Positions 1 through 64,000 of a stretch of 64,000 nucleotides of DNA are shown here, one piece after another. Under the pieces are notes generated by a model, which worked only from the letters and a program-made list of their open reading frames with translations, was not told where the DNA came from and ran no database searches. The position numbers and the translations under genes were made by a program. This stretch comes from Promethearchaeota archaeon (GTDB lineage Archaea; Asgardarchaeota; Lokiarchaeia; Sigyniarchaeales; SOKP01), in contig JAHPZJ010000030.1 in the NCBI GenBank assembly GCA_019058245.1, positions 96,001 to 160,000 of the forward strand. Direction: 5' to 3'. How positions within the stretch are numbered: the stretch's first letter is position 1; the number at the start of each line of letters is the position of its first letter.

Positions 1-1
1 G

Positions 2-859
2 TTGTAAAGCTCTATCTCTTAGAGTGTCATCTGATCTGAGATCATAAAAAGTGCGATGAAGTAATAGGTTTGCTAATATACTATAAAAGTTGCTTTCAGT
101 ATATTTTACGTGGTCTCCTGTAGATGAAGAATTGGAATTATAGAATCCATAATTCACGTCATCCCAAAATTCCGAGGAGTTTATTAAATAAAAAATTTCT
201 TTAATAGAATCAATTACGGATTCTTCACCAATAGATATACTTTCAAGATCATCAATTCCAATATTTTCAATTAGCAGAAAAATTGGTAAAAGATTATCAG
301 TAAGGTATCTATTAGATTCCTTTACTTCTCCCGTTGTACCATTGATTGATTTTACAAACCCATACTCATAATTACTTATATTATCTTCAAACCAAAGAGT
401 ACTGTTTTTTAGATTTAGATAAATTGAAAATGTCTCTAGATCATCTATTTCCGTTTTCATTAGAGAGTTATAATAGAGTAAATTGTCTTCTGAAAAAGTT
501 GTATTATCAATAATAGCACCATCATTATCACCATATCTATAATAAGTAGAAATATCAAAATCTAAACTTGAAGTATAATTAATCTCAAAAAAATCTCGGA
601 TTAAATCGAAATTTTTAGTGTATGGATCTTGCAGTAAAGATGTTGTAGAAGATGACTGCAGTTTATTAACCAATTGTTCAGAAGTGTTACTATTGTTTGT
701 GTTGGAAAAATTATTTGAATATTCAGTTAAATAAGTAACATTGTTTATATGAATGAAATTAAGTAAGAGTAGAAATAAAAAGACGAAGCATATTATTATC
801 TTTAAACCTTGGTTTTTCTGACTTCTTTTTGTGAAGTTGAACGGATTTGAAAATTTCAT
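2..859 (-). CDS. Secreted or membrane-anchored hypothetical protein, 5' part only (runs off the window)
   Basis: Hand translation from ATG 859: MKFSNPFNFTKRSQKNQGLKIIICFVFLFLLLLNFIH..., a basic plus hydrophobic N-terminus with many N-x-S/T sequons. The frame stays open to the window edge. Not in the ORF track. Confidence 0.8.
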   Translation of the reverse strand, partial: MKFSNPFNFTKRSQKNQGLKIIICFVFLFLLLLNFIHINNVTYLTEYSNNFSNTNNSNTSEQLVNKLQSSSTTSLLQDPYTKNFDLIRDFFEINYTSSLDFDISTYYRYGDNDGAIIDNTTFSEDNLLYYNSLMKTEIDDLETFSIYLNLKNSTLWFEDNISNYEYGFVKSINGTTGEVKESNRYLTDNLLPIFLLIENIGIDDLESISIGEESVIDSIKEIFYLINSSEFWDDVNYGFYNSNSSSTGDHVKYTESNFYSILANLLLHRTFYDLRSDDTLRDRALQ

Positions 860-995
860 TATTACACTACTAGAGCAATTAAATAAGTATTTACCAAAGT
901 TTCCTTATTAAATTATATTTGTAAAATATCCTTCTCTTTAAAATTTTTTCTGAAGATATCAAATAGATCAAAATATTTAGCAAAATTGTAAGTAT

Positions 996-2489
996 TTACT
1001 CTTCTTGCTTCTTTTTTATTATATTAGCAAGTTCCGAGATGTTTAACCTTTTTTGATCCATTGAATCACGTTCTCTAATGGTTACTGTATTATCTTCTAA
1101 TGATTCATAATCAATAGTTATGCACCATTTTGTTCCTAATTCGTCTTGTCTTCGATATCTTTTTCCTATAGAGCCCGCAGCGTCAAAGAATGAATTAATA
1201 CGATTTTCTAATAATTCTCTATGGATTTTTAAAGCTAATTTTTTAATATCTTCTTTATTTTTAACGAGTGGAAAAACAGCTACGGTATTGGGCGCTAATC
1301 TTTGATTTATCTTTAAATTAATTCTTCCTTGATCTATTATGAAATTAGTTTCTAAGAGTGTATATATTATTCTATCAATTCCAAATGCAATTTCGAGAAC
1401 TTGTGGTACTTCTTTAATTTTTGAATCAGAACCCATACTAACTTCGAAATTTTGTTTTGAATATTCAGCATGCCTTTTTAAATCATAATCAGTTCTATCA
1501 TGAATACCACAAATTTCTACCCATCCAAATTGCCTTGTTTTAATTTCTAAATCCCATGCATCATCAGCATAATGAGCTCGCTCATTAATAGAATGCTGTC
1601 TAAATCGTATTAATGGTTCTGGAATACCTAATATTTTAGTTAAGTGATAACCTATAAATAAACAATAAGCATAAGCTGGTTTTTTAAGAATTCCATTTTT
1701 TATAGCATTGTCAAGCGATATCGCATTAATTTTACTGTCATCTTTTTCTTGTTGTTTCCAGTCTAGGAGGGGTAATTTTTCATTTTTAACCTCATTAAAT
1801 TCTTCAAAGTTCATTTCCAATTCCTTACTTATAAAAATTTGCAGTTCGAATTGATCAAAAGCTCTCATTCTGAGGACTCCTTGCCTTGGTGATATTTCAT
1901 TTCTGTAAGCTTTGCCAAATTGGAAAATTTTTATAGGATATTGTCGTCGAGCATCTTGATTTAATCGATTAAATAATAAATAAGTAGTTGTAGCTGTTTC
2001 TGGACGTAGATAAGCAATTGTATTATTTCCTACAGAGGTTTTTAACATCAAGTTATATTCTTCTATTCTCTCAAATGGTATATCACATTTAGGGCAAGTT
2101 AAGTTATATTTTTCAATTAAAATTTCCATTTCTTTAAACGATAATCCCTCTCTTACTTGATCTGGTAAATTTTCTTGAAGAAATTTATCTGCTCTATATA
2201 GGGTTTTACATTTATTACATCTTATTACAGGATCGATAAATCTTTCTAAGTGCCCTGAGGCTTCCCATACAATACTGGGCATAATTGTTGGGCACTCAAC
2301 CTCCCCAAATCCAAAATAACGACATTCTCGTCTGAAAATATCTAATATATTATTTTTAAGAGCCATCCCTGCTGGACCATAAGAATAAAACCCTGCAAAT
2401 CCTCCATAAATTTCTGGTGAGGGGCCCCATATGAATCCCCTTCTCCTAAGCAATGAATTAAAGGTTTCTATGTTATCTTCGATCTTCAT
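996..2489 (-). CDS. glyS: Glycine--tRNA ligase (alpha2, archaeal/eukaryotic type)
   Basis: EIYGG, YLRPETA, YRNEISPRQG..R.R.F.Q.E, GWVEI.G..DR, GSIGKRYRRQDE.GT anticodon-binding domain. Confidence 0.96.
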   Translation of the reverse strand: MKIEDNIETFNSLLRRRGFIWGPSPEIYGGFAGFYSYGPAGMALKNNILDIFRRECRYFGFGEVECPTIMPSIVWEASGHLERFIDPVIRCNKCKTLYRADKFLQENLPDQVREGLSFKEMEILIEKYNLTCPKCDIPFERIEEYNLMLKTSVGNNTIAYLRPETATTTYLLFNRLNQDARRQYPIKIFQFGKAYRNEISPRQGVLRMRAFDQFELQIFISKELEMNFEEFNEVKNEKLPLLDWKQQEKDDSKINAISLDNAIKNGILKKPAYAYCLFIGYHLTKILGIPEPLIRFRQHSINERAHYADDAWDLEIKTRQFGWVEICGIHDRTDYDLKRHAEYSKQNFEVSMGSDSKIKEVPQVLEIAFGIDRIIYTLLETNFIIDQGRINLKINQRLAPNTVAVFPLVKNKEDIKKLALKIHRELLENRINSFFDAAGSIGKRYRRQDELGTKWCITIDYESLEDNTVTIRERDSMDQKRLNISELANIIKKKQEE

Positions 2490-2616
2490 ATAGTTTTAAA
2501 AAGTGTTTGATTCTATTTGTATTTTAAGAATTTGAAAAAATAAAATTAAATTTTTATAAGAGAAATATAATAATATTATTATTATTTCTTAAAAGTTAAA
2601 AAAAAATTGACTTGTC

Positions 2617-3483
2617 ATGTTATTTCAAGATAACTTCCAGTATTTTGGATTTTGGGACGCTATTGAGATGGGCCTTTATTTTGTGATCGTTGGCTATTTT
2701 CTTTTACTATTTTTCTACTTCTTATTTCTTAGATATAGGAATTCTAAGAAGCTATATTGGTTATTTTTTAGTTTGTTTTTCTTATGTTTTGGCATTGCAA
2801 GAGTTTTTTTTATTATTTATTATTTTTTCGGTCCAGAACTATATGATGGAACGAATGGTACTAATGTGGTTGATTTTTTAATGTTAAATTATCGTTTAGC
2901 TACATTCTTTACGTGGATGGGAGTAACATGTATGGTCGGTGTTTTAGGAATTCTCCTATTTCCACCTGAAACACAAGAGGTAAAAAAAGGAGAAAAATCT
3001 GTTATAGAATGGTTTAAGAACAGGAAAAACATCGAATTACTTGTTCGAGTAGGATTATGTGCTCTTCCTATTATTATAGGAATTCTATCTTTAACACTGT
3101 CTGAATGGCTTTTTATGGATCCTGATTTTGTCTTGTCGCCTCCTGATGGTTATGGTATACCTGATAATATTATTAAAATTCCAATAGGATCATGGGAATA
3201 TCCTCTCGGCAGGTTTCTATTTAATTTTATTTTTATGCCATTGTTCCTCGTTTTGATTCCTTTTATCTTTTTATATTTAGCTTGGAAAACTTTTGGAGTA
3301 TTAAGAAGATCCTATGCTTTAAATGCTATTGGGCTTATTCTTTATTTTGGTGGGGGAAGAATCTTACAAGGTGCTCTGGATGTCGCAATATTACCTCATT
3401 TAAGAGCAATAATGCCTCCATTGATAATATTACTTGCACTTCTTATTTTGGTAATCGCAAATAATTACGAACAGCTTAAATAA
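2617..3483 (+). CDS. Multi-pass (about 7 TM) membrane protein
   Basis: About 7 hydrophobic segments; resembles the membrane part of 57264..58382. Confidence 0.75.
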   Translation: MLFQDNFQYFGFWDAIEMGLYFVIVGYFLLLFFYFLFLRYRNSKKLYWLFFSLFFLCFGIARVFFIIYYFFGPELYDGTNGTNVVDFLMLNYRLATFFTWMGVTCMVGVLGILLFPPETQEVKKGEKSVIEWFKNRKNIELLVRVGLCALPIIIGILSLTLSEWLFMDPDFVLSPPDGYGIPDNIIKIPIGSWEYPLGRFLFNFIFMPLFLVLIPFIFLYLAWKTFGVLRRSYALNAIGLILYFGGGRILQGALDVAILPHLRAIMPPLIILLALLILVIANNYEQLK

Positions 3484-3671
3484 AATGGTTTTCCTTTTTA
3501 CTATTATAATATTTTTTTATTAAGTGATTTTTATATATTAGCTAAGAAATAATCTTTTAAATTAAATTGATTAAAATAAAAAAGATTAAAAATTTAAAAT
3601 TGAACCTATTTAAATTTAATATAGAAGATATATACATTAAAGAGTTTAATTAAAAATTCAAGTTAAAATCC

Positions 3672-5306
3672 ATGACAGTACACGGAAATCAGTATTTATT
3701 ACCATTTTTTATAAGAAAAGACTCACGTCCTCTTTCAATTCAAGGAAATGAGGAATTATCTTTAGCATTTTATCTTTTAACTAAAGATTTAGGAAAAAAT
3801 CAAAAAATATTATCTTTTTCTAGGCTTCTTTGGCCTATTTTAAGTATTCAAGGTGTTATAAGTACTCACATCATGTTAGATGGATTAAATATTTTTAAGA
3901 ACAAAGGCAGATATTCAAATCCACCTCGTCAACCTTTAATTGGACATATTCTAAGAAACATAGATAATAAATCTACATTTGAAATATTGCAAAGGATTAT
4001 TGATGTTTTAGGATATAAAGATAAAGAAGCCGAAGAAATTGGCGAAGGGGAAGAATCTGAATTTCACACACTAAAAATCGATGGTTTAATTAATCCTTCA
4101 TTTCTTCAATTATTATTAAAAATAATTCCATTAATTGAATATAAGCCGATTGGTGACTATACCGTACTAGATTCTAGTATTTCAACTGAACTTGCTTTAA
4201 ACATTTCTGAGGGGTATCGTCAAATAATCAATACGATGAAAGGAAATGCCTTAAGATGGAAAACTCAAATTGAATTAATAAATAAGGAAGTAAATAAATG
4301 GCTAATCGAAATTAATGTTCAACTTAAAGATATTGATTCGCGTTATTCTAGCCAAATAACCAAAACCTCATCATCAATAGATACTTCCCAAGTTGATGAA
4401 CAGACTAAAATAGAATATGATAAAATCGACCAGTGGAGTGTGAATGAGAAGAAAAAAATAATTGAAAATATCACTACTCTATTTAAAACTTCGGAAAGAC
4501 AACTAGAAGAAATAATAAAGAAAAACAAATTCTTTACTAGTGGAGATTCTCTAAAGAGTAAAGTATTCACAGATATTCTTCCTCATTTTGAAAATCAATT
4601 CAATTATTTAAAAGAGGAAGGAAAGAAATTTTTGGAATCTCTTGACAGTCTTCATCATAAATTTATTGAAATGAAAGAACAAGGAGTCCAAATCGATATT
4701 CAAGCAAAACAAAAATTAGAACAAATTAAAGATTCATTACACCTAAAACTCAAAGATAGGAATAAACAGTTAGCTGAATTTGAAAGTGAAAAAGAAGTTA
4801 AAATTTCTAAATTAGAAAATGTAAAATCTGAATTAGAAGATTCAATTTCAAATATCAAGAGAATTATACAAAATAAACAAAATACATGTTTACAAGAAGC
4901 TCAAAAGTTAATTGAATGGTCCCTCAATGATAATCAATCTGATTTATTTTCCCGCCCCATTCAATGGATTTATATGCCGATATATACCATGTTTATTGAA
5001 GATGAAGATAATCTGGAAGAATATATGAATATTATATTTCCTGGGTATATAACTAATAATCCAGAGGAATTATATGAAGATATAACTGATGCTTTTATTA
5101 GTCTGAAAAATATGGTAAATGAAAGAGTAGAAACAGACATGGCTACACGATCAAATTTTGAATTTTCTTGTGAACGTAAGAATTTAATTAAAGATCCTAA
5201 CCTTAAAAAGAGAATTCAATTAGGATTATCAAAATTAAGAGAAAAAAATTTACTTAATGAAGATATAGAAAAAAGTATTCATGAAATTTTGAATCTTATT
5301 ACCTAG
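3672..5306 (+). CDS. Hypothetical protein with long central coiled coil
   Basis: 544 aa; K/E/Q/L heptad-rich centre flanked by globular ends. Confidence 0.75.
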   Translation: MTVHGNQYLLPFFIRKDSRPLSIQGNEELSLAFYLLTKDLGKNQKILSFSRLLWPILSIQGVISTHIMLDGLNIFKNKGRYSNPPRQPLIGHILRNIDNKSTFEILQRIIDVLGYKDKEAEEIGEGEESEFHTLKIDGLINPSFLQLLLKIIPLIEYKPIGDYTVLDSSISTELALNISEGYRQIINTMKGNALRWKTQIELINKEVNKWLIEINVQLKDIDSRYSSQITKTSSSIDTSQVDEQTKIEYDKIDQWSVNEKKKIIENITTLFKTSERQLEEIIKKNKFFTSGDSLKSKVFTDILPHFENQFNYLKEEGKKFLESLDSLHHKFIEMKEQGVQIDIQAKQKLEQIKDSLHLKLKDRNKQLAEFESEKEVKISKLENVKSELEDSISNIKRIIQNKQNTCLQEAQKLIEWSLNDNQSDLFSRPIQWIYMPIYTMFIEDEDNLEEYMNIIFPGYITNNPEELYEDITDAFISLKNMVNERVETDMATRSNFEFSCERKNLIKDPNLKKRIQLGLSKLREKNLLNEDIEKSIHEILNLIT

Positions 5307-5326
5307 GACAATATTTTTCCAATATT

Positions 5327-6010
5327 ATGGCAAAATCAAGATTCGACTATAAGAAAAAATTAGATCTTAAAAAAAGAAAAATTAGAGCTTTTTTTTCATC
5401 TATTGAAACAAAGAGGAAAAGAAAAGAAGAAATTGACAGCGAAGTAGAGGAAATTTATCAAGATGGGATGGTTTATATTCAAATGAAACTTCCTGTCGAG
5501 AAAATTACTGATCAATTTGCAGATAGAATTAAGGAAAAGATAGAACATAGCATTATTAAGGCACAGATCCGAGAAGCTAATAAAGCAGATTTAGACAGTT
5601 TAAAAAATATCTATAATCGTGCTTGGTTAACCTCTAACACACCATATCGTCCTATAACAAAAACTGAACTTCAAAAAATCCTTGAGTATCCTGAAACTGT
5701 ATTCCTCATTGCAAAAGTATATGGAACTGATGCTGCTTTTGTTCTTTTAGACTTTGAAGGGAAAAATAAAGAAATTGCGATAATAGCTGCCTTAGGGGTA
5801 ATTCCTAGATTTCAAAGAAAAGGTCTTGGATCGGTTTTAGGTACAGCAAGTTGGCAATACCTTAAAGAGAGATATCCTAATCTAAAAGAAATTCGATGTG
5901 AAGTTTATAAAGATAATTTTGTCTCATACTCTTTTATAAAACAAATAGGATTTGAAGAGTATGGTAGAAAAGTCTATAGAAAGCAAGATTTCGAGTTATC
6001 TGAAAGTTAA
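5327..6010 (+). CDS. GNAT family N-acetyltransferase
   Basis: Motif A LGVIPRFQRKGLG; N..S..F...GF. Confidence 0.85.
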   Translation: MAKSRFDYKKKLDLKKRKIRAFFSSIETKRKRKEEIDSEVEEIYQDGMVYIQMKLPVEKITDQFADRIKEKIEHSIIKAQIREANKADLDSLKNIYNRAWLTSNTPYRPITKTELQKILEYPETVFLIAKVYGTDAAFVLLDFEGKNKEIAIIAALGVIPRFQRKGLGSVLGTASWQYLKERYPNLKEIRCEVYKDNFVSYSFIKQIGFEEYGRKVYRKQDFELSES

Positions 6011-6061
6011 ATTAATACAGCAAAATTGAATAAATCTCCTTTACATAAAGTCTACAGAATA

Positions 6062-7495
6062 TTAATAATTATTTTGATTCTTTAATGAGTTTATTTTTTC
6101 CTTTAATAAGTTCATATTATATTCATCTTGGATATTTTGATAATGATCCTTGGCACTTTCGAAATTGGATATTGCCATATCAGTCATACCTTTAAAAAGA
6201 TAAATATCACCTAATTTGTGATAAATTATCGCACATTCTTTAGTATATTCTAAATCTTCATAAATATTTAATGCTTCTTCAATATACTTTATAGCTTTAA
6301 AAGTATCCTCCTCATATTCTAAAAAAATTTTACCTATTTTATATTTAAGTTCAGCATTTTTCATTTTATCTCCAAATTTATAAAAAATTTCACATGCTAG
6401 ATTATAATAATCAATTGCTCTTCCAATATCTCCCTTAGATATATTTAATTCTGCTAAGTTTTCTAAAATCTCTCCTTCTTTAATATTATCACCAATTTCA
6501 TATAAACGCACTGCCTCTAAACTTTGGAGAAAAAGATTTTCAGCTTTGGTAAGATTATCCCATAAACGATAAATTTTTCCTAAATAAAAAAAGCATTCCC
6601 ACTCTAATTTTGCTTTAATATAAACATTGATATTTTCTTTTAGACCTTCAATTATCTCTAAGGCCTTAGTTAAGTATTGATAAGATTCATTATAGTCTTC
6701 GCCCATAAAATAATATAACTTTCCATATTTAAGCTCTGTTGTAATAAGCCCATAGAGATCCTCATTATCTTTAAAAAAACTCAGATTTCTTTCTAAAATT
6801 CTTTTAATCTGGTCATAATCTTTTAATAAAAAAAGAACTTCAACCAAATTACTAGATGATTTTGCCTCTTCAAAAATAAGATTTTCTTGTTGAGAAAGTT
6901 TATAAGCTTCTTGATAATAATGATAGGATTGCTCTAGGTCTTTAATTAAGAAATATACATTACCTAAATTATTAAAAATTTTGATAATTTTTGATTTATC
7001 CTTTAATTTATTTAAAGTCTCGAAAGCCCTATTAAAATGATATATTGCTTGGTCAAAAAATCCATTATCCTCTTGAATAATTCCTAATTCATTATGACAA
7101 ATAGCTACATTAAGTAAATCATTTTCCTCCTTAAAATTATCAAGTGCTAATTCTAAGGTTTTCAATGCCTTTGGTATGTCTCTTTTTTTATAATATAAAC
7201 TTGATTTTTCTAATAATAAGGATCCAGGAATTGGTTCTCCTATAACTTCTTTGTTTTCTAAAGTTGAATCTATTTCATTTATCTTTTGATCAATTTCTTC
7301 ATCATTAATAATTATATCATCATATGCATTATCATTTTCTTCCAGATCTAAGTGATAAATCTCAGGTTCATTATAATTAAATCTCACATTTTTCTCTAAA
7401 GCATTCTCTAGATTTGCAATTAAAGGTTTATTACAATTTCTACAGTAAGACCAATAATCCTCAATAGGGCTTTTGCAATAAGGACATATCTTCAT
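6062..7495 (-). CDS. Zinc-ribbon plus tetratricopeptide repeat protein
   Basis: N-terminal CPYC..CRNC; multiple TPR units (NNLGNVY, ENLAEL, HKLGDIY). Confidence 0.88.
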   Translation of the reverse strand: MKICPYCKSPIEDYWSYCRNCNKPLIANLENALEKNVRFNYNEPEIYHLDLEENDNAYDDIIINDEEIDQKINEIDSTLENKEVIGEPIPGSLLLEKSSLYYKKRDIPKALKTLELALDNFKEENDLLNVAICHNELGIIQEDNGFFDQAIYHFNRAFETLNKLKDKSKIIKIFNNLGNVYFLIKDLEQSYHYYQEAYKLSQQENLIFEEAKSSSNLVEVLFLLKDYDQIKRILERNLSFFKDNEDLYGLITTELKYGKLYYFMGEDYNESYQYLTKALEIIEGLKENINVYIKAKLEWECFFYLGKIYRLWDNLTKAENLFLQSLEAVRLYEIGDNIKEGEILENLAELNISKGDIGRAIDYYNLACEIFYKFGDKMKNAELKYKIGKIFLEYEEDTFKAIKYIEEALNIYEDLEYTKECAIIYHKLGDIYLFKGMTDMAISNFESAKDHYQNIQDEYNMNLLKEKINSLKNQNNY

Positions 7496-7623
7496 AAGTA
7501 TAAGCGAATTAATTTTATGAAGTGAATACTCTTAAAATAGAAATACAAATGAATTTATTTATAATTAATTAATATCAAAACCTAAAAAAAAACAAGAAAT
7601 TCTTAGCAACTTTAAAGCACTAA

Positions 7624-8334
7624 CTATTTAAATTCTTTTATTATTTGAATTATTTCAGTAAATTTGCATATCTCATAATCAGGTTCAATATTTTCTAATT
7701 TTGGTAATTTTGATTCATTAAACCAAATAGTATAAAAATTACAATCTTTAGCTCCTTTAATATCGGTTTCTAGATTATCTCCAATATGTATTACATTCTG
7801 AGGCCTACATTTTAAGTGTTCTAATGCAGTTTCAAATAATATCTTATGTGGTTTATAATAACCAATTTCATCGGAATAAATCATTGCTTTAAAATATTTA
7901 AATATTTCATATCTCTGAAAAATTTTATTAATAATACGTCCGGGTGTTACTCCTGTATTGGAAATAAGACCTAATTTATAATTTGAGGATAATTCTTCTA
8001 TGGTTTTTATTACTCCCATTTTCAATAATGGTGGATCTCTCAACATAGCTCCTTCAAATCTATTTTTAATTAAATTTATATCAATTTCACTTAATTTAAT
8101 TTTAAGATTTTTTAGTAAATTGGTTATACGTTGTTCTGTGTAAATATGATTATTCTTTTTATAGTTACGTTCTGGTAAATAAAATGCTAAATGAAAAGCC
8201 TTTTTTATCTCTTCCAAGCTTATAGCAATATGTTTTTTTTCTAAAAACTGAATAAAAAAATCTAATCGAAAATCTGAATAAGATTTATTATTAAATATTG
8301 TATTCCAGAGATCAAGAGTAATAGTGTAAATCAT
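7624..8334 (-). CDS. HAD-superfamily hydrolase
   Basis: DLWNT motif I, ISNT, KP, HIGD..ETDIKGA. Confidence 0.9.
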   Translation of the reverse strand: MIYTITLDLWNTIFNNKSYSDFRLDFFIQFLEKKHIAISLEEIKKAFHLAFYLPERNYKKNNHIYTEQRITNLLKNLKIKLSEIDINLIKNRFEGAMLRDPPLLKMGVIKTIEELSSNYKLGLISNTGVTPGRIINKIFQRYEIFKYFKAMIYSDEIGYYKPHKILFETALEHLKCRPQNVIHIGDNLETDIKGAKDCNFYTIWFNESKLPKLENIEPDYEICKFTEIIQIIKEFK

Positions 8335-8497
8335 TTATTATTTAATTTCTAAAACTATATGTTTTTTAAATTATTTCTTTCTCTTATAAAAGAATTTTTT
8401 ACAATTTAGTAACATATAAATTTCAAATTTGAATATTATTAATAATCCAATTTTAACATAATCTAATTATAATAATTATTTTAATGGAGATTTTATT

Positions 8498-8803
8498 ATG
8501 CCAAAATTTCTAGTTATTCATCCTGTATCAAGGAAAATGATGGAAGCAAATCTAAATATACCTCCAGAAAAAAATAAACTAGTTATCGATTTGCGTTCCC
8601 ATTGTTCTAATGATGCTTATTGGATTAGATCTATTAATGTACCAGAATTAGAAAAGATGTTCTGTGAATGGAATGCTAAAGATGCTGAATCAATACAGAA
8701 AATACTCGATGCAGCTGATTGGATGACAACCGAAGGAATTTATGAAATGCAGATAGTAGATGCAGAAAGTTTTAGAGAGAAATTAGAAGAAATAACTGTA
8801 TAA
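8498..8803 (+). CDS. DUF4242-like small protein (SCO4226-type, putative nickel-binding)
   Basis: MPKFLVIH start and FCEWNAKDAESI pattern. Confidence 0.55.
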   Translation: MPKFLVIHPVSRKMMEANLNIPPEKNKLVIDLRSHCSNDAYWIRSINVPELEKMFCEWNAKDAESIQKILDAADWMTTEGIYEMQIVDAESFREKLEEITV

Positions 8804-8994
8804 TTTATTTCACTTTTTACTATTTTTTTTTTATTTTTTTACATTTTAATGGATCAACTGTGTGATTTATTATTAGTTATAATTTTATCTATTTATCAAG
8901 ATACCTTGACACTTTTTTGGATTTATCAAAAATAATTAAAGGGATTAAAATTTTCATTATTAAAAAATTTCGATTTTGTAAAAAGTGAATAACA

Positions 8995-9153
8995 TTGGAT
9001 GCTAAATTATTTAAAAAAACTTTTAAGTTCATTTGCAATGAATGTGGAGAATTTGCCCATACACTTAATGAATACTGTGATAAATGTGGTGCAAAAGCTT
9101 TAAGATATACCAATAAAGAAGATTATAAGAATCATAAAAATTCTAAAGAATAA
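8995..9153 (+). CDS. Small C4 zinc-finger protein (52 aa)
   Basis: Hand translation, TTG start after AAGTGA: MDAKLFKKTFKFICNECGEFAHTLNEYCDKCGAKALRYTNKEDYKNHKNSKE; CxxC-x10-CxxC; not in ORF track. Confidence 0.8.
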   Translation: MDAKLFKKTFKFICNECGEFAHTLNEYCDKCGAKALRYTNKEDYKNHKNSKE

Positions 9154-9179
9154 ATAGGTTGTAATAGGAAAAATAACAT

Positions 9180-10115
9180 TTACTTTTTTGTAGTAGATAA
9201 TTCTCCATTCTTTTCTATCTTTTTTAATTCTTCTGTTATATCTCTATCTTGTAATCCAAGAGATTGTAGAAGAACCCTGATTTGAATTATAGCATTTTTG
9301 GCATTAATTTGCTTGGCAATATGCAATGCTTTTATGAATTGGTTTTTTGCTTCTTTAAGTTTTCCAAGATAAAAGAAAATCTCACCAATATAACCGAGAC
9401 CTTTTATTATTTGTTCTACATAATTTACATCAATCGCTACATTAGTACCTTTTTTAAAATATCTAAGAGATTCTTCAAAATCATCGTTTTTCTTTTGTAA
9501 AATTCCTAAATTAAAATAGGATGTTATAATTCCTTTATAATCCTTAATTTCTTTAAATGCTTTTAAAGTTTTTTTATATAATTCAAATAAAACGTCCCAT
9601 TTTTGATTTATTTCATTTATATAGATTAGATTCCCTAAACAATCCAATAAATTATAAATATCATTGTTTTGTGAACAAAATGTACTACACTCCAGCAAAA
9701 CATCACAAGCTTCATCAAATTGGTTTAATTTTATATGTACATTTCCAATTCCTTTTAAACACATGATTTGCTCTTCGGTTTGGTTTAGATTTTCATAAAT
9801 ATCATAAGCCATTTCATAGAATTCTATAGCTTTCTGATAATTATTTTTTTTAAAATATAAAGTAGCCAAAATCCCATAAACTGAAGCTTGTCCTAATCTA
9901 TCTTTTTGTTTTTTGAAATGGTTCAAACAAATAATAAAATTTTGTTCTGACTCTATAAAATTTCCTAATTGAAGTTGGATTAAAGCAATATCACTTAATT
10001 CTTGAATATAATTAGAGTCTTTACCAATTTCTTTCAATATTCGTAAAGATTCTAATTTTTCATCTAATATTTTAATTAATTCCTCTTTTGTAGATTCTGT
10101 TTCATTCTCTATCAT
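9180..10115 (-). CDS. Tetratricopeptide repeat protein
   Basis: Repeated TPR units (GILATLY, KGIGNVH, FNLGIL, GYIGEIF). Confidence 0.88.
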   Translation of the reverse strand: MIENETESTKEELIKILDEKLESLRILKEIGKDSNYIQELSDIALIQLQLGNFIESEQNFIICLNHFKKQKDRLGQASVYGILATLYFKKNNYQKAIEFYEMAYDIYENLNQTEEQIMCLKGIGNVHIKLNQFDEACDVLLECSTFCSQNNDIYNLLDCLGNLIYINEINQKWDVLFELYKKTLKAFKEIKDYKGIITSYFNLGILQKKNDDFEESLRYFKKGTNVAIDVNYVEQIIKGLGYIGEIFFYLGKLKEAKNQFIKALHIAKQINAKNAIIQIRVLLQSLGLQDRDITEELKKIEKNGELSTTKK

Positions 10116-10155
10116 AGATATTTTGCTTGAAAATAATTTTGTTTCGATAACCCTC

Positions 10156-10590
10156 TTATAATAATTCCTCTAAAATCTCTATCGCATTTTTAACATAATA
10201 GAAACATTTTTTTTTGAATAACTCATTTTGATTAAAATATTCTCTGCCTTCAGATGTGCTAAGATCACAACCGATTAATTCTTTACAAATTTCGGACCCA
10301 TGTATTTTTTGAAATCGTTTGGAAAATTCTTGTATAACTTCATATGTTTTTTCTTTCATTTCTACTTCTTCATTTGAACCCATTCCATATCTTAATCCTA
10401 TAACCATATAGGACCCACTCACAGCACCACACGTTCGACCAAAACGAGCCATTCCACCTCCAAAACCCGTAGCAATTTTTAATGTAGTTTCTTTATTTAA
10501 TCCAAAATCAGTGCTGAAAGAACTCAATACTGATTGAGCACAATTGCAATTACCCTCAAAATTTGAGATTGCTTTTTCTATTCTTGACAT
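10156..10590 (-). CDS. C_GCAxxG_C_C family putative redox protein
   Basis: NCAQSV, GFGGG, TCGAVSG, GSEICKEL, KKC. Confidence 0.92.
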   Translation of the reverse strand: MSRIEKAISNFEGNCNCAQSVLSSFSTDFGLNKETTLKIATGFGGGMARFGRTCGAVSGSYMVIGLRYGMGSNEEVEMKEKTYEVIQEFSKRFQKIHGSEICKELIGCDLSTSEGREYFNQNELFKKKCFYYVKNAIEILEELL

Positions 10591-10707
10591 GTCTATTCCA
10601 CTTTTTTTGAAAGATATGATTTGTATCTATAAGAAATATAATATTTCATATCTATTATATATTTAGAGATAAAATATGTATATTGTCATATAAAAAAGGT
10701 TAGCTAG

Positions 10708-11820
10708 ATGAAATTAAAAGCAAGATTATTTGATAAACTTGAAGATAATAAAGTGAGATGTCATGTGTGCGCTAATGAATGTATAATCTTACCTGGTAAA
10801 GTAGGAATATGTAGAACAAGAAAAAATTTTCAAGGAGAGCTTTTCACTCTTATTTATGGATCACTTATTTCTTCGGGAAGTTTAGATCCAATTGAAAAGA
10901 AACCACTGTACAATTTCTGGCCGGGTGCCACCGCATATTCCATTGCCTCGATTGGTTGTTCTTTTAAATGTCAGAATTGCCAAAATTGGAATATATCGCA
11001 GGCAAATCCAACAGACAATGGAAAAAATGGATTCTATGATATTCAAGGTTATGAAGATCGTGGAATGCCGTTAATTGAAATGACTCCTGACCAATTAGAA
11101 AAGAAAATTGTAAAGAGTGGAGCAGAAACTATCGCTTATACTTATAATGAGCCATTAATATGGCATGAATGGATTATAGACACAGTTCCTCTTATGAAGA
11201 AATATGATATTAAAACAATTTTAGTAACAAATGGTTTTTCGACTCCAGAAGCTGCAAAAGAACTGATTGAAGTAGGAATTGACGCAGCAAATATTGATAT
11301 TAAAGCGATGTCTGATGAATTTTATAAAAAGATATGTGGAGTTAAATCTGTTCAACCCGTTTTGGATACTGCAAAGAGATTTAAATCGAATGGAGTTCAC
11401 ATTGAAATTACCAATTTAATCATCCCTAATTTAAATGATAGTAAGGAAGATATTAAAAAACTATGTGTTTGGATCGTGGAAAATTTAGGAAAAGATACAC
11501 CTACTCATTTCTCAGCTTACCATCCTGATTTTAAAATGCCTTCAATGAAACGTACTCCTTACGAAACATTAGATATGGCTTATAATATTGCTAAAGAAAC
11601 AGGTTTATATTTTCCTTATGTCGGAAATATAAGTCATGAAAAGGGTGGAAATACATACTGTCCAAACTGTAACTCTATCTTAATTGGGAGAAGGGGTTAT
11701 ACATTTAAAACTATTGAAGTGACTGATGATAAGAAATGTCCAAATTGCTCCTATGATCTAAAAAATGATATTATAGGAGATATAAATAAGCACCCATCAC
11801 ATAGATTCAGTTTTTTTTAA
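10708..11820 (+). CDS. amrS: AmmeMemoRadiSam system radical SAM enzyme
   Basis: CHVC..C..G..GIC, DPIEKKPL, CSFKCQNCQNW, AYTYNEP, C-terminal CPNC x2. Confidence 0.9.
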   Translation: MKLKARLFDKLEDNKVRCHVCANECIILPGKVGICRTRKNFQGELFTLIYGSLISSGSLDPIEKKPLYNFWPGATAYSIASIGCSFKCQNCQNWNISQANPTDNGKNGFYDIQGYEDRGMPLIEMTPDQLEKKIVKSGAETIAYTYNEPLIWHEWIIDTVPLMKKYDIKTILVTNGFSTPEAAKELIEVGIDAANIDIKAMSDEFYKKICGVKSVQPVLDTAKRFKSNGVHIEITNLIIPNLNDSKEDIKKLCVWIVENLGKDTPTHFSAYHPDFKMPSMKRTPYETLDMAYNIAKETGLYFPYVGNISHEKGGNTYCPNCNSILIGRRGYTFKTIEVTDDKKCPNCSYDLKNDIIGDINKHPSHRFSFF

Positions 11821-11883
11821 TAAGATATTTAGAAGACCTTAAAAAATAATGGTTTTAATAATATGATTTTAATTTATATGCAT

Positions 11884-12369
11884 TTAATCTAGACTCTCGT
11901 TGATTTTCTTACCAAATTTAATAGCATTTTTAGTTCCAATCCAAAATAACTTTCTGAATTTGAATTGGTCAATTAATTGGACACGTTTTTCCTCAACTTT
12001 AGTTTTCATATATTCAAGTGCCTTTCCACCAGTAAAACGAGCTGTGTTAAATACTACAGCTTTTTTCCCACTTAGATCTCCTATTCTAGCTATAACTTCA
12101 TCAAAAGCTTTTGGGGGTTTATCTCCATAAGTAGGCATTCCAAAAATAAGTAAATCGTAAGGGAGAGCATCAATTGTATTTAGTTCAGGTTCTATTACTG
12201 AAAAGTCATCATTCTCGAATTTATCTAACATTTTTATTTTTTCTACAAATTTTCCAGTTAATTCTATTGGAAAAAAGTCTACTTCATAGTTAGTTAAAAC
12301 ACTTGCGATAGCTTCAGCGGTTTTTTTAGTTCTTCCTCCCATTGTAAAATATGTAATTAGTGCTTTCAT
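11884..12369 (-). CDS. Flavodoxin family protein
   Basis: YFTMGGRTKKTAEAI, FGMPTYG. Confidence 0.85.
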   Translation of the reverse strand: MKALITYFTMGGRTKKTAEAIASVLTNYEVDFFPIELTGKFVEKIKMLDKFENDDFSVIEPELNTIDALPYDLLIFGMPTYGDKPPKAFDEVIARIGDLSGKKAVVFNTARFTGGKALEYMKTKVEEKRVQLIDQFKFRKLFWIGTKNAIKFGKKINESLD

Positions 12370-12489
12370 AATTTTAAAATAATTTTACGTATTAAATAAC
12401 TTTTATTTTGATTGTATATCGAAAACAATAAAACTTCTTACTTGTAAAGTTTAAAAAAGATAAAAAAAATTATAAAATTTTTAAAAATA

Positions 12490-13155
12490 TCACAAAATAC
12501 TAATGCCAACCACTAGTAATAGGATTCCTTGGATTATACATACAATAGCTACAATAAAGGCAAAGGGAGGCCAAGATAGTACTTTTGAAATACCCATTAT
12601 TCCCGCAATGTAGAACTTAACAAATATAGCAACTACTGCCAAAATAATGATGAATAAAACGATGAAAAACCATTTTGGATCAAAATGAATAGCAATATGT
12701 TCAACTACCCAATCTGGTATTAAAAGACAGACAATAATACCAACCGCAATAGCGAGTACTAGTCCTACAATACTAGAAATTGGAAGGTCATTTAAAGGTT
12801 TTAAAAGGGTAAAAGCTCCAAAAACAATCAGTAATATAGCAGAAAAAAGATTTCTTCCTGCTCCAGGATTTTCTGTAGCATACGCTACACTTGGGGGTTC
12901 ATCTAAAATTAAAGCTCCAACTCCACTTATAATACTGAAGATTCCTACTAAAATTCCAATATAAGTTAATGCTTTAAGAAATTTGGTTATATCAAAATCC
13001 CAAGATTCAACTTTTCGTTTTTTGAAAGAACCTCTCCTTTTTGTTTCGTATATGGCATAAATAATCCACATAATGCCTAAAATTAGAAAGAAAAATCCTC
13101 CCCATTTTGATAGAGGGCGCATAAAATTATCTGTAAAATCCCATGCGAAAATCAA
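12490..13155 (-). CDS. Multi-pass membrane protein, unknown function
   Basis: About 6 hydrophobic segments; TTG start after AGTGA. Confidence 0.75.
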   Translation of the reverse strand: MIFAWDFTDNFMRPLSKWGGFFFLILGIMWIIYAIYETKRRGSFKKRKVESWDFDITKFLKALTYIGILVGIFSIISGVGALILDEPPSVAYATENPGAGRNLFSAILLIVFGAFTLLKPLNDLPISSIVGLVLAIAVGIIVCLLIPDWVVEHIAIHFDPKWFFIVLFIIILAVVAIFVKFYIAGIMGISKVLSWPPFAFIVAIVCIIQGILLLVVGISIL

Positions 13156-13263
13156 TTATTTTCACTCTTTAATATATATTTAGATTTGTTATTATATTGT
13201 ATATTATTTTTTAAGAATATAATTCTAATGGAGTCCAATTATTAAAAATAAAATCTGAAAGGA

Positions 13264-14958
13264 TTAAGTAATAAATGAGACTGTTTTTTTTATGTAATCC
13301 ATATACATCTCAATTTCTTTACTCTTTTTATTTTCATCCCATGAATATTCGTTTGTCATGATTTCAGCGACTTTTTTCGCTGCTTTTAGAGTCATTCTGT
13401 GATCAATCCAAAGAGACATTTCTGTTCTTCTGCAAAATACATCAATTAAATGAGGTGTATGCTCATATCTTAGACAATAAAGAATTTCTGCTTTTATGAA
13501 ATCATTATCTTGATTTATTTTTTCATTTAAAGATTCATCATTATCTATCATTTCAAGAATTTTAATAGCACCTTTACCATATTGTTGGTATAAATGATCT
13601 AAAACATCAGGATCTATATTATGATGATGTTCTTTTAACACTATTGACCAATCTTCCTCGGTAAGTCCTATAATGAAAGGTTGTCTACTAAAATGCTTCT
13701 CTCTTTTAATATTTGGGAATAATTTTCTTTCTTCTAATTTATTAAATAAATCTTCAGCCATAGCACGCCATTCTGTTAATTTACCTCCAGCTATTGTTAA
13801 TAAACCATCATCAGAGAAAAAGATGGTATGAGTTCTCGATACTTCACTTTCAGATTTCCCCTTTTGCATTACTAATGGTCTTATTCCAGCATAAGTTGAC
13901 AATATATTATCATATTCTAATTCTGCATTTGGGTAAAATTTTTTTGTTGATGTGATTAAGTAATCCGCATCATCTTTAGAACAAAAGGGATTAACTAAAT
14001 CTCCATCATAATCAGTATCAGTCGTACCAATAATTGTATAATTTTTATCTCTAGGTATAACAAAAAAGATTCTATTATCAATTGGAGAATAGAGAACATC
14101 AGCCATTTTATTTTTAATATGTTTTCGTCGATATTGTAAATGAACACCCTTAGTAGGACGAATAAGAGGTTTTAAAACGTCATCAGGATATCGTTCAAGT
14201 AAGTTATCTGTCCAGATTCCTGTTGCATTAACAAATAGTTTTCCTCTTATTTCAAATTGATGATCCAATTCTAAATCTTTACATTTGACACCAATAATTT
14301 TATTATCCTTCCTAATATATCCGATCACTTTACAGTAATTTACTATATCAGCACCTCTTATAACAGCTTCTTTTAATGTTTCAATTGTTAATCTGGCATC
14401 ATCAATATTATTGTCATAATATACAGCACCTCCTAAATTTCCATCTCTTAAAAATTCAGGTTCTAATTCAAAAATTTCTTGTGGAGAATGCCATTGATGT
14501 TGTTTAAAATTTTTAAATTCTGATTTATCGTCACTTAGGAAATCATAAATTTTTATAGCCGAAGCTAATTCTCGCTTTTTGTATTTTCCTCCTTCGATAA
14601 CAGGTAGATAAAATGGTACTGGTCTAACTAAATGAGGGATATCTATTCGCATCCAATTTCTTTCTCTTGTAGCCTCTTTAACTAAATCCATCTCCCCATA
14701 ATTTATGTATCTTAACCCTCCGTGAGCTAGTTTTGAACTTCTTGATGAAGTCCCTGCTGAAAAATCCTGCATATCAACACATGCAACTACAAGTCCTCTT
14801 ATTGCCGCTTCTCTCGCGATACCAGCCCCCGTTATCCCTGCTCCAATAATCACAAGATCATAATTTATCTCTTTTAATCTTTTAATGATTTTATCTCTAC
14901 TTTTATAATTCCATGACTGACTGAATAATTTCTTTTCTAGATCTTTCATATATATCAT
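13264..14958 (-). CDS. glpD: FAD-dependent glycerol-3-phosphate dehydrogenase/oxidase (GlpD/GlpA family)
   Basis: IGAGITGAG, GTSSRSSKLAHGGLRY, DDARL, KGVH, GTTD, AGIRPL, GGKLT..R.MAE. Confidence 0.92.
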   Translation of the reverse strand: MIYMKDLEKKLFSQSWNYKSRDKIIKRLKEINYDLVIIGAGITGAGIAREAAIRGLVVACVDMQDFSAGTSSRSSKLAHGGLRYINYGEMDLVKEATRERNWMRIDIPHLVRPVPFYLPVIEGGKYKKRELASAIKIYDFLSDDKSEFKNFKQHQWHSPQEIFELEPEFLRDGNLGGAVYYDNNIDDARLTIETLKEAVIRGADIVNYCKVIGYIRKDNKIIGVKCKDLELDHQFEIRGKLFVNATGIWTDNLLERYPDDVLKPLIRPTKGVHLQYRRKHIKNKMADVLYSPIDNRIFFVIPRDKNYTIIGTTDTDYDGDLVNPFCSKDDADYLITSTKKFYPNAELEYDNILSTYAGIRPLVMQKGKSESEVSRTHTIFFSDDGLLTIAGGKLTEWRAMAEDLFNKLEERKLFPNIKREKHFSRQPFIIGLTEEDWSIVLKEHHHNIDPDVLDHLYQQYGKGAIKILEMIDNDESLNEKINQDNDFIKAEILYCLRYEHTPHLIDVFCRRTEMSLWIDHRMTLKAAKKVAEIMTNEYSWDENKKSKEIEMYMDYIKKTVSFIT

Positions 14959-15154
14959 TTACCAAAATTTTCACATCTAAATTAATCTTTCTTGAAAGAG
15001 CAAAATAATTCATTTTATTTTATCAATTAATTTCTGAAATTTTAGTTATTGATATTATTAATATAAAACTTTGCGAAATCAAAAGATTTAAAATAAAAAA
15101 TTTAGTTCATATATAAGGAAAGCTAATTTTTGAATCAAAATGGGATAGATAATA

Positions 15155-15535
15155 ATGCCAAAATCTGAAAAAAAAAAAATTCTAATTGTAGATGATGCTC
15201 AATTCGTAAGAAATAGGATTAAAAAGGTAATAGAAAAAATGGATTTTGCCGAAGTTATTGGTGAAGCCTCAAATGGAGATGATGCAATATCTTTGTACAA
15301 AGAATTAAAACCAGATTTAGTAACTATGGATCTTGTTATGCCGAATACCGATGGAATTAAAGCAATTGAAGAAATTATGAAATTTGACAAGAGCGCTATA
15401 ATTGTTGTAGTAAGTGCAATGGGTCAAGAACTATCCATACTCGAAGCTACGGAAAAGGGAGCAAAAGATTACATTAAAAAACCCTTCAAGGAGGAACAGA
15501 TTTATCGCGCTATAGAACGATTCTTAAAGCCTTAA
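15155..15535 (+). CDS. CheY-like single-domain response regulator
   Basis: ILIVDD, PDLVTMDLVMP..DG, SAMGQ, KPF. Confidence 0.9.
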   Translation: MPKSEKKKILIVDDAQFVRNRIKKVIEKMDFAEVIGEASNGDDAISLYKELKPDLVTMDLVMPNTDGIKAIEEIMKFDKSAIIVVVSAMGQELSILEATEKGAKDYIKKPFKEEQIYRAIERFLKP

Positions 15536-15553
15536 ATAAAAAGAGGGGTCTCT

Positions 15554-16525
15554 TCAAATATTTTTCAATAATGTTTTTAGAATCAATGGCATCGAATAAA
15601 TATCATAATAATTATGCTCAATAATTTCTTTAATTAAACCAATATATCTCTTAGGATTTTCTCTATATTTCCGATAACAAAAACCTACTAGCTCACTCGG
15701 TAGAGAATTTTTTCTTATCCAATTCAATAGATTTTCTTCTATATTCGCTAAAGAAAAATTATGAAATTTTCCTTTAAATATGCGACGACAATGATGAAAC
15801 AAATCAATATGATGAAATTTGGTATTAATTTTTTCATGTGGTTGATCTTGTTCTGAAATCATTGGATTTTCATCGAAAAAGTACAAAAATCGATTTGCTA
15901 AATATGGAATATCAAAGGTTTTTCCATTATAAGTTATAAAGCATTTATAATTTGGGAATATCTTTGTTCTAAGATGTTCATATATTGCTATTTCTTCTTT
16001 ATACTCTCTAGCAAAAAAAATATGTATTTTAAATTCATTATGTTGATAGAAACCAATCCCTACAATTATAACAGGACTATCAAATATGCCAAGTGTTTCA
16101 ATATCCAAAAACAGAAAATCTTCGAGCCTAAAACAAAAAATCACATCTAAATCATTAATATATTTGTTTTTTGTGAGAGTTTGAAAATTTTTTTCTTTCA
16201 TCAAATTTAAAATCTGAGTTGCTGAACTACTGAAATGTAAATTGTATTTTAAATCTATTAGAGTCGTAATTCCTCTCTGATTTAATTTTTTTTCAATGAA
16301 TTCTCCAACATAATTAACAGTTTTAAGATTATTTATCAATTTTTTCCGAGGTTTATATATATCAATTTCATTTGGAATATCATTTTCCTCCCAAACGAAT
16401 TCAATGAATTCACCCATCGTATTTTTGATAATATGATAGTTTTGATATAAATCTTCTAATTGCTGTCCATGGTATTGTTCTATTAAAGGTGTTATATCAA
16501 AGCTAACGATTTTGTAATTATCCAT
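15554..16525 (-). CDS. YprB/RNase_H_2 family DEDD exonuclease
   Basis: FLDIETLG, TYNGKTFDIPYL, HIDL, HN..DI. Confidence 0.88.
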   Translation of the reverse strand: MDNYKIVSFDITPLIEQYHGQQLEDLYQNYHIIKNTMGEFIEFVWEENDIPNEIDIYKPRKKLINNLKTVNYVGEFIEKKLNQRGITTLIDLKYNLHFSSSATQILNLMKEKNFQTLTKNKYINDLDVIFCFRLEDFLFLDIETLGIFDSPVIIVGIGFYQHNEFKIHIFFAREYKEEIAIYEHLRTKIFPNYKCFITYNGKTFDIPYLANRFLYFFDENPMISEQDQPHEKINTKFHHIDLFHHCRRIFKGKFHNFSLANIEENLLNWIRKNSLPSELVGFCYRKYRENPKRYIGLIKEIIEHNYYDIYSMPLILKTLLKNI

Positions 16526-16694
16526 TATCTATAAATAATTAAGAGATTTTATTTAATAATGTATCCTCTTAGGATTTATAATAAAACTAAAGTGTTAGAA
16601 CAACTACTTTTAAGTTTTACATATTTAAATAGATTAATGATTAAAAAATACTCTAATAAAAATAGATATCTTTAGAAATTTTTTGGATATTTAA

Positions 16695-17990
16695 TTAGTA
16701 ATTTCTAACTTTAAAGTATCTTCTTGATTCCGCATCTTCCAGTACATAGTGACTCCCTCCACCATGAATCATGCAATAAGAATCAAGAAGTCCCATTTGA
16801 TTGCAATATTGTTCAGTAAATGCACGTCCTCCCATAGTTCTAAATAAATCAACTGAACACTGAAATGCTAATTCAGCAGTTTGAACTTTTAACCCCATTG
16901 CTTGAGAAGCGATCATTTTAGAATTAGATGGTTGAGGATGTTTATCAATCTCTCGGGTATAATTTATTAATGCTGATAGAAGTAAATTAGTTTGACGTAT
17001 ATTTTCAGCAATTGGAAATCTAATAATCTGATAATGATGTAATTTATGTTCAAACTGCTCACGTTGGAGGGCAAAACTAAGTGAAAAAAATAGTTTTTTA
17101 ATACAGTCGCCTATTGCTTCAGCACTAATAACTAATCTTTCCTCATTTAGTTGATGAAACATAAGATCTAATCCATCAGCTTCGAGAAGATTTTCTTTGG
17201 GAATTTCTACATCATTAAAAACTAAACGACTGACAAATGCATCATTCATTCCATAAGTTCTAACTCTTGAAGATTCGAAATTTTTCAATTGTTGGTGTTC
17301 AGTATCTACTATTATTCCCCCTATTTTTCCATTATTCAATCTGCCATAGAGAAGAATATAATCTGCCAGCATCCCATTCGTGATAAAGAGTTTTTTCCCA
17401 TTTGCGATTATAGAATCGTATTTTTCATCTAGTTTTAACTCAATTTTAACAATATCACTACCTATTTTAAATTCAGTCATAGCAGAAGCTGCCATCAAAC
17501 CATTTTTAACTACAGGGATAAGAAATTTATCTCTTTGAAATTTATTGGCTTTATAATTCAGGGGATTACAATAAAGTGTTCCCCCTGCCAATCTACCCAT
17601 CTCAATACTCCAGTTGCCATTTATATATCTTTCACTATTATTAGACCAAAAACCACCAGATAAGGTTAATGCTATGAGAGCATTTTTAGTTACACTTCCT
17701 ACGTCATTATCTTCAAAACCTATTGATGTGCTATAGTAACCTTTTTCTGCTAACTTCTTCATAAAATTAATAACAATTTCACGTTTCTTATCTTGTATTG
17801 GTACTTCTGCAGAATAATTTAATTCTTCTAAAATTTTCAAATCTTTTTCAAGATATTCTTCCATATAATTGTGAAAATTAGACAGAAATGTTTTTTCTTC
17901 GGGATTAAGTAAAGCGTTATGGATTAAGTCAAATTCAGGCAAATTTCTGCTAATTTCTATTTTTGGAAATTCTGGGACTCTTATATCCAT
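16695..17990 (-). CDS. Acyl-CoA dehydrogenase family protein (divergent)
   Basis: AMTEFKIGSD, NGKKLFITNG, ER, REQF, MGGRAF; ATG 17990 preferred over TTG 18011. Confidence 0.88.
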   Translation of the reverse strand: MDIRVPEFPKIEISRNLPEFDLIHNALLNPEEKTFLSNFHNYMEEYLEKDLKILEELNYSAEVPIQDKKREIVINFMKKLAEKGYYSTSIGFEDNDVGSVTKNALIALTLSGGFWSNNSERYINGNWSIEMGRLAGGTLYCNPLNYKANKFQRDKFLIPVVKNGLMAASAMTEFKIGSDIVKIELKLDEKYDSIIANGKKLFITNGMLADYILLYGRLNNGKIGGIIVDTEHQQLKNFESSRVRTYGMNDAFVSRLVFNDVEIPKENLLEADGLDLMFHQLNEERLVISAEAIGDCIKKLFFSLSFALQREQFEHKLHHYQIIRFPIAENIRQTNLLLSALINYTREIDKHPQPSNSKMIASQAMGLKVQTAELAFQCSVDLFRTMGGRAFTEQYCNQMGLLDSYCMIHGGGSHYVLEDAESRRYFKVRNY

Positions 17991-18180
17991 AATAAAAAAG
18001 ACAAGTTTCAAAAATATAAATTTTAGTTAAAAATTAATAGGAATTTTTTCCCACCATAGCTTAACGTTTAATCAGAAAGTTTTTAATCAAAATTATTCAT
18101 AAAAATAAAATATTGATTCATTATGAAAACTATAAAAATATAAAACAAAAATATATAAAATTTTCAATGGTGAAATTTTT

Positions 18181-19602
18181 ATGATTAAATTTAGCGAAAA
18201 ACAATTAAGAATACCGAAATTAATGCGCCCAGTCTATTTAGTTACAGTTGGAATGTCAAAATTCGATAGAGCCTTTCCAGAAACCAGAACTGAAGAATTA
18301 TGTGTGGATGCTCTTACTGCTGCAGCTGATTTTGTAAATATGACTCCGAGTGAATTGAAACAATATATTCACACTTGTTATTATGGTCATTTTGCTGATC
18401 ATTTTGGAGATCAATTACTTGGAGAAGCAGTAGTTCATGATAGACTAGGATTAGATCCATTAGGTAATATTGGAGTAAAAACAGGTGGTGCTACAGGAGG
18501 TTCTACTATGTGGGAAGCTGTAAAAGCAGTAGCTTCAGGTTATAGTGATTGTGCTTTAGCGCTAGGATGGGAAAGAATGGATGAAGTCCCTACAGATGAA
18601 GGAAACCATCTTATTTCATGTGCTGCGGATAAAGATTGGGAAACACCCTTGGGACATATCTATACGGGGTATTATGCTGTCATGGCTCAAAGATATTGGA
18701 AAATATTTGGTAAGGAAGAAGATTCTTTTCGAAATACTATGGCAGAAATAGCTGTAAAAAATCGCGGTTATGCTAGAATGAATCCTCACGCTCATGGACC
18801 TATGAAAATTACTGTTGAAGATGTTATTAAATCCCCTATAGTTGCTTATCCTCTACGTACTTTAGATTGTTGCCTAATGAGTGTTGGATCTGCTTGTGGA
18901 ATTGTGTGTGATGAAAAGACAGCATATGAAATAACAGATAAACCACTTAGGATATATATTGCTGCTGGAAGCCATACATTACGGGTAGCCGATCGAAGAG
19001 ATATGAAAATCCCTCTCTTACCAAATGAGAAACCGAATCAATATGATAATTTAGGAAAAAAATTTCCAGGAGGAGATCGTTATCCAGGCTTCACGAGCTT
19101 CTTAGCAGCAAGAATATCTGCTTATTATGCATATCATATGTCAGGAGTAGTTGATCCGACAGAAGATCTTGATATAGTTGAACTTCATGATGCGTTTACA
19201 ATCAGTGATATTCAGACTTATGAAGACATTGGAATTAGACCTTATGGAGAAGGAAGAAATTATATTGAGAGTGGAGATGCATATGTTGTTAATCCACACA
19301 CTAAAAAACCAGGAAAACTACCAAGTAATCCCTGTGGTGGTTTAATAGGGTGTATGCATGCTGTAGGGGCAACAGGTTTAATGCAGATTGCTGAGATTGG
19401 CTATCATATATGGAATCGATGGGATGAAATTCATGAGTCTGAGGAGAAGTGGAACTCGTTTGGAAGAAAAAAACCTAAAGATTGGACAAGCCTCCAAGTT
19501 AAAGGTGCGAAAAGAGGACTTGCAATTTCTCACGCAGGTGTAGGCTCTCATGTTACATGTACAATTTTAATGAATCCAAATAATTTAATAAAGGAGGATT
19601 AG
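18181..19602 (+). CDS. SCP2-thiolase-like protein lacking the canonical nucleophilic Cys
   Basis: TGGATGG in place of CxSG, ELHDAF, GGLIGCMHAVGATG. Confidence 0.88.
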   Translation: MIKFSEKQLRIPKLMRPVYLVTVGMSKFDRAFPETRTEELCVDALTAAADFVNMTPSELKQYIHTCYYGHFADHFGDQLLGEAVVHDRLGLDPLGNIGVKTGGATGGSTMWEAVKAVASGYSDCALALGWERMDEVPTDEGNHLISCAADKDWETPLGHIYTGYYAVMAQRYWKIFGKEEDSFRNTMAEIAVKNRGYARMNPHAHGPMKITVEDVIKSPIVAYPLRTLDCCLMSVGSACGIVCDEKTAYEITDKPLRIYIAAGSHTLRVADRRDMKIPLLPNEKPNQYDNLGKKFPGGDRYPGFTSFLAARISAYYAYHMSGVVDPTEDLDIVELHDAFTISDIQTYEDIGIRPYGEGRNYIESGDAYVVNPHTKKPGKLPSNPCGGLIGCMHAVGATGLMQIAEIGYHIWNRWDEIHESEEKWNSFGRKKPKDWTSLQVKGAKRGLAISHAGVGSHVTCTILMNPNNLIKED

Positions 19603-19606
19603 AAAA

Positions 19607-20209
19607 ATGCCTAAAGTAGAAGAAGAAAAAGGATTTGTAGAGATACTTAATAGTAGATATAAACTTCGCGGATTATTTCACATAATTGAAGCAAATCAAC
19701 CCATTTATAATAAAGACACTGGAAAATTAGCTGGTGTGACAAATCCAAGAGATGTGACATATATCCACTCATACGGTGGAGAAGCTATATTTTTCGAATC
19801 TCTTAGTAAGGGGAAACTTATGGCTTCAAGGTGTGATAATGAAAAATGTGAATCCAAAGGTTCAATCTATGAACCATTTCGAATATTCTGTCCAGACTGC
19901 CTAAGGAAAAATACTATTGTAGATATCACTGAAAAAGCTCAAAAAACAGCTAAAATCCACTCTTTTATTATTACTCATCGTTCTGGAGCCTTTAATATAT
20001 TACCAAAACCAATTAAATTCATAAATGTCGAATTTGATGAAGAAGTGGTTACAATTCTTATGAGTGTTTTAGTTGTAGGAGAACCTGAAATTGGAAAAAG
20101 AATAATACCAATTTTTCGAATAAAAAGCCCAACTTATACAATTATGGATTTAATGTTTGTTGTTAAAGGTACAACTGAATCAGAGTTACCTGAGAAATTT
20201 AGTTTCTAA
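19607..20209 (+). CDS. DUF35-type Zn-ribbon/OB-fold acyl-CoA binding protein
   Basis: HSYGG..FF..L..GKL, CDNEKC..CPDC; 4 nt after the thiolase gene. Confidence 0.85.
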   Translation: MPKVEEEKGFVEILNSRYKLRGLFHIIEANQPIYNKDTGKLAGVTNPRDVTYIHSYGGEAIFFESLSKGKLMASRCDNEKCESKGSIYEPFRIFCPDCLRKNTIVDITEKAQKTAKIHSFIITHRSGAFNILPKPIKFINVEFDEEVVTILMSVLVVGEPEIGKRIIPIFRIKSPTYTIMDLMFVVKGTTESELPEKFSF

Positions 20210-20398
20210 TATTTTCTATAACTTTCTTTTTTTTTTTAATTTATAATTGAAATTCAATTAAAAATTCAGAGTTAGTAAATTTTATGCTTCAATACAAAAG
20301 ATAATTAATTATTTTTTTTTTAAAGTTAGGAAAGAAATAATTTTTTTATCAAAATATAACTATAATACTCAAAAATTAAATTTCAAAAGTGAAAAAAA

Positions 20399-21223
20399 TT
20401 GTCGGAAAAAATTGTATTAATAGAGGAAAACGAAGATAAGAGTATAATCACTATAAAAATGAATCGATTAGACAAAAGAAATGCGTTAAATTATGGTTTG
20501 ATGAGAGGTCTTCAAGATGCAATTGATAAAGTTGAACGAACAAATGCTAGAGTTGTTATTATAACTGGAGGAGATGAATTCTTTAGTTCTGGTATTGATT
20601 TAAAATTTTTAACAGGGCAAGAAAAAGATCCTGAAGGTCGTATTCCTGATATCAGAGTCCCTAGGAATTTTAGATATTTTGCAAATACATGGATTCATCC
20701 AATTTTTATTAAAATTGAAAAAATGGAAAAACCTGTAATTGCTAAAATTAATGGTTTTTGTTTTGGAATGGCATTTGAGTTAGCTTTAGCGTGTGATTTT
20801 CGATTTTGTACCGAATCTACTAAATTTTCGATGTTAGAAACTAAAGTTGGTATAACACCTGACGTAGGAGGTACCTGTCGTTTAACTCGATTAGTAGGGA
20901 TTCCAAATGCAAAAGATATCATTTTAACTGGACGCCAATTCGATGGAAATGAGGCATATAGACTTGGAGTTGTAAATAGAGTTGTAAAAGACCATAAAGA
21001 ATTAGATTCATTAATCAATATGTACTCAGATGAATTAATTGATTCTGCACCACTAGCAGTAGGACTTGGCAAAAAGTTAATAGATGATTGTTATGGAAAA
21101 GATACTGCTTTTGGATTGGAATTAGAAACTCTTGTAAGTTCACAATTATTTCAAACAAAAGATGCTAAATCAGGAGGACTTGCTCGTCTTCAAAAAGTCA
21201 AACCAAAATGGCTATGGAAGTGA
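20399..21223 (+). CDS. Enoyl-CoA hydratase/isomerase family protein
   Basis: KRNAL, FSSGIDL, KPVIAKINGFCFG.AFELALACD, E..VG..PD.GG. Confidence 0.92.
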   Translation: MSEKIVLIEENEDKSIITIKMNRLDKRNALNYGLMRGLQDAIDKVERTNARVVIITGGDEFFSSGIDLKFLTGQEKDPEGRIPDIRVPRNFRYFANTWIHPIFIKIEKMEKPVIAKINGFCFGMAFELALACDFRFCTESTKFSMLETKVGITPDVGGTCRLTRLVGIPNAKDIILTGRQFDGNEAYRLGVVNRVVKDHKELDSLINMYSDELIDSAPLAVGLGKKLIDDCYGKDTAFGLELETLVSSQLFQTKDAKSGGLARLQKVKPKWLWK

Positions 21224-21386
21224 TACTGCAGAATTATATTATTTTCTAATTTATTTATTCTTTTTTTAAAAAAATTGATGTCAAATCAATGTATTTATTC
21301 AATTAGATTCAATCAATTTATTCAATTAGAGAAATTCGGAGTAAAGAAAAAAAAAAAATTTAAAATATTATTTATAGTTATGTAAT

Positions 21387-22124
21387 TTACAATCCTGGAA
21401 TCTCTGTTCGTTTGTGAAGGGTGTCCAAACCTTTAGAGATAATTGCTATAGTGATTAGAAATATAATAGCGACAATAATGTAGGTTGTGAGTGATATAAA
21501 CGAATCTGCAACAATAGATTTTGCTTGTCCAAAGAGTTCAGTAGCTCCAATTAATGAAACAACAACAGTATATTTCGGTAAATATGCTGCTTCATTTGAC
21601 CACGCAGGAATTACACGACGTAAAGCTTGTGGTAAAATTATATGACGAATTCCCGCTACACGCGACATACCTATCGATTGAGCAGCCATTAGTTGCCCGG
21701 CACCAATAGACATTATTGAACTACGCAAATATTCAGCTTGATAAGCTGCACTATTAAGACTTAAGGCAATGATTCCAAATAAAATTCGGTGATTTAAGAA
21801 AATAAAAGTTATATTTTTATCAAATATGCTAAATCTAGCTAACACGTTCCATGTTCCAACTGGTATATTTAATCCATAAAATATAAAGAATAATTGTGCA
21901 ATTAAAGGAGTACCTCGTATAAACTCAATATATCCTCCGGATACTCTTGAAAGTATTCTACCTCCATATTGCCGGAAAAGAGAAAGTAAAAGTCCTAAGA
22001 AGAATCCTATCATAAGTGCCCATACATAAAGCCACATTGTAGTAAGAAAACCAGATAAGATTCGGTCCCAGTATCCTAATATAGTGAAAATTTCCCCTAT
22101 TGGATTGTTTTGTTGAAAAATCAT
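21387..22124 (-). CDS. Polar amino acid ABC transporter permease
   Basis: YIEFIRGTP, NSAAYQAEYLR, ILPQA. Confidence 0.93.
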   Translation of the reverse strand: MIFQQNNPIGEIFTILGYWDRILSGFLTTMWLYVWALMIGFFLGLLLSLFRQYGGRILSRVSGGYIEFIRGTPLIAQLFFIFYGLNIPVGTWNVLARFSIFDKNITFIFLNHRILFGIIALSLNSAAYQAEYLRSSIMSIGAGQLMAAQSIGMSRVAGIRHIILPQALRRVIPAWSNEAAYLPKYTVVVSLIGATELFGQAKSIVADSFISLTTYIIVAIIFLITIAIISKGLDTLHKRTEIPGL

Positions 22125-22900
22125 TATTTTTCCTCCTCTTCTAATAAGTCTATCATTTGTTCATGAGTCCCATATAATACTTCAAGCTGTTTTAGAAATT
22201 TTCTTACACGTTCAGATTCTGGTTTCATGAAGAAATGTTTAGGTGTACCACGTTCAATAACTGCACCTTCACTAAGAAAGATCATTTCCGTCGCTACAGC
22301 TTTAGCAAATCCCATTTCATGGGTTACGACAACCATTGTTGTGCCTGCTTTAGCGATGTCTAACATAACTTGAAGTACTTCACCTATTAGTTCAGGATCT
22401 AAAGCAGAGGTAGGTTCATCAAATAAAATTATATCTGGTTCCATGGATAGAGCTCGAGCGATTCCTACTCTTTGTTGTTGACCTCCAGATAGCTGAGCAG
22501 GATAATGGTCTGCCCATTCTGCCATTTTAACACGTTCTAGAGCTTCAAGAGCTTTTTCTCTAGCTTCTTCCTTGGAAAATCCTTTAACTCGACGAAGTCC
22601 AATACTTACATTATCAATTGCTTTAAGATGGGCGAATAAATTGAAATGTTGAAATACCATCCCTATTCGGGTCCGGATTTCGTTTAGGTTAACCCCAGAT
22701 GCCGTAATATTTTTCCCGTGAAGAAAGATTTCACCTTTATCTGGTGGATTTAACATGTTAATACATCGAAGTAATGTACTTTTACCAGAACCGCTTGGTC
22801 CAAATATAACCTTTACTTCTTTTTCAGCTAATTCAAAGGAAACTCCTTTAAGTACTTGTAAGTCTTCATACGATTTCCACACATTATTCACGCTTAACAC
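22124..22900 (-). CDS. Polar amino acid ABC transporter ATP-binding protein (GlnQ/ArtP-like)
   Basis: GPSGSGKST, LSGGQQQRV, FDEPTSALDPE, THEMGFA. Confidence 0.95.
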   Translation of the reverse strand: MLSVNNVWKSYEDLQVLKGVSFELAEKEVKVIFGPSGSGKSTLLRCINMLNPPDKGEIFLHGKNITASGVNLNEIRTRIGMVFQHFNLFAHLKAIDNVSIGLRRVKGFSKEEAREKALEALERVKMAEWADHYPAQLSGGQQQRVGIARALSMEPDIILFDEPTSALDPELIGEVLQVMLDIAKAGTTMVVVTHEMGFAKAVATEMIFLSEGAVIERGTPKHFFMKPESERVRKFLKQLEVLYGTHEQMIDLLEEEEK

Positions 22901-22923
22901 TGGTTCGTATTTAACCTCTATCC

Positions 22924-23610
22924 TTAACCACCCCCCATTCCTAATTTTTTAAGTTTCTTGGTTTGGTGTTCACCAAATAATTTTGTTATCGGATATGTCA
23001 ATAAAAAATAGAGAATTGCTAGTACACCAATAGAAACTGTCCAAAATCCTCGAAAGGCATATGAAAAATTATATGCAGCTCTGGTCAACTCGACAATTCC
23101 AACTGCATAAGCAAAGGAAGAATCCTTAATGACTACTGAATACTCATTGGACCAACTAGGCATAGCTAGTCTTAATGCTTGGGGTAGAACAACGTGTCGA
23201 AAAGTTTGAAGCCCACTCATCCCCAAAGCACGTGCAGCTTCAATCTGTCCTGGATTTACAGATAAAATAGCACCACGAAAAATTTGAGATTGATATGCCC
23301 CACTTCGAAGTCCGAGTGCAAAAATTATACTTGCTAAAGGTCTTTGAAGAGGATCTACATACCAGAATAACTCTGGAACTCCAAATGCAAATATATAAAT
23401 TAGCACTAGAATAGGAATACCTCGGAAAATCTTCTCATAGCCGCTTGCTAACCAATTAAGCTCTTTCCCTGCATAAACACGCATGAGAGCTAATATAATA
23501 CCTAAAACAAATCCAATTAATAAGCCCAGTACTGTCATAAGCAATGTTTGGGCTAATCCCTTTGTGACAATATAAATTAAAATGTCAGCTAGGTCCGGCA
23601 TATTACTCAT
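22924..23610 (-). CDS. Polar amino acid ABC transporter permease
   Basis: FRGIP, GQIEAARALGM, LPQA, IKDSS. Confidence 0.93.
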   Translation of the reverse strand: MSNMPDLADILIYIVTKGLAQTLLMTVLGLLIGFVLGIILALMRVYAGKELNWLASGYEKIFRGIPILVLIYIFAFGVPELFWYVDPLQRPLASIIFALGLRSGAYQSQIFRGAILSVNPGQIEAARALGMSGLQTFRHVVLPQALRLAMPSWSNEYSVVIKDSSFAYAVGIVELTRAAYNFSYAFRGFWTVSIGVLAILYFLLTYPITKLFGEHQTKKLKKLGMGGG

Positions 23611-23617
23611 CCTTTAA

Positions 23618-24439
23618 TTAACCAAACCATTCATCCATTAAATCAAATATTGATCCATCCTGATAACTGTCAAAAATAACTTGATTCATAGTATACAATA
23701 GTTTTGGTTCCCCCAGCCTAGTCCATAAAGCAAGAGGTTCCGTTCCTGTACTATATATTATCTTTATATCGTATGTATTTGCCCAAGCTGTAAAAACTGG
23801 CTCATCTACATATGCAAGCTGTATAGCTCCACTATCTAATGCTAACATTAGATCATTTGCATTATCATATACTAATAAATCAGCCCCTACAGTCATATCT
23901 AAACCATCGGGACCTAGCTCCTCATACATAACAGTTCCAGTTTGAACACCAACAGTATAATCTTCGAGATCGTTTATAGTTGTTATTGTGATTCCTGACG
24001 CATTAGGAGCAACTACAGCTTGACTCACAGTAATATACGTAATGGATGGTGCAAGATTTTCTGCTCGTTCTTCTGTATATGTCATAGCGGCGGCAATCAT
24101 ATCTATTGTTCCTGCTCTACAAGCAGCAATCAGAGAATCAAAGGGTATATTCTGCATCACAAGGTCAACACCTATTTCGTCTGCAATCATCTCCGCTACA
24201 TCTATATCAAAGCCTACAATAAGTCCTTCAGGATAAGTTAAATTTTCAAAAGGCGGATAATCTGCACTTGTTCCCACAATTAGTTCTCCTCGAGCAACAA
24301 TTGTATCAAGTAATGGAGTACGAGCAGCCTCTGGAATAGGTGAAGGTATAAACCATCCACCAATTAATCCAACTCCAAAACCAACTATAATTGCTATTAT
24401 TGCAATTTCTCTTCTTATTACTGGTGATTCTCTACTCAT
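23618..24439 (-). CDS. Polar amino acid ABC transporter substrate-binding protein (SBP family 3), TM-anchored
   Basis: GTSADYPPFE, GFDIDV, VGVQTGT; N-terminal hydrophobic anchor. Confidence 0.93.
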   Translation of the reverse strand: MSRESPVIRREIAIIAIIVGFGVGLIGGWFIPSPIPEAARTPLLDTIVARGELIVGTSADYPPFENLTYPEGLIVGFDIDVAEMIADEIGVDLVMQNIPFDSLIAACRAGTIDMIAAAMTYTEERAENLAPSITYITVSQAVVAPNASGITITTINDLEDYTVGVQTGTVMYEELGPDGLDMTVGADLLVYDNANDLMLALDSGAIQLAYVDEPVFTAWANTYDIKIIYSTGTEPLALWTRLGEPKLLYTMNQVIFDSYQDGSIFDLMDEWFG

Positions 24440-24844
24440 TTAATTATAACCTCATTTTTTATTTTTTTTAATAATTCATTAATGGTAATTTTTGGATAAA
24501 TTTTGATGTGGATATATTTTTAAGTAAATATATAAACATTTCTATCCAATTATGATTTAAAGTAATTATTCCGAGATTTAAAATCAACATTTAATATTCT
24601 TCAATTAATAGGTATTACTTCTAAAAAAGTTTAATATAAGGTTTTTGTCAAGGAGTTCTTTTTGTAATTTAATATAACTCTTATCTTGTTTGGAAATAAT
24701 TCTCTAAATTTAATCAATATCTTAATAATTCGAGATGTATTTTTTTAAATTTATAATGTCTATAATTTTCATTAAAACATTAAAAATTATAGCAATAAAA
24801 GATCAATATTTAAATAATATATTATAAAATGTTAGAGATCAAAA

Positions 24845-26329
24845 ATGAGAAAAAATTTATATAGGATAGGATTAGATATTCCTCTCAACAATGATGCGCT
24901 TAAGTTTATCTCATCTTTAAAAGAAGATTTTTGGATTGTTGAGGAAGATATAATTGGTACTCAAGTCCATAATATTATGCTTTTTGAGCAAAAAATCCTT
25001 GATGAAACTGAGATAAGGAAAATCTTATTTGCCCTTGAGCAAATAAAAAATAAGATTAAGAGTAATAAAATTGAGATAGATGATAGTTTTGAAGATATAC
25101 ATCCATTTATAGAAAAAAGTGTAATTGATACAATTGGGATTGAAATTGGAGGTAAATTACATACTGGTAGATCTAGAAATGATCAAGTATCAGTTGATTT
25201 AAGACTAAAAATCAGAAAGGAGTTAAATAAGATTTCTGAAGGATTATTTGCTCTCATTGATATTTTACTTAATCTTTCTAAAAATAACATAAGTTCATAT
25301 CTGCCATTATATACTCATTTACAAAGAGGACAATTAGGGGTTTTTTCTCATTATATCAATAATTATATTGCTCAGTTTTTAAGAACTCTAGAAAGAATAG
25401 AAGAAATTTATAATAGAGTTAATAAGAATCCACTCGGAGCATGTGCAATAGGAGGAACAAGTATTAATATCAATAGGAATAGGACATCAGAATTACTAGG
25501 ATTTGATGGATTAGTTTATAACTCTATTGATGCTATAAGTTCAAGAGATTATATTTATGAAACATTAATGGTTTTTTCTTTACTAGCTATCCAATTTTCG
25601 AGAATTGCTGAAGATTTAATAATTTGGGCGACTAAAGAATTTAACTTCATAGAATTAGCTGATGAATACTGTTCTGTATCAAGTGTTATGCCACAAAAAA
25701 AAAATCCAGATACTGTAGAATTAATAAGGAGCAGAAGTTCAAAAGTAGTTTCAAACTTATTTAGTACAGCAATGATTATTAAAGCTATTCCAACAGGTTA
25801 CTTTAAAGATTTCCAAGATTTAAAGAAGAAATTGATAAGTTCGATTAATATAATACTTTCAATAATTACAATGTTTAAAGGTATATTTTCAACAATATCC
25901 ATTAATAAAGACAATATGCGACACGCTATTGATGATAGTTTTATTCTTGCTTTAGATTTAGCTGAACTATTAGTACAAGACTATAACATCCCTTTTAGAC
26001 AATCGCATGAAATTGTTGCATTACTAGTAAAGAATTTAGAAAAGCCAGAAGATATGTTAAATAGAGAAAAAATTGAGAAATCAATTTTCAATGTAATAAA
26101 AAAGGAAATAAATTTATCAGAGAAAGTAATTCAAACAATAAAAAATTTGGATCTTTGTTTAGAAAGAAGAATTAGTCAAGGTTCTCCATCTGGAAAAGAG
26201 GTAAAACTTAATATTGATAAACTAGGAAAATGGAAAGATTCATTGTACACTTTATTTTTAAACAGAATAGAAAAAGTAAAAAATGCTAAAGTTCTAAGAA
26301 ATAGACTTATTGAGAAATTAATCTCATGA
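24845..26329 (+). CDS. argH: Argininosuccinate lyase
   Basis: EDIH, KLHTGRSRNDQV, YTHLQ, SSVMPQKKNPD. Confidence 0.95.
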   Translation: MRKNLYRIGLDIPLNNDALKFISSLKEDFWIVEEDIIGTQVHNIMLFEQKILDETEIRKILFALEQIKNKIKSNKIEIDDSFEDIHPFIEKSVIDTIGIEIGGKLHTGRSRNDQVSVDLRLKIRKELNKISEGLFALIDILLNLSKNNISSYLPLYTHLQRGQLGVFSHYINNYIAQFLRTLERIEEIYNRVNKNPLGACAIGGTSININRNRTSELLGFDGLVYNSIDAISSRDYIYETLMVFSLLAIQFSRIAEDLIIWATKEFNFIELADEYCSVSSVMPQKKNPDTVELIRSRSSKVVSNLFSTAMIIKAIPTGYFKDFQDLKKKLISSINIILSIITMFKGIFSTISINKDNMRHAIDDSFILALDLAELLVQDYNIPFRQSHEIVALLVKNLEKPEDMLNREKIEKSIFNVIKKEINLSEKVIQTIKNLDLCLERRISQGSPSGKEVKLNIDKLGKWKDSLYTLFLNRIEKVKNAKVLRNRLIEKLIS

Positions 26330-26424
26330 AAAATAAATTATTGACAATGGTTAAAAGACCTTAATAATCAGAAATTTTCTCTAGTAAATGATTAATATAT
26401 TTATTATTTATTTGTTCCCTAAAC

Positions 26425-26434
26425 TTTTTAAATA
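26425..26434 (+). promoter_or_regulatory. Putative TATA box for the arg leader/argJ transcript
   Basis: AAAC-TTTTTAAATA about 50 nt upstream of the first possible leader start; AT-rich background limits confidence. Confidence 0.4.
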
Positions 26435-26504
26435 GCGCTTCCTATTATAAAATTATTAATAATTTTGTGTTGGTGTTAAAAGTTTGATTTCACTTGATCT
26501 TAAT

Positions 26505-26591
26505 ATGAATTATGAAATTGATAAAATTCAATTTCTGAGAACACCATACAAATTAAATCTGGCACGTCGCCGTCGTCTGCTAATTTATTAA
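26505..26591 (+). CDS. Putative arginine leader peptide (28 aa; 35 aa if started at TTG 26484)
   Basis: MNYEIDKIQFLRTPYKLNLARRRRLLIY*; Arg run CGT CGC CGT CGT at 26565-26576; stop 112 nt upstream of argJ; in-frame TTG at 26484 has GGTG 8 nt upstream. Confidence 0.8.
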   Translation: MNYEIDKIQFLRTPYKLNLARRRRLLIY

Positions 26592-26661
26592 TAAATATAA
26601 GAATTGAAGTATAATTCTTATTTCTTCACTTCTTCAAATTTATTATTTTTATAATTTTTTT
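26590..26661 (+). terminator. Putative attenuator: hairpin with alternative pairing, then T-tracts
   Basis: ATAAGAATT (26597-26605) / AATTCTTAT (26613-26621); alternative TTGAAG (26604-26609) / CTTCAA (26632-26637) plus AATAAAT / ATTTATT; T5 at 26646-26650 and T7 at 26655-26661. Confidence 0.5.
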
Positions 26662-26703
26662 AAAATATTAATTGATACAAAAATTTTTAATGGTTTATAA
26701 GAA

Positions 26704-27945
26704 ATGGAAAAAAAGAATGCAGGAATAAAGAAAATTAATGGAGGAATTACAAGTCCAAAAGGATATCATGCTACTGGAAGTCATATAGGGATAAAAGAAT
26801 GCAAAAAAGATTTAGCTATAGTATATAGTGATGTTCCAGCCAAAGCAGTAGGTGTCTTTACTACAAATTTATTAAAAGCATCTTCAGTTTTATGGAATCA
26901 GAATCTTATTAAAAATCACAATATGATACAAGGTATAGTTGTTAATAGTGGAAATGCTAACGTTTGTACAGGAGAAATAGGGGATAAACATACAGAAATG
27001 ATGGCTGCTGAGTTAGCTTCTTGTTTGGGATTTAATAAAAATCAAGTAATAGTTGCTTCTACAGGGGTTATTGGAAAACTTCTTCCAATTGAAATTATAA
27101 TTAAGGGTATTAAAAATACTTGTAAAACCCTAGGAATTACTGAAAATGATGCTAGATTGGCTGCTGAAGCAATAATAACGACAGATACACACCCAAAAGA
27201 GATCTCGGTTGAATTTATTATCGATAATAAGAAAATTAGAATTGGAGGTATGGCTAAGGGTTCTGGAATGATTCATCCAAATATGGCAACTATGCTTTCA
27301 TTTATTTCAACGGATATAAATATTTCAAGAGAATTATTGGAAAAAGCTTTAAAAGAAAGCATTGAAGAATCATATAATATGATCTCTGTAGATGGTGATA
27401 CAAGTACTAGTGATTCAGTAATTCTTTTGGCTAATGGAATGAGTAATAACTCAGAAATCTTGGATGAGGGTGAAGATTATCTCACTTTTAAACAAGCTCT
27501 TCACTATGTAAATTTATATTTAGCTCAAGAAATTGTAAGAGATGGAGAAGGAGCAAATAAATTTATTACAGTCCATGTTAAAGGAGCTGCATCAAAGCAA
27601 GATGCAAAGATCTTAAGTAAATCTGTTATAACCTCAAATTTAGTTAAAACCGCATTCTTTGGAGAAGATGCAAATTGGGGTAGAATTATTTGTGCTATGG
27701 GATATTCTGGAGCTAATTTTGATCCTTCAAAAGTTTCAATAAAGTATTTAAATAGTGGTAATTCAATTGAGGTTATGAAAGATGGTATGTCTTTAGAATT
27801 TGATGAAGATTTAGCATTAAAAATATTAAAAGAAAAAGAAATTATTGTAGAATTAATTTTAAAAGATGGAGAAAGTGAGGCAATCGCATGGGGATGTGAT
27901 TTAAGTTATGATTATGTCCGAATTAATGGTTCTTATAGAACCTGA
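26704..27945 (+). CDS. argJ: Bifunctional glutamate N-acetyltransferase/ornithine acetyltransferase
   Basis: NSGNAN..TG, STGVIG, TTDT, KGSGMIHPNMATML, VDGDTSTSD, DGEGA, DANWGR. Confidence 0.96.
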   Translation: MEKKNAGIKKINGGITSPKGYHATGSHIGIKECKKDLAIVYSDVPAKAVGVFTTNLLKASSVLWNQNLIKNHNMIQGIVVNSGNANVCTGEIGDKHTEMMAAELASCLGFNKNQVIVASTGVIGKLLPIEIIIKGIKNTCKTLGITENDARLAAEAIITTDTHPKEISVEFIIDNKKIRIGGMAKGSGMIHPNMATMLSFISTDINISRELLEKALKESIEESYNMISVDGDTSTSDSVILLANGMSNNSEILDEGEDYLTFKQALHYVNLYLAQEIVRDGEGANKFITVHVKGAASKQDAKILSKSVITSNLVKTAFFGEDANWGRIICAMGYSGANFDPSKVSIKYLNSGNSIEVMKDGMSLEFDEDLALKILKEKEIIVELILKDGESEAIAWGCDLSYDYVRINGSYRT

Positions 27946-27958
27946 AAAGGTGGAAAAA

Positions 27959-28819
27959 ATGATTGAAAATATTGGAAAAGCAAAAATTTTGATAGAAGCA
28001 ATAAAATACATCAGAGCTTTTTACAGAAAAACTTTTGTTATTAAATATGGGGGTAGTGCAATGGTAAAACCTGAGCTTAAAAAGAGTTTTATTGAAGACC
28101 TCATTTTCCTCAATTTCGTAGGAATAAATGTAATAGTTGTGCATGGGGGTGGAGCTTCAATTAACACCTTATTAGACAAATTAAAAATCGAGTCAAAATT
28201 TTTTAATGGCCTTAGAATTACCGATGAAGAAACAATGGATGTTGTTGAGATGGTATTAGCTGGTAAAATAAATAAGGGAATAGTAAATGATATTCAAACT
28301 CAAGGAAGTAATGCAATAGGACTAAGTGGGAAAGATAGCAATTTACTGAAGGTCAAGAAAAAAATGGTTGAAGGAGAGGATTTAGGGTTTGTTGGCGAGG
28401 TAACTGAAGTAAATACTCAATTTTTAAAAGGGATACTAAAAAATTCTTTAATTCCTGTTATTGCTCCAATAGGTTCAGATCATATAGGAAATACATATAA
28501 TATCAATGCTGATGAAGTGGCACTAGCCATTTCAAAAGCATTAAATGTAGAAAAGTTAATCTATATAACTGACGTTTTAGGAGTACTTCTTGATGTAAAT
28601 GATAAGAATTCTCTAATATCAGAATTGAGGACTGAACAAGCTTTATCTTATATTAGAGAAGGTAAAATTACAGAAGGGATGATTCCAAAAGTAAGAAGTT
28701 GTATAGAAGCAGTAAATAGTGATGTAAAAGCAGTACATATTATAGATGGTAGAATTGAACATAGTCTTTTACTTGAAATTTTAACTCCTCAAGGGATTGG
28801 TACAATGTTTAAAAAGTAA
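27959..28819 (+). CDS. argB: Acetylglutamate kinase
   Basis: IKYGGSAM, VHGGG, GLRITD, NINAD, GMIPK; start moved to ATG 27959 after AGGTGG. Confidence 0.96.
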   Translation: MIENIGKAKILIEAIKYIRAFYRKTFVIKYGGSAMVKPELKKSFIEDLIFLNFVGINVIVVHGGGASINTLLDKLKIESKFFNGLRITDEETMDVVEMVLAGKINKGIVNDIQTQGSNAIGLSGKDSNLLKVKKKMVEGEDLGFVGEVTEVNTQFLKGILKNSLIPVIAPIGSDHIGNTYNINADEVALAISKALNVEKLIYITDVLGVLLDVNDKNSLISELRTEQALSYIREGKITEGMIPKVRSCIEAVNSDVKAVHIIDGRIEHSLLLEILTPQGIGTMFKK

Positions 28820-28863
28820 AATTATATAAAAAAAGTATAGAAATAAAAGAGAGGAAATTAATC

Positions 28864-30066
28864 ATGAGTGATTGGATTGAAAGGGGAACTAAGGTTATAA
28901 TGAACACTTATAAACAGTTTCCCATTGTATTAGAAAAAGGAAATGGCGTTTATCTCTGGGATAGTGAAGGAAAAAAGTACCTTGATTTTGTTGCAGGGAT
29001 AGCTGTAAATGCTTTAGGTTATAATGATTCTGACTATATTCAAGAAATTACTACACAATTAAAAAAAATGCAACATTGTTCAAATTTATACTGGATGATA
29101 CCATCAATAGAATTAGGCGAGATTTTAATTCAAAATAGTTGTTTTGATAAAATATTTTATTGTAATAGTGGAGCTGAAGCTGTTGAAGCCGCAATAAAAT
29201 TGAGTAAGAAGTATGGAAAGAAAGTCCATGGAAATAATTGTAGTAAAATTATTACAATGAAGAGATCGTTTCACGGAAGAACAATGGCAACGATCACTGC
29301 AACAGGTCAGACTAAATATCAAAAGGGATTCGATCCATTAATGCCTGGATTTTCCTATGTTGAATTTAATAACTATAATGAGTTAAAAGAAGCAGTCAAT
29401 GAAGATACCTGTGCTATTATTATAGAACCTATACAGGGAGAAGGAGGAATTCATCCTGCTGAGAAGTCATTTTTAAAAGAAGTACGAGCTCTGTGTGATG
29501 AAAAAGATATTGTACTTGTATTTGATGAAGTTCAATGTGGAATCGGAAGAACTGGCGAATTATTTGCATATCAATTATTTGATGTAAAACCTGATGTAGT
29601 TTCATTAGCAAAAGGTTTAGCTGGAGGTATTCCCATAGGAGCAATGCTGGCAGTTCAGAGTAAAGCGGATGCTTTTCAACCTGGTGATCATGCATCAACG
29701 TTTGGAGGCAATCATTTAGCATGTACAGCAGGTAAGGTAGTACTAAATAAATTATTAAACGGTGGGATTCTTGAAAATGTACGAAAACAAGGGAAATATC
29801 TAAAAGAAAAGTTAATTAATTTAAAGGAAAAATATGCGATGATTAAAGAGGTAAGGGGCTATGGTTTAATGCTCGGTCTTGAACTAAATATTCCTGTCAA
29901 GGATATAATAGAAATATGTATGGAACAAGGTTTACTTATTTTAGGTGCTGGAGAAAACGTAATAAGATTTGTTCCACCGCTGATAATTAACAAAAATGAA
30001 ATTGATGAAGGAGTAACTATCCTTGATGGGGTACTACAACAATTCAAAAATAATAAAGGTTTATAA
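28864..30066 (+). CDS. argD: Acetylornithine aminotransferase
   Basis: YLDFVAGIAVN.LG, NSGAEA, SFHGRT, DEVQCG.GRTG, AKGLAGG, HASTFGGN. Confidence 0.94.
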   Translation: MSDWIERGTKVIMNTYKQFPIVLEKGNGVYLWDSEGKKYLDFVAGIAVNALGYNDSDYIQEITTQLKKMQHCSNLYWMIPSIELGEILIQNSCFDKIFYCNSGAEAVEAAIKLSKKYGKKVHGNNCSKIITMKRSFHGRTMATITATGQTKYQKGFDPLMPGFSYVEFNNYNELKEAVNEDTCAIIIEPIQGEGGIHPAEKSFLKEVRALCDEKDIVLVFDEVQCGIGRTGELFAYQLFDVKPDVVSLAKGLAGGIPIGAMLAVQSKADAFQPGDHASTFGGNHLACTAGKVVLNKLLNGGILENVRKQGKYLKEKLINLKEKYAMIKEVRGYGLMLGLELNIPVKDIIEICMEQGLLILGAGENVIRFVPPLIINKNEIDEGVTILDGVLQQFKNNKGL

Positions 30067-31112
30067 TGATGATTAGAGCAGGTATAATAGGAGCAACTGG
30101 ATATGTAGGTTCAGATTTAGTTAGAATTTTATATCATCATCCTGAAGTAGAATTAAAATTATTAACTTCTAAAAATCATAAAAATCAAAGTTATAATTCA
30201 GTATATTCAAACTTCAACAAAATATGTGAGATGATATGTGATGAGGATGATCTTGATTCTGCAATAAACCAACTTGATATAATTTTTCTATCATTACCTC
30301 ATGGAGTAACTTCAAGTATATTAACAGATAAGATTTTAAAAAATGTAAAGGTTATTGACCTCAGTGCTGATTTTCGATTAAAGAGTGTAGATGAATATGT
30401 GGAATGGTATAACATTAAACATAGTAATGCTAATCTGTTGAAAAAAGCAGTCTATGGTCTTTCTGAATGGAAAAGAGAACAAATAAAAAATTCAAAATTA
30501 GTTGCTAATCCTGGTTGCTATCCAACTTGTGCTTTATTATGTTTATTACCTCTTATCAAAGAAGGGATTTTAGAAGAAGAACACATAATTATTGATGCAA
30601 AGTCAGGAGTGTCAGGTGCAGGAAGATCTTTAAATCTTGGAACTCATTTCTCAGAAAGTAATGAATCAACTAAGGCATATAACGTTCTCTCTCATCGACA
30701 TACTCCAGAGATCGATCAGGAATTAAGTGAAGTAAATGGAAATGAAATATCAGTTATTTTTACACCCCATCTAATCCCAATGAATCGAGGAATATTATGT
30801 ACTTGTTATGGGATTCTTAAAAAGTCATATAATTATGAAGATATCAAAAAAATATATGAAGATAATTATGAAAATGAATTTTTTATTCGTCTAATGAAGA
30901 AAAATGATTTACCTGAAACGAGATGGGTTAAGGGTTCAAATTATTGTGATATTGGTTTTAGTCTAGATGAAAAAGCTAATAGAATAATTATAGTTGGAGC
31001 AATTGACAATCTAGTTAAGGGTGGAGCAGGACAAGCTGTTCAAAATATGAATTTAATGTTTGATTTAGAAGAGAATATAGGGTTAAAATCAATTCCTATG
31101 TTCCCTGTTTAA
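30066..31112 (+). CDS. argC: N-acetyl-gamma-glutamyl-phosphate reductase
   Basis: GATGYVG, DLSADFR, ANPGCYPT, SGVSGAGR, HRHTPE, DNLVKG.AGQA. Confidence 0.96.
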   Translation: MMIRAGIIGATGYVGSDLVRILYHHPEVELKLLTSKNHKNQSYNSVYSNFNKICEMICDEDDLDSAINQLDIIFLSLPHGVTSSILTDKILKNVKVIDLSADFRLKSVDEYVEWYNIKHSNANLLKKAVYGLSEWKREQIKNSKLVANPGCYPTCALLCLLPLIKEGILEEEHIIIDAKSGVSGAGRSLNLGTHFSESNESTKAYNVLSHRHTPEIDQELSEVNGNEISVIFTPHLIPMNRGILCTCYGILKKSYNYEDIKKIYEDNYENEFFIRLMKKNDLPETRWVKGSNYCDIGFSLDEKANRIIIVGAIDNLVKGGAGQAVQNMNLMFDLEENIGLKSIPMFPV

Positions 31113-31160
31113 AGAAAAATAATAATATAATAGGCAATAATAAAAAAAAGTGAGGGATTA

Positions 31161-32462
31161 ATGAATCAATTAGGACCTAAAAAAAATAAATACAATAAAA
31201 TTTTATTGATGTATTCTGGTGGTCTGGATACTTCTTGCATGATAAAATGGTTACAAGATAAATACAGTTCTGAAGTTTATACCTTTACAGCCGATCTCGG
31301 TCAAGAATTCGTAGATCCATCCAGATTTGAGGAAATAGAAGAAAAAGCATATAATTTAGGGGTTAAAAAACATTACACCATTGATTTAAAAGAGAAATTT
31401 GTATGTGATTATCTTTTTCCAACTATTAAAGCAAATGGTTTGTATCAGGGAATATATCCTTTAAGTACGGCAGTAGGAAGACCCTTAATAGCTATTGAAG
31501 CGATAAAAATTGCAAGACAAGAAAAAATTGAAGCAATAGCTCATGGATGCACAGGTAAAGGAAATGATCAAATAAGGTTTAATGTTACAATGAGAGCTTA
31601 TGCTCCTAATATTGAGATATTGCAACCAATAATAGAATGGAATATGGGTAGAGATGAAGAAATTAAATATGCTCAACTCCATGAAATTCCTATTCAAAAA
31701 CAAAACAAAAAATATAGTGTTGATGAGAATCTTTTTGGACGAAGTGTAGAATGTGATGTTTTAGAATATCCAGAAATTGAACCCCCGGAGGATTGTTATT
31801 CTTGGACAGTATCACCAGAAAATGCTCCTGATAATCCGGAATACATTCAAATTCATTTTGAAAAAGGAATGCCAATCCAATTAAATGATAAAAGTTTAAA
31901 TTGTGTTGATTTAATTAGAGAACTTCATAATATTGGTTGTAAACATGGAATTGGTAGAGTTAATCATATGGAAGATCGAGCAATTGGATTAAAATCAAGA
32001 GAAATATATGAAATTCCCGCGGCGTTAATTTTAATTAAAGCACATAAAGATCTTGAAAAATTTGTTTGTACCAAGCATGAGAATTCGTTTAAAACGATAG
32101 TAGACCAAAGATGGACAGAATTAGCTTATGAAGGATTATGGGTAGATCCATTAAGAGATGCTTTGGAAGCATTTATTAATGTTATAAATGAAAAAGTAAC
32201 AGGAGAAGTAAAAGTGAAACTTTTCAAAGGGAGTGCTAGTGTGGTTTCAAGGGAATCTCCTTATGGCCTCTATGATATAAATTTAGCTACATATGATACC
32301 AAGAGTACATTCAATCAAAAATTGAGTTATGGATTCATTCCAATATGGGGATTACAAAGTGAGATTGGTTTTCAAGTCAGAAATACTGCTAAATCAATAA
32401 CAGGATCTACAAATAATGACCAAATGGAGGAGGTAATAAAATATGAAACTAAAAAAGAATAA
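31161..32462 (+). CDS. argG: Argininosuccinate synthase
   Basis: YSGGLDTS, HGCTGKGNDQIRF, YSVDENL, GLKSREIYE. Confidence 0.96.
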   Translation: MNQLGPKKNKYNKILLMYSGGLDTSCMIKWLQDKYSSEVYTFTADLGQEFVDPSRFEEIEEKAYNLGVKKHYTIDLKEKFVCDYLFPTIKANGLYQGIYPLSTAVGRPLIAIEAIKIARQEKIEAIAHGCTGKGNDQIRFNVTMRAYAPNIEILQPIIEWNMGRDEEIKYAQLHEIPIQKQNKKYSVDENLFGRSVECDVLEYPEIEPPEDCYSWTVSPENAPDNPEYIQIHFEKGMPIQLNDKSLNCVDLIRELHNIGCKHGIGRVNHMEDRAIGLKSREIYEIPAALILIKAHKDLEKFVCTKHENSFKTIVDQRWTELAYEGLWVDPLRDALEAFINVINEKVTGEVKVKLFKGSASVVSRESPYGLYDINLATYDTKSTFNQKLSYGFIPIWGLQSEIGFQVRNTAKSITGSTNNDQMEEVIKYETKKE

Positions 32463-32781
32463 TAAAGATGTTAAAAATAATAAAAATACATATAAATTGT
32501 ATTATAGAGGGTATATCCTAATTCGCTTAAAAGTGATTGGTTCTGAATGGAAAGTTGTTGATAAACTCAAGGGCTTAAAATCAACAGATCCAGGAGAAGA
32601 TTGGAATATAACATATGCTACTCCAGTTTATGGGGGATGGGATGTTATGGTAGAATGCTCATTTAGTAGACTGAGAGATTTAGATAAAATTGTTACCTTT
32701 TGTAGAGTTGATAAAGATTTATCTCAATGGATTGAAGAAACAACTACTCTAATGGGTTCTAAAAATGATTACCCTGGGTAG
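32443..32781 (+). CDS. Stand-alone Lrp/AsnC ligand-binding (RAM) domain protein
   Basis: GYILI...VYGGWDVMV...LRDLDKIV...ETTTL pattern, no HTH; overlaps argG by 20 nt, SD GGAGGAGG. Confidence 0.7.
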   Translation: MKLKKNNKDVKNNKNTYKLYYRGYILIRLKVIGSEWKVVDKLKGLKSTDPGEDWNITYATPVYGGWDVMVECSFSRLRDLDKIVTFCRVDKDLSQWIEETTTLMGSKNDYPG

Positions 32782-32942
32782 CTTTCTTTTATTATTGTCA
32801 TTAAACATATGATAAATTATCAAATGAATCAGTATCAAAACTCAAATCTGTTTCAGATACAATTTTATATACAAAAAAAAAGATGAAAAATTAAAAAGTA
32901 TTATAAATATAAATAGAGAAACAGAATTGCTTTTCCATTCAA

Positions 32943-34277
32943 TTATTTTATAATAGCCTGTTTTTTAAACTCCTCGATCTCATTTTCACTATAACCAAAC
33001 TGTTCTAAAACAGAAACCGAATCCTCTCCTAAAGTTGGGGCACCTTTTCTGGGTTTAACCGGGGTTTTTGAGAACCTAATCGGGGTACTGATCATCTTAT
33101 AAGCACCATGTTCACTATTTTCAAGATTGCACATCATATTCATGGCCTTCACTTGAGGATCATAGAATAGATCCACACTGTAATTTACTTGTCCACAAGG
33201 AACACCAGCGCTTTCCAGAGCTTCGATCCATTCCTGATTTGTTTTTTCTCGAAAACGTCTTTCAATCTGATGTGTTAGATCCTTTTGATGATTGATAATC
33301 TCATCAGTTATTTCACTAAAGTCAACCCCAGCTCCCTTATCATAAATATCTATTACTTTATTTACAATTTTTCTCTGCCGGCTGGTGACCGCAGCAATGC
33401 TAATAAAACCATTAGCAGTTTCGTAAATCCGATAGTAGGGAAAAAAATACCTGTCTGCGGGTCTATGATTACAATCTGGAACATCAATTATTCTGGTTGA
33501 ATCAGGTCTATCATATCGTCGTTTTAAGTATACTAACGCGTCAATAATTTCTGTATGTGACTTTTCCTCCTGAAAAGCGTTGCTTAAAAGATCCAATTCT
33601 TCTTTATATCTTTCCTTATCTAATTTTTCGATGTTCACGACGCTTGTGAGCTGTAAAGCCAAAGCAGTGGTAAAAAGTGATGTTTCAATTTTTTGACCCT
33701 CGCCAGTCTTTATTCTGGTAAAAAGAGCAGCCACAGCGCTAAGGGTATTGAGTATAGCAGTACAGATATCAATGTACGCAATTCCTCCTGGTCCCTTAGG
33801 ATTACCGTCTTCATCTGCATAATAAGCCATAATGCCAGAAGCTGCATGTGCAATAAGATCTAATCCTCTACGATTTTTATAGGGTCCAATTTCTCCAAAT
33901 GCCGTACTTGAGATGAAAATCAACTTTTTATTAATGGTTGATAGAGTATCATAATCAATCCCAAGTTTTTTAGCGACTCCAGGGGTGTAATTTTGAAGTA
34001 CAACATCAGCTTTTTCAACAAGCCGATAGATAATCTTTTTAGCTGCTTTCTTTCTAATATCCAGGCAAAGACTTTTCTTATTCCTATTCATCGTCAAGGA
34101 AGATCTTGTATTACCTTTATAAATTTTAGAAGGCCCCCATCTTCTTTCTTCGGATCCATCAGGAGGTTCGATTTTTATTACCTCTGCACCCAAATCCCCA
34201 AGGAGGCCTCCACAATATGGACCGGCAATGTATTCAGAAAAATCTAAGACAATTATACCATCTAAAATCCCACTCAT
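32943..34277 (-). CDS. Family III CoA-transferase (CaiB/BaiF)
   Basis: VLDFS..IAGP, LGAEVIKIEPP.G, NRNKKSL, NYTPG, GEGQKIETSL, APTLGE. Confidence 0.93.
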   Translation of the reverse strand: MSGILDGIIVLDFSEYIAGPYCGGLLGDLGAEVIKIEPPDGSEERRWGPSKIYKGNTRSSLTMNRNKKSLCLDIRKKAAKKIIYRLVEKADVVLQNYTPGVAKKLGIDYDTLSTINKKLIFISSTAFGEIGPYKNRRGLDLIAHAASGIMAYYADEDGNPKGPGGIAYIDICTAILNTLSAVAALFTRIKTGEGQKIETSLFTTALALQLTSVVNIEKLDKERYKEELDLLSNAFQEEKSHTEIIDALVYLKRRYDRPDSTRIIDVPDCNHRPADRYFFPYYRIYETANGFISIAAVTSRQRKIVNKVIDIYDKGAGVDFSEITDEIINHQKDLTHQIERRFREKTNQEWIEALESAGVPCGQVNYSVDLFYDPQVKAMNMMCNLENSEHGAYKMISTPIRFSKTPVKPRKGAPTLGEDSVSVLEQFGYSENEIEEFKKQAIIK

Positions 34278-34469
34278 TTACTATCTTCTCTTTTATTAAT
34301 AAAAATCATATTTAATAGATTGTTCAAAGAGTAGATTATATATTCTTTCTCTTCAAAGTTCCTCTTTTTTAATTTTCTAAAAGTCCTAAAAGAGTTATAA
34401 AATAAAATTTTTTTATATTTTTTCTTTTTATATCATTGTTAAAGATTAAAGAGGCAAGACTCTTTAAAT

Positions 34470-35543
34470 TTAAGATAATTTCTTATCTTCAATTATTTTT
34501 AATTTACTTTTAGCTCCAATCTTTTTAAATTCACTAGGACTGATTTCTATATCTTTTCCGGTCAAAGCATTTACAATTGTTGCTGTTAATATTCCCCAAG
34601 GACAAATCGAATTAGATAATTCTTCTGGTCTCATATAAGACCGAACTATTGCGGTGGAACAATTAACAGATTCCACAGTAAATTCATTTTCAGAGATCCA
34701 CTCTAATTTAAGATTTTCAGCCATACCTATTTCAGAAAATTTTTCCATCGCAATTTCTAAAGCTTCGTTTAGATTATATTTTTTTAATTCGTTCAGATCA
34801 AGTCCAATTTGTTTAGAATATCTTTCCAAGAATTCATAAGTTTTAGGAAAAACGTACTTATATAAAACAGGAGTTCCAACAAGTTCTTTTGCACTTCCTT
34901 CATAACCAAATGTTATTCCGTGTAAAATCATAGCAACACCATGAAGGCTTGTCCTTTTTGTGGGTTCTCCATAAGTTTTATATTTAAATGCTTTTACTAA
35001 GATCAAAAGACATAAACCAATGAAAATTGAAATAATTATTGACACTAAATAATTTGGCATTATAAACGGATATGGAATCTTATTTATTGGATTTACATAA
35101 AAATAGAAATCAATATTACTAGTAAAATAACTTAATGCCCATCCCGCAAATCCAATTGGACCGATAATCTTTCCATATTCATATATAAAATCTTTTTTGA
35201 ATCTAGCAATAATAAACTTGATTGTAAACAATACAAATGCTATAATACCACCTAAAAATGTATGCCAAAATACAGTATTAATAAAAAATACTTCAAAATC
35301 ACTTGGATTTAACCGGGGTATTACTCCAAAGTAAATACAAAGTATTGTCAATAAGTAAAAAATTAATGCTGCAGTCCATCCAAACCTTTTATGTGCTTTT
35401 ACTTCTAACAAGGTTAATTCTTTTAAATTCCTTATATGTGAAAGTCCAATAAAAAAATTAGCTAAAGCTAGCCCAAATCCAATTGTCGAAAGATACAGCA
35501 TAAAATGATTTAGGAATTCCATAAATGGTATTTGTAATATCAT
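34470..35543 (-). CDS. Membrane protein with C-terminal V4R-like soluble domain
   Basis: About 5 TM with His residues; C-terminal NCS..ICPWG motif. Confidence 0.6.
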   Translation of the reverse strand: MILQIPFMEFLNHFMLYLSTIGFGLALANFFIGLSHIRNLKELTLLEVKAHKRFGWTAALIFYLLTILCIYFGVIPRLNPSDFEVFFINTVFWHTFLGGIIAFVLFTIKFIIARFKKDFIYEYGKIIGPIGFAGWALSYFTSNIDFYFYVNPINKIPYPFIMPNYLVSIIISIFIGLCLLILVKAFKYKTYGEPTKRTSLHGVAMILHGITFGYEGSAKELVGTPVLYKYVFPKTYEFLERYSKQIGLDLNELKKYNLNEALEIAMEKFSEIGMAENLKLEWISENEFTVESVNCSTAIVRSYMRPEELSNSICPWGILTATIVNALTGKDIEISPSEFKKIGAKSKLKIIEDKKLS

Positions 35544-35664
35544 TTTAATATCCCATTTAATTTATTAAAAATTATTATTATTAACTTGTTTAATTAAAAT
35601 TTAAGAATAATTTCCATTATAATATTATTGTATTTAAAACTAATGCTTAAATGGTAAAGATAAA

Positions 35665-36771
35665 CTACTTAACTTGAAGGAATATTTTATAGCAGATATC
35701 TTGTATTATTTCAAATGTATTTATTTCATTAATATTTCCTATCATAGTTAAAACCATATTATTAAAATTCATACAGATCGTAGTTATTTTTTCTCCTCCA
35801 AGAGAGGTGTTAAATAAAGCTCTATTATAGGTTTCTTCACTTACTTTTTTTGCAGATGTTAAAACACTAATTGTTTCAGGAATATAATCTGTACAGTCAT
35901 ATTTATCATCAAATATTTTTGAGTAAAGTATTTTACCAACCAAATCTACAAGAAAGATTTGCTTAATCCTGGAATCCCATATCAAATTCTCAAATTTTTC
36001 TACTATTTTCTTTGGTTTTTTAATATATTTATCTTTTGTCTTGAAGAAATCTAATGCCAAGAAATCATTCTCAATGTTTTCTGGTAATTGATATTGTTTA
36101 ACAATAATTATTTTGCTTCTAATTTCTACCACTATATTTTCATTTCTAATTGTCGTTAATAGTATCCAATTTACATTCTCATTGAGGTTATTTTTGTATA
36201 ATAATTGCCCGGAATTAACTATTAGCGGAATAAGGAAACTTATTTTTTCTTTATTTACAAATTGTTTCGCATGAATATAATAAATATTTCCTCCTTTTGG
36301 GTCAAGAAAAACAATTGATTTAAGGGCTTCTCCATCATCAATTTGTTTAATAGAATCGTTTAAGGAATCCAGTCCTCGAGAATAAATAACTTTTCTTAAA
36401 ATTTCATGAAAGATTTTATATTTTGAAACTTCACCATCAAATTCTATATTTAAATATTCTTTAAAAGTCGTAGTGAATATATCCATAATATCATGAACAA
36501 TTGAATGTAATAATTCTATTAATTCTTCATTTTTAGTAGTAACTACAAAAGTAAGTTTCTGTACGAGGTTGGAACTTTTCTCAAAAATAATATGGGTTTC
36601 CTTTAATTGGAGGGATTTTATATCTTCTCCTCTTTCAATACTCGCAAAACTATTTATAGCTGTAAGGAATCCACTAATAAGATCATCATCTTTAATTTCT
36701 GCACTTTCTTCCCAATGCCAACTAAATAGTAATTGCCCTGTATCGTTAATTATAAATAAATCATCTAGCAT
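35665..36771 (-). CDS. Longin domain plus two roadblock-like domains
   Basis: LFIINDTGQLLF..LISGFLTAINSF (longin), then two I.F(L/V)D..G.I.Y units of about 110 aa. Confidence 0.65.
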   Translation of the reverse strand: MLDDLFIINDTGQLLFSWHWEESAEIKDDDLISGFLTAINSFASIERGEDIKSLQLKETHIIFEKSSNLVQKLTFVVTTKNEELIELLHSIVHDIMDIFTTTFKEYLNIEFDGEVSKYKIFHEILRKVIYSRGLDSLNDSIKQIDDGEALKSIVFLDPKGGNIYYIHAKQFVNKEKISFLIPLIVNSGQLLYKNNLNENVNWILLTTIRNENIVVEIRSKIIIVKQYQLPENIENDFLALDFFKTKDKYIKKPKKIVEKFENLIWDSRIKQIFLVDLVGKILYSKIFDDKYDCTDYIPETISVLTSAKKVSEETYNRALFNTSLGGEKITTICMNFNNMVLTMIGNINEINTFEIIQDICYKIFLQVK

Positions 36772-37088
36772 ATTTAGAAATATTAATTTTTAAGTTAATA
36801 ATTAAATCTCTATTTAATTGTATAATTATAGAATTTTTTTAAGATTTGTAAGTTTTTTCCTTTATTGAAGTCAATCATCTTTCAATACTATTATTAAAAT
36901 TCTCAATATGAAATATTTATTTAAACTTTATCCTTTATTTTCAAACATCTATTTTTAGGTTGTAAAATTTCGTAAAAAAAAAGCTTAAATATAATTTCTA
37001 CTATAAAGTAGATAAAATAATTCTTAATGAATTGCTAAAGAATTTAAATTAACTAACTTCTGAATTTTTATTGAATTAATTTAATAAA

Positions 37089-37784
37089 ATGAGAAAGGAA
37101 AGAGGTGTAATATTTATTTCTCAAGATGATATGGAAGATCTAACAACAAACCTAGATAATAAGGTTGTAAAAGCTTTACAGAACAAGGTTGATTCATATG
37201 AAAAAGAGATCGGCGAATTAAAAGGGATCTTGGAAAAGAAAGATGAAGAATACGCAAATTTAGCAAAAACTAAAGAAAAACTGAATTCTGAATTAGAGGA
37301 ACTTCGAGGAAAACTTACAGATTTAAAAAGTAAATCCGCTAACCTTGAAAAATTAAATAGTGAAGTGTACGATTTAAAGAAAACAATTACTTTGAAAGAT
37401 GACGAAATCAATAAATTAAAAACTGAAGTGGATGAATCTAAACCTAAAGTTACAGAATTAACCAAAAACAATGAAGCGTTAAATAATAGTATTGCTGAAA
37501 AGGAATCTAAAATTAAAGAATTAACGGATACTATAGCAGAAAAAGAAAATGCACTTAATGAACAAAACAGTAGATTAGAAAAAGTAGAAACGGAATTATC
37601 AGCTCTACAGCCAACAGCACCAGTTGATTATTCAACTGAGGAACGATTAGTCTGTCCAAGTTGTGGTGCGAGAGGAAAGGATCTAAAGGTTGAAGAAGAT
37701 AAAAGTAAAATCCTAAGCTATATTGGACATTCCCCCATGTATTCTAAAACCAATGTCTGTAAGAAATGTGGTTATAAGTTTTAA
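37089..37784 (+). CDS. Coiled-coil protein with C-terminal zinc ribbon
   Basis: About 150 aa of heptads, then CPSCG...CKKCGYKF; start codon uncertain. Confidence 0.8.
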   Translation: MRKERGVIFISQDDMEDLTTNLDNKVVKALQNKVDSYEKEIGELKGILEKKDEEYANLAKTKEKLNSELEELRGKLTDLKSKSANLEKLNSEVYDLKKTITLKDDEINKLKTEVDESKPKVTELTKNNEALNNSIAEKESKIKELTDTIAEKENALNEQNSRLEKVETELSALQPTAPVDYSTEERLVCPSCGARGKDLKVEEDKSKILSYIGHSPMYSKTNVCKKCGYKF

Positions 37785-37966
37785 TTAATTTTAAGTTAAA
37801 CTCGTATTTGAGCAAAAAGGTGCAAGATATATAAAAAAGAATTTCTTTTTTTATTTTTTTTATCTAATACGAGATAATGCTAAAATTTAGAATTTTTTAT
37901 TAAATAAAACTAGAAAAATTATATTTCAGTTAGAATTTATTAAAACTCTGCTATCTATGAAATCTA

Positions 37967-39469
37967 CTAAAATCGAACTTTTATATCTCTCTTATGAAGA
38001 TAAGATTTTAAATCCTTGATTTTTATTGTCTTTGTATGGAACAAAGATGCTGCTAAGACCGCTTCTGCCCCAGCTTTAATAGCTTCATAAAAATGTTCAT
38101 AATTACCTGCTCCACCCGAAGCAATTAATGGTACTGATATCACATTGGTGAGATTTTGAATTAATTTAAAGTCATAACCTAATTGAGTCCCATCTCGATC
38201 CATACTAGTAACAAGTAGTTCCCCTGCACCCCTTTCAACAACTTCTTTTGCCCATTCTATTGCATCTAATCCTGTTGATTCTGTACCCGCCTTTATATAT
38301 ACTTCCCAAGTATCTGCTTTTTTCTTTACGTCAATTGCACACACAATAGACTGACTTCCAAACTTTTGAGCACCTTCAGTTATAACTTTGGGATTATCTA
38401 CGGCAGCAGTGTTAATACTTACTTTTTCTGCCCCTGTATTAATGATATTTGTTATATCATTCAAATTTCTAATACCGCCTCCTACTGTAAAAGGAATATA
38501 TACTTCTTCAGCAACCTTTCTCAAAGTTTGATACAATATTGATCGTTTTTCTAAGGTTGCAGAAATGTCTAGAAATACTAATTCATCCGCACCTTCTGAA
38601 TTATAGAATCTAGATAATTCTACAGGGTCTCCACTATCCTTCAAGTTGAGGTATTGTACACCCTTTACTACTCTTCCATCTTTAATATCAAGGCATGGCA
38701 CTATCCTTTTTGCTAAATTGGTTGGGTCATACTTTTTTGTTAAATCTCTTAAATTTTTATTACTTAATTTATTACTATAAAACGCTTTTCCAATAATAAC
38801 ACCATCTGCATAGTGTAGAACTTGATTAATATCATTTAAATTGCTTATTCCACCAGAAGCAATTACTTTGGTGTCTGGATGTTTAATATTTGAAATATTC
38901 TTGTATATCTCAAAATTAGGGCCTTCTAAAGTTCCATCACGTGATACATCGGTTATTATAAAGTTTGAAACACCTTGTTCTTCTAAATTCTTAAACTGAG
39001 ATTCTAAAGTAATATTTGTATCTTCAAGCCAACCCTTTATCCTCAAATTACCATTGAGAACATCTAGTGCAACTATTATATCATTATTATATTTTTTCAT
39101 TAAATTCCTAAAAAGAGTTTGATTTTCAATAGCAATAGTCCCAATAATAACCTTATAAAGCCCTAGACCTAATAATTCTCTAATAGTTCTTTCAGTCCTG
39201 ATTCCCCCTCCTAGTTGAATTTTTGAGCCCCATTTCTTACTTTCTTCTATCAAAGATCTTATAACTTCATAATTTGGTCCATTCTCAAATTCACCTGATT
39301 TTGCTCCATTTAAATTTATAACGTGTATCTGCTCGATCCCTTGATTAAAAAAATTCTTAAGTAATTCAACAGGTCTTTTAGAATAATTATTAATTTTATC
39401 AAAATCTCCTTTATATAACCTAACAACATTACCATTTAACAAATCAATAGCAGGAATTATTTTTTTCAT
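37967..39469 (-). CDS. hisA-hisF: Fused HisA (ProFAR isomerase) - HisF (imidazole glycerol phosphate synthase cyclase subunit)
   Basis: N-half [27 protein letters not shown]; C-half [34 protein letters not shown]. Confidence 0.94.
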
Positions 39470-39476
39470 ATTATAA

Positions 39477-40070
39477 TCACCTCTTTATCAAGGAAATGAA
39501 ATATTTAATAATTCTATCACCTGCATCTTGACTTTTTTCTGGATGAAATTGGGTAGCTATTACGTGATCTTTTAGGATTATAACTGGAATAGAGATCCCA
39601 TGATTTACATAAGAGATTATAGTATTTTTATCATTGGGATTACAATAATATGAATGGTTAAAATAAACATAACCATAAAAATATGGTTTTGAAGATGGGA
39701 TTAATCTATTCCATCCAGTATGAGGAATTCTAATAGATTGATTTGGGGTTAATCTAATTACCTTTCCAGGGATGATATCTAATCCACTAATATCTAAAGA
39801 TTCTTCAGAATTTGAAAATAATAGTTGCATGCCTAAGCAGATACCCATTGTTGGAACAGTAAGAATAGAATCTTTTAATGGGGAGAACAATCCATTTTGT
39901 TTAAGTTCTTTAACAGCATCACCAAAAGCGCCTACTCCAGGGAGAATCAAACCTTTAGATTTCTCTATTAAATCTAGATCTCTTGAAATAATGACATCCG
40001 GATAAAATCTTTGAACACTTTTTTGAATCGACCGAAGATTGCCACTACCATAATCTATTATAGTAATCAT
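39477..40070 (-). CDS. hisH: Imidazole glycerol phosphate synthase glutaminase subunit
   Basis: IIDYGSGNL, PGVGAF, GICLGMQ, PHTGWN, QFHPEKS; start moved to ATG 40070. Confidence 0.95.
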   Translation of the reverse strand: MITIIDYGSGNLRSIQKSVQRFYPDVIISRDLDLIEKSKGLILPGVGAFGDAVKELKQNGLFSPLKDSILTVPTMGICLGMQLLFSNSEESLDISGLDIIPGKVIRLTPNQSIRIPHTGWNRLIPSSKPYFYGYVYFNHSYYCNPNDKNTIISYVNHGISIPVIILKDHVIATQFHPEKSQDAGDRIIKYFISLIKR

Positions 40071-40083
40071 GTTAAATACCAAA

Positions 40084-40689
40084 TTACAATATTCCTTTAC
40101 TTGAAGGAAGTTTTCGATTCCCTTTTGAATCAATTCTAGTGCTATAATCCAATGCTTTACCTAGAGATTTAAATATTGCTTCTGCAATATGATGGTTATT
40201 TTTACCATAGAGAACTCTAACATGGAGTGTTATTTGGGCATTAATTGAAAATGTATATAAAAAATGCTCTATTAAATCGACTGGGATTAAATTATCCTCC
40301 TTCGATCCTATAAACGGATTTGTCCAATTGATTTGCTTTTTAAAAAATGGTCTTGAAGAGATATCGATGGCAACAAATGCGAGGCACTCATCCATAGGAA
40401 AAAAACAATGTCCAACTCGTGTAATTCCAATTTTATTTCCTAAGGCTTTATTAAAAACTTTACCTAATACAATGGAGGTATCTTCAATGAGGTGATGATT
40501 ATCAACATTAAGATCACCCTCCGCAAAAATATTCATATCAAATTTTCCGTGAATAGCAATTTGGGTAAGAAGATGATCAAAAATACCGATTGAAGTCTCA
40601 ATTTTACAATCACCAACTCCATCAATATTAATTTCAATATTAATGCTTGTTTCCTTGGTTTTTCTTTCTAATTTAGCTTTTCTTTCCAT
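40084..40689 (-). CDS. hisB: Imidazoleglycerol-phosphate dehydratase (monofunctional)
   Basis: RKTKET, FDHLL, HH.IED, PMDE, NNHHIAE; ATG 40689 after GAGGAG. Confidence 0.96.
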   Translation of the reverse strand: MERKAKLERKTKETSINIEINIDGVGDCKIETSIGIFDHLLTQIAIHGKFDMNIFAEGDLNVDNHHLIEDTSIVLGKVFNKALGNKIGITRVGHCFFPMDECLAFVAIDISSRPFFKKQINWTNPFIGSKEDNLIPVDLIEHFLYTFSINAQITLHVRVLYGKNNHHIAEAIFKSLGKALDYSTRIDSKGNRKLPSSKGIL

Positions 40690-40690
40690 T

Positions 40691-41824
40691 TTAATTCTCC
40701 TCAAAATATGATTTTAATATTTCTATTACCTTTTTCATTTGTAAACTTGTACCTATTGAGATTCTCAAGCAATTTGAGAGTTCTGCTGTATAATTTCTTA
40801 CTTTAATTTTATTATTCAATAAATATTGATAAACTGAATCTGAAATTTCAGATGATTCAAATCTTAATAAAATAAAATTTGTCTGACTTGGATGTATATA
40901 AAAAATCTTATTATTCTTTCTTAAATTAAGAAGGTCCTTAAAAAATTCTTCTCGAATAGATATGATTTTTTTAATATTTGCTGAAATTTCATCTTTTTTA
41001 TCTAATAATAATAAACCATATTGCAAAGCTACATTATTTACATTAAAAGGGCTTTTTATACGAATTAATATTTCATTAATGGAAGGATTTGATATTGTAT
41101 AACCTAATCTTAATCCTGCGAGAGAATAAGACTTGCTAAATGATCGAGAGATAATTAAATTATCATAAGATTTGATTAAATCTACTGCACTCAGACCATC
41201 ACTGAAATCAATATAAGCTTCATCAATAATTACTAATTTTTTCAACATTAAAAGTTGTTTAATAAAATCAAGAGAGATTAACATTCCATCTGGATTATTT
41301 GGTCTAGATAAGATAATAATATTTGATGATTTAGCCCTCTTCATAAAATTGAGTTGATCTAAATCATATTCTGCAATACCCGTTGTTTCATTTATTGATA
41401 ATCTTAGCGGAAATGATTCATACTTTGCACCATTTATATTCGCAAAAAATTTATACATTGAAAACGTTGGATCAATGCTTAAAATAGTGGTTTTAGGTGT
41501 GGCATAGATCTTAATGATAAGACCTATAATTTCATTAGAGCCTGTTCCTGCTAAGAGATATGAAATAGGTAATTCTAGATCCTTTGATAGCTTATCTAAA
41601 AATGTATTAGCATTCAAATCTGGATAATTTTTTAAAATATTTAATGATTTTAAATTTGCTAAATCTCCTAAAGGTGGTACAAAAGGACTTTCATTTTTAT
41701 CTAAAAATATCATCTCATTTTCCTGGCTCGATTTATCTAAATATGAAAGTGAATCAAAATTTTGAGAATCTAAGTACTTCCTAATAATTTTAGAAGGCTT
41801 AATAGTGTAATTTTTTTTATCCAA
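40691..41824 (-). CDS. hisC: Histidinol-phosphate aminotransferase
   Basis: LDKNESP, PNNP.G, DEAY, RSFSKSYSLAGLRLG, RISIG. Confidence 0.93.
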   Translation of the reverse strand: MDKKNYTIKPSKIIRKYLDSQNFDSLSYLDKSSQENEMIFLDKNESPFVPPLGDLANLKSLNILKNYPDLNANTFLDKLSKDLELPISYLLAGTGSNEIIGLIIKIYATPKTTILSIDPTFSMYKFFANINGAKYESFPLRLSINETTGIAEYDLDQLNFMKRAKSSNIIILSRPNNPDGMLISLDFIKQLLMLKKLVIIDEAYIDFSDGLSAVDLIKSYDNLIISRSFSKSYSLAGLRLGYTISNPSINEILIRIKSPFNVNNVALQYGLLLLDKKDEISANIKKIISIREEFFKDLLNLRKNNKIFYIHPSQTNFILLRFESSEISDSVYQYLLNNKIKVRNYTAELSNCLRISIGTSLQMKKVIEILKSYFEEN

Positions 41825-43156
41825 TTAACGCCCCTCCTTTACATTTTTATTTAAAGCTGTCCTTAAAGCTGCCGCATTTGCATGTCCTGTTAGGTCTTCA
41901 GATTTTGCTATTATTTCAGCATGTTCAGATAATCTAAAAGCTGTTTCTTCATTTAAATAGACATAACTAATCCTTTTAATAAAATCATAAACTGATAAAG
42001 CAGATGAAAAGCGAGCTGTGCCATTTGTCGGCATCACATGACTAGGTCCTGCTATATAGTCACCTAAAACTTCAAAGGAGTTTTCTCCTATAAAAATCCC
42101 TCCTGCATTTTCTATTTTATCTAAAACTGTCATAGGCTCTTTAATCATAAGAGATAAATGTTCAGGTGCAAATTCATTTGAAATTTGTATTGATTCTTCT
42201 ATTGAATTTGTTAAAACAATACCACCATTGCTTTGAATTGATTCTTTAATAATAGATTTTCCTTTCAGAGTTATAATTTGCCTTTCTAACTCTTTTTTCA
42301 CAGATGAAATTAAATTTTCAGATGAAGTAACTAAGATAGGAATAGCTAAAATATCGTGTTCTGCTTGTGCTAATAGATCTGAAGCAACTAATGAGGGATT
42401 TGCTGTTTCATCAGCAATTACCAATGCTTCAGTAGGTCCATATATCCCATCAATTCCCACTGTTCCATAAACTTCCTTCTTTGCTAAATTTACATAGATA
42501 TTTCCAGGTCCTACGATTTTATCCACTCTAGGAATTTGTTCCGTTCCAAATGCCATAGCTGCAATAGCTTGAGCTCCACCTATCCTAAAAATTCTTATAT
42601 TGATATCATACTTCTTGATTAACCCAAAAGTTGCGAGGATAATGTTTGGTAAAGTACCTTGCTTATTGGGAGGAGAAGTAAATATTATATTTTTAACTCC
42701 TGCTACTATGGCTGGTATAGTTGCCATTAAAATTGAAGAAAATAGAGGAGCTATTCCTCCTGGAATATATATTCCAACTGTTTCAATAGGTTTTATGATT
42801 TGACCTATTTGACCGCCAAGGTTATAATTCATCCAAGAGATGATAGGTTGAAATTTATGAAAATTATAAATTCTCTCACATGCAATTTCTAAAGCTTTTC
42901 TTAACTTAGGATTAATAGAACTCAGATATTTTTCAAAATCAACATCTAATAATTCAAATTGTTCAATATCTACTTTATCTAACTTTAATGTCCAATCTTT
43001 AAGTGCTGCGTCTTTTCTTTCCTTGACATCTTTTACAATGACTTTTACACTTTCCTCTGGAGTAATATCTTCACTTTTAGACATTTCATTTAAAGTAGTA
43101 AAATATCTATTTAATATAGTATTTCTAGCTTCATCAACTGTATAAGTTTTAATCAT
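41825..43156 (-). CDS. hisD: Histidinol dehydrogenase
   Basis: YIPGG, GGAQAIAA.A.GT, GPGN.YV, DLLAQAEH, APEHL, GDY.AGPSHVMPT. Confidence 0.96.
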   Translation of the reverse strand: MIKTYTVDEARNTILNRYFTTLNEMSKSEDITPEESVKVIVKDVKERKDAALKDWTLKLDKVDIEQFELLDVDFEKYLSSINPKLRKALEIACERIYNFHKFQPIISWMNYNLGGQIGQIIKPIETVGIYIPGGIAPLFSSILMATIPAIVAGVKNIIFTSPPNKQGTLPNIILATFGLIKKYDINIRIFRIGGAQAIAAMAFGTEQIPRVDKIVGPGNIYVNLAKKEVYGTVGIDGIYGPTEALVIADETANPSLVASDLLAQAEHDILAIPILVTSSENLISSVKKELERQIITLKGKSIIKESIQSNGGIVLTNSIEESIQISNEFAPEHLSLMIKEPMTVLDKIENAGGIFIGENSFEVLGDYIAGPSHVMPTNGTARFSSALSVYDFIKRISYVYLNEETAFRLSEHAEIIAKSEDLTGHANAAALRTALNKNVKEGR

Positions 43157-44168
43157 TATACATCCCCAAATTCTTTAATAATTTAATATATCTCAAAGGT
43201 TCTTCCTCAAAAATATAGAGTGTGGGAGCGACAACTACACCACTTCCTCCAATTGCTCTTAAACTTCTTATTGCTTTTTGTAATTTTTCCTTCTCAACTA
43301 TTACATGAATAGCATACATTTTTTCTCCACTTTTTGTAAAGACTGATGAGATTGTAGGTCCTTGAAGGCCTTCAAGTCCCTTTTTAGAAAAGACATTATT
43401 AGCAATTTCCTCTGGGCTTTCTCCTCTCATGTTTACAAAAACTGATACAAAATTTTGAGCTCTTAAAGTAGCTTCAATAAATTCAATCAATTGACGAGCA
43501 ACTTTTAAAACAGTCTCATTTTTTAAAGCAGTTTGATTTCCAATAAGTACCGACTCAGATGTCATTATTTTTCCACCATTAATTCTTTTTAAACGATTAT
43601 CCTTTAAAGTTTGTCCTGTTGATACAAGATCAACTATGATATCACTATAACCTAGCTCAGGATATACCTCAATAGAGCCATTACCTTTAATTAACTCATA
43701 CTCAATATCAAGGGAACTCAAAAACTGTTTAGTAAGTTTTGTAAATTTAGTAGCGACTCTAAGTGATTTCTTATTTATCTTTATCTCTTCAATTGATTCT
43801 TCTGTCCAATCTTCAGGAACTGCTATTTCAAGGCTGCATTTTCCAAAATTTAATGCATTGTGCATAATTACTAACTCATTTTCATTTAAAGGTGTATATT
43901 CAAGCACTAGATCATAACCAACTATACCCATTTCTAAAGACCCATTCAACACGCCTCTAACAATATCTACTTGTCGTTGATAAACCAATTGAAGATTAAT
44001 GAGTCCTTGGATTGATCCGATATATTGTCTATTGTTTCTTTGTATATTAAAGCCGCAACTTCTTAAAAATTCTTGAGTTTCGATTTCCATTCTTCCCTTC
44101 GAAGGAATTGCTAATCTTACTTGACGAGATTTATATTTTGGAAATATTTTTTGTAGATCTTCTTTCAT
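43149..44168 (-). CDS. hisG: ATP phosphoribosyltransferase, long form
   Basis: [34 protein letters not shown]; C-terminal regulatory domain. Confidence 0.96.
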
Positions 44169-45073
44169 CTATTTCTCCTCCTTAATTCGGTGATTATTTC
44201 TTCAGGTTTAATTTTTTTGGTAGCCATTAATACAAGAATAAAATAAGTTACGTCAGCTATTTCCCAAATTAAGTTGTCCCTATCGGTATAATTTATCACT
44301 TCGGTACACTCTTCCTCAATTTTAGACATTAATAATTCATTATTTTCTGCAAGTTTTTTACTATAAGATTCATTTACACTATAATTTTCAATTCTATCAA
44401 TTATTAAATCATAGAGAAATTTTATAGAAAATTTCTGATCCTGAAAACAAGAATAAGAACCTTTATGACAAGCAAAACCTTTTTGTTTTACTCTAAATAA
44501 TAAAGTATCTGCATCACAATCGTATAAAATTTTCTTTATAATTTGATAATTCCCTGATTCTTCGCCTTTTATCCATAGTCGGTTTCTTGATCTGCTGAAG
44601 TAAGTTGATCTTCTAGTTTTGATTGTTTGTTTCAAAGACTCTTTTGATGAATATGCGAGCATTAGAACATTATCATCGAGATCTTGAACTATTGTTGGAA
44701 TCAATCCATTTCCTTTATCAAAATCTAAAATATTAAACAAAATATTATCTATCAATGAATAATCTTTAATTGAGTTAAAACTTAAAATTTCATCATTTTT
44801 ATGAGATTGTGGATTATATTTTATCATTCCCTTTTCTGTTATTAAATCATTCAATTCTTTTTGATTAATTTCTGAATCATTCCATATTTTAACCTTTTTA
44901 GAAACTCTCTTAAGCATATCACTCTTTATCAGTGCAATAAGACTTTCCTTACTAGCTTCAAGAACAAGAATCATAAACAGATCCCAATTTCGTTTTATAT
45001 ATACTCCATCTATAAACTCTTTTAAGCTTCCAAGCGTTTTCATATCCTTCATATTAATTTTTAATATTATCAT
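44165..45073 (-). CDS. hisIE: Bifunctional PR-AMP cyclohydrolase / PR-ATP pyrophosphatase with about 110-aa N-terminal extension
   Basis: [32 protein letters not shown]; KIEEE..E, WEIAD. Confidence 0.93.
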
Positions 45074-45079
45074 AATTAT

Positions 45080-45167
45080 TCCCCCAAACTAAAATTGAAT
45101 TTAGTTTGATTTAAATCCGATGAATAAAAGATACCTTATACTATATTAATTCATCGGAATTATTCAT
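45080..45167 (-). promoter_or_regulatory. Putative his attenuator RNA structures
   Basis: 10-bp inverted repeat TCCGATGAAT (45116-45125 / 45149-45158); competing 8-bp pairing 45120-45127 / 45160-45167; 9-bp hairpin 45085-45093 / 45100-45108 touching the GGGGGA SD (45080-45085) of hisIE. Confidence 0.65.
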
Positions 45168-45324
45168 GATGTAGCCAATGATGCAAGTATGAATTACGGG
45201 TTTTAAAACAATCACCTCTCACATCATTCGATTTAATAACAAGATTGTTATTAAAGTTATTTATAATAAAGAAACTCAATTTAGAAAGACATTGGTTAAG
45301 AACATTTTTTCTATTAAAATCCAT
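45160..45324 (-). CDS. Putative histidine leader peptide (54 aa; 20 aa if started at GTG 45222)
   Basis: MDFNRKNVLNQCLSKLSFFIINNFNNNLVIKSNDVRGDCFKTRNSYLHHWLHHE*; all four His codons at 45166-45183; stop 86 nt upstream of hisIE; AAGTGA before the ATG. Confidence 0.75.
   Translation of the reverse strand: MDFNRKNVLNQCLSKLSFFIINNFNNNLVIKSNDVRGDCFKTRNSYLHHWLHHE
45232..45255. repeat. 24-bp near-perfect palindrome in the his upstream region
   Basis: TTTAATAACAA-GA-TTGTTATTAAA. Confidence 0.7.
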
Positions 45325-45571
45325 ACCAAATTCACTTTTATTGAGTTCTTTTTATCAAAGCCAGAGTTATTCGGCTTATATCAATTTATTATATAATTTA
45401 TGGAAAAGAACCTAAAAAAGTTTTCTATTATTTAGTTCTAAAAAAATCAAGGTTTTGTTTGATCTTGTTAAATTTTTTCAATTCTCAAGCAGAAATATAA
45501 ATTTTAACATATAAAAGGATCTAATAAAATAAAATCTTATTTCAATAAGGGAAATTATAAGAACTGTAAAC

Positions 45572-46009
45572 TTAGATTCTCATTTTATATAATTCTTTAT
45601 CTGGAATATAACTCATCATAATTAAATCGTCTCGGATTTCCCATCCTAAATTCTGATAAAATTCAACGACATTTTTATTGTATTTTTCGATAAATAAATG
45701 GATTTTATGTACTCGTAATTCACGAAATTTCTCGATTAATGCATCCATTATTTTTTTCCCATATCCCTTTTTTTGATAATCTGGATCTACAGCAAGATGA
45801 TGGACATAACCTCTCCTTCCATCGAACCCTCCAATCACAACGCTAATTATTTTATTGTTAATCTTTCCAATTAAGAAAAGATCAGGATTACGTTGAAGCA
45901 TTTTGTTAATTTCTTCTAATATATCAGAAGAGCCTACATTGATTCCAGCTTTTCTCCAGAGTGCCACAATTTCCTCATAATAATCTATAGTAAATTTTTC
46001 AATCTTCAT
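45572..46009 (-). CDS. GNAT family acetyltransferase (YpeA-like)
   Basis: GGFDGRRGYVHHLAVDPDYQKKGYG, N..V..FY..LG. Confidence 0.9.
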   Translation of the reverse strand: MKIEKFTIDYYEEIVALWRKAGINVGSSDILEEINKMLQRNPDLFLIGKINNKIISVVIGGFDGRRGYVHHLAVDPDYQKKGYGKKIMDALIEKFRELRVHKIHLFIEKYNKNVVEFYQNLGWEIRDDLIMMSYIPDKELYKMRI

Positions 46010-46204
46010 TTTGAATAATATTGGGTGTTAGTTTTTAGTTAATTTATCAAATTAAATTTATGATTTAAAACATTTTAAAGAAGGTTTTTCACAAAATATT
46101 TGGCAAATAAGAGAATCATCCAAGAAAAAAAAAAATCAACCTTTATTAATTTCTTGAACTATCTTACAATATAACAAATTTAATAAAAAAAACTGGTGTA
46201 ATAA

Positions 46205-47878
46205 ATGAGTGATGATTTAAAAGCAATTAAAGAAATCTCAAAACTTACAGGAAAGGAATTAAAAAAAATTCACGACGATTTTTATGAACGTAATTTAGAT
46301 AATGCTGAATTTGTTTATTATCTTCAAGAAGATAATGTAATATATATAGGTATTAATTTCTATTATTTAGATTTGTCTGAGAAAGATCTACAAAAAGTAT
46401 ATGACTCTGTGAGCAATCTTAAATCTCTAAAGGGTTTAAGTCTTAAATATAAAGTGATTGATAAAGTTCCAGATTTTATTAGAAATTTCAAAGATTTAGA
46501 ATCATTAAACCTTTCGGACAACCATTTAAAATCATTACCTGAATGGATGGGAGAGCTTAAAAATTTGAACATTCTTAATCTAGAATCTAATGAATTAGCA
46601 TCTATACCTGATTGGATGAAGGAACTTAACAACTTATCTCATCTTAATGTGCAAAATAATAATTTGAATTTTTTACCAGAATGGTTAGGAAATTTAGAGA
46701 ATCTAAAAACCTTGAAAGTGGTATTTAATAATCTTGAATGGAATGATATGAGTCTCAATGTATTAAAAAGTGTTTTTAAAAGAGGAGGTACCATATTCGC
46801 ACCAAATATACTTCAGTTTCAAGCAATACATGATCTCCCTAAAGAAAAGATTGAGATCATACGTGAAATTGAAAAAGATACCATTGAAGATGAAAAAAAG
46901 GGTAGGATATCTAGGTTACCAATAAAAGTAGAAGATGGCAAAGTTACGGAGTGGAAATTTGTTGGGTATGGCATTAAATCCTTACCAGAGAATTTTGGAA
47001 TTTTTAATAATCTAAAATCATTGATAATTTCGCGTAATCAAATCGAAGCGTTGCCAGAGTCTTTTGGAGAATTAAAAGATTTAGAGTTTCTCGATTTATC
47101 TAGTAATAAATTAACTACTTTGCCAGAATCTTTTGTTAATTTAACGTCGATTAATAATCTTAATCTTAATAATAACCAATTTATTGAGATCCCTACACAA
47201 TTATGGGCACTTAAAGAACTTACTGATTTAGATTTATCCAACAATCCTCTTAATCCTGAAGAAATGGTTGTTTCACAAAAAGTTCCAGATTTAATTAGAG
47301 AATACCTTAGAGTGAAAGCTACAATAATAGTTTTTATATCTCACGCAGTTCTCGATTTTGAGCCTTATCGCATAGAAGAGCTTGTAAAATACTTGGAAAA
47401 ACAAAAAGAAATATCTCAAGTATTTTTTTGTGAGTCAGATCTTGCTGGTAATATTGATGAGTGGATGCTAAATGCTGTGCAAAAGAGTCAACTAATTTTA
47501 TTTATTGGAACTAATAAATCAGTTTTTAATTCCGTAGATTGTACCAATGAACTGCAACTCGCTGATAAATTCTCTATTCCAGTCATTCCCCTAAAAGGTA
47601 AAGATATAAACTGGCCAGATTTAGCGGATATAAACCTTTCTCGGGAATTAGGATTAGAATATGATATTGATAACTTCGACCAATTTTGCTCTGATGTATA
47701 CAAGTACATAGAAAATTTCAAGCGGGAAATAAACCTAATGGAAAAAGAGGAACGTCGATTAGGTATTATAGATATTTATGAACGATTTCGGTTAATTTTA
47801 GATGATAGTCTAAGTGATATCAAAAGAAAATTGGATGAATTAGAAAAGAGAATTGCTCAACTTGAAACCAAGAATTAA
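46205..47878 (+). CDS. Leucine-rich repeat protein with C-terminal TIR domain and coiled coil
   Basis: Two blocks of 23-aa LRRs (LxLxxNxLxxLPExxGxLxxL); VFISHA..., S..C.NELQLA, IPVIPL (TIR); terminal heptads. Confidence 0.88.
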   Translation: MSDDLKAIKEISKLTGKELKKIHDDFYERNLDNAEFVYYLQEDNVIYIGINFYYLDLSEKDLQKVYDSVSNLKSLKGLSLKYKVIDKVPDFIRNFKDLESLNLSDNHLKSLPEWMGELKNLNILNLESNELASIPDWMKELNNLSHLNVQNNNLNFLPEWLGNLENLKTLKVVFNNLEWNDMSLNVLKSVFKRGGTIFAPNILQFQAIHDLPKEKIEIIREIEKDTIEDEKKGRISRLPIKVEDGKVTEWKFVGYGIKSLPENFGIFNNLKSLIISRNQIEALPESFGELKDLEFLDLSSNKLTTLPESFVNLTSINNLNLNNNQFIEIPTQLWALKELTDLDLSNNPLNPEEMVVSQKVPDLIREYLRVKATIIVFISHAVLDFEPYRIEELVKYLEKQKEISQVFFCESDLAGNIDEWMLNAVQKSQLILFIGTNKSVFNSVDCTNELQLADKFSIPVIPLKGKDINWPDLADINLSRELGLEYDIDNFDQFCSDVYKYIENFKREINLMEKEERRLGIIDIYERFRLILDDSLSDIKRKLDELEKRIAQLETKN

Positions 47879-47925
47879 GTGATTTCTATTATTTTTTTTT
47901 TTGAAATAAATCATTATTAAAATGA

Positions 47926-50013
47926 TCAACTGACAAATTGCATGTCTATTGATAACCTACTTATCCTTTTTCTAATTTCTGTCTTATCCTCTATAATTTT
48001 CTTAATATAACTAGAGATTTCCTTTCTTTTACCCTTATCAGTAGGAATTGGTAAAACTATATCCATGACACGATTTCCTATAGTAGCGATTGTACCTTGT
48101 ACAAATGTAATTGCTTGAATTTGTTTTTGAACTACGTCTAAATTCAATAAATATAGAAGTAAATAAGAATCAATATTTTCTTCATTTTCTATTGCTTTTA
48201 TCTGGAAAATATGACTTTGGATTATTATCTGTGTATCTAACTCAGTAACGTAGGCAGTTTTTCCTATTAAATTAGGACCACCGTCCTTAACCAAAAGTAT
48301 ATCTCCAACTTCAATATTTTGTTTCTCTTTATATTGGTTGTACACTTCTATACTAGTCTTCTTATATGAATCTAGATTTATTTCCCAATTATTTAATTCA
48401 CTTGTCCGAATAAAAGGGATATCACCTAAACCATATACATTTGAACCTATTTCATCTCCTCGCGGGAGATATCTCCCTCTATTTGAATAAATGATATTTT
48501 TATCAATTAGATCTTTTATAGTTAGAAGAATAAAGTTCTGATCATCTGAAAGCTTTTTTAAAGTTTTCTCAACTCCAATATAGTAGAGGGGGATGAAAAC
48601 CTTATTCTTTATTTGACTAAATTTTATTTTAAAGATTTTTTGGTCTTTTAAATGATTAAATTCTTCAGATTCTTTTATTTTTATATATAATTTTGAAAGA
48701 TCGTCATTAACTATTGGATTTCCAATAGAATCTAATTTATAGCTTCCATCTTTATTCAATTTGTATAGAACTTTTCCATCTTTATCGTGTCCAACGTTTT
48801 CTACAATTGCAAAATCAATTATGTAATCTTCTGGAATTTGATTTAATTTTTGAAAAAATAGAATACTTGTTTTGTTACATGTGTAAGGTTGGAATGTATT
48901 TTGATCTAAGGAAATTATCCCTAGAATTTTGCCATGAGAAGTTAAAAATTCCCATATATAGCGATCTGTTATGTTTCCAAATATCCCTTCTGGTAAAACA
49001 ATCCCCAGTTTACCACCATTCTTGAGTAATTGAACACATCTTTCAATAAATAAAATTTGGGGAGGTTGTTGCTTTACTAGGTTTTTTTGCATTTCCCATT
49101 TATCATTGATGTTTTTCCAAACATGTGCTAATTGATAATTCTTTAAAATATTTTTATCAGTTATAGGGATTTTAACTCCAAACGGAGGATTAGTAAAGAT
49201 ATAATCAAAACCATCATTCTTTATCAATTCCTTTGCTGGAGATCTATAACTTTTTGGATCTAATGAGTCTTCGCAAAATATTTTTGCTTTTCCATTACTT
49301 AGTATTTCTAAATATAATTTACTTATTTTAGCTAAAAAAAGATCCTTATCAATGCCATATAAATTCGAAATATAGTCAATTCTTTTTTCCTTCGATTTTA
49401 TATTTGACCAGATAAGATCTTTAGTTTCAAGAAGAAAACCACCATGACCACAGGCAGGATCTAAAACTTTTGATTCATAAGGAGGATTTAAATAATTAAC
49501 CATGAAATTTACGACATTGGGAGGTGTAAAAAACTGTCCTCCCTCATCTTTTAAGATTTTGCTAACAAAAATTTCGAACGCATCACTTAAAATATCTTTA
49601 GATGATCGAAGAAGTGAAATCTCCTGTAATTCTTTAACAACCATATAAACAAGTTCTTTTGTTAACGTTATTTGCTCATTTTGATTCATAACATCGTTAA
49701 ATTTTTCTCTTACATTCTCATTGAAAAAAATTTCAATTCTTTTAAGTAAGTCTTGATTAGATTCTCCAACTTTTAAGCAAAATTCTACTTCCTCTTCATC
49801 TTCTTTAGACATTTCATCAACTAATTTACAAAGTAAGAGATTTACTATTTGCTTGGATCTAGCTCTAGTATCTGTATCGGTATATTTTAATTTTCCATAT
49901 AGATGCTGATTAATTGATGTAAATACCTGTTTTAAATTAGTTGTTTTCTTTAAATCTTTTTTCCTTATAATACTAGATTTTTTCTCTAAAAAATTAGTAA
50001 TATTAATTGGCAT
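47926..50013 (-). CDS. N6-adenine DNA methyltransferase (HsdM-like) fused to an HsdS-like target recognition domain
   Basis: GQFFTP, VLDPACGHGGFL, NPPF, LFIER, IVLPEG; C-terminal IPFIRTS, GDILL..DG, YLL..LN. Confidence 0.9.
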   Translation of the reverse strand: MPINITNFLEKKSSIIRKKDLKKTTNLKQVFTSINQHLYGKLKYTDTDTRARSKQIVNLLLCKLVDEMSKEDEEEVEFCLKVGESNQDLLKRIEIFFNENVREKFNDVMNQNEQITLTKELVYMVVKELQEISLLRSSKDILSDAFEIFVSKILKDEGGQFFTPPNVVNFMVNYLNPPYESKVLDPACGHGGFLLETKDLIWSNIKSKEKRIDYISNLYGIDKDLFLAKISKLYLEILSNGKAKIFCEDSLDPKSYRSPAKELIKNDGFDYIFTNPPFGVKIPITDKNILKNYQLAHVWKNINDKWEMQKNLVKQQPPQILFIERCVQLLKNGGKLGIVLPEGIFGNITDRYIWEFLTSHGKILGIISLDQNTFQPYTCNKTSILFFQKLNQIPEDYIIDFAIVENVGHDKDGKVLYKLNKDGSYKLDSIGNPIVNDDLSKLYIKIKESEEFNHLKDQKIFKIKFSQIKNKVFIPLYYIGVEKTLKKLSDDQNFILLTIKDLIDKNIIYSNRGRYLPRGDEIGSNVYGLGDIPFIRTSELNNWEINLDSYKKTSIEVYNQYKEKQNIEVGDILLVKDGGPNLIGKTAYVTELDTQIIIQSHIFQIKAIENEENIDSYLLLYLLNLDVVQKQIQAITFVQGTIATIGNRVMDIVLPIPTDKGKRKEISSYIKKIIEDKTEIRKRISRLSIDMQFVS

Positions 50014-50347
50014 TTACTATTATCCAAATACTTATATGCTTTCTTTCAAGTAATATTTCTCTATAATTCATTTATAATTAATCAAATTATTATTATTTTT
50101 TATTAATTGAAAATTAAAGCAATTTTTATCTTTGAATAATAGATACTATAGAGATTTTATTGTTTTTTTAATTGTAAAGAAAATTAAAATTACACAACAT
50201 TAAAAACTAAACTTCGTTTATAACACATAGTTGTCTATAGATAACGTAACATAGATAAACTGCAATTAAGGAAAACAAAAGAATTTAACTATAAAAAAGA
50301 AAAAAAAAGCTATACAGTGAAAAAAGCTGAAAAATGGGTGAGTATAT

Positions 50348-50629
50348 TTGCCTAAAGGAGATGATTCAAAAGTTTATATCGGCAGAAAGAAATCAATGAG
50401 CTATGTTATGGCTGCTATGGTGGTATTGAATGATAAACCAGTTACTTTATTAGCGCGAGGGCGTTCTATTTCTCGTGCTGTGGATGTAGCTGAAATTTTA
50501 ATTAACAAGTTTATTTCTGGGTCGAGTTATGGCGAAATAAAAATCGATACAGAGACAATTACAAATACCGATGGCACTAATAGCAATGTCTCTTCAATAG
50601 AGATTGAAATTCTTCCGCCAAAGAGGTAA
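50348..50629 (+). CDS. albA: DNA/RNA-binding protein Alba
   Basis: VYIGRK..MSYV.A, ARGRSISRAVDVAE, NVSSIEI; TTG start with GGGTGA SD. Confidence 0.95.
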   Translation: MPKGDDSKVYIGRKKSMSYVMAAMVVLNDKPVTLLARGRSISRAVDVAEILINKFISGSSYGEIKIDTETITNTDGTNSNVSSIEIEILPPKR

Positions 50630-50654
50630 GTAAGAAAACTATAAAATTTAACAG

Positions 50655-50689
50655 GAGAAAATCAGGAGACTTTCTCGCTTCTTTTTTTT
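50655..50689 (+). terminator. Hairpin plus oligo-T terminator after alba
   Basis: GAGAAA..TTTCTC followed by GCTTCTTTTTTTT. Confidence 0.5.
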
Positions 50690-50705
50690 ATTTTTTGAAA
50701 ACGCA

Positions 50706-50873
50706 TTATTTTGAAATAAATTTATAGTGGTTTTCATCAATCACAGGACGATACCCTATTTTTTGATATATACTATTAGAGGTTGGATTACTTAAATCAG
50801 TATCTTTTTTAAGCAAAAAAGGAAATACCAGATCATAGAATTTTTCAACAACTTCATAGCATCGTGCTTTCAT
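50706..50873 (-). pseudogene. Internally deleted GNAT (FR47-like) acetyltransferase remnant, 55-aa in-frame minigene
   Basis: MKARCYEVVEKFYDLVFPFLLKK-DTDLSNPTSNSIYQKIGYRPVIDENHYKFISK*; second half is the typical family C-terminus. Confidence 0.7.
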
Positions 50874-50967
50874 ATTTTTTCAAAGAAGTGTGATAATATC
50901 TTAACTAATTAAATCTTATTAAAAACCTAGTAAAAAATATAAATAATTAAATGCACTCTTCACATAG

Positions 50968-52731
50968 ATGAAATTTAAAAATCCAATATTATTAATTTTG
51001 ACCTTTTTTTTGGTGAGTTGCATTACCAAATTTGATTTAAATGATACTACCTACAATTTTACCTCTTCAAAAGAATTAAAGTTAGGAAATGTTAACACAA
51101 ATGGAGAGGTAGATTACTTAATCATTACTACCGAGATTTTTGAATCTATCCTTGAGCCTTTGGCGATTTGGAAAACACAAAAAGGTATAATTTCTAAAAT
51201 TGAACTTGTCAGCGATATTGACCAAACATACGAAGGGATGAACCTTCCTGAAAAAATAAAAAACTGTATTTCAGACTATCACAGCAATAACTGTACGCAA
51301 TGGGTTCTTTTAGCAGGTGATCATAATCACATTCCAACAAAATACATAACTTGCTATGATGGATATTCTAACGATGGTGATGTTGTTTGTTGTGATTCAT
51401 ATTATGGAGATATAAATAACGATTGGACTCAAACTAATTTCGATTATAAAATGGAGCTTTATGTAGGACGCTTAACAGCTAATAATAAAAATGAAATGCA
51501 ATCTTTGGTTCAAAGGATATTAAATTACGAGAAAAATCCACCTATCGGAGCATGGATGTCTCATGCTTTATTAGCTGGTGCTATTCTTCAATTTGATCAA
51601 GATTGGAATGATGATAATCTTTTAGATTATGCAGAATGTGATGCTAATCGATTTAATAATTATATTAATGATACTATATTACCTAATGGGTGGTCTAGTG
51701 TCCTTCTTGCCCAAAATCTAGGTATTAAAGGAAGTGATTATCAAAATGATTTTAATTTAGATTACGTTCATCTTAAAGATGCAATTAATCAAGGTTGTAG
51801 TATTGGTAATATTTATGTTCACGGTAGACCTCAAAGTATGAGTATTGGTAAATGGACTGAAGACTTAGACGGAGATATGTTAGTTGATTATACTGAAGAT
51901 CCTTATTTAGGTGGTGTAGCGATTGATAATATATCATGGGAAATCCTTTTCGATACAAGTTTTACAGATCTGCTGCAAGAAGATAAATTAGGTTTATATT
52001 TTTTAGGTAGTTGCTCTGTTGGAACTTTTGATGATGAGAACGATTGTATTGCGGAATACTTTCTAAAAAATTTAGCAATTGGCTGCGTTGCTGAAAGTTA
52101 TGTAGCCTGGGGGGAAGATCAATGGTATGAACGTGAACATGGGGGTTGGTTTATTGAAGGATTGGGATTTCGCTTTTTAGAACAAATTTTTAAATACAAT
52201 CAGCCTGGAAAAGCTTTAGCATTAGCTAAAGCAGATTATGTTGCAGATAGAATTGTCTCTCCTGAAAAGAATGAATATACTGAATGGGGAAATAAAACAC
52301 TCAAACAATATAATTTATTGGGTGATCCTGAATGCCCAATTTGGTTTTCAGTTCCTAAACAACTTAATGTAACTATTGACCAGCCATTTGATGATATTAG
52401 AAATACTATGATCCTTAAGGTGACCGCTGATGATGTTCCAGTTCAAAATGTTACTATTACCTATACTGAGAATAATATTCTCATTTGGAAAGGCAAAACT
52501 AATGAAAATGGAACGATCGAAATACCTTTCTCTCAAATAAAAATGAATAATTATGTTTTTACAGCAAGTAATAATGGATATCTCCCATTTCAAGATAATA
52601 TTCCACAAATTACAGATTCAAGAGCAATACCAGGATTTCATGCCATTATAATTTCATTTATTATACTATCCTTTATTGGTCTTATCTCTATTTATTATAC
52701 ATATCCTCAAATGAAGAGAGAGTATGATTAA
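50968..52731 (+). CDS. Peptidase C25 (gingipain family), secreted, C-terminally anchored
   Basis: DYLIIT, WVLLAGD, VGRL, YE, HG and SC catalytic motifs, YNLLGDP; signal peptide; IPGF plus TM tail. Confidence 0.9.
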   Translation: MKFKNPILLILTFFLVSCITKFDLNDTTYNFTSSKELKLGNVNTNGEVDYLIITTEIFESILEPLAIWKTQKGIISKIELVSDIDQTYEGMNLPEKIKNCISDYHSNNCTQWVLLAGDHNHIPTKYITCYDGYSNDGDVVCCDSYYGDINNDWTQTNFDYKMELYVGRLTANNKNEMQSLVQRILNYEKNPPIGAWMSHALLAGAILQFDQDWNDDNLLDYAECDANRFNNYINDTILPNGWSSVLLAQNLGIKGSDYQNDFNLDYVHLKDAINQGCSIGNIYVHGRPQSMSIGKWTEDLDGDMLVDYTEDPYLGGVAIDNISWEILFDTSFTDLLQEDKLGLYFLGSCSVGTFDDENDCIAEYFLKNLAIGCVAESYVAWGEDQWYEREHGGWFIEGLGFRFLEQIFKYNQPGKALALAKADYVADRIVSPEKNEYTEWGNKTLKQYNLLGDPECPIWFSVPKQLNVTIDQPFDDIRNTMILKVTADDVPVQNVTITYTENNILIWKGKTNENGTIEIPFSQIKMNNYVFTASNNGYLPFQDNIPQITDSRAIPGFHAIIISFIILSFIGLISIYYTYPQMKREYD

Positions 52732-52737
52732 TCTAAT

Positions 52738-53040
52738 TTATTTTAAATTTTTTTTTAATTCTTCAACCTTTCTTATAAATTCATCAAATTGAGTTTGTTT
52801 TATGGTTTGAGAGCTTATATTTAAAATTAGATCTAAAAAATCTTTGATAAGAGGATGTTGCAATATCACACATTTTTGATTTAGCGTATTTACTTCTAAA
52901 ATTAAAGCAGAATCTAATTTATCTCCCATACCTAATACATCTTTAAAAACTAATTCATGAGTGTCTGTATAAGATATAACCAAAATATCTTCTGCTATTT
53001 GAGAGTTATCACTTTTATTTATTATTTTAAATTCACACAT
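52738..53040 (-). CDS. cooT: CooT family nickel-binding protein
   Basis: MCE start, AED..., DVLG; divergent from cdhBC. Confidence 0.8.
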   Translation of the reverse strand: MCEFKIINKSDNSQIAEDILVISYTDTHELVFKDVLGMGDKLDSALILEVNTLNQKCVILQHPLIKDFLDLILNISSQTIKQTQFDEFIRKVEELKKNLK

Positions 53041-53184
53041 TAATCTATTTTCACATCTCTGAAATTCATAAAATGATTAATTTTAAGTTAAATTTAATAA
53101 AAACAATTTTTTTAAATTGTCCTTAATAATTCTAAGTATAACAACTATTTTAAAAGTTCTAGCTAAAAATAAAAACAGAGGAAA

Positions 53185-53724
53185 TTGAGTGAAATGGCAC
53201 GTCCATATCAAAAAGCTAACATCCCAGGCCCTGAAATGGGTACTTCTGTCTCAGATCCGATAGTAATGGCTAATTTACTTAAAACACCTAAGAAGGCTAT
53301 TTTCGTTATTGGTGCTGAATCATTAACTTGGGAACTTGATGGCAAAAAACTTGCAGATTATTTTATAGAAATTGCAAACAAAATTGACTGTCATGTAGTG
53401 TCTACAGGACATGCATATAGTTATCTAAAAGATAAAATCACTGATAATAAATTATATGATATGTCCTTGATAAATATTACAAACCGTTTATCCGATAAAG
53501 ATTGGGCAGGATTAGATGGAGAAGGACAATATTCAATGGCCATATTTGGGGGACATATAGTATTTTATGTATCTCAAACATTGTCAAGGCTTAAAAATTT
53601 TACAAATTGGTTAAGAACAATTGATTTAGATAAATATTCTCATCCAAATGCTAGATTTAGTTTACCAAATCTAAGCGAAGAAGATTGGAAAAGATTTCTA
53701 GAAAATTTGATTAAAAATTTATAA
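53185..53724 (+). CDS. cdhB: CO dehydrogenase/acetyl-CoA synthase epsilon subunit
   Basis: PYQKANIPGP, DWAGLDGEGQY, SQTLS.LKNF, HPNARFS.PNL. Confidence 0.92.
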   Translation: MSEMARPYQKANIPGPEMGTSVSDPIVMANLLKTPKKAIFVIGAESLTWELDGKKLADYFIEIANKIDCHVVSTGHAYSYLKDKITDNKLYDMSLINITNRLSDKDWAGLDGEGQYSMAIFGGHIVFYVSQTLSRLKNFTNWLRTIDLDKYSHPNARFSLPNLSEEDWKRFLENLIKNL

Positions 53725-53759
53725 ATATAATAAAGAAAAAATGTGAGGAGATTTAATAT

Positions 53760-55199
53760 ATGAGTTTTAGTGACATTCCTGTAGATGTTGGACCTGTATA
53801 CGAAGGTGAACGTATTAGAGGTAATCAGATGTACGTCGAACTTGGGGGTCCAAAAATAGAAAAACATTTTGAGCTTGTAAGAGTGAAAGCAGAAAAAGAA
53901 ATTGAGGATGGAAAAGTTACTCTTATCGGTCCAGATATAAAAGATATGGAATTAGGTTCTAGACATCCAATCGGTATTTTAGTTGAAGTAGCTGGCCCTG
54001 AGCTTGAGGAGGACCTAGAAGCCGTATTTGAGCGAAGGGTTCATGAGTTCTGCAATTTCGTGAATGGAATTATGCATTTGAACCAAAGGTATACGAACTG
54101 GATGAGGCTTTCTAAAACAGCTGTTGAAAAAGGATTTAATTCTTTTCAACTGCTTGGAACTGTCTTAATTAGATTGTATAAAGCTGAACTACCAATTATA
54201 AAAAAAGCTCAAGTCACCATCTATACTGATCCGAAAAAAATAGAAGAGCCTTATGAAATGGCAATGAAGATTTACGAGAAACGGGATGAAAGAGCTCGTA
54301 GTATAAATGATGAAGATGTAGATATGTTCTATGGCTGTGTTTTGTGTCAGAGTTTTGCTCCAACTCATGCTTGTTGTATTACACCAAATCGAATGAGTTT
54401 ATGTGGCTCCATTTCATGGTTTGATGCCAGAGCTGCAGCACGTGTAGACCCAAAGGGGCCTCTTTATGAAGTACCTCCTGGTGAAACAATAAATGAATTA
54501 GCAGGTGAATTTTCTGGAGTTAATGAAATGATTAAAAAACGTTCACTAGGAGAGATCGATAGAATTTATCTTTATTCTGGAATGGAGTTCCCTCATACTA
54601 GTTGTGGTTGTTTTGAAGCAATTGACTTCTTTCTTCCTGAAACTGGTGCGGGTCACGGAATTATTGATCGAAATTTTGATGGGGTCGCTATTAATGGTCT
54701 TCCTTTTAGTGCAATGGCTAATCAGACTGGTGGAGGAAAACAAATGCCAGGGTTTAATGGTATAAGTATACAATACATTACATCACCCAAATATCAAAAG
54801 TATGATGGAATTAAAGCAGGACTTAAGTCAGGAATTTACACCATAGTATGGATGGGTAAAGGTGTTAAAGAACGAGTTTATGAATACCTTCCAGAAGACT
54901 TACGAGATAAAATTGCAACTGAAGAAGAAGTTTCTGATTTAAGTGAATTACCGGCATGGTTAGAAAATGTTGGGCATCCAATTGTAGAAACTGAGGAATA
55001 TAAAGTTGCAGTAGGTGGAATAGAGGAAGAAGAGGAGGAATGGGAAGAAGAAGGCGCTATGGTTCCTATGGGAACTGTTGGAATGACTATTCCTGGAGTT
55101 GGTGGAGCGGGTGGATTTAAAGTAATCTTAAAGAATTGCAAAATTCATGCTGAATCAATAACAATTAAAAAAATTGAACCTAAACGAAAGAAAAAATAA
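53760..55199 (+). CDS. cdhC: CO dehydrogenase/acetyl-CoA synthase beta subunit
   Basis: YEGERIR, ERRVH, FYGCVLCQSFAP.H, CG, PHTSCGCFE, GGG.Q.PGF.G. Confidence 0.96.
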   Translation: MSFSDIPVDVGPVYEGERIRGNQMYVELGGPKIEKHFELVRVKAEKEIEDGKVTLIGPDIKDMELGSRHPIGILVEVAGPELEEDLEAVFERRVHEFCNFVNGIMHLNQRYTNWMRLSKTAVEKGFNSFQLLGTVLIRLYKAELPIIKKAQVTIYTDPKKIEEPYEMAMKIYEKRDERARSINDEDVDMFYGCVLCQSFAPTHACCITPNRMSLCGSISWFDARAAARVDPKGPLYEVPPGETINELAGEFSGVNEMIKKRSLGEIDRIYLYSGMEFPHTSCGCFEAIDFFLPETGAGHGIIDRNFDGVAINGLPFSAMANQTGGGKQMPGFNGISIQYITSPKYQKYDGIKAGLKSGIYTIVWMGKGVKERVYEYLPEDLRDKIATEEEVSDLSELPAWLENVGHPIVETEEYKVAVGGIEEEEEEWEEEGAMVPMGTVGMTIPGVGGAGGFKVILKNCKIHAESITIKKIEPKRKKK

Positions 55200-55460
55200 A
55201 TTACTTACTTATTTTTATTCTTTTTTTTTGAGATTCTTAATTTAACTACAAAATTGGTTTTAAGTTAATTTAATTAATTAATAATCAATTTGTAGAAATA
55301 TTTAAAGAGAAATAAATATTGTTTATAATATTCAATTATTGCATTAGTTAAAGTTTTCATATTTAATTATAGGTTGAGGATATTATAGATCTATAAGGTC
55401 TAAGATTATTTTATATTAATTTCTTCTTAATTATAAGAATTAGAAATGAAAGTGTAGGTT

Positions 55461-55994
55461 ATGGGAGAGTTAGCTTATAAGATTTGCATTTTTGGAGAAA
55501 CTTGTGTAGGTAAAACTACATTAGCTCGAAGGTATCTAAAGGGATATTTTGAGGAAAATATTCTAATTACTATGGGAGCAGAGATTTTTGTTAAATTTAT
55601 AGAAATAGAAGATACTAAAATTGTATTACAAATATGGGATTTTGGAGGGGAAACTATATTTAATTTTTTATTGCCTTTATATTCAAGAGGTGCTTCTGGA
55701 GGAATCTTTATGTTTGATCTTTCCAGATCTGAGACCTTAGAGAGAATTGGAGAATGGATAGAGTGTTTTAAGCGGGACTTACCTACTGAAAAACAAGAAG
55801 TTCCAATTTTATTGGTTGGAGGTAAATCTGATCTTAAAGATCAAACAAGTATTTCCCAGGAAGAGGCAAATAGAACAGCTCAACGATATAATCTATTAGA
55901 ATATATTGAATGTTCATCCAAAACAGGAGAAAATGTTGAAAAAATATTTGATACTTTAGTAAGAAGGATATTAGGAAATATTTATTTAACATAA
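55461..55994 (+). CDS. Rab/Ras-like small GTPase
   Basis: G1 GETCVGKT, G2 TMG, G3 WDFGGE, G4 GKSD, G5 SSK..ENV. Confidence 0.93.
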   Translation: MGELAYKICIFGETCVGKTTLARRYLKGYFEENILITMGAEIFVKFIEIEDTKIVLQIWDFGGETIFNFLLPLYSRGASGGIFMFDLSRSETLERIGEWIECFKRDLPTEKQEVPILLVGGKSDLKDQTSISQEEANRTAQRYNLLEYIECSSKTGENVEKIFDTLVRRILGNIYLT

Positions 55995-56108
55995 ATGGTT
56001 AAATACTCTGTTTAAATATTTATTATTAAATTCATTTTTCTCCAAGGAGAATAATATTAGAAAATTTAAATTCAGTTAATAAAAATCTTTTTTATCTGTT
56101 ATATAAAT

Positions 56109-57254
56109 ATGTTTTCTCAAATTCAAATTGATAAAGAAATTCAATTTATAGCTTATTTATTACCTGTGATGATAGGGGTTCAATTAGCAATTTACTTTTT
56201 TTTCCAATATCAAAAAACGCGAGATAAAAACCTTCCATTAAATAGAATTTTATTAGCATTTGGTTCATTTATATTATTTATAATATTAGGTCCATTGTTG
56301 ATACAAATATCAAGAAATTTTATTGAAAATCATATATTACATGAAATAGTTACCAGAATAGGTTGGTTTTTTAGTTTTTTTTCAACCATAAGTGTTTCTT
56401 TTTTTATAATTACCAAAGAATTTTCAACAATAATCAATATAAAAATCGCTAGAGCGTTAATGATTTTAAATTTTGTACCGATTGTAATTCTTTTTTTAGT
56501 ACCATCTCTGCTTTCACCCTTTTTTATCAGCAGTATTTTTTTTGCTATATTAAATGGTTTTTATATAATACGATTTCAAATAATTATGATTAGTAAGTCA
56601 GTGGGAAGTATAAAGAAAAAATTTAAACTGTTTCTATTCGGTACACTAATAAGTTTTTTTGCTTTAATCTTTGCCGTTTTTGTAGGATTAGGTGTTTTAC
56701 CATCAGTTATTAATGAAATATTCTATTTCACTGGAATTTGTGAATTAGGTATTGGATTTATTATTATATCATTTTCTGTATATAATTTTCCTCCTTTTTA
56801 TGAATTTGAATGGAGGAATAATCTCCTTAAATTATTTATTATTGATCAAAAAAATAAGAATTGCCTTTATAGTTATGATTTCATTGAAAAATTAAAGGAA
56901 AGAAATGATCAGAATCAAGACCTTCTCTATGAATTTAATAAACTATTTTCTAAAGGTATTCTTGGAATCGACACAATTATTAAAACAATAACAGACACTA
57001 AAGATAAGAGTATAAATAAAATTGAAAAAGGCGAGTCTCATATTTTTTTGGAGTATGGGCAACCACCATTCTCTTTAACTTTTGTTTTAATTGTTAAAGT
57101 TGATTTGATTAGCACTCACCACCTTCTTAAATCAATAAAAAGTAGGTTTGAATCATTTTTTAAAGAAATTTTATTAAATTTAAATATCTTGAATGAAGAA
57201 TCTTCACAATTATTTAGAAGTTTTGACAATATTATGAATCAAATCTTACAATAG
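56109..57254 (+). CDS. About 7-TM membrane protein with C-terminal longin-like domain
   Basis: Hydrophobic N-terminal 230 aa, then EFEW..LFIID...CLYSYDF..LFSKGILGI..I. Confidence 0.75.
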   Translation: MFSQIQIDKEIQFIAYLLPVMIGVQLAIYFFFQYQKTRDKNLPLNRILLAFGSFILFIILGPLLIQISRNFIENHILHEIVTRIGWFFSFFSTISVSFFIITKEFSTIINIKIARALMILNFVPIVILFLVPSLLSPFFISSIFFAILNGFYIIRFQIIMISKSVGSIKKKFKLFLFGTLISFFALIFAVFVGLGVLPSVINEIFYFTGICELGIGFIIISFSVYNFPPFYEFEWRNNLLKLFIIDQKNKNCLYSYDFIEKLKERNDQNQDLLYEFNKLFSKGILGIDTIIKTITDTKDKSINKIEKGESHIFLEYGQPPFSLTFVLIVKVDLISTHHLLKSIKSRFESFFKEILLNLNILNEESSQLFRSFDNIMNQILQ

Positions 57255-57263
57255 TAAAGAAAA

Positions 57264-58382
57264 ATGATGTATATCGAATTTCCAATAACAGGTCCATTTA
57301 GATTTATATTATTAATAATGGAATCGATTTTTGCTTTTTTTTCTCTTGAAATTGGGATAATTTTTTTAATTAAATATAAAAAGCAACCCAAAAATCTTAA
57401 AAACTCACAAGATTTAGCATTTGCTTCTTTATTTTTTGGATTTTCAGTATCAAAAATTTTATTTATAATTGCTAGCTACTATTTATCCGAGAATAGAATT
57501 TCTCCTTTTTTGATTTGGGCAGAGGGGAGTTATCGACAACTTTTATTTAATTTTGGGTTTTTTTCAATACTTATAAGTAATTTAATGTTTTCATTTTTTA
57601 TAGAAAAAAATAAAAAATTCTTTTTTAAGAAGTATTTTTTTACAATAAGTTTTATTATCCTGTTATTTTTGTTTTCTGTTTTATTTTTCAATAATTTATT
57701 ATTTATTCATTCACTTTCAGCTGTTTCATGGCCTTTATTTACTATTTTATTTATGCTATATGTAAGAGATCTTGGTAGAAAATCAAGAAAACAAGAAATT
57801 CTTTCAAAGAGTTTCTTAAAAGGCACAATAATTATACTGCTTATTTTGATAGGATACGTTTTTTCGATGGATTTAATTCTTCAAGTTTTTGGTCTTATAA
57901 TAAGATTTATTGGAATTACCTTCCAACTAATAGCGATTGCTCTAATATTCATTTTTTTTAGAAAAATCCCCCCTTTCTTTGAATTTGACTGGGAAGATAA
58001 AATTGAAGACATTTATATATTAAATAATACAGGGATATGTTTATTTGCTTATTCCTTTTCAAGTAAGACTAAGATCTTAGAAAATCAAATCGTCACAGGA
58101 ACGTTAGCTTCAATGAATATAATGCTTAATGAACTAATTAAAAGCAAATCTAATGAAATTTCTATTATAAAGAAATATGAGAAAATTGTAATTCTTTTTT
58201 CGGGCAATTTTACAACTGGAGTATTAATTTGTAAAGAAGATTTGAAATTTTTTATTCATAATCTTAGGAAATTAATTTTAAAGATTGAAGAAATTTATGG
58301 TAGTATCTTTACTAAATGGAAAGGAGATCTAACTATATTTTATCCAGTAAAAAATATTATAGAAGAGATTTTTTCGACATAA
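57264..58382 (+). CDS. About 7-TM membrane protein with C-terminal longin-like domain
   Basis: Same layout: EFDW..IYILN.TGICLFAYSF..IVTG.L..M..ML..L. Confidence 0.75.
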   Translation: MMYIEFPITGPFRFILLIMESIFAFFSLEIGIIFLIKYKKQPKNLKNSQDLAFASLFFGFSVSKILFIIASYYLSENRISPFLIWAEGSYRQLLFNFGFFSILISNLMFSFFIEKNKKFFFKKYFFTISFIILLFLFSVLFFNNLLFIHSLSAVSWPLFTILFMLYVRDLGRKSRKQEILSKSFLKGTIIILLILIGYVFSMDLILQVFGLIIRFIGITFQLIAIALIFIFFRKIPPFFEFDWEDKIEDIYILNNTGICLFAYSFSSKTKILENQIVTGTLASMNIMLNELIKSKSNEISIIKKYEKIVILFSGNFTTGVLICKEDLKFFIHNLRKLILKIEEIYGSIFTKWKGDLTIFYPVKNIIEEIFST

Positions 58383-58687
58383 ACATTGATGTGAAGGAAT
58401 AACTCTCATATAACATATTTCTAATTGTATATTGTATTCTTTAATATGAAAATGAAAAAAAATTCAATAATTTATATGAAAGCATGAATTAGATTATTTA
58501 TTAGCGATGAAATCTGAACTTAAGATTAATTTTTCAAAAGTCAAAATCGTATAAATTCATTTTCAAATTATATATTCATTTCGAGATCATAATTAAAAAC
58601 GACAATAATAAATAGAAAATCAAAGACAATTGTATTATCTAATTTAATTTTTTTTCAAAATTGATAATATGATGTTGGGATATTAAA

Positions 58688-59407
58688 ATGTCGTTTTATC
58701 AACTGAGTATTCCAAGATTTTTTACAGTATATATTGCTCAAGGAGCAATGTTTTTTTATTTTATTTTTTTAATCTATAAAATTCTTAAGCGCGATACAAA
58801 ACGATTGAACGTAATATTTACTGGATTTTATCTTGGTAACGTTATCGGATTTTTTGTAAATTTTATCTATGCTCCTATGACAGATGCAGATCTTGTCCTT
58901 ATAATGCATGGTATAACGACATTTTTTGCTTTTTATTCACCAATTTTTATTTTAGTATTTGAATTAATGTTGCTGAAACCAGAAAAAGTTATTAATACTA
59001 AAAAGCAACTTGCAATATTAGGTGCCTACGCGATTGTTCTTTCTTTTATGTGGATTTTCCTCTTCACAGAAGGATGGGGTGTAGAAATTGGACCTCCAAA
59101 TTGGACACCTCATTGGATGTTTCCTTTTTTTCTTTTTTTTGTGTCTATTGTAACTATATGTGTAGTGGTACCATCTTTTTATATTTCATATAAAATATTT
59201 AAGAAATTTGAAGATGTCCAATTGAAAAGAAAATGGAAATCTTTTATAATCGGATTAGGGGCTTTTTATATTTGTGGATATAGTGTTTTTATTTCTAATT
59301 TTTTAGATGAACCAATTTTTAGAGCTGTAATAGGAATAACAGATTTGATTCTGATTATTTCTGGGGCTTATTTAATGTATATCGGTGTAGGACGTCAATT
59401 AGAGTGA
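58688..59407 (+). CDS. About 7-TM membrane protein without soluble domain
   Basis: Seven hydrophobic segments; YKILKR..RLN, P.W, LKRKW; paralog of 61697..62449. Confidence 0.8.
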   Translation: MSFYQLSIPRFFTVYIAQGAMFFYFIFLIYKILKRDTKRLNVIFTGFYLGNVIGFFVNFIYAPMTDADLVLIMHGITTFFAFYSPIFILVFELMLLKPEKVINTKKQLAILGAYAIVLSFMWIFLFTEGWGVEIGPPNWTPHWMFPFFLFFVSIVTICVVVPSFYISYKIFKKFEDVQLKRKWKSFIIGLGAFYICGYSVFISNFLDEPIFRAVIGITDLILIISGAYLMYIGVGRQLE

Positions 59408-59608
59408 ATAAATTTAGAGCATATTATAGCGCCATTATCTGCGGGAACACATCATATAAAATTTTTATTGTGGTCAGAGGGAAAAGTAGCCCAAGACCTT
59501 AAGTTTATAGCTTCATCTCCCACAACAAGTCGCACTTATAATATAAATCGTATGTTAATTGTACAAGAAAATGTTCACTGTCAATTATTCGCTCCAATAG
59601 GTTCTTAA
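59408..59608 (+). pseudogene. Start-less 66-codon frame, probable gene remnant
   Basis: Open in frame after the TGA of the preceding gene: INLEHIIAPLSAGTHHIKFLLWSEG...RMLIVQENV...; GC higher than flanking intergenic DNA. Confidence 0.35.
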
Positions 59609-59920
59609 AGAATCCAGCTTAATAATCAATAATATAAATTTTTTATTTATTTAGCCTTCTCTAACCTAAATTATTGTCGTTATCTTTGAATAGAAAATTC
59701 TATTATTTTTAATTTTTATTTCTTTTTTATTTAAATAATAATTTATAGAAACACTTTAAGTGTTTGACTAATTCATTTTTAAGGTCTTTGTTGTACTATT
59801 AAAACGAATTATCTCCAGAAATGAATAAATTTAAATACTAAGATTTTGTCGTTTGTTACTGTCATTCTACTAAGGATATACATTCATTATATTATAAGCT
59901 ATTTAACTCCATAGTTTAAA

Positions 59921-60376
59921 ATGCTAATTAGAGAAGCTGGTATAATCTTTCAAGGAATTCCAATTATTTTTACTAGTTATCATAGGGCTAGTAAGGAAAA
60001 AACAAATTTAACTTGTTCAAGTGGATTATTAGGTGGACTTCTTAATTTTGCTGAATGCCTAATGGAACCGATAGAATATTTTGAAAGTGATAAATATTCC
60101 ATAATTTTTAAAAAAGGAACGATAAGGGATTTCTTTGGGGATCTCCAGGAAATTATTGCTTATATTGTTATAGATAAGGACGAAAGACTTGAAAAATATT
60201 TAAATAAAACAATTTTTCCTTTGTTAAAGAAAATATTAAAAAAATTCATTTCTCATTTTAATGGGTGCAATTTGACTAAATCAAACCAATTTGAAAGTTT
60301 TAAAAATATCCTTGACAAGTTGTTTAATGTTAGTACGTTGACTTTTGAAGAAAGGGTTGTGTCTTTACTAACTTGA
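59921..60376 (+). CDS. Stand-alone longin-like domain protein
   Basis: IREAGII..GIPI, SGLL..LLNFAE, IEYFE, L..F...F.G pattern. Confidence 0.65.
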   Translation: MLIREAGIIFQGIPIIFTSYHRASKEKTNLTCSSGLLGGLLNFAECLMEPIEYFESDKYSIIFKKGTIRDFFGDLQEIIAYIVIDKDERLEKYLNKTIFPLLKKILKKFISHFNGCNLTKSNQFESFKNILDKLFNVSTLTFEERVVSLLT

Positions 60377-60428
60377 ATATTACTCTAACTTAAGTAATAA
60401 TATACAATAAGACGAAGTATCTAAAATT

Positions 60429-61529
60429 TTAATTTTGAAATTGTTGCTTTATTCTATTGAAAAGTGGTTTATTTCTATCTATACAGTTTACATCTGATAA
60501 TTTCCAATTTCCATTAGGATAATAGACTAAAATAGTTGAATCAAATAATTTCCAATTTATATTATTAAACCCAATATCATAACCCACCACTTTAAATCCT
60601 TTTTTCAAAGCAAGAGACATTGAGTTTATTCCATTATCTGTAGTTGGAATGTTCCATAGAATTATTCTCCAATTTTTATATCTCTTTAATAAATTGTTAA
60701 GAGATTTTTCGTTAATATAACCATATAATTTCAAATTCGCCATATAATAATCTTTAGAGACACCATAGAGTTCATAACTTTTGCTCGTATCTACTTTTTT
60801 AGTAATTAAGGTATCACATTTCATCTTCTTAGATTGATCCTTAATAAATTCATAAGTAGAGATTATATATTCATTATCTAATAGAAAAACAGTATTATCC
60901 CTTTTTTTCCATAAATTTTTAAAAATTATTGAATATAATATGGCAGATTCTTCTATTTGGGGGGGACTTGGATTGTTATCATTTAATTCAATATACCTTT
61001 TATCTCCAAAATTGATATACGAAGGAATTATACTTTGTAATATTGCCCCGGCATTTTGAGCAGCGATTTGAACATTAGCCTTAGGACCACGAACCTCAGT
61101 ATCAACCCTCAATACATTTTTAAAACGTGGCATTTTTAAGATAGTTATAAGTCCTGCTCCTACTATTCTTGTAGTAATTCCTTGACCTTGAAAATCTTTC
61201 CTTACTATCAAACTACCAGCATGACCGATATATCTCTCTTTTTCAACTAAAGCACAACCAACAGTTACTTTGTTTTCTAATAAATCACATAGAACCCATA
61301 ATTTATTTGGATTTACGATATCTTTTTTTAAAAGTTCAATATCATAGACAATAGGATTAATGTAATTATAATTATATACTTCTCTAAACATAGATGAGAT
61401 ATTTTTTGCATCTTTTAGGGTGGCAAATCTTATTCCATATTCATTTTCACCTTTAAGAATGAATTTTTGAAAATATCTCTCTTTCTCTTTTTTTGCGTTT
61501 TTTAACTCTATTTTACTAATTGCAGCCAC
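60429..61529 (-). CDS. GNAT domain-containing protein
   Basis: IRFATLKD, LIVRKDFQGQGI. Confidence 0.75.
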   Translation of the reverse strand: MAAISKIELKNAKKEKERYFQKFILKGENEYGIRFATLKDAKNISSMFREVYNYNYINPIVYDIELLKKDIVNPNKLWVLCDLLENKVTVGCALVEKERYIGHAGSLIVRKDFQGQGITTRIVGAGLITILKMPRFKNVLRVDTEVRGPKANVQIAAQNAGAILQSIIPSYINFGDKRYIELNDNNPSPPQIEESAILYSIIFKNLWKKRDNTVFLLDNEYIISTYEFIKDQSKKMKCDTLITKKVDTSKSYELYGVSKDYYMANLKLYGYINEKSLNNLLKRYKNWRIILWNIPTTDNGINSMSLALKKGFKVVGYDIGFNNINWKLFDSTILVYYPNGNWKLSDVNCIDRNKPLFNRIKQQFQN

Positions 61530-61696
61530 TGTACTAATCCCCTTGCCTTTATCGACAAAAATTTGGTTAAGTAATTGTTTTTAATAAGATATTTAAAATT
61601 TTCTAAAATTTCATAGGAAAAAAAAGAAAATTTGTCAAGATATAAAATGATTAGATTTATGAAAAGTCAATCTCTTTAAATTAGAGAAGTATTTTA

Positions 61697-62449
61697 TCAT
61701 AATTTTAATTTGGCACCAATTCCGTTATACATAAGATAACCCCAAAGTATTACTGAAACAGAAAGAATACTAATTAATATTCTAAAATTATAATCTTTTA
61801 CCGGATCCAAGAGATTATATACACACAACGAATAAAAAATATAAGCCACTCCTAAAAAACCCACTAAATGATATTTCCACTTTTTTTTTAATGCACTTGA
61901 TTCGAACTGAAAATAGATTTTAAAATTTGTATAAATAACTGGAATATTTGTAAAACAGCTTATTACTGTAATTACATACATAAAAAAAATCAAACCCCAT
62001 TTAGGTGCTCCATTAATTATTTGAATTCCCAAAAATGGTTCTAATGAATTATCAAGAATTTCTCCTAGCAGAACTAGTATTATCATACCTGCTAATAACA
62101 CAGTTCCATATAGTAAAATAAATTTCAATTGTCGTTTAACAGAATAAACGAGAGTTGATTCTAGTATTATCATATTTACAATAAGAAGAAAAATTGGACC
62201 TAAAAAAAAAAAGTAATTAGTCAAGAAATTTAGAATTAAAATTGCTAATCTATTACTTATACCAGCATATACCATATTTAAAACAAAACCAATTGAATAA
62301 CAAATAAAAAATCCACTAGCAACAATATTTAGCCGTTGTCTATTTCTTTTTAGAATTTTATAAGCTATCATTGAAAAATAGACAAATGAAATAGTAAAAA
62401 CTATATAAATTATTATAGTTCTTGTAAGATCAATCTGAAAAAATACTAT
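61697..62449 (-). CDS. About 7-TM membrane protein (paralog of 58688..59407), probable ATA start
   Basis: Track ORF starts at 62371, but the frame extends 26 codons (IVFFQIDLTRTIIIYIVF...) aligning with the paralog N-terminus MSFYQLSIPRFFTVYI; GGTG 7 nt upstream. Confidence 0.7.
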   Translation of the reverse strand: MVFFQIDLTRTIIIYIVFTISFVYFSMIAYKILKRNRQRLNIVASGFFICYSIGFVLNMVYAGISNRLAILILNFLTNYFFFLGPIFLLIVNMIILESTLVYSVKRQLKFILLYGTVLLAGMIILVLLGEILDNSLEPFLGIQIINGAPKWGLIFFMYVITVISCFTNIPVIYTNFKIYFQFESSALKKKWKYHLVGFLGVAYIFYSLCVYNLLDPVKDYNFRILISILSVSVILWGYLMYNGIGAKLKL

Positions 62450-62671
62450 TATGTTGCACCAAATATTTGTTAATTAGTTATTTATTTTAGAATTCTTTTT
62501 TCGTCTATAAATAAATTTCTTATTAATTTATTACAAATAATTATTTGACAATAATGTTATGATAAAAAAATGGCTCTGTTTTCAAAATAATTAAATTAAC
62601 TAAATATAAATTCTCTTTTACTTTATAAAAATTAGAGAAAATTAATTAGTATTTAAAAAGCAAAACTAATT

Positions 62672-63247
62672 TTACATAAAACTTAATTTCTTTAATCTAA
62701 GAGGAATATCCCATTGTTTCAAGAATTTTACAACACTATAAGGTAAAAATTGTTCCCATTCCTTATCTTGAATTATAGCTTCACGAATATCACTTGAGCT
62801 TAACCCTTTCTTCTCAGGCGTAACTTCCCATAGAATGTGAATTTTCAATCCTAATAACTCAAATTTTTTTTTTTTTTCTCTACCCCAATCATCATAAATT
62901 GTGAGAAAGAATACCGCGTCTATTGGTACATAGTATTTAATTAGTTCTGGTACATTTATAGGGAATGGGACAATAGAAAAATCAGTAAAGTGTAAGTTTT
63001 GTTCTAAAAGAGCTTCTTGTAACATTCTATAACGTTCATAGTATGTTAAGGGATTGGCAATAGGGGTACTCCTATGAGGATTTGTCTCTGAATCTCTGGT
63101 TAGGGAAGGATCCGGATTGGTAATACCTACTATAAGATGGTTGCATAATTGTTTTCCTGCTAAGAGGTATTTTATATGATCATTATGTAAAATTTGGAAT
63201 CTTCCATGAATCACGCCAATATCGTATTTAGGTTCTTTACTATCCAT
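62672..63247 (-). CDS. Cytidylyltransferase-family nucleotidyltransferase (NMN adenylyltransferase-like)
   Basis: HGRFQ.LHNDH (HxGH variant), GITNPD, NPLTYYER, SSSDIR. Confidence 0.85.
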   Translation of the reverse strand: MDSKEPKYDIGVIHGRFQILHNDHIKYLLAGKQLCNHLIVGITNPDPSLTRDSETNPHRSTPIANPLTYYERYRMLQEALLEQNLHFTDFSIVPFPINVPELIKYYVPIDAVFFLTIYDDWGREKKKKFELLGLKIHILWEVTPEKKGLSSSDIREAIIQDKEWEQFLPYSVVKFLKQWDIPLRLKKLSFM

Positions 63248-63439
63248 TTTATTTATAATTTATAGATAGATTATTGTAAGTTAAATAATTCAAAAACCAT
63301 TATAATGTTTTTTTTATTATTATGATTTCTAGTTACCTTTTTAGTACTTCGAACAGTTAAAAAGCTGGTTACGATTTAAAATTATTAAATGACAAATTAT
63401 TTTTAAATAAAAGAAAGAAAGTATAATCAAATAAAGAGT

Positions 63440-63907
63440 TTAAATATAGTATCCCGTGTTATCTTCTTTATATTTATCCTTGTCGTCATCCTTGTCATCA
63501 TCATCATTTCCTAGCAATTTTTTATAGAAATATTTCATCATTTTCTCAGGATCACCTTCAAAATCTTTAAGATCTTTTAAATCACGAGGATCAATTCGTA
63601 TAATACCCCCTTTTTTCAAGGGAATAATTTTATTACGAAATGTTTTTTCCATTCTTTCTTGTTCTCTCTCATTTTGAAGTAGTTCTTTTTTCATTAAATC
63701 TTTCAATTCATTTACGACAAGTTTATCCAAATAACTCGGATCAAATTCAAGAAGTTCTTCTGTACTGTAGAATTTACTAATTCTTTTAATAGCTCTATCT
63801 TTTTTGAATTCAGGGATTTGACTAATGCTTTCAAGATTGAGCAATGATAAAATATTTAACCAATCAAGTTTAGTAGTCCAACAGTATTGTTTATCGTCTT
63901 CTTCCAT
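63440..63907 (-). CDS. Hypothetical protein with acidic C-terminal tail
   Basis: 155-aa ORF, D/K-rich tail ending in GYYI. Confidence 0.7.
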   Translation of the reverse strand: MEEDDKQYCWTTKLDWLNILSLLNLESISQIPEFKKDRAIKRISKFYSTEELLEFDPSYLDKLVVNELKDLMKKELLQNEREQERMEKTFRNKIIPLKKGGIIRIDPRDLKDLKDFEGDPEKMMKYFYKKLLGNDDDDKDDDKDKYKEDNTGYYI

Positions 63908-64000
63908 TTTTAATACAATTTTTTAGCTAATTGATAAAATGCATTGAATAAAATAAACTTTTTTTAAAAAATACTATTTTGCAAACAACAATAGAACTTA

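Follow-up and report, generated by a model that had tools for sequence, protein, structure and literature searches.

Short upstream open reading frames (uORFs) that end in clustered codons for the cognate amino acid precede the arg and the his operon of a lokiarchaeal genome, and these leaders very probably act as sensors of charged tRNA, judging from their frames and conservation. Both uORFs had been predicted within the window (the whole 64,000-nt stretch that was analysed) and both were found, with stop codons 112 nt upstream of the argJ ATG and 86 nt upstream of the hisIE ATG (Table 1). The best explanation as a whole (probability roughly 0.6) joins this charged-tRNA gauge to a hairpin at the uORF stop and to two outputs, transcription termination for arg and control of translation initiation for his; taken by itself, this assignment of the outputs stands at about even odds. 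The frames, the cognate runs, their conservation and the helices with their positions were observed; that the uORFs are translated, that ribosomes stall on them, which way expression is shifted and by what step was inferred.

Table 1. Features of the Arg and His leaders and their operons (positions in the window; helices and promoters are predicted)
Feature	Position	Strand	Remarks
Arg leader uORF	26484-26591	+	35 codons, TTG start, TAA stop
Candidate Arg sensor codons CGT CGC CGT CGT	26565-26576	+	
TATA-like element, candidate promoter 5' of Arg uORF	26425-26432	+	T-rich/A element at same place in relatives
SD-like GGTG	26472-26475	+	8-9 nt 5' of Arg uORF start; invariant in 5/5 genomes
5' helix, uORF SD region 26465-26475 with uORF codons 26542-26551	26465-26551	+	RNAalifold, 5 genomes
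Hairpin starting at Arg uORF stop	26589-26646	+	A-rich 5' arm pairs with start of U-rich tract
Conserved U-rich tract, candidate archaeal termination signal	26639-26661	+	15-17 U in 20 nt
Segment with alternative pairing to argJ SD region (about 26687-26696)	26582-26591	+	
argJ-argB-argD-argC-argG operon	26704-32462	+	NCBIfam
His leader uORF	45324-45160	-	54 codons, ATG start, ends HHWLHHE-stop
Candidate His sensor codons HH-W-L-HH	45166-45183	-	
TATA-like element, candidate promoter 5' of His uORF	45412-45419	-	Motif in most relatives
Helix P0, 45347-45339 with 45281-45273	45273-45347	-	Encloses uORF SD 45336-45332 and start codon
Two helices inside His uORF	45177-45253	-	Hairpin 45253-45234; 45228-45221 with 45184-45177
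Hairpin P2	45112-45162	-	5' arm begins with the His uORF stop codon itself
Hairpin P3	45085-45108	-	Adjoins hisIE SD-like G run (45085-45081)
his operon, hisIE fusion-hisG-hisD-hisC-hisB-hisH-hisA/F fusion	37967-45073	-	NCBIfam, except hisC, hisB and hisH (sequence and gene order)

Reading frames and their conservation

Three codons separate the Arg run from the TAA of the Arg uORF, and the run is built on minority CGY codons (CGT and CGC account for 16% of Arg codons genome-wide). In one relative (G024) the start codon is ATG instead of TTG; an in-frame ATG within the uORF (at 26505) is not conserved. Motifs of the GGAGGTGA-type SD are enriched before genes across the whole genome (22% vs 6% background), and SD use was taken from this enrichment because 16S rRNA is absent from the genome assembly. 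The TATA match before the Arg uORF is weak taken alone, the genome being AT-rich, and promoter calls were based on conservation only, since a genome-wide test of TATA position was flat. The argH gene (24845-26329), upstream of the Arg leader, carries no Arg uORF of its own. The nearest outside relatives of the arg operon look bacterial.

Conservation of frames and cognate runs in relatives, on which the original prediction had been staked, was found, with starts and SD-like motifs kept as well, and this supports the proposed sensing of charged tRNA. Among relatives, which are non-independent samples, three genera, with 16 genomes in all, retain the His leader, every indel in it leaving the frame intact; the Arg leader is retained by 5/5 genus members having argJ. 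An alignment of 12 His leaders shows 0 internal stops in the uORF frame vs 3-13 in the other two frames, and the internal indels of His leaders (6, 9, 12 and 42 nt) are every one a multiple of three. Outside the cognate tail the leader peptides diverge, the body of the Arg peptide varying among the 5 orthologues, so that the codons and not the peptide product appear to be selected. A uORF with at least four His in its last 10 codons was found in 1/1762 upstream regions, that of the his operon, which points beyond chance; the corresponding Arg tail occurs in 9/1762 upstream regions of the source genome, so the Arg run alone is only moderately rare and conservation is decisive for the Arg case. 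Nine more distant homologues of the hisIE fusion (47-55% identity) had no His uORF. A metagenome scan returned ArgJ relatives only at 46-57%, non-Asgard-looking, and 24 metagenome argJ genes apparently first in their operon had no Arg-tailed uORF in common. A scan of the genome contigs yielded just one locus, and its record is that of L167.

Scanned blind, with 4513 short frames as candidates, the source genome also yielded a Leu leader before leuA, a Trp leader before trpD and an Ile leader before ileS, which brings the cognate match to five amino acids in one genome; the Leu leader is kept in 16 genomes, the Trp leader in 13 and the Ile leader in 12/12. Leaders for His, Leu, Trp, Ile (cimA) and Ile/Leu/Val (ilvB) also occur in the cultured Ca. 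Lokiarchaeum ossiferum, three of the five within 5 kb, and there the design recurs with unrelated sequence. Beyond Arg and His, the design recurs for Leu, Trp, Ile and Val, and across leaders the cognate runs comprise 3-12 codons, accompanied by an SD and a start codon. RNA contigs of L. ossiferum start just 5' of the leu and ilvB uORFs, a weak hint that transcription there begins upstream of the uORFs. These are assembled contigs from one study and give neither levels nor ends, so cover gaps after leaders (two low-cover runs) were excluded as termination evidence. In five genomes, none of the genes for aspartokinase and homoserine dehydrogenase, nor pheA, dap or stand-alone ilvC genes, showed a cognate leader; the same holds for the operons of hisG-D-C type in G018, G026 and G060 and for cysK, serA, carAB and aroC in the source genome.

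That the frames arose by chance, or encode small proteins that act in trans, is highly improbable: short frames are common, as the number of scan candidates indicates, and Arg-rich tails recur in the source genome, but the tail is conserved while the body is not, the amino acid matches in every case, the design recurs with unrelated sequence in L. ossiferum and neither the Arg nor the His leader peptide has a Pfam match. Conservation of the frames largely refutes this reading.

Structure of the leader RNAs

The common anatomy of the leaders is a stable hairpin beginning at or near the uORF stop. Such a hairpin (z < -2) lies within 75 nt of the uORF stop in 40/56 leaders vs 5% of 120 ordinary stops, with a median start at -6 to +6 nt relative to the stop.

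In the His leader, P0 is paired in 95% of cells (12 genomes; columns mostly invariant), and the helices inside the uORF, of which the 45228-45221 arm pairs with the first two His codons, show one A-U/G-C swap in 5/12 sequences. After the stop, P2 is paired in 94.5% of cells over 15 genomes, both partners having changed in 5 of its pairs, and P3 in 88%, with 3 such pairs; over the His helices this amounts to 8 pairs changed on both sides, and 0/500 shuffles scored as high. In the Arg leader, where structure calls come from 5 AT-rich sequences, the 5' helix encloses a hairpin at 26514-26535 (single-sequence z -2.8), and the post-stop hairpin is weak alone in the source genome (z -0.8, whole spacer). 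The segment at the Arg stop pairs with the argJ SD region in 94% of cells, with 2 pairs changed on both sides (only 5 sequences), and 11/500 shuffles of these 5 sequences scored as high.

Competing stem-loops had been proposed for both leaders. For arg they were recovered by computation, the stop-adjacent segment having two alternative pairing partners; for his they were not recovered, the predicted P2 and P3 being mutually compatible, and no terminator/antiterminator pair of the classical attenuator layout was seen there. An intrinsic terminator (stable hairpin followed by a U-run) was found between uORF and first gene neither for his nor for arg. No U-tract was seen for his, where U-runs reach at most 3-4 nt in 7 leaders of His type; the arg spacer has a U-run of 6-9 nt and an A+U-rich hairpin that pairs with the U-tract itself, and the two would form at best a non-classical terminator.

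The helices within the uORF constrain the sequence and would also be expected of a structured leader RNA bound by protein, as proposed for the actinobacterial LEU element (PMC1262725), or by uncharged tRNA in the manner of a T-box, the frame being incidental. The chance of this is very slim, since the 3-12 cognate codons, the SD and start and the triplet-only indels speak for translational selection and not for a single specifier codon. An Rfam scan of the whole window gave 0 matches at gathering score, T-box, His_leader and related leader families included, and the alignments held no conserved T-box motif.

Candidate outputs

Under the preferred reading, a ribosome would initiate on the uORF from an SD and start codon that belong to it. 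Scarcity of the amino acid would make this ribosome stall on the cognate codons just before the stop, so that the stop hairpin can form; when the amino acid is plentiful, a ribosome at the stop would melt the base of the hairpin, and the state of the hairpin would then set operon expression. In the arg case transcription would most likely end prematurely: part of the U-rich tract would be masked while the hairpin is intact and, once the hairpin melts, exposed to the U-tract/aCPSF1 machinery of archaea. The his leader lacks a U-tract; here translation initiation of hisIE would most likely be controlled beside P3, and polarity, which occurs in archaea, would carry the effect to the remaining his genes. 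Lokiarchaeal aCPSF1 put into Methanococcus works with U-tracts (PMC8716108).

In simulated folds of nascent arg RNA from 4/5 genomes, the unpaired fraction of the U-tract rose from 0-0.2 with the ribosome on the Arg codons to 0.3-0.6 with the ribosome at the stop. This switch was absent in the source genome's own arg leader (0.59-0.64 vs 0.60), in which a 4-nt insertion has shifted the uORF stop. When ribosome footprints were added to equilibrium folding, neither the SD nor the U-tract became consistently more or less accessible across the families.

The same sensing could have a purely translational output in all leaders, the stalled ribosome covering an anti-SD segment and freeing the first gene's site of ribosome binding. 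The 10 nt at the Arg stop that pair with the argJ SD region at two covarying positions, the consensus fold of L. ossiferum-type leu leaders, in which Leu codons pair with the leuA SD, and the position of P3 beside an SD would suit it. It is nevertheless unlikely: a general test for anti-SD duplexes was negative (median percentile 0.24-0.58 vs random starts), the conserved elements of the ileS and trp leaders lie 130-430 nt from the start codon with a variable spacer between, and the arg U-tract is more conserved than such a model requires. Distinctly less probable is that the state of the hairpin governs how the mRNA is cleaved or decays, as with RNase G at Salmonella orf34-speF (PMC6386406); a hairpin whose loop is U- or pyrimidine-rich, in a leader that has no classical terminator, would suit a nuclease site, but termination by aCPSF1 is itself linked to cleavage, which makes the two hard to tell apart.

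Relation to known systems and meaning

Leader-peptide attenuation is a textbook bacterial mechanism, and the enterobacterial attenuators (hisL, trpL, leuL, thrL, ilvL, pheL) consist of a short translated uORF with clustered cognate codons and helices that include them. The leaders described here share the cognate-codon uORF before a biosynthetic operon and helices that take in the cognate codons and begin close to the stop; they differ in the archaeal host and polymerase, in their longer uORFs (35-54 codons), in having no Rfam match and, for his, in the apparent lack of a G+C-rich terminator hairpin with U-run and an exclusive antiterminator. They would act like bacterial attenuation, yet are not members of the classical terminator/antiterminator class. 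We know of no arg leader of such type in enterobacteria, where ArgR handles arginine control; no ArgR match was found in the five genomes with an Arg leader. In fungi, the AAP (Neurospora arg-2, yeast CPA1) is a conserved nascent peptide that senses free arginine, stalls at high Arg and blocks scanning. It too is encoded by a uORF over an arginine-pathway gene, whereas here the peptide body is unconserved and has no Pfam match, and the signal is the codon run. The further idea of an intermediate towards eukaryotic scanning-type uORF control was not upheld, the genes and the SD-led initiation being prokaryotic in style.

The poly-Cys short ORFs of the mycobacterial 'ribulon' are leaderless and unmask the next SD, stalled ribosomes altering downstream structure (bioRxiv 10.1101/834739). 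They resemble the present leaders in having several loci per genome with a cognate run at the uORF end and no classical terminator (bioRxiv 10.1101/834739); the uORFs here differ in being SD-led and serving many amino acids, and SD unmasking is weakly supported for them. In Salmonella, consecutive Arg codons in the ~34-codon uORF orf34/speFL set mRNA folding by arginine supply and control ornithine decarboxylase through Rho and RNase G (PMC6386406). The uORF size and the Arg codons are similar, by description, while the target here is arginine synthesis.

A full-text literature search, with most subscription papers outside its reach, found no description of leader-peptide attenuation in archaea. 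For the trp genes of Methanothermobacter and Thermococcus, features resembling leaders have reportedly been suggested in the past. As a tentative generalization, Lokiarchaeia may possess genome-wide ribosome-read sensors, for Arg, His, Leu, Trp, Ile, Val and the branched-chain group, which evolved afresh before operons, the bacterial-looking arg operon included, with a stop-anchored hairpin that hides or exposes a U-tract to the CPSF73-like aCPSF1. The leaders can serve as annotation tags for the amino acid that an operon serves. The proposal is directly testable, as Ca. L. ossiferum is in culture and has five leaders, whose short length would allow reporter fusions in Methanococcus or Thermococcus. 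If confirmed, the lineage closest to eukaryotes would regulate genes by transcription-translation coupling or ribosome position, and such regulation would operate with a eukaryote-like polymerase and terminator; if the termination reading is true, this would be attenuation built on the archaeal-eukaryotic termination machine.

Frames and distribution of the arg and his leaders

Both short upstream frames (uORFs) were found where the original prediction had placed them, the Arg frame in its RRRR run before the stop and its distance to argJ, and the His frame in its HHWLHH tail and its distance to hisIE. The genes downstream were confirmed with NCBIfam models (argJ, B, D, C, G and hisIE, G, D, A/F); argH, located 5' of the Arg leader, lacks a comparable Arg uORF. 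The prediction had staked itself on frames and cognate runs being conserved in relatives, and both were kept. The His leader precedes hisIE in 16 genomes from three genera (HisIE identity 53-91%); it carries 4-8 His close to its end and stops 75-92 nt short of the hisIE start codon. Across 12 aligned His leaders the uORF frame contains no internal stop (3-13 in the other frames), and internal indels are 6, 9, 12 and 42 nt long. The Arg leader is present in 5/5 genus members possessing argJ, where the GGTG Shine-Dalgarno-like (SD) motif and the TTG/ATG start align; at its tail nearly every Arg codon is CGT or CGC, a pair accounting for 16% of Arg codons across the genome. In both leaders the tail is kept while the peptide body drifts.

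Leader features in the window and in the L. ossiferum his (L137) and branched-chain (L138) loci
Feature	Position	Strand	Description
Arg uORF	26484-26591	+	TTG start; stop 112 nt 5' of argJ
Arg run	26565-26576	+	CGT CGC CGT CGT, within Arg uORF
His uORF	45324-45160	-	ATG start; tail HHWLHHE; stop 86 nt 5' of hisIE
his helix 1			encloses uORF SD and start
his helix 2			hairpin within uORF
his helix 3			pairs first two His codons
his hairpin P2			5' arm begins with stop codon
his hairpin P3			adjoins hisIE SD
His leader, hisC	L137:7210-7420		followed by hairpin and run of 8 U
Leu leader, leuA	L138:5714-5824		
Ile leader, cimA	L138:7616-7728		
Ile/Leu/Val leader, ilvB	L138:9797-9901		

The Arg leader was absent ahead of argJ in another family (L004) and ahead of 24 outside ArgJ homologues. 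It may have been lost there rather than arisen within this genus; given these absences and a supported clade of 7/8 Loki ArgJ proteins, surrounded mostly by gut-metagenome sequences, origin within the genus is the simplest reading of the sequences. ArgR had no match in the five genomes with the leader.

Neighbouring genes were also recorded. Overlapping the 3' end of argG is a 112-aa ORF (32443-32781, +; no Pfam match) that may share the arg transcript. Divergent from argH lies a polar amino-acid ABC transporter (21387-24439, -; binding protein PF00497, two permeases, ATPase), which may import Arg, His or Gln; no cognate uORF was found in the intergenic region that they share. HisIE (44165-45073, -) carries ~105 extra N-terminal residues outside the HisIE model, and versions of about 400 aa occur in other relatives. 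Assignment by eye gave a leucine-rich-repeat protein whose C-terminal domain is TIR-like, followed by an N-6 DNA methylase/specificity-type gene (46205-50013, +), a possible defence island.

Genome-wide scan and leaders for other amino acids

A scan blind to gene function covered the whole genome (1762 upstream regions, 4513 short frames), and frames were ranked by amino-acid enrichment in the last ten codons. The best-ranked frame was the Leu run 5' of leuA, with His/hisIE, Trp/trpD, Ile/ileS and Arg/argJ near the top. Patterns at the observed counts occurred once for His, Leu and Ile, twice for Trp (the trpD leader and a paralogous leader directly downstream of the trp operon) and nine times for Arg. 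Against chance, the Arg case therefore depends on conservation, as the other amino acids hardly do.

Among relatives, Leu leaders stand 5' of leuA in 16 genomes (two families) and Trp leaders 5' of trpD in 13, extending into another order. All 12 orthologues of one ileS paralogue carry an Ile leader, and one genome has a Val leader 5' of valS. No leader was found ahead of the lysine, threonine, phenylalanine, serine or cysteine genes checked. The host is an Asgard archaeon of the Lokiarchaeia type, and a genome of its order, identified by exact protein look-up as Ca. Lokiarchaeum ossiferum B-35, has a His leader 5' of hisC that is unlike the window's in sequence and, with its hairpin and U run, nearer to a classical terminator. 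Its Leu leader is already on record as hypothetical protein NEF87_002999.

In the host genome the Trp-rich paralogue of the trpD leader lies 5' of a GNAT acetyltransferase-methyltransferase fusion gene (L266; G000:C6:110799-111956, -) directly downstream of the trp operon, suggesting that this gene has a Trp-related role. A frame of 14 codons, three of them Met (L267; G000:C22, upstream of 44013, -), stops 72 nt 5' of an operon for an ACT-domain protein, homoserine dehydrogenase and threonine synthase; relatives did not yield it as a leader, and it is thus probably due to chance.

RNA anatomy and transcription

The his leader has five conserved helices. In P2 and P3, 8 pairs are changed on both sides across 15 genomes (0/500 shuffles as high; 4 such pairs in the three 5' helices), counts that come from kin and are not probabilities; pairing was 92% versus 25-52% in slid controls. 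No U-run longer than 4 follows P2/P3. The arg leader likewise has a 5' helix over the uORF SD. Near its stop two alternative pairings are possible: that of an A-rich arm 3' of the stop with a conserved U-rich tract, and that of the 10 nt beside the stop with the argJ SD region. The predicted competition between stem-loops was thus recovered, as computed alternatives, for arg, but not for his, where P2 and P3 are mutually compatible. Across leader families the shared feature is a stable stop hairpin: 40/56 leaders folded at z < -2 in a 75-nt stretch around and 3' of the stop, versus 5% of 120 ordinary gene ends, Trp leaders being the weakest group.

Each uORF has a TATA-like element 5' of it, conserved in relatives; as promoter evidence these elements are not strong, because the genome is too AT-rich. 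L. ossiferum RNA contigs (one study) begin at L138 positions 5679-5686 in three runs (leu uORF ATG at 5714) and 9786-9810 in four (ilvB uORF ATG at 9797), and in two runs extend across the leu uORF and leuA. This hints weakly that the uORFs are part of the mRNA; contigs reveal neither starts nor levels.

Mechanism and meaning

The arg and his leaders are real and conserved, and very probably functional. Sensing of charged tRNA through ribosome stalling, as originally proposed, was assigned a probability of about 0.9, as it is the sole reading that explains probably translated, sequence-free frames ending in cognate runs for six amino acids. The stop hairpin is positioned such that it could report whether the ribosome has reached the stop. 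For his, the favoured output would be control of hisIE initiation, with the effect carried down the operon by polarity. For arg it would be termination at the U-tract; in archaea transcription ends at U-tracts recognised by aCPSF1, whose Loki orthologue is active in this way in Methanococcus (PMC8716108). In nascent arg-RNA folds the U-tract opened once the ribosome reached the stop in 4/5 genomes, the window's own leader showing no opening. Neither equilibrium folding nor a duplex test gave a single switch common to all families, so outputs may differ from leader to leader.

These leaders would work like enterobacterial his/trp/leu attenuators, mycobacterial poly-Cys leaders and Salmonella orf34; the arg and his leaders depart from the classical class in lacking a classical terminator and Rfam homology. 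Older suggestions reportedly exist for archaeal trp leaders; no report of such leaders in archaea was found in the literature searched, whose coverage was incomplete.

The host ileS paralogue that has the Ile leader (L106; G000:C31, about 10370-10380, -) and orthologues L105, L109-L112, L118 and L119 have an apparent ATT or ATA start, an Ile codon, 6-7 nt 3' of a GGTG SD; in L103, L107, L108 and L116 the aligned codon is ATG. In L106 the uORF SD region has two possible partners, the codons immediately 5' of the Ile run and a 9-nt invariant stretch in the loop of the hairpin 3' of the stop, and a conserved U-tract lies ~105 nt 3' of the stop. Non-AUG initiation on an Ile codon could add a second layer of control to isoleucyl-tRNA synthetase. 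With three different leaders together, the L. ossiferum branched-chain cluster is the most suitable site for experiments.

Follow-up and report, generated by a model that had tools for sequence, protein, structure and literature searches.

The short open reading frame in front of the argJ-argB-argD-argC-argG operon of a Promethearchaeota (Asgard) archaeon is very probably the leader of a ribosome-mediated arginine attenuator, which would read the supply of charged tRNA-Arg and raise expression of argJBDCG when arginine is short. Comparison with related loci shows the parts of the leader: a promoter-like box, a Shine-Dalgarno (SD) sequence, a start codon, an open frame, arginine codons, a helix between the SD and an anti-SD segment, a post-stop hairpin and a U-tract. 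This comparison of sequences gives good support to the core of the initial annotation, which took a leader with Arg codons to be an attenuator of the arg operon. The exact output step is more tentative: I propose a choice between read-through and termination of transcription at the U-tract, probably through aCPSF1/FttA, and on this point my confidence stays just below the midpoint.

Coordinates refer to the window, that is, the whole 64,000-nt stretch of DNA that was analysed, unless another contig or locus is named. The leader ORF (argL-like; 26484-26591, plus strand, as are all features of this locus) lies in the 374-nt gap between argH and the five-gene operon that is its predicted target (26704-32462; NCBIfam matches above cut-off). 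It opens with TTG and runs for 35 codons here, compared with 30-31 in most relatives. Its candidate regulatory codons, CGT CGC CGT CGT (codons 28-31; 26565-26576), encode the four arginines of the peptide segment L-A-R-R-R-R-L. The ORF with its four tandem CGN codons is present exactly as first described, and so is the GC-rich island in an AT-rich gap: the 60 nt at 26520-26579 are 40% GC, whereas flanking segments in the gap are 7-25%. Upstream lie a TTTATATA-type box (26425-26434), the putative archaeal TATA box of a leader-argJBDCG transcript with a predicted start site, and an SD with the core GGTG (26471-26477). Matches to sigma-70 promoters near the leader were set aside, as the host is an archaeon. 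An alternative start would be the ATG at 26505, and codon 8 is indeed TTG, ATG or GTG in 20 of 24 leaders, but it has no SD; the start at 26484 is preferred because every leader has a start codon at codon 1, preceded by an SD. Before this amino-acid biosynthesis operon there is, then, a short ORF with its own SD and start codon.

Relatives were gathered through ArgJ and not through the leader, which gave 31 distinct loci, and the leader ORF was found in every argJ locus of the clade that has enough upstream DNA. Among 400 genomes of the phylum, strong leader matches (E<1e-13) occur only in nine family genomes with an argJ of the host type, the leader profile having been built from those same nine genomes. 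GGTG stands 8-9 nt before the start in 31/31 leaders, close to the spacing at which this motif peaks genome-wide (7-8 nt before starts), and in most homologous leaders a TATA-like box precedes the SD by about 45 nt. All homologues open with TTG or ATG, which interchange at codon 1. The 204 changes tallied in the 24 full-length leaders include no internal stop, against 6.6 expected (P ~0.001; P 0.004 on variable columns only), and the internal deletions, 12 nt in locus L141 and 15 nt in L144, are in frame; the spacer after the stop, unlike the ORF, has many non-triplet indels. The homologous leaders are related to one another, so these counts overstate independence. The initial annotation had named conservation of nucleotides without conservation of frame as the outcome that would refute it, and the absence of stops and the triplet deletions are the opposite of that. 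Profile searches found neither a second copy of the leader in the source genome nor, among the bacterial arg loci collected ahead of L126 and L242, a homologue.

The arginine codons themselves are conserved in a looser form than the source genome suggests. A run of four CGN codons is unique, in any frame or strand, in this 3.09-Mb, 29% GC genome, but it is specific to it: a 4-nt insertion after the Arg block supplies one extra CGT and moves the stop four codons downstream relative to the relatives, in which the block reads R-L-R, R-H-R, R-R-G or R-R-R (in L245 with AGG). Aligning the argJ upstream regions, as had been proposed, thus recovers the frame but not the run of four. What is kept is a cluster of cognate codons 1-7 codons before the stop, and it is kept as codons. 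All 24 full-length leaders in the tally encode Arg at position 28, by way of three different codons (CGG 14, CGT 9, CGC 1), and codon 25 is AGA in 21 of them. The last eight codons hold two to six Arg across the 31 leaders, some relatives having two Arg codons only. In the terminal four codons of these leaders there are 29 CGG, 26 CGT, 17 CGC, one AGA and one AGG, so that CGG, CGT and CGC make up 72 of 74; CGA, the commonest CGN codon of the genome, is never used. The six arg genes look quite different, with AGA at 52 of their 72 Arg codons, bearing out the remark that the neighbouring genes mostly use AGA, and CGT, CGC or CGG at one of the 72. The leader codons had also been called rare, which suits CGC and CGG (3.2% of Arg codons genome-wide each) better than CGT, which at 12.2% is about as common as AGG (11.7%). 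The only tRNA-Arg among the 19 tRNAs called in the source genome, which is 76% complete, is tRNA-Arg(UCG).

These patterns bear on two simpler explanations. That the GC patch arose by chance, or that the ORF has no function, is so improbable that it hardly needs weighing: the leader is one of five among 1,968 intergenic sORFs with at least four Arg codons, so a further four end with as many in the last ten codons, but four CGN codons in a row occur nowhere else, the 31 loci keep the SD and the frame, and the site is before argJ. An RNA-only element (a riboswitch, a protein site or the remnant of a T-box) that happens to contain an ORF would account for the conserved helices and the low rate of synonymous change described below, and a bacterial relative of the operon does have a T-box. 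Against such an element stand the avoidance of stops, the triplet deletions, the interchange of start codons and the synonymous spelling of Arg28, and Rfam gave no leader match in the gap, only chance matches. I consider it very improbable. The T-box model (RF00230) has no covariance-model match at the source locus, compared with 131 bits at the control locus L241, a bacterial relative in which a T-box leader (L241:936-1167) precedes argC-argJ and is followed by a second copy of the terminator segment. The idea of a conserved GC hairpin at the Arg codons was also rejected, which counts against an RNA-only element as well: the register of this hairpin shifts between species, and it hardly outperforms synonymous shuffles (0.53 in the source genome, mostly 0.05-0.3 elsewhere).

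If the frame is under selection, is the peptide? The leader has a pN/pS of 0.65, compared with 0.22 for argJ, and a pS of 0.28 against 0.48, which indicates that its synonymous sites are constrained. With no stops and with deletions in triplets, the frame is selected and the peptide weakly so. The apparent peptide motifs coincide with RNA helices found by RNAalifold, codons 11-18 (the EIVxxQF motif; 26514-26535) with hairpin H1 and codons 19-21 with helix P1, in which the anti-SD segment (26540-26546) pairs with the leader's own SD. Over 28 sequences these helices have 91.7% of their cells paired, compared with 38-57% when slid. H1 has 90% of cells paired and four of its nine pairs changed on both sides, and it is deleted in L141; P1 has 94% paired, with one-sided changes only and no double compensatory change. 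In predicted folds of five leaders the SD becomes fully paired once codons 19-21 have been transcribed, and P1, the helix that hides the SD, is among the conserved motifs. This suggests a device that would admit mainly the first ribosome.

The same data speak to an arrest peptide, by which the nascent chain would sense arginine or ornithine in the exit tunnel and stall the ribosome at the stop, as in the fungal arginine attenuator peptide (AAP), TnaC and SpeFL. The length of 30-31 residues is kept, pN/pS is below one, and E11, F17, A20, P21, R25 and R28 survive in the diverged L122. Yet there is no conserved nascent peptide with conserved spacing: selection on the protein is weak relative to argJ, the conserved motifs are the RNA helices, and deletions are tolerated, one removing EIV (L141) and another altering the spacing to the Arg block (L144). 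In the most diverged leaders, L122 and L245, most residues have changed and the anti-SD at codons 19-21 is kept, L245 even lacking E11 and F17, which argues against an arrest peptide. The sister leaders described next also fit a codon logic, and I regard arrest by the peptide as unlikely, by a wide margin.

The strongest argument for codon sensing comes from other operons of the same genome (G000), in which four amino acids each match their own pathway. A Leu leader of 33 codons (contig C10, 40915-41016, plus strand) has nine Leu in its last ten codons, followed by a hairpin, before leuA-leuC-leuD-leuB. A His leader (window 45160-45324, minus strand) ends with four His within seven codons and a 9-bp hairpin before the his operon, and the trp operon is preceded by a Trp leader of 17 codons (contig C6, about 120951-121004, minus strand) with three Trp and a hairpin that encloses a long pyrimidine loop. 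Ranked against the 1,968 intergenic sORFs, the leuA leader comes first for Leu, the his-operon leader first for His, and the trp-operon leader joint first, one of two, for Trp-tailed sORFs. By eye, no such leader was seen before the solitary hisG, cysK, thrC, serA or glnA of the source genome, nor was an Arg leader seen before carA (carAB lies elsewhere, on contig C23) or for argH itself, the latter in 24420-24845, upstream of the argJ leader. A second hisG-like gene lies outside the his operon (contig C25, 59025-60026, minus strand).

After the stop codon, every one of the 31 leaders has a purine-rich arm, a pyrimidine-rich tract and one to four U4 tracts, and the last 40 nt are 53-75% U. In the source genome the hairpin (26589-26645) has a purine-rich 5' arm and a pyrimidine-rich loop and 3' arm, begins at the stop codon, which forms its base, and folds at -10.9 kcal/mol; it is weak, with z -0.2 when the stop codon is left out and -0.81 for the whole region. 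Across the 31 leaders the median z against shuffles is -2.95, with values below -1 in 26, and the first pair falls 0-10 nt after the stop in 30, while RNAalifold finds no consensus structure downstream of the stop. The conserved U-rich tract (26639-26661) is a candidate archaeal terminator or aCPSF1/FttA site. A GC-rich intrinsic terminator (a GC stem and a U run) is absent from 26300-26750, which holds only an AU-rich hairpin and U-tracts, and for this reason I do not file the leader as a classical transcription attenuator. U4 tracts are bound by aCPSF1, an activity that the Loki orthologue also shows in vivo in Methanococcus (PMC8716108); aCPSF1/FttA is encoded in all five genomes checked, the source genome and four relatives. 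The source genome has in addition a second, shorter gene of the aCPSF family, without the N-terminal part and with one TAA inside the match (contig C30, 83769-85076, minus strand).

From these parts a sequence of events can be proposed. The first ribosome would load before codons 19-21 are transcribed, after which P1 would close the SD to later ribosomes. The archaeal ribosome has a footprint of 27 nt, reaching 12 nt 5' of the P site (PMC7261190), so that 9 nt past the stop codon are covered when the ribosome stands there, and no nucleotide past it while the ribosome is waiting at Arg28. When arginine is low, the ribosome would wait at Arg28-30; its front, 12 nt from the A site, would then reach the stop codon or slightly beyond, the post-stop hairpin would fold over the U-rich RNA, and transcription would read through. 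When arginine is high, the ribosome at the stop would cover the next 9 nt, in which the hairpin starts, and the U-tract, single-stranded and untranslated, would let transcription end, probably through aCPSF1/FttA. In the model the hairpin base does lie within the footprint of a ribosome at the stop, although there is no consensus structure downstream, and the U-tract becomes more likely to be unpaired (probability 0.63-0.73 instead of 0.48), which is partly an effect of removing 5' sequence and no independent proof. Two leaders are poorly explained by this output step: in L122 a U5 run follows the hairpin as in an intrinsic terminator, so that the logic would have to be reversed, and L245 keeps a 23-nt U-rich loop open within its hairpin.

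The same Arg-codon sensor could instead act on translation or mRNA decay, the freed pyrimidine tract pairing with an A-rich segment and the start region of argJ once the ribosome is at the stop. In many folds the U-rich arm can pair with the start region of argJ, the freed arm of L122 pairs with the argJ SD and raises its opening energy from 3.0 to 5.1 kcal/mol, and SpeFL/orf34 works partly in this way (PMC6386406). However, the switch is inconsistent: the opening energy of the argJ start goes up in eight leaders and down in 13, and the mean is 4.28 compared with 4.23 kcal/mol. Occlusion of the argJ ribosome-binding site thus shows no consistent switch, and an output of this kind seems rather unlikely. 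I retain termination at the U-tract as the favoured, if tentative, output.

The operon behind the leader is of the bacterial argJBDCG type in an archaeal host. In a quick tree the host's ArgJ clade falls among bacterial ArgJ, with no supported donor, and the nearest named ArgJ proteins are from Promethearchaeota or Loki. An argJ of the host type occurs in 14 of 400 genomes of the phylum and nine of 135 of the family. The initial annotation set the leader against the ArgR repression usual in bacteria. ArgR (PF01316) was indeed not found in the source genome (76% complete) or in four relatives that are 98-100% complete, but the contrast is secondary; with an Asgard host, the chief novelty is the archaeal setting. 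Divergent from argH lies a polar amino-acid ABC transporter operon (window 21387-24439, minus strand), with a weak, below-cut-off match to a Lys/Arg/Orn-binding family.

Other Arg-rich ORFs precede arg genes elsewhere. In a second argJ lineage (L126, from Promethearchaeota, and L242), different ORFs of 22-24 codons are found 200-260 nt ahead of argJ; they contain 3-5 Arg codons, many of them AGA or AGG (in L242 most), and are followed by hairpins with U-rich loops. These are unlike the clade leader by eye, and with no bacterial homologue of the latter found by profile, this points to a repeated origin of Arg leaders before arg genes, as judged from their sequences. A single example, L004 (genome G047), has a 23-codon ORF with three Arg codons (AGA, CGC, CGG) some 220-290 nt upstream of argJ. 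Arg-rich leader ORFs of two families, neither related to the archaeal leader, stand before argC/argJ at Melainabacteria loci (L027, L030, L036, L040, L043, L047 and L084, near 1760-1800; L016:420, L017:2677 and L061:2649), labelled mostly Gastranaerophilales, Obscuribacterales or Cyanobacteria. In Fusibacter, short ORFs that open with three Arg codons lie just before argJ (L039:2917 and L042:2902).

Attenuators of amino-acid operons are well known from enterobacteria (trpL, hisL, leuL, thrL, pheL and ilvL). The Asgard leader resembles the trpL/hisL type in having a biosynthetic operon preceded by a short ORF, cognate codons only a few triplets ahead of the stop, a weakly selected peptide, RNA structure that overlaps the end of the ORF, a downstream U-tract and an SD that the leader itself can occlude. 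It differs in its archaeal host and promoter and in its amino acid, arginine, and it has neither a GC-rich intrinsic terminator nor a clear set of 1:2, 2:3 and 3:4 helices. In the fungal AAP (the arg-2/CPA1 uORF) free arginine is sensed through the peptide, and scanning is blocked in high arginine. There, as proposed here, an upstream ORF controls an arginine-pathway gene according to arginine level, but the Asgard leader conserves Arg codons and RNA helices and not the peptide. The Arg T-box and ArgR with its ARG box control the same genes, and the T-box also reads the charging of tRNA-Arg; ArgR control differs in that, as noted, ArgR was not found in the five genomes.

Judged by its design, the nearest arginine analogue is Salmonella orf34/SpeFL before speF, in which Arg codons are sensed and rare and frequent Arg codons work alike (PMC6386406). 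Both leaders have about 30-34 codons, with tandem Arg codons that sense arginine, and in both a ribosome at the stop would prevent a post-stop hairpin that a stall at the Arg codons allows, functions known for orf34 (PMC6386406) and proposed for the Asgard leader; a factor-dependent terminator is involved in Salmonella and presumably in the archaeon. Orf34/SpeFL differs in that it controls ornithine decarboxylase, has its Arg pair at codons 12-13, acts through Rho and RNase G and has a conserved peptide core (PMC6386406), to whose motif I saw no similarity by eye in the Asgard leader. Two statements of the initial annotation need qualifying. Rarity of the cognate codons, said to sensitise attenuators, makes no difference in orf34, and Arg-codon sensing by a leader ORF, called unusual in any domain, is known from bacteria (orf34/SpeFL; PMC6386406), with further Arg-rich leaders seen in Melainabacteria.

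A literature search, outside which most subscription papers lay, found no leader-peptide attenuator in archaea and none for arginine synthesis. A transcriptome paper of 2014 described attenuators in archaea as lacking direct experimental support (PMC4247193), and a 2025 review called functional evidence for archaeal transcription-translation coupling scarce (PMC13681488). It is conceivable, though I lean slightly against it, that Asgard archaea possess a genome-wide set of attenuators (here for Arg, His, Trp and Leu) in which ribosome position gates the access of aCPSF1/FttA to a U-tract. This would amount to archaeal attenuation that dispenses with bacterial terminators and became attached, independently, to an operon whose bacterial relatives have other controls. 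The 240-nt cassette, with its defined codons, hairpin and U-tract, is testable in a laboratory archaeon, and such a test would show whether coupling and FttA serve conditional regulation. If the reading is true, an Asgard archaeon has a bacterial-style ribosome gauge of its arginine supply, and the closest prokaryotic relatives of eukaryotes make use of uORFs to sense amino acids.

Follow-up and report, generated by a model that had tools for sequence, protein, structure and literature searches.

The window, i.e. the whole stretch of 64,000 nt that was analysed, belongs to a genome of 3.09 Mb with 29% G+C, which is 76% complete. The named proteins closest to its HisG carry the submitter labels Promethearchaeota, Lokiarchaeota, Odinarchaeota or Hermodarchaeota, which places the genome among the Asgard archaea, most likely in the Promethearchaeota. 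A histidine biosynthesis operon is encoded on the minus strand, and the hairpin region under study is located on the same strand between a 54-codon ORF and hisIE, the first gene of the operon (Table 1). HisA and HisF are fused in one ORF of 500 residues (37967-39469, minus strand). HisIE has about 110 additional N-terminal residues without a Pfam match (44740-45073, minus strand), and about 190 in three relatives. In the genomes G055 and G063, a HisA-like domain is seemingly found at the place of this N-terminal extension, and the extension may be a decayed barrel. Further genes of the window, both judged by eye, encode a leucine-rich-repeat protein with a TIR-like tail (46205-47878, plus strand) and, following it, a DNA methyltransferase-like protein (47926-50013, plus strand).

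Table 1. Features of the his operon and its leader region, in window coordinates.
Feature	Position	Strand	Remark
his operon hisIE-hisG-hisD-hisC-hisB-hisH-hisA/F (seven genes)	37967..45073	-	putative regulated unit
Leader ORF, 54 codons	45160..45324	-	His at four of the last seven sense codons
His-codon cluster, putative sensor	45166..45183	-	4-8 His codons near the ORF end in 16/16 genomes
Hairpin P1	45268..45351	-	predicted; arms 45340-45351 and 45268-45280; encloses the leader SD-like site 45332-45335 and the start codon
Hairpin P2, within the leader ORF	45232..45255	-	10 bp, -6.8 kcal/mol; most core relatives have a similar predicted helix
Weak early alternative helix 1:2	45151..45181	-	codons for His-Trp (45175-45181) paired to 45151-45157 in the 5' arm of A
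Hairpin A	45112..45162	-	arms 45149-45162 and 45112-45125; leader stop codon is the stem base
Alternative helix, 45160-45167 with 45120-45127	45120..45167	-	present here, judged a by-product
Hairpin B	45084..45109	-	abuts the hisIE SD; folded in nearly all computed states
Shine-Dalgarno-like (SD) G run of hisIE	45080..45085	-	6 nt upstream of the start codon

When 135 genomes of the family were searched with an N-terminal HisIE query, 16 true orthologues were obtained. In all 16 orthologous operons, which are from Promethearchaeota (Asgard archaea), a His-rich ORF ends 75-92 nt upstream of the hisIE start, and the distance from the leader stop to this start is 81-87 nt in 14 of them. The leaders are 36-54 codons long, and indels preserve the frame in the 15 leaders with an assigned start. 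Taken alone, the four His codons of the leader in the window have a p-value of 5e-5 among 4570 candidates, which is not significant genome-wide. His leaders are also present in three more distant his operons, whose gene order differs, and are missing from nine his operons of a sister type. The latter (L090-L095, L097, L100 and L101) represent a natural control, being either unregulated or differently regulated; upstream of most of them lies a divergent gene cluster reminiscent of lysine fermentation genes. The distant His leaders are positioned before hisC (L103:4891, L104:5036 and L099:7319) and have a common short motif 12-24 nt past the stop codon; the leader at L104 appears frameshifted relative to the one at L103. 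In an unrooted HisIE tree, operon and leader types cut across two genera, with three mixed clades. These mixed clades suggest that the operon was exchanged together with its leader.

Leaders for other amino acids were found as well. In an unbiased scan of the genome for upstream ORFs, a Leu-rich leader before leuA ranked first. It lies 87 nt before the gene (L049, contig C10, before position 41104), has relatives at L051-L080 and is present at 29 of 30 loci. For these approximately 29 leu leaders, one long hairpin starting from the stop codon is predicted, followed by a mostly open A-rich stretch and an SD. Two Trp-rich leaders (L050, contig C6, minus strand) precede trpD and an acetyltransferase/methyltransferase-like gene (120764 and 111956), both with pyrimidine-rich stretches downstream. 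Within the window, an Arg-rich leader ORF (26506-26591, plus strand) ends 112 nt before argJ, and its spacer with long U runs is kept in nine genomes.

Folding was predicted at equilibrium and 37°C, and the footprint of a ribosome was assumed to end 13 nt past the first A-site base. The 88 nt from 45080 to 45167 fold into two hairpins, A and B (z = -3.7). Hairpin A has 14 bp with one mismatch; it is longer than described in the first-pass annotation, which was made from the sequence of the window, and takes in the leader stop codon. In the alignment, 94.6% of its cells are paired, 6 of the 14 pairs are compensated and its predicted probability is 0.965. The 9-bp hairpin described earlier at 45085-45108, ending on the first G of the SD, was confirmed as hairpin B and comprises 10 bp when the pair U-G 45109:45084 is counted. 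Hairpin B has 9-10 bp in 13 genomes, with a G-C/A-U swap in its centre and a predicted probability of 0.989; it is degenerate in two divergent genomes and absent in a third. Post-stop folds reaching the stability of A occur for only 0.36% of the genes in this genome, and SD-adjacent folds reaching that of B for 0.6% of the SD-led genes. On 15 aligned sequences, 91.5% of the cells of A and B are paired and nine pairs are compensated, a count which relatedness can inflate; the changes are spread over several branches of the HisIE tree. Such compensation was reached by none of 500 shuffles, and slid controls drop to 27-53% paired cells. Judged by this covariation, A and B are real and conserved RNA structures. 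Once both are folded, the 86-nt spacer is predicted to be almost fully paired. [quoted passage not shown]

The 5' arm of A contains a mini-frame of start codon, Asn and stop codon (45146-45154, minus strand), 5 nt past the leader stop. This mini-frame recurs in 10 of 16 genomes with an exchange between UAA and UAG, and the distant leaders likewise have an AUG just past the stop codon. Re-initiation at this mini-frame would be one alternative output of the leader, and control of mRNA decay another. The recurrence of the frame speaks for re-initiation, but its AUG is explained by the pairing of A, lacks an SD and is missing from four genomes. The leader might also have no part in histidine regulation, as the codon statistics and the nine leaderless operons could indicate; however, without sensing, it is difficult to account for leaders with cognate codons in front of four different biosynthetic operons. 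Taken together, these alternatives are distinctly unlikely, and sensing of histidine by the leader is considered highly probable.

In the first-pass annotation, hairpin A was part of a switch, in which the His-Glu-stop bases of the leader and the next segment compete for a single 3' arm. Both complementarities are indeed present in the sequence (45160-45167 with 45120-45127, and 45149-45158 with 45116-45125), and all eight pairs of the alternative helix are intact in 2 of 15 genomes. The proposed switching was not borne out: the alternative helix has -3.3 kcal/mol versus -11.9 kcal/mol for the core of A, is 8.6 kcal/mol weaker than A and has a probability of 0.0000. Covariation across homologs, suggested at that time as a check, is found for A and B but not for the alternative helix, for which 266 of 500 shuffles were as good. 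The only G-C pair of this helix is its central one; it depends on Glu as the last codon of the leader and is disrupted in 11 of 15 genomes, and the helix was rejected as a switch. No ribosome position clearly favours it, and a ribosome at the stop codon would cover both competing 5' arms. From the sequence comparison, the alternative helix is best described as a by-product of a repeated hexamer, and a two-arm switch is hardly credible.

Around the leader ORF itself, all 15 leaders tested have a predicted helix of variable loop length at the position of P1; in three of these leaders, the sequence is unrelated. Opening of the leader start costs 9.1 kcal/mol with P1 complete versus 2.6 kcal/mol before its 3' arm is made; over 15 genomes, the median opening cost of the leader start is at the 93rd percentile of SD genes. 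Covariation is uninformative for P1, because its core pairs are nearly invariant. A DNA operator was considered for P1 and rejected; with a 12-nt variation in the spacing of the arms and an extending inner helix, P1 is likelier to act as RNA. Occlusion of the leader start after transcription fits a single round of leader translation. The predicted P1 fold suggests that ribosome loading is co-transcriptional, with replacement being rare, and that the decision is made once per transcript. Just upstream of P1, a small inverted repeat was noticed (45358-45377), which is possibly a binding site in the promoter region; relatives have palindromes of other sequence there. The weak 1:2 helix at the other end of the ORF has an energy of -5.3 kcal/mol here and about -10 kcal/mol in three relatives, and its covariation was equalled by 49 of 500 shuffles.

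If the leader acted by translational attenuation, the position of the ribosome would decide on the pairing of the hisIE start site, either through RNA freed by the melting of A or through the His codons (CAU complements AUG), which would close a junction around A and B. The strong and conserved SD at the foot of B fits this reading, as SDs are rare in this lineage (PMC12993045), and so does the narrow range of stop-to-start distances. Genome-wide, about a quarter of the genes are SD-led with a peak of the SD at -11/-12. The variants of the hisIE SD in relatives stay complementary to the anti-SD usual in archaea, which served as the reference, and the SD is genuine as far as can be judged. Furthermore, opening of the start site is costlier with a ribosome at the stop than with one stalled at the second His codon in all 13 core genomes (mean +2.5 kcal/mol), and costlier in free RNA than with the His codons covered in 14 of 16 genomes (mean +1.6 kcal/mol). 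However, both effects were equalled by shuffles (mean z 0.04 for stop versus stall and -0.63 for free RNA). Cognate pairs of leader and ribosome-binding site paired no better than non-cognate ones in a matrix (p = 0.81), and translational attenuation would need repeated translation of the leader, which P1 would prevent. With A and B folded, the hisIE start is about as accessible as usual (10th-70th percentile of SD genes). Since free and stalled RNA share this fold, a strong default-off translational state does not exist in the computed structures.

Particular devices for closing the start site were rejected likewise. Hairpin B does not qualify as a switched SD sequester: it is folded in nearly all states, overlaps the SD by 0-2 G only, and this overlap is not conserved. 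An anti-SD in the loop or the 3' arm of A is convincing by eye in single genomes but was matched by shuffles. Pairing of the His codons with the hisIE AUG as the default off state is possible but not above shuffles. Within the folding model, a dedicated SD switch is unsupported, whereas a non-specific and transient occlusion of the start site, followed by polarity, could still operate. Translational attenuation as a whole is regarded as unlikely.

With respect to intrinsic termination, U runs of six or more are found after 41-43% of the stop codons in this genome versus 18% upstream of divergent starts. In the his spacers, U runs are depleted, as U5 occurs in 6% of them (1/16) versus 62% of ordinary post-stop regions. 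No long U tract follows the hairpins in the window, as noted before, and the longest run is U4. Also the contrast to the arg leader holds, because U runs are scarce in the his spacers (U5+ in 1/16) and long in the arg spacers (U6+ in 9/9). Hairpin B was rejected as an intrinsic terminator, its next bases being G's. Still, intrinsic-like archaeal termination might occur without any factor at short U runs, either in the loop of A or at U3-U4 in the 3' arm of B, and be modulated by A. Oligo-T can suffice for termination by archaeal polymerase when no hairpin is present (review PMC13675443), 16 of 16 his spacers have a U3-U4 run at +66 to +77, and long U tracts exist in the arg leaders and in the his leader of G055. 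However, the U runs of the his spacers are shorter than those after ordinary genes here, and the conserved run is paired within B and then followed by G's, leaving this route quite improbable.

In G055, the his leader contains a 9-bp terminator-like hairpin with U8 after it, along with a 1:2 helix and a candidate 2:3 helix; at equilibrium, this hairpin forms in both states. The long U runs of the arg spacers and the hairpin with U8 in G055 point to an output at the level of transcription in the leader family, and the family as a whole looks transcriptional. The first-pass annotation had proposed translational or polarity-based control rather than an intrinsic terminator. This stands in so far as there is no terminator made of hairpin and U tract and an output by a factor or by polarity is likeliest; translational control by SD occlusion was not supported.

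As SD occlusion and a U-tract terminator are both unsupported, aCPSF1/FttA is the remaining route. FttA/aCPSF1 is the archaeal orthologue of eukaryotic CPSF73. The preferred reading, whose output follows from elimination and analogy, is a one-time co-transcriptional histidine attenuator with factor-dependent termination as its off state, and we give it about an even chance of being correct. A pioneer ribosome would load on the leader ORF before P1 is complete, and P1 would then shut the start site, with the fold being predicted and the timing assumed. At low His-tRNA, the ribosome would stall at the His codons, which lie 1-7 codons upstream of the stop. In this stalled state, A and B would fold, the polymerase would reach an open hisIE SD and a new ribosome would load, as far as the geometry indicates. 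At ample His-tRNA, the ribosome would reach the stop codon, keep A open and be released. The ribosome-free transcript would then be cleaved and terminated by aCPSF1/FttA, either within the spacer or, through polarity, shortly after the start of hisIE. For the protection by A and B, two speculative options are considered: the hairpins may deny unpaired RNA to FttA, or they may shorten the RNA such that the stalled ribosome stays on the polymerase and FttA is excluded. A stalled ribosome also leaves the polymerase uncoupled, and protection by structure is an assumption of the model.

The factor aCPSF1 is encoded in this genome (879 bits). A lokiarchaeal aCPSF1 terminates transcription in M. maripaludis, where 79% of the units without a U4 tract are still aCPSF1-dependent, and aCPSF1 binding is best with two U4 tracts (PMC8716108). 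FttA engages RNA at -20 to -36 nt from the 3' end, and its exclusion by a coupled ribosome has been put forward as a hypothesis (PMC11616081). Compared to the two U4 tracts preferred by aCPSF1, 11 of 16 his spacers have one or none. In a search for an exposed factor site, unpaired U amounted to 7.0 with A folded and rose to only 9.3 upon melting of A, and the best unpaired window of 17 nt stayed the same (0.70 versus 0.71). Neither in the U runs nor in the computed unpaired windows of the spacer was a positive sign of a factor-loading site found. An amino-acid attenuator executed by aCPSF1/FttA, in which the spacer hairpins let a ribosome stalled by His starvation shield the polymerase and a finished leader exposes it, is a tentative proposal which carries some weight but is doubtful on balance.

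New here is the testing of the spacer, in which A and B appear real, the two-arm switch and SD occlusion are unsupported and P1 is indicative of a decision taken once. Bacteria are known to use leader-peptide attenuation. A two-codon Met-Trp control has reportedly been described for trpY in Methanothermobacter. No paper on leader-peptide attenuation in Asgard archaea was found in the literature searched, which was poor in subscription journals, and a metagenome scan gave no loci. [quoted passage not shown] Having no U-tract terminator, the his variant offers a natural substrate for testing the exclusion of FttA by the ribosome (PMC11616081).

The system resembles bacterial leader-peptide attenuators but departs from the hisL type and from the translational types on the features tested. 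Like the enterobacterial his attenuator (hisL; Rfam His_leader), it has a leader ORF with His codons ahead of the his operon, a helix which would be melted by the ribosome at the stop codon and a weak 1:2 helix. Unlike hisL, the leader is 36-54 codons long and works with archaeal machinery, and there is no mutually exclusive pair of terminator and antiterminator, as A and B coexist. In addition, a U tract is missing and the untranslated RNA folds like the stalled state. A search of the his leader region against Rfam, including the His_leader model, gave no match.

With translational attenuators, such as the mycobacterial polycysteine sORFs (bioRxiv 10.1101/834739) and ermCL, it shares the sensor codons at the end of the upstream ORF (uORF) and an SD-led gene adjoining the structure, and polarity on later genes is possible. 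In contrast, their sensor tract or helix pairs with the SD by default, which was tested and not found here: both occlusion of the SD or start in ribosome-free RNA and a covarying anti-SD segment were absent in the tests.

The Rho-dependent attenuators controlled by a uORF (Salmonella mgtL/mgtA and corL/corA; E. coli tnaC) also have no intrinsic terminator, and in them, too, the position of the ribosome at the uORF end alters the downstream fold, here in computation and with the stop codon lying within the covarying hairpin A. Archaea are not known to have Rho; unlike in those systems, the factor here would be the nuclease aCPSF1/FttA and the signal His-tRNA. In the bacterial examples, full translation of the uORF refolds the leader towards termination and stalling leads to a resistant fold (PMC12360218). 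By analogy, aCPSF1/FttA is a functional analogue of Rho, and the his leader would work like the mgtL/corL/tnaC type without being a member of it.

Follow-up and report, generated by a model that had tools for sequence, protein, structure and literature searches.

A short open reading frame before an Asgard archaeal his operon as a probable histidine-sensing leader

Results

The his operon and the short frame in front of it

The window, that is, the whole stretch of 64,000 nucleotides that was analysed (positions 96,001 to 160,000 of contig JAHPZJ010000030.1 from a Promethearchaeota archaeon), carries a complete his operon in the gene order hisIE-G-D-C-B-H-AF, as assigned by Pfam. Operon and leader lie on the minus strand, and all coordinates are those of the window unless a contig is named. 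The first gene, and the first that would be regulated, is hisIE (PRA-CH plus PRA-PH domains, 44165-45073), followed by hisG, hisD, hisC, hisB, hisH and a fused hisA-hisF (37967-44168). The fusion forms one ORF of 500 residues with two His_biosynth domains (37967-39469). At its N terminus, HisIE is extended by about 105 residues that lack a Pfam match, and by about 200 in the leaderless relatives. The HisG of the window (43149-44168) scores 257 bits against PDB 6czl, which we take to be a plant enzyme, and 112 bits against 2vd3, presumably a methanogen enzyme. A second hisG, 26% identical, is found on contig C25 of the same genome; together, these scores and the second copy suggest that the operon may have been acquired. 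The host genome encodes aCPSF1/FttA, and a PF09021 search of this 76%-complete genome found no member of the HutP family. On the plus strand, 46205-47878 encodes a protein of 557 residues that, judged by eye from the translation, combines leucine-rich repeats with a TIR-like segment at its C terminus.

Upstream of hisIE, a small gene without annotation, which gene callers predicted on some contigs, occupies 45324-45160. It has 54 codons, from ATG 45324 to the TAA at 45162-45160, within a stop-to-stop frame of 63 codons; the peptide ends in SYLHHWLHHE and has no Pfam match. An earlier note, made from the letters of this DNA, had described the frame with its HHWLHHE end, its only four His codons, all CAT, and its place directly upstream of the his operon. 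Sequence and translation bear this out, the CAT codons being at 45183, 45180, 45171 and 45168 and the stop lying 86 nt 5′ of the hisIE ATG at 45073. Codon reading and comparison with relatives point to His-His-Trp-Leu-His-His (45166-45183) as the sensing codons, hereafter region 1. The exclusive use of CAT is uninformative because CAT makes up 85% of the His codons of the genome (9200 vs 1574 CAC), and CAC is partly used for His in the leaders of relatives G086, G148 and G046. At a composition of 26% GC, the chance of at least four His in seven codons is about 1e-5 and that of a 54-codon open frame about 0.008. At least four His in the last ten codons are found in 2 of the 5219 intergenic short frames of the genome, the leader included.

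Conservation across Asgard genomes

Is the His cluster kept elsewhere? A search for His-clustered short ORFs before the his operons of other Asgard genomes, which the earlier note had proposed, found them at about 30 loci: besides the host, 20 Asgard species genomes have the cluster at this position, as do 12 of 12 further contigs fetched via HisG, one of which probably duplicates G131 while another carries three His. The 21 genomes with a leader, host included, comprise 16 with hisIE as first gene, three with hisC first and two from outside the class. The frame stops 75-92 nt 5′ of hisIE in the 15 other species genomes of the family. It stands before hisC in the three genomes of other gene order (ending in HHHHMHHHC in G078 and in HHHKQHS in G080 and G082), and before hisIE in the two outside the class (HHHHIHHHL in G215, HHHH in G174). 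No His leader was found in nine genomes whose related operon has a long HisIE and scant space upstream, in three operons headed by a hisG of the window type, or in 16 operons headed by the other hisG type or by hisD. Judged from this distribution, the leader travels with one operon type and was lost or never gained in some lineages. A metagenome scan with a HisIE query returned no matches.

The G078 locus occurs in four metatranscriptome contig sets of one study, where two contigs run from the leader into the start of hisC and two more lie mostly over the leader region. Starts, ends, strand and level are unreadable from these contigs, one is chimeric and a DNA origin is possible; they were kept out of the evidence. 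In the G078 leader itself (L071:4221-4440), the His codons pair directly with ATGATGAT, which follows the stop. Farther on is a hairpin followed by eight U; a hairpin plus U8 is seen solely in this distant leader. By sequence, its layout is closer to a classical terminator than that of the window's leader.

Translation signals, promoter and coding pattern

The earlier note had left the start ambiguous between ATG 45324 and GTG 45222. Comparison with relatives favours the former: its column is ATG or TTG in the core clade, and the GTGA before it and in-frame indels after it are conserved, whereas most relatives have GTA or GTT at GTG 45222. A Met-Met-stop mini-ORF overlapping the latter (ATGATGTGA, 45227-45219) and an internal GAGGTGA (45218-45212), both pointed out before, are indeed present, but neither is conserved, and GAGGTGA has no start codon at the usual spacing. 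GTG 45222, the mini-ORF and the internal GAGGTGA were thus ruled out as functional elements. The AAGTGA that had been noticed upstream of ATG 45324 is there at 45337-45332, and its GTGA column, about 10-11 nt before the ATG, is conserved, which places the leader ribosome-binding site at 45331-45337. Throughout the host genome, GTGA is most frequent at -13 to -9 relative to ATGs. The anti-SD GATCACCTCC was found at the 16S tail of three relatives, from which it was read, the 16S rRNA not being assembled in the host genome. For hisIE, the ribosome-binding site is a conserved G-run before the ATG (45081-45085).

Farther upstream, the motif AACTTTTTTAG (45412-45423) is a candidate promoter (BRE/TATA-like) on the grounds of its conservation: it is exact or near-exact at 18 of 28 loci, including loci with a divergent upstream gene. 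No enrichment of the motif before genes was seen genome-wide. The conserved helix P1, described below, uses bases upstream of ATG 45324, which implies that the transcript should begin above 45348 and not below 45183, the first His codon.

The His frame is open over 38-77 codons in 16 of 16 genomes, the other two frames being much shorter in most, and the leader lengths of 36, 45, 48, 53 and 54 codons are separated by whole-codon indels. Differences fall on the three codon positions in the proportions 0.38/0.30/0.32; of the single-base differences, 714 are nonsynonymous and 195 synonymous. The start, the reading frame, the His cluster and the place of the stop are conserved while the peptide sequence drifts, and the conserved stretches coincide with arms of RNA helices. 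By these measures, the amino acids of the leader are without purifying selection, the pattern of a cis-acting leader and not of a working small protein.

Conserved helices in the leader RNA

A consensus fold of 12 homologues with RNAalifold gave four helices (P1, P2, 2:3 and 4:5), to which P0 was added. P1 (45348-45339 with 45281-45272) encloses the ribosome-binding site and start of the leader. Two more lie inside the ORF: P2 (45256-45247 with 45240-45231), with two-sided changes at three pairs, and P0, formed by 45228-45218 and the stretch of the first His codons (45187-45177). Hairpin 2:3 (45162-45149 with 45125-45112), also with two-sided changes at three pairs, starts at the leader stop codon, 21-24 nt past the first His. 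Hairpin 4:5 (45108-45100 with 45093-45085), paired in 100% of cells and with a G-C/A-U swap, abuts the hisIE ribosome-binding site and ends on its first G. Taken together, the five helices have 95.8% of cells paired and two-sided changes in 9 of 49 pairs; slid controls reach 27-44%, and 0 of 500 shuffles were as high, a count that overstates significance because the sequences are related. In P0, 2:3 and 4:5, own partners pair better than swapped ones (for P0, -12.3 kcal/mol cognate vs -10.1 partner-permuted). P0 is deleted in G131.

Leaders matched to the Leu, Arg and Trp pathways

A scan of the short frames of the host genome, run blind to annotation, returned the Leu, Arg and Trp frames described below. 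Across relatives, the mean count of the cognate amino acid in the last ten codons was 4.7 His before his (19 loci), 3.8 Arg before argJ (9 loci) and 7.9 Leu before leuA (30 loci), while His averaged 1.0 before argJ and 0.4 before leuA. Phe also reaches 3.6 before argJ, from U-rich frames, and the Arg case is therefore less clean. In the window, the Arg leader (26484/26505-26591, plus strand) ends in ARRRRLLIY, with four Arg encoded by CGT/CGC, and argJ-argB-argD-argC-argG begins 112 nt after it; 9 of 9 argJ loci have a frame of this kind, with 2-6 Arg. The Leu leader (L083:516-617, plus; contig C10, about 40915-41016) ends in LLSLLLLLLL, with nine Leu, 87 nt before leuA-leuC-leuD-leuB, and 5-9 Leu precede leuA at all 30 loci examined. 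In the host genome, a candidate Trp leader (L084; contig C6, about 120951, minus) ends in FRWHWSWRA, 186 nt before trpD of the trp operon. As far as sequence can tell, this pathway matching is the strongest argument against both chance and a His-specific RNA-binding protein.

A second Trp-rich short ORF, SWFWVLHWHA (L084; contig C6, about 112169, minus), has a similar GC-rich hairpin at its stop and is followed, after 212 nt, by the gene of a GNAT-methyltransferase fusion that lies just past the trp operon; this ORF may be an orphaned or captured leader. Two Cys-rich short frames, MLCSCCR (L085; contig C29, 17197, minus) and one ending in LFCCFCS (L086; contig C13, 27958, minus), precede genes without clear family by 97 and 124 nt respectively. 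They are possible Cys leaders or chance.

Search for the OFF structure

What could switch the operon off? No intrinsic terminator (GC-rich hairpin plus U run) was found in 44900-45700. If a ribosome covered region 2, the 5′ arm of hairpin 2:3, the loop and region 3 would be freed; a U4 run lies in this strand at just 11 of 28 loci, and a U-tract landing pad was rejected as not conserved. Blocking region 2 makes the opening of the hisIE SD-AUG costlier in 11 of 12 genomes (mean from 6.9 to 9.1 kcal/mol), an effect that shuffled sequence equals. An anti-SD helix between region 3 and the hisIE SD could form with 5-10 bp in each of the 12 core genomes, strikingly so in G115, G120 and G150; it was rejected for being no stronger than in shuffles (91/200), real exceeding shuffled in 4 of 12. 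Pairing of the His codons with the hisIE SD, also rejected, is weaker than in shuffles. With region 2 blocked, the consensus fold offers no alternative helix. Re-initiation from the leader stop to hisIE across two hairpins was rejected on logic, because expression would then rise when His is plentiful.

Searching Rfam with the window's leader returned weak snoRNA matches alone (E 2.7-9.4) and no T-box or riboswitch; with the leaders of three relatives, nothing reached the gathering score.

Discussion

Leader-peptide attenuation is a textbook bacterial mechanism. A literature search, mainly of freely available papers, found no published archaeal leader-peptide attenuator. Archaeal Ribo-seq studies list uORFs and assign no amino-acid sensing to them (PMC7261190, PMC11456600, PMC10117724). 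From the sequence evidence above, the frame before hisIE is very probably a His-sensing leader, and we are nearly as confident that its translation makes it a sensor of histidyl-tRNA and a ribosome-dependent attenuator of the his operon.

A model of how such a sensor would act is as follows. The ribosome would initiate at ATG 45324. When His-tRNA is scarce, it would stall at the first His-His pair; hairpin 2:3, 24 nt farther on, would then form and leave the operon ON. When His is plentiful, the ribosome would reach the stop and cover region 2, so that the loop and region 3, about 40 nt in all, would be single-stranded just 5′ of hairpin 4:5 and the hisIE ribosome-binding site, which would be the OFF state. 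With a footprint assumed to extend 12 nt beyond the A site, modelling predicts that hairpin 2:3 survives a stall at the first His pair and is disrupted once the ribosome is at the stop. Given a His sensor, analogy with bacterial leaders makes this sign, with hairpin 2:3 as ON, reasonably probable. Since RNA free of ribosomes takes the same fold as in the stalled state, a block of translation that can be reversed would be short-lived, and a decision during transcription is favoured; termination by aCPSF1/FttA would finalise it, acting either on the exposed strand or once initiation at hisIE has been delayed. In archaea, aCPSF1/FttA cleaves nascent RNA (PMC8116511). Under the favoured sign, we lean slightly towards an OFF state ended by FttA, a step put forward as a hypothesis because a conserved U-tract is absent. 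A reversible block of hisIE initiation alone is a less probable way to reach OFF, and some other step would be a surprise.

The same sensing step might also work with the opposite sign, which makes this a variant of the His sensor and no rival to it. The fold of the naked RNA (2:3 plus 4:5) would be OFF, and a stall on the last His would open 2:3 and turn hisIE translation ON, the arrangement of mycobacterial polycysteine leaders. Default-OFF folding is the usual logic of attenuators (bioRxiv 10.1101/834739), for most homologs the model has a ribosome on the last His reaching into region 2, and at least 80% of 23 sequences could form a 5-bp helix joining region 5 to the 3′ end of region 3. However, melting 2:3 makes the predicted opening of the SD costlier, not cheaper; the only His of the G148 leader are at -10, -9, -7 and -6, too far from the hairpin; and the early His pair is the most constant one. 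We regard this variant as rather unlikely.

Other readings dispense with a ribosome that senses histidine. The CAU repeats could belong to a structured RNA bound by a histidine-activated protein of the HutP/TRAP kind, with the reading frame incidental, and indeed the His codons are paired in P0 and can pair with region 2, so that CAU could be kept for the sake of the RNA. Against this, conservation extends to the frame with its whole-codon indels, the start and the ribosome-binding site, CAT is replaced by CAC in the three relatives named above, the Leu, Arg and Trp leaders carry other, pathway-matched codons, and the HutP search of the 76%-complete genome was negative. This reading is very improbable. 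No more credible is a functional small His-rich protein, for example a metal-binding one, that is merely the first gene of the operon. Fifty-four codons are long for a leader and gene callers do predict the frame on some contigs, but its amino acids evolve without purifying selection, the peptide lacks a Pfam match and varies between 36 and 54 residues, its His run ranges from HHWLHH to H8, and the stretches that are conserved are helix arms. As for a chance frame in AT-rich intergenic DNA, with so many short frames in the genome and one other among them carrying four His in its last ten codons, a coincidence might be entertained for a single locus; conservation at about 30 loci, in two gene orders and in genomes outside the class, leaves it almost no credence.

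How does the probable His sensor compare with known systems? The earlier note had called it hisL-type, which stands for the way the leader is proposed to work and fails for family membership, there being neither an Rfam match (His_leader is, we assume, RF00514) nor an intrinsic terminator. Like hisL of E. coli and Salmonella, it is a short ORF with a 3′ His cluster directly before the his operon, and the 5′ arm of the next hairpin begins at the leader stop (PMC3896937, PMC9413887). It differs in its archaeal host, in the absence, within the window's clade, of a hairpin-plus-U terminator, in the lack of an Rfam match, in the extra helices P1, P2 and P0 in the ORF, and in a last hairpin that abuts the hisIE SD. 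Moreover, the hisL peptide is short (<20 residues) with seven consecutive His, whereas the Asgard leaders have 36-54 codons and 3-8 partly interrupted His. His leader attenuators have been predicted in the Bacillus cereus group, Peptostreptococcaceae and Erysipelotrichales (PMC9413887, PMC2965389); these also have 3-5 His codons before alternative hairpins and arose outside Proteobacteria, but, unlike the Asgard leader, they use terminator/antiterminator pairs, a distinction drawn from their description. The nearest logic without a terminator is that of the mycobacterial polycysteine attenuator Ms5788A, which is leaderless and in which the stalled ribosome itself covers the anti-SD strand (bioRxiv 10.1101/834739); in contrast, the Asgard leader has its own SD, and its His codons do not pair with the hisIE SD. 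Within archaea, TrpY and Tar/TK0271 likewise exert amino-acid-dependent control of biosynthetic operons (PMC6737238), but they are DNA-binding proteins acting at initiation, whereas the Asgard element is an RNA/ORF in cis.

Tentatively, and with less confidence than any single step of the favoured model, the His, Leu, Arg and Trp leaders might form an Asgard family of ribosome-sensed attenuators in which aCPSF1/FttA, a homologue of the eukaryotic cleavage factor CPSF73, takes the place of an intrinsic terminator and is gated by the ribosome as it stalls or terminates. If the sensing step is true, the prokaryotes closest to eukaryotes regulate biosynthesis via the speed of ribosomes on upstream ORFs, and the leader would provide a natural reporter for archaeal transcription-translation coupling, an open question (PMC8116511). 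If the FttA-gated family is also true, attenuation in these archaea would be built on eukaryote-like translation and termination machinery.
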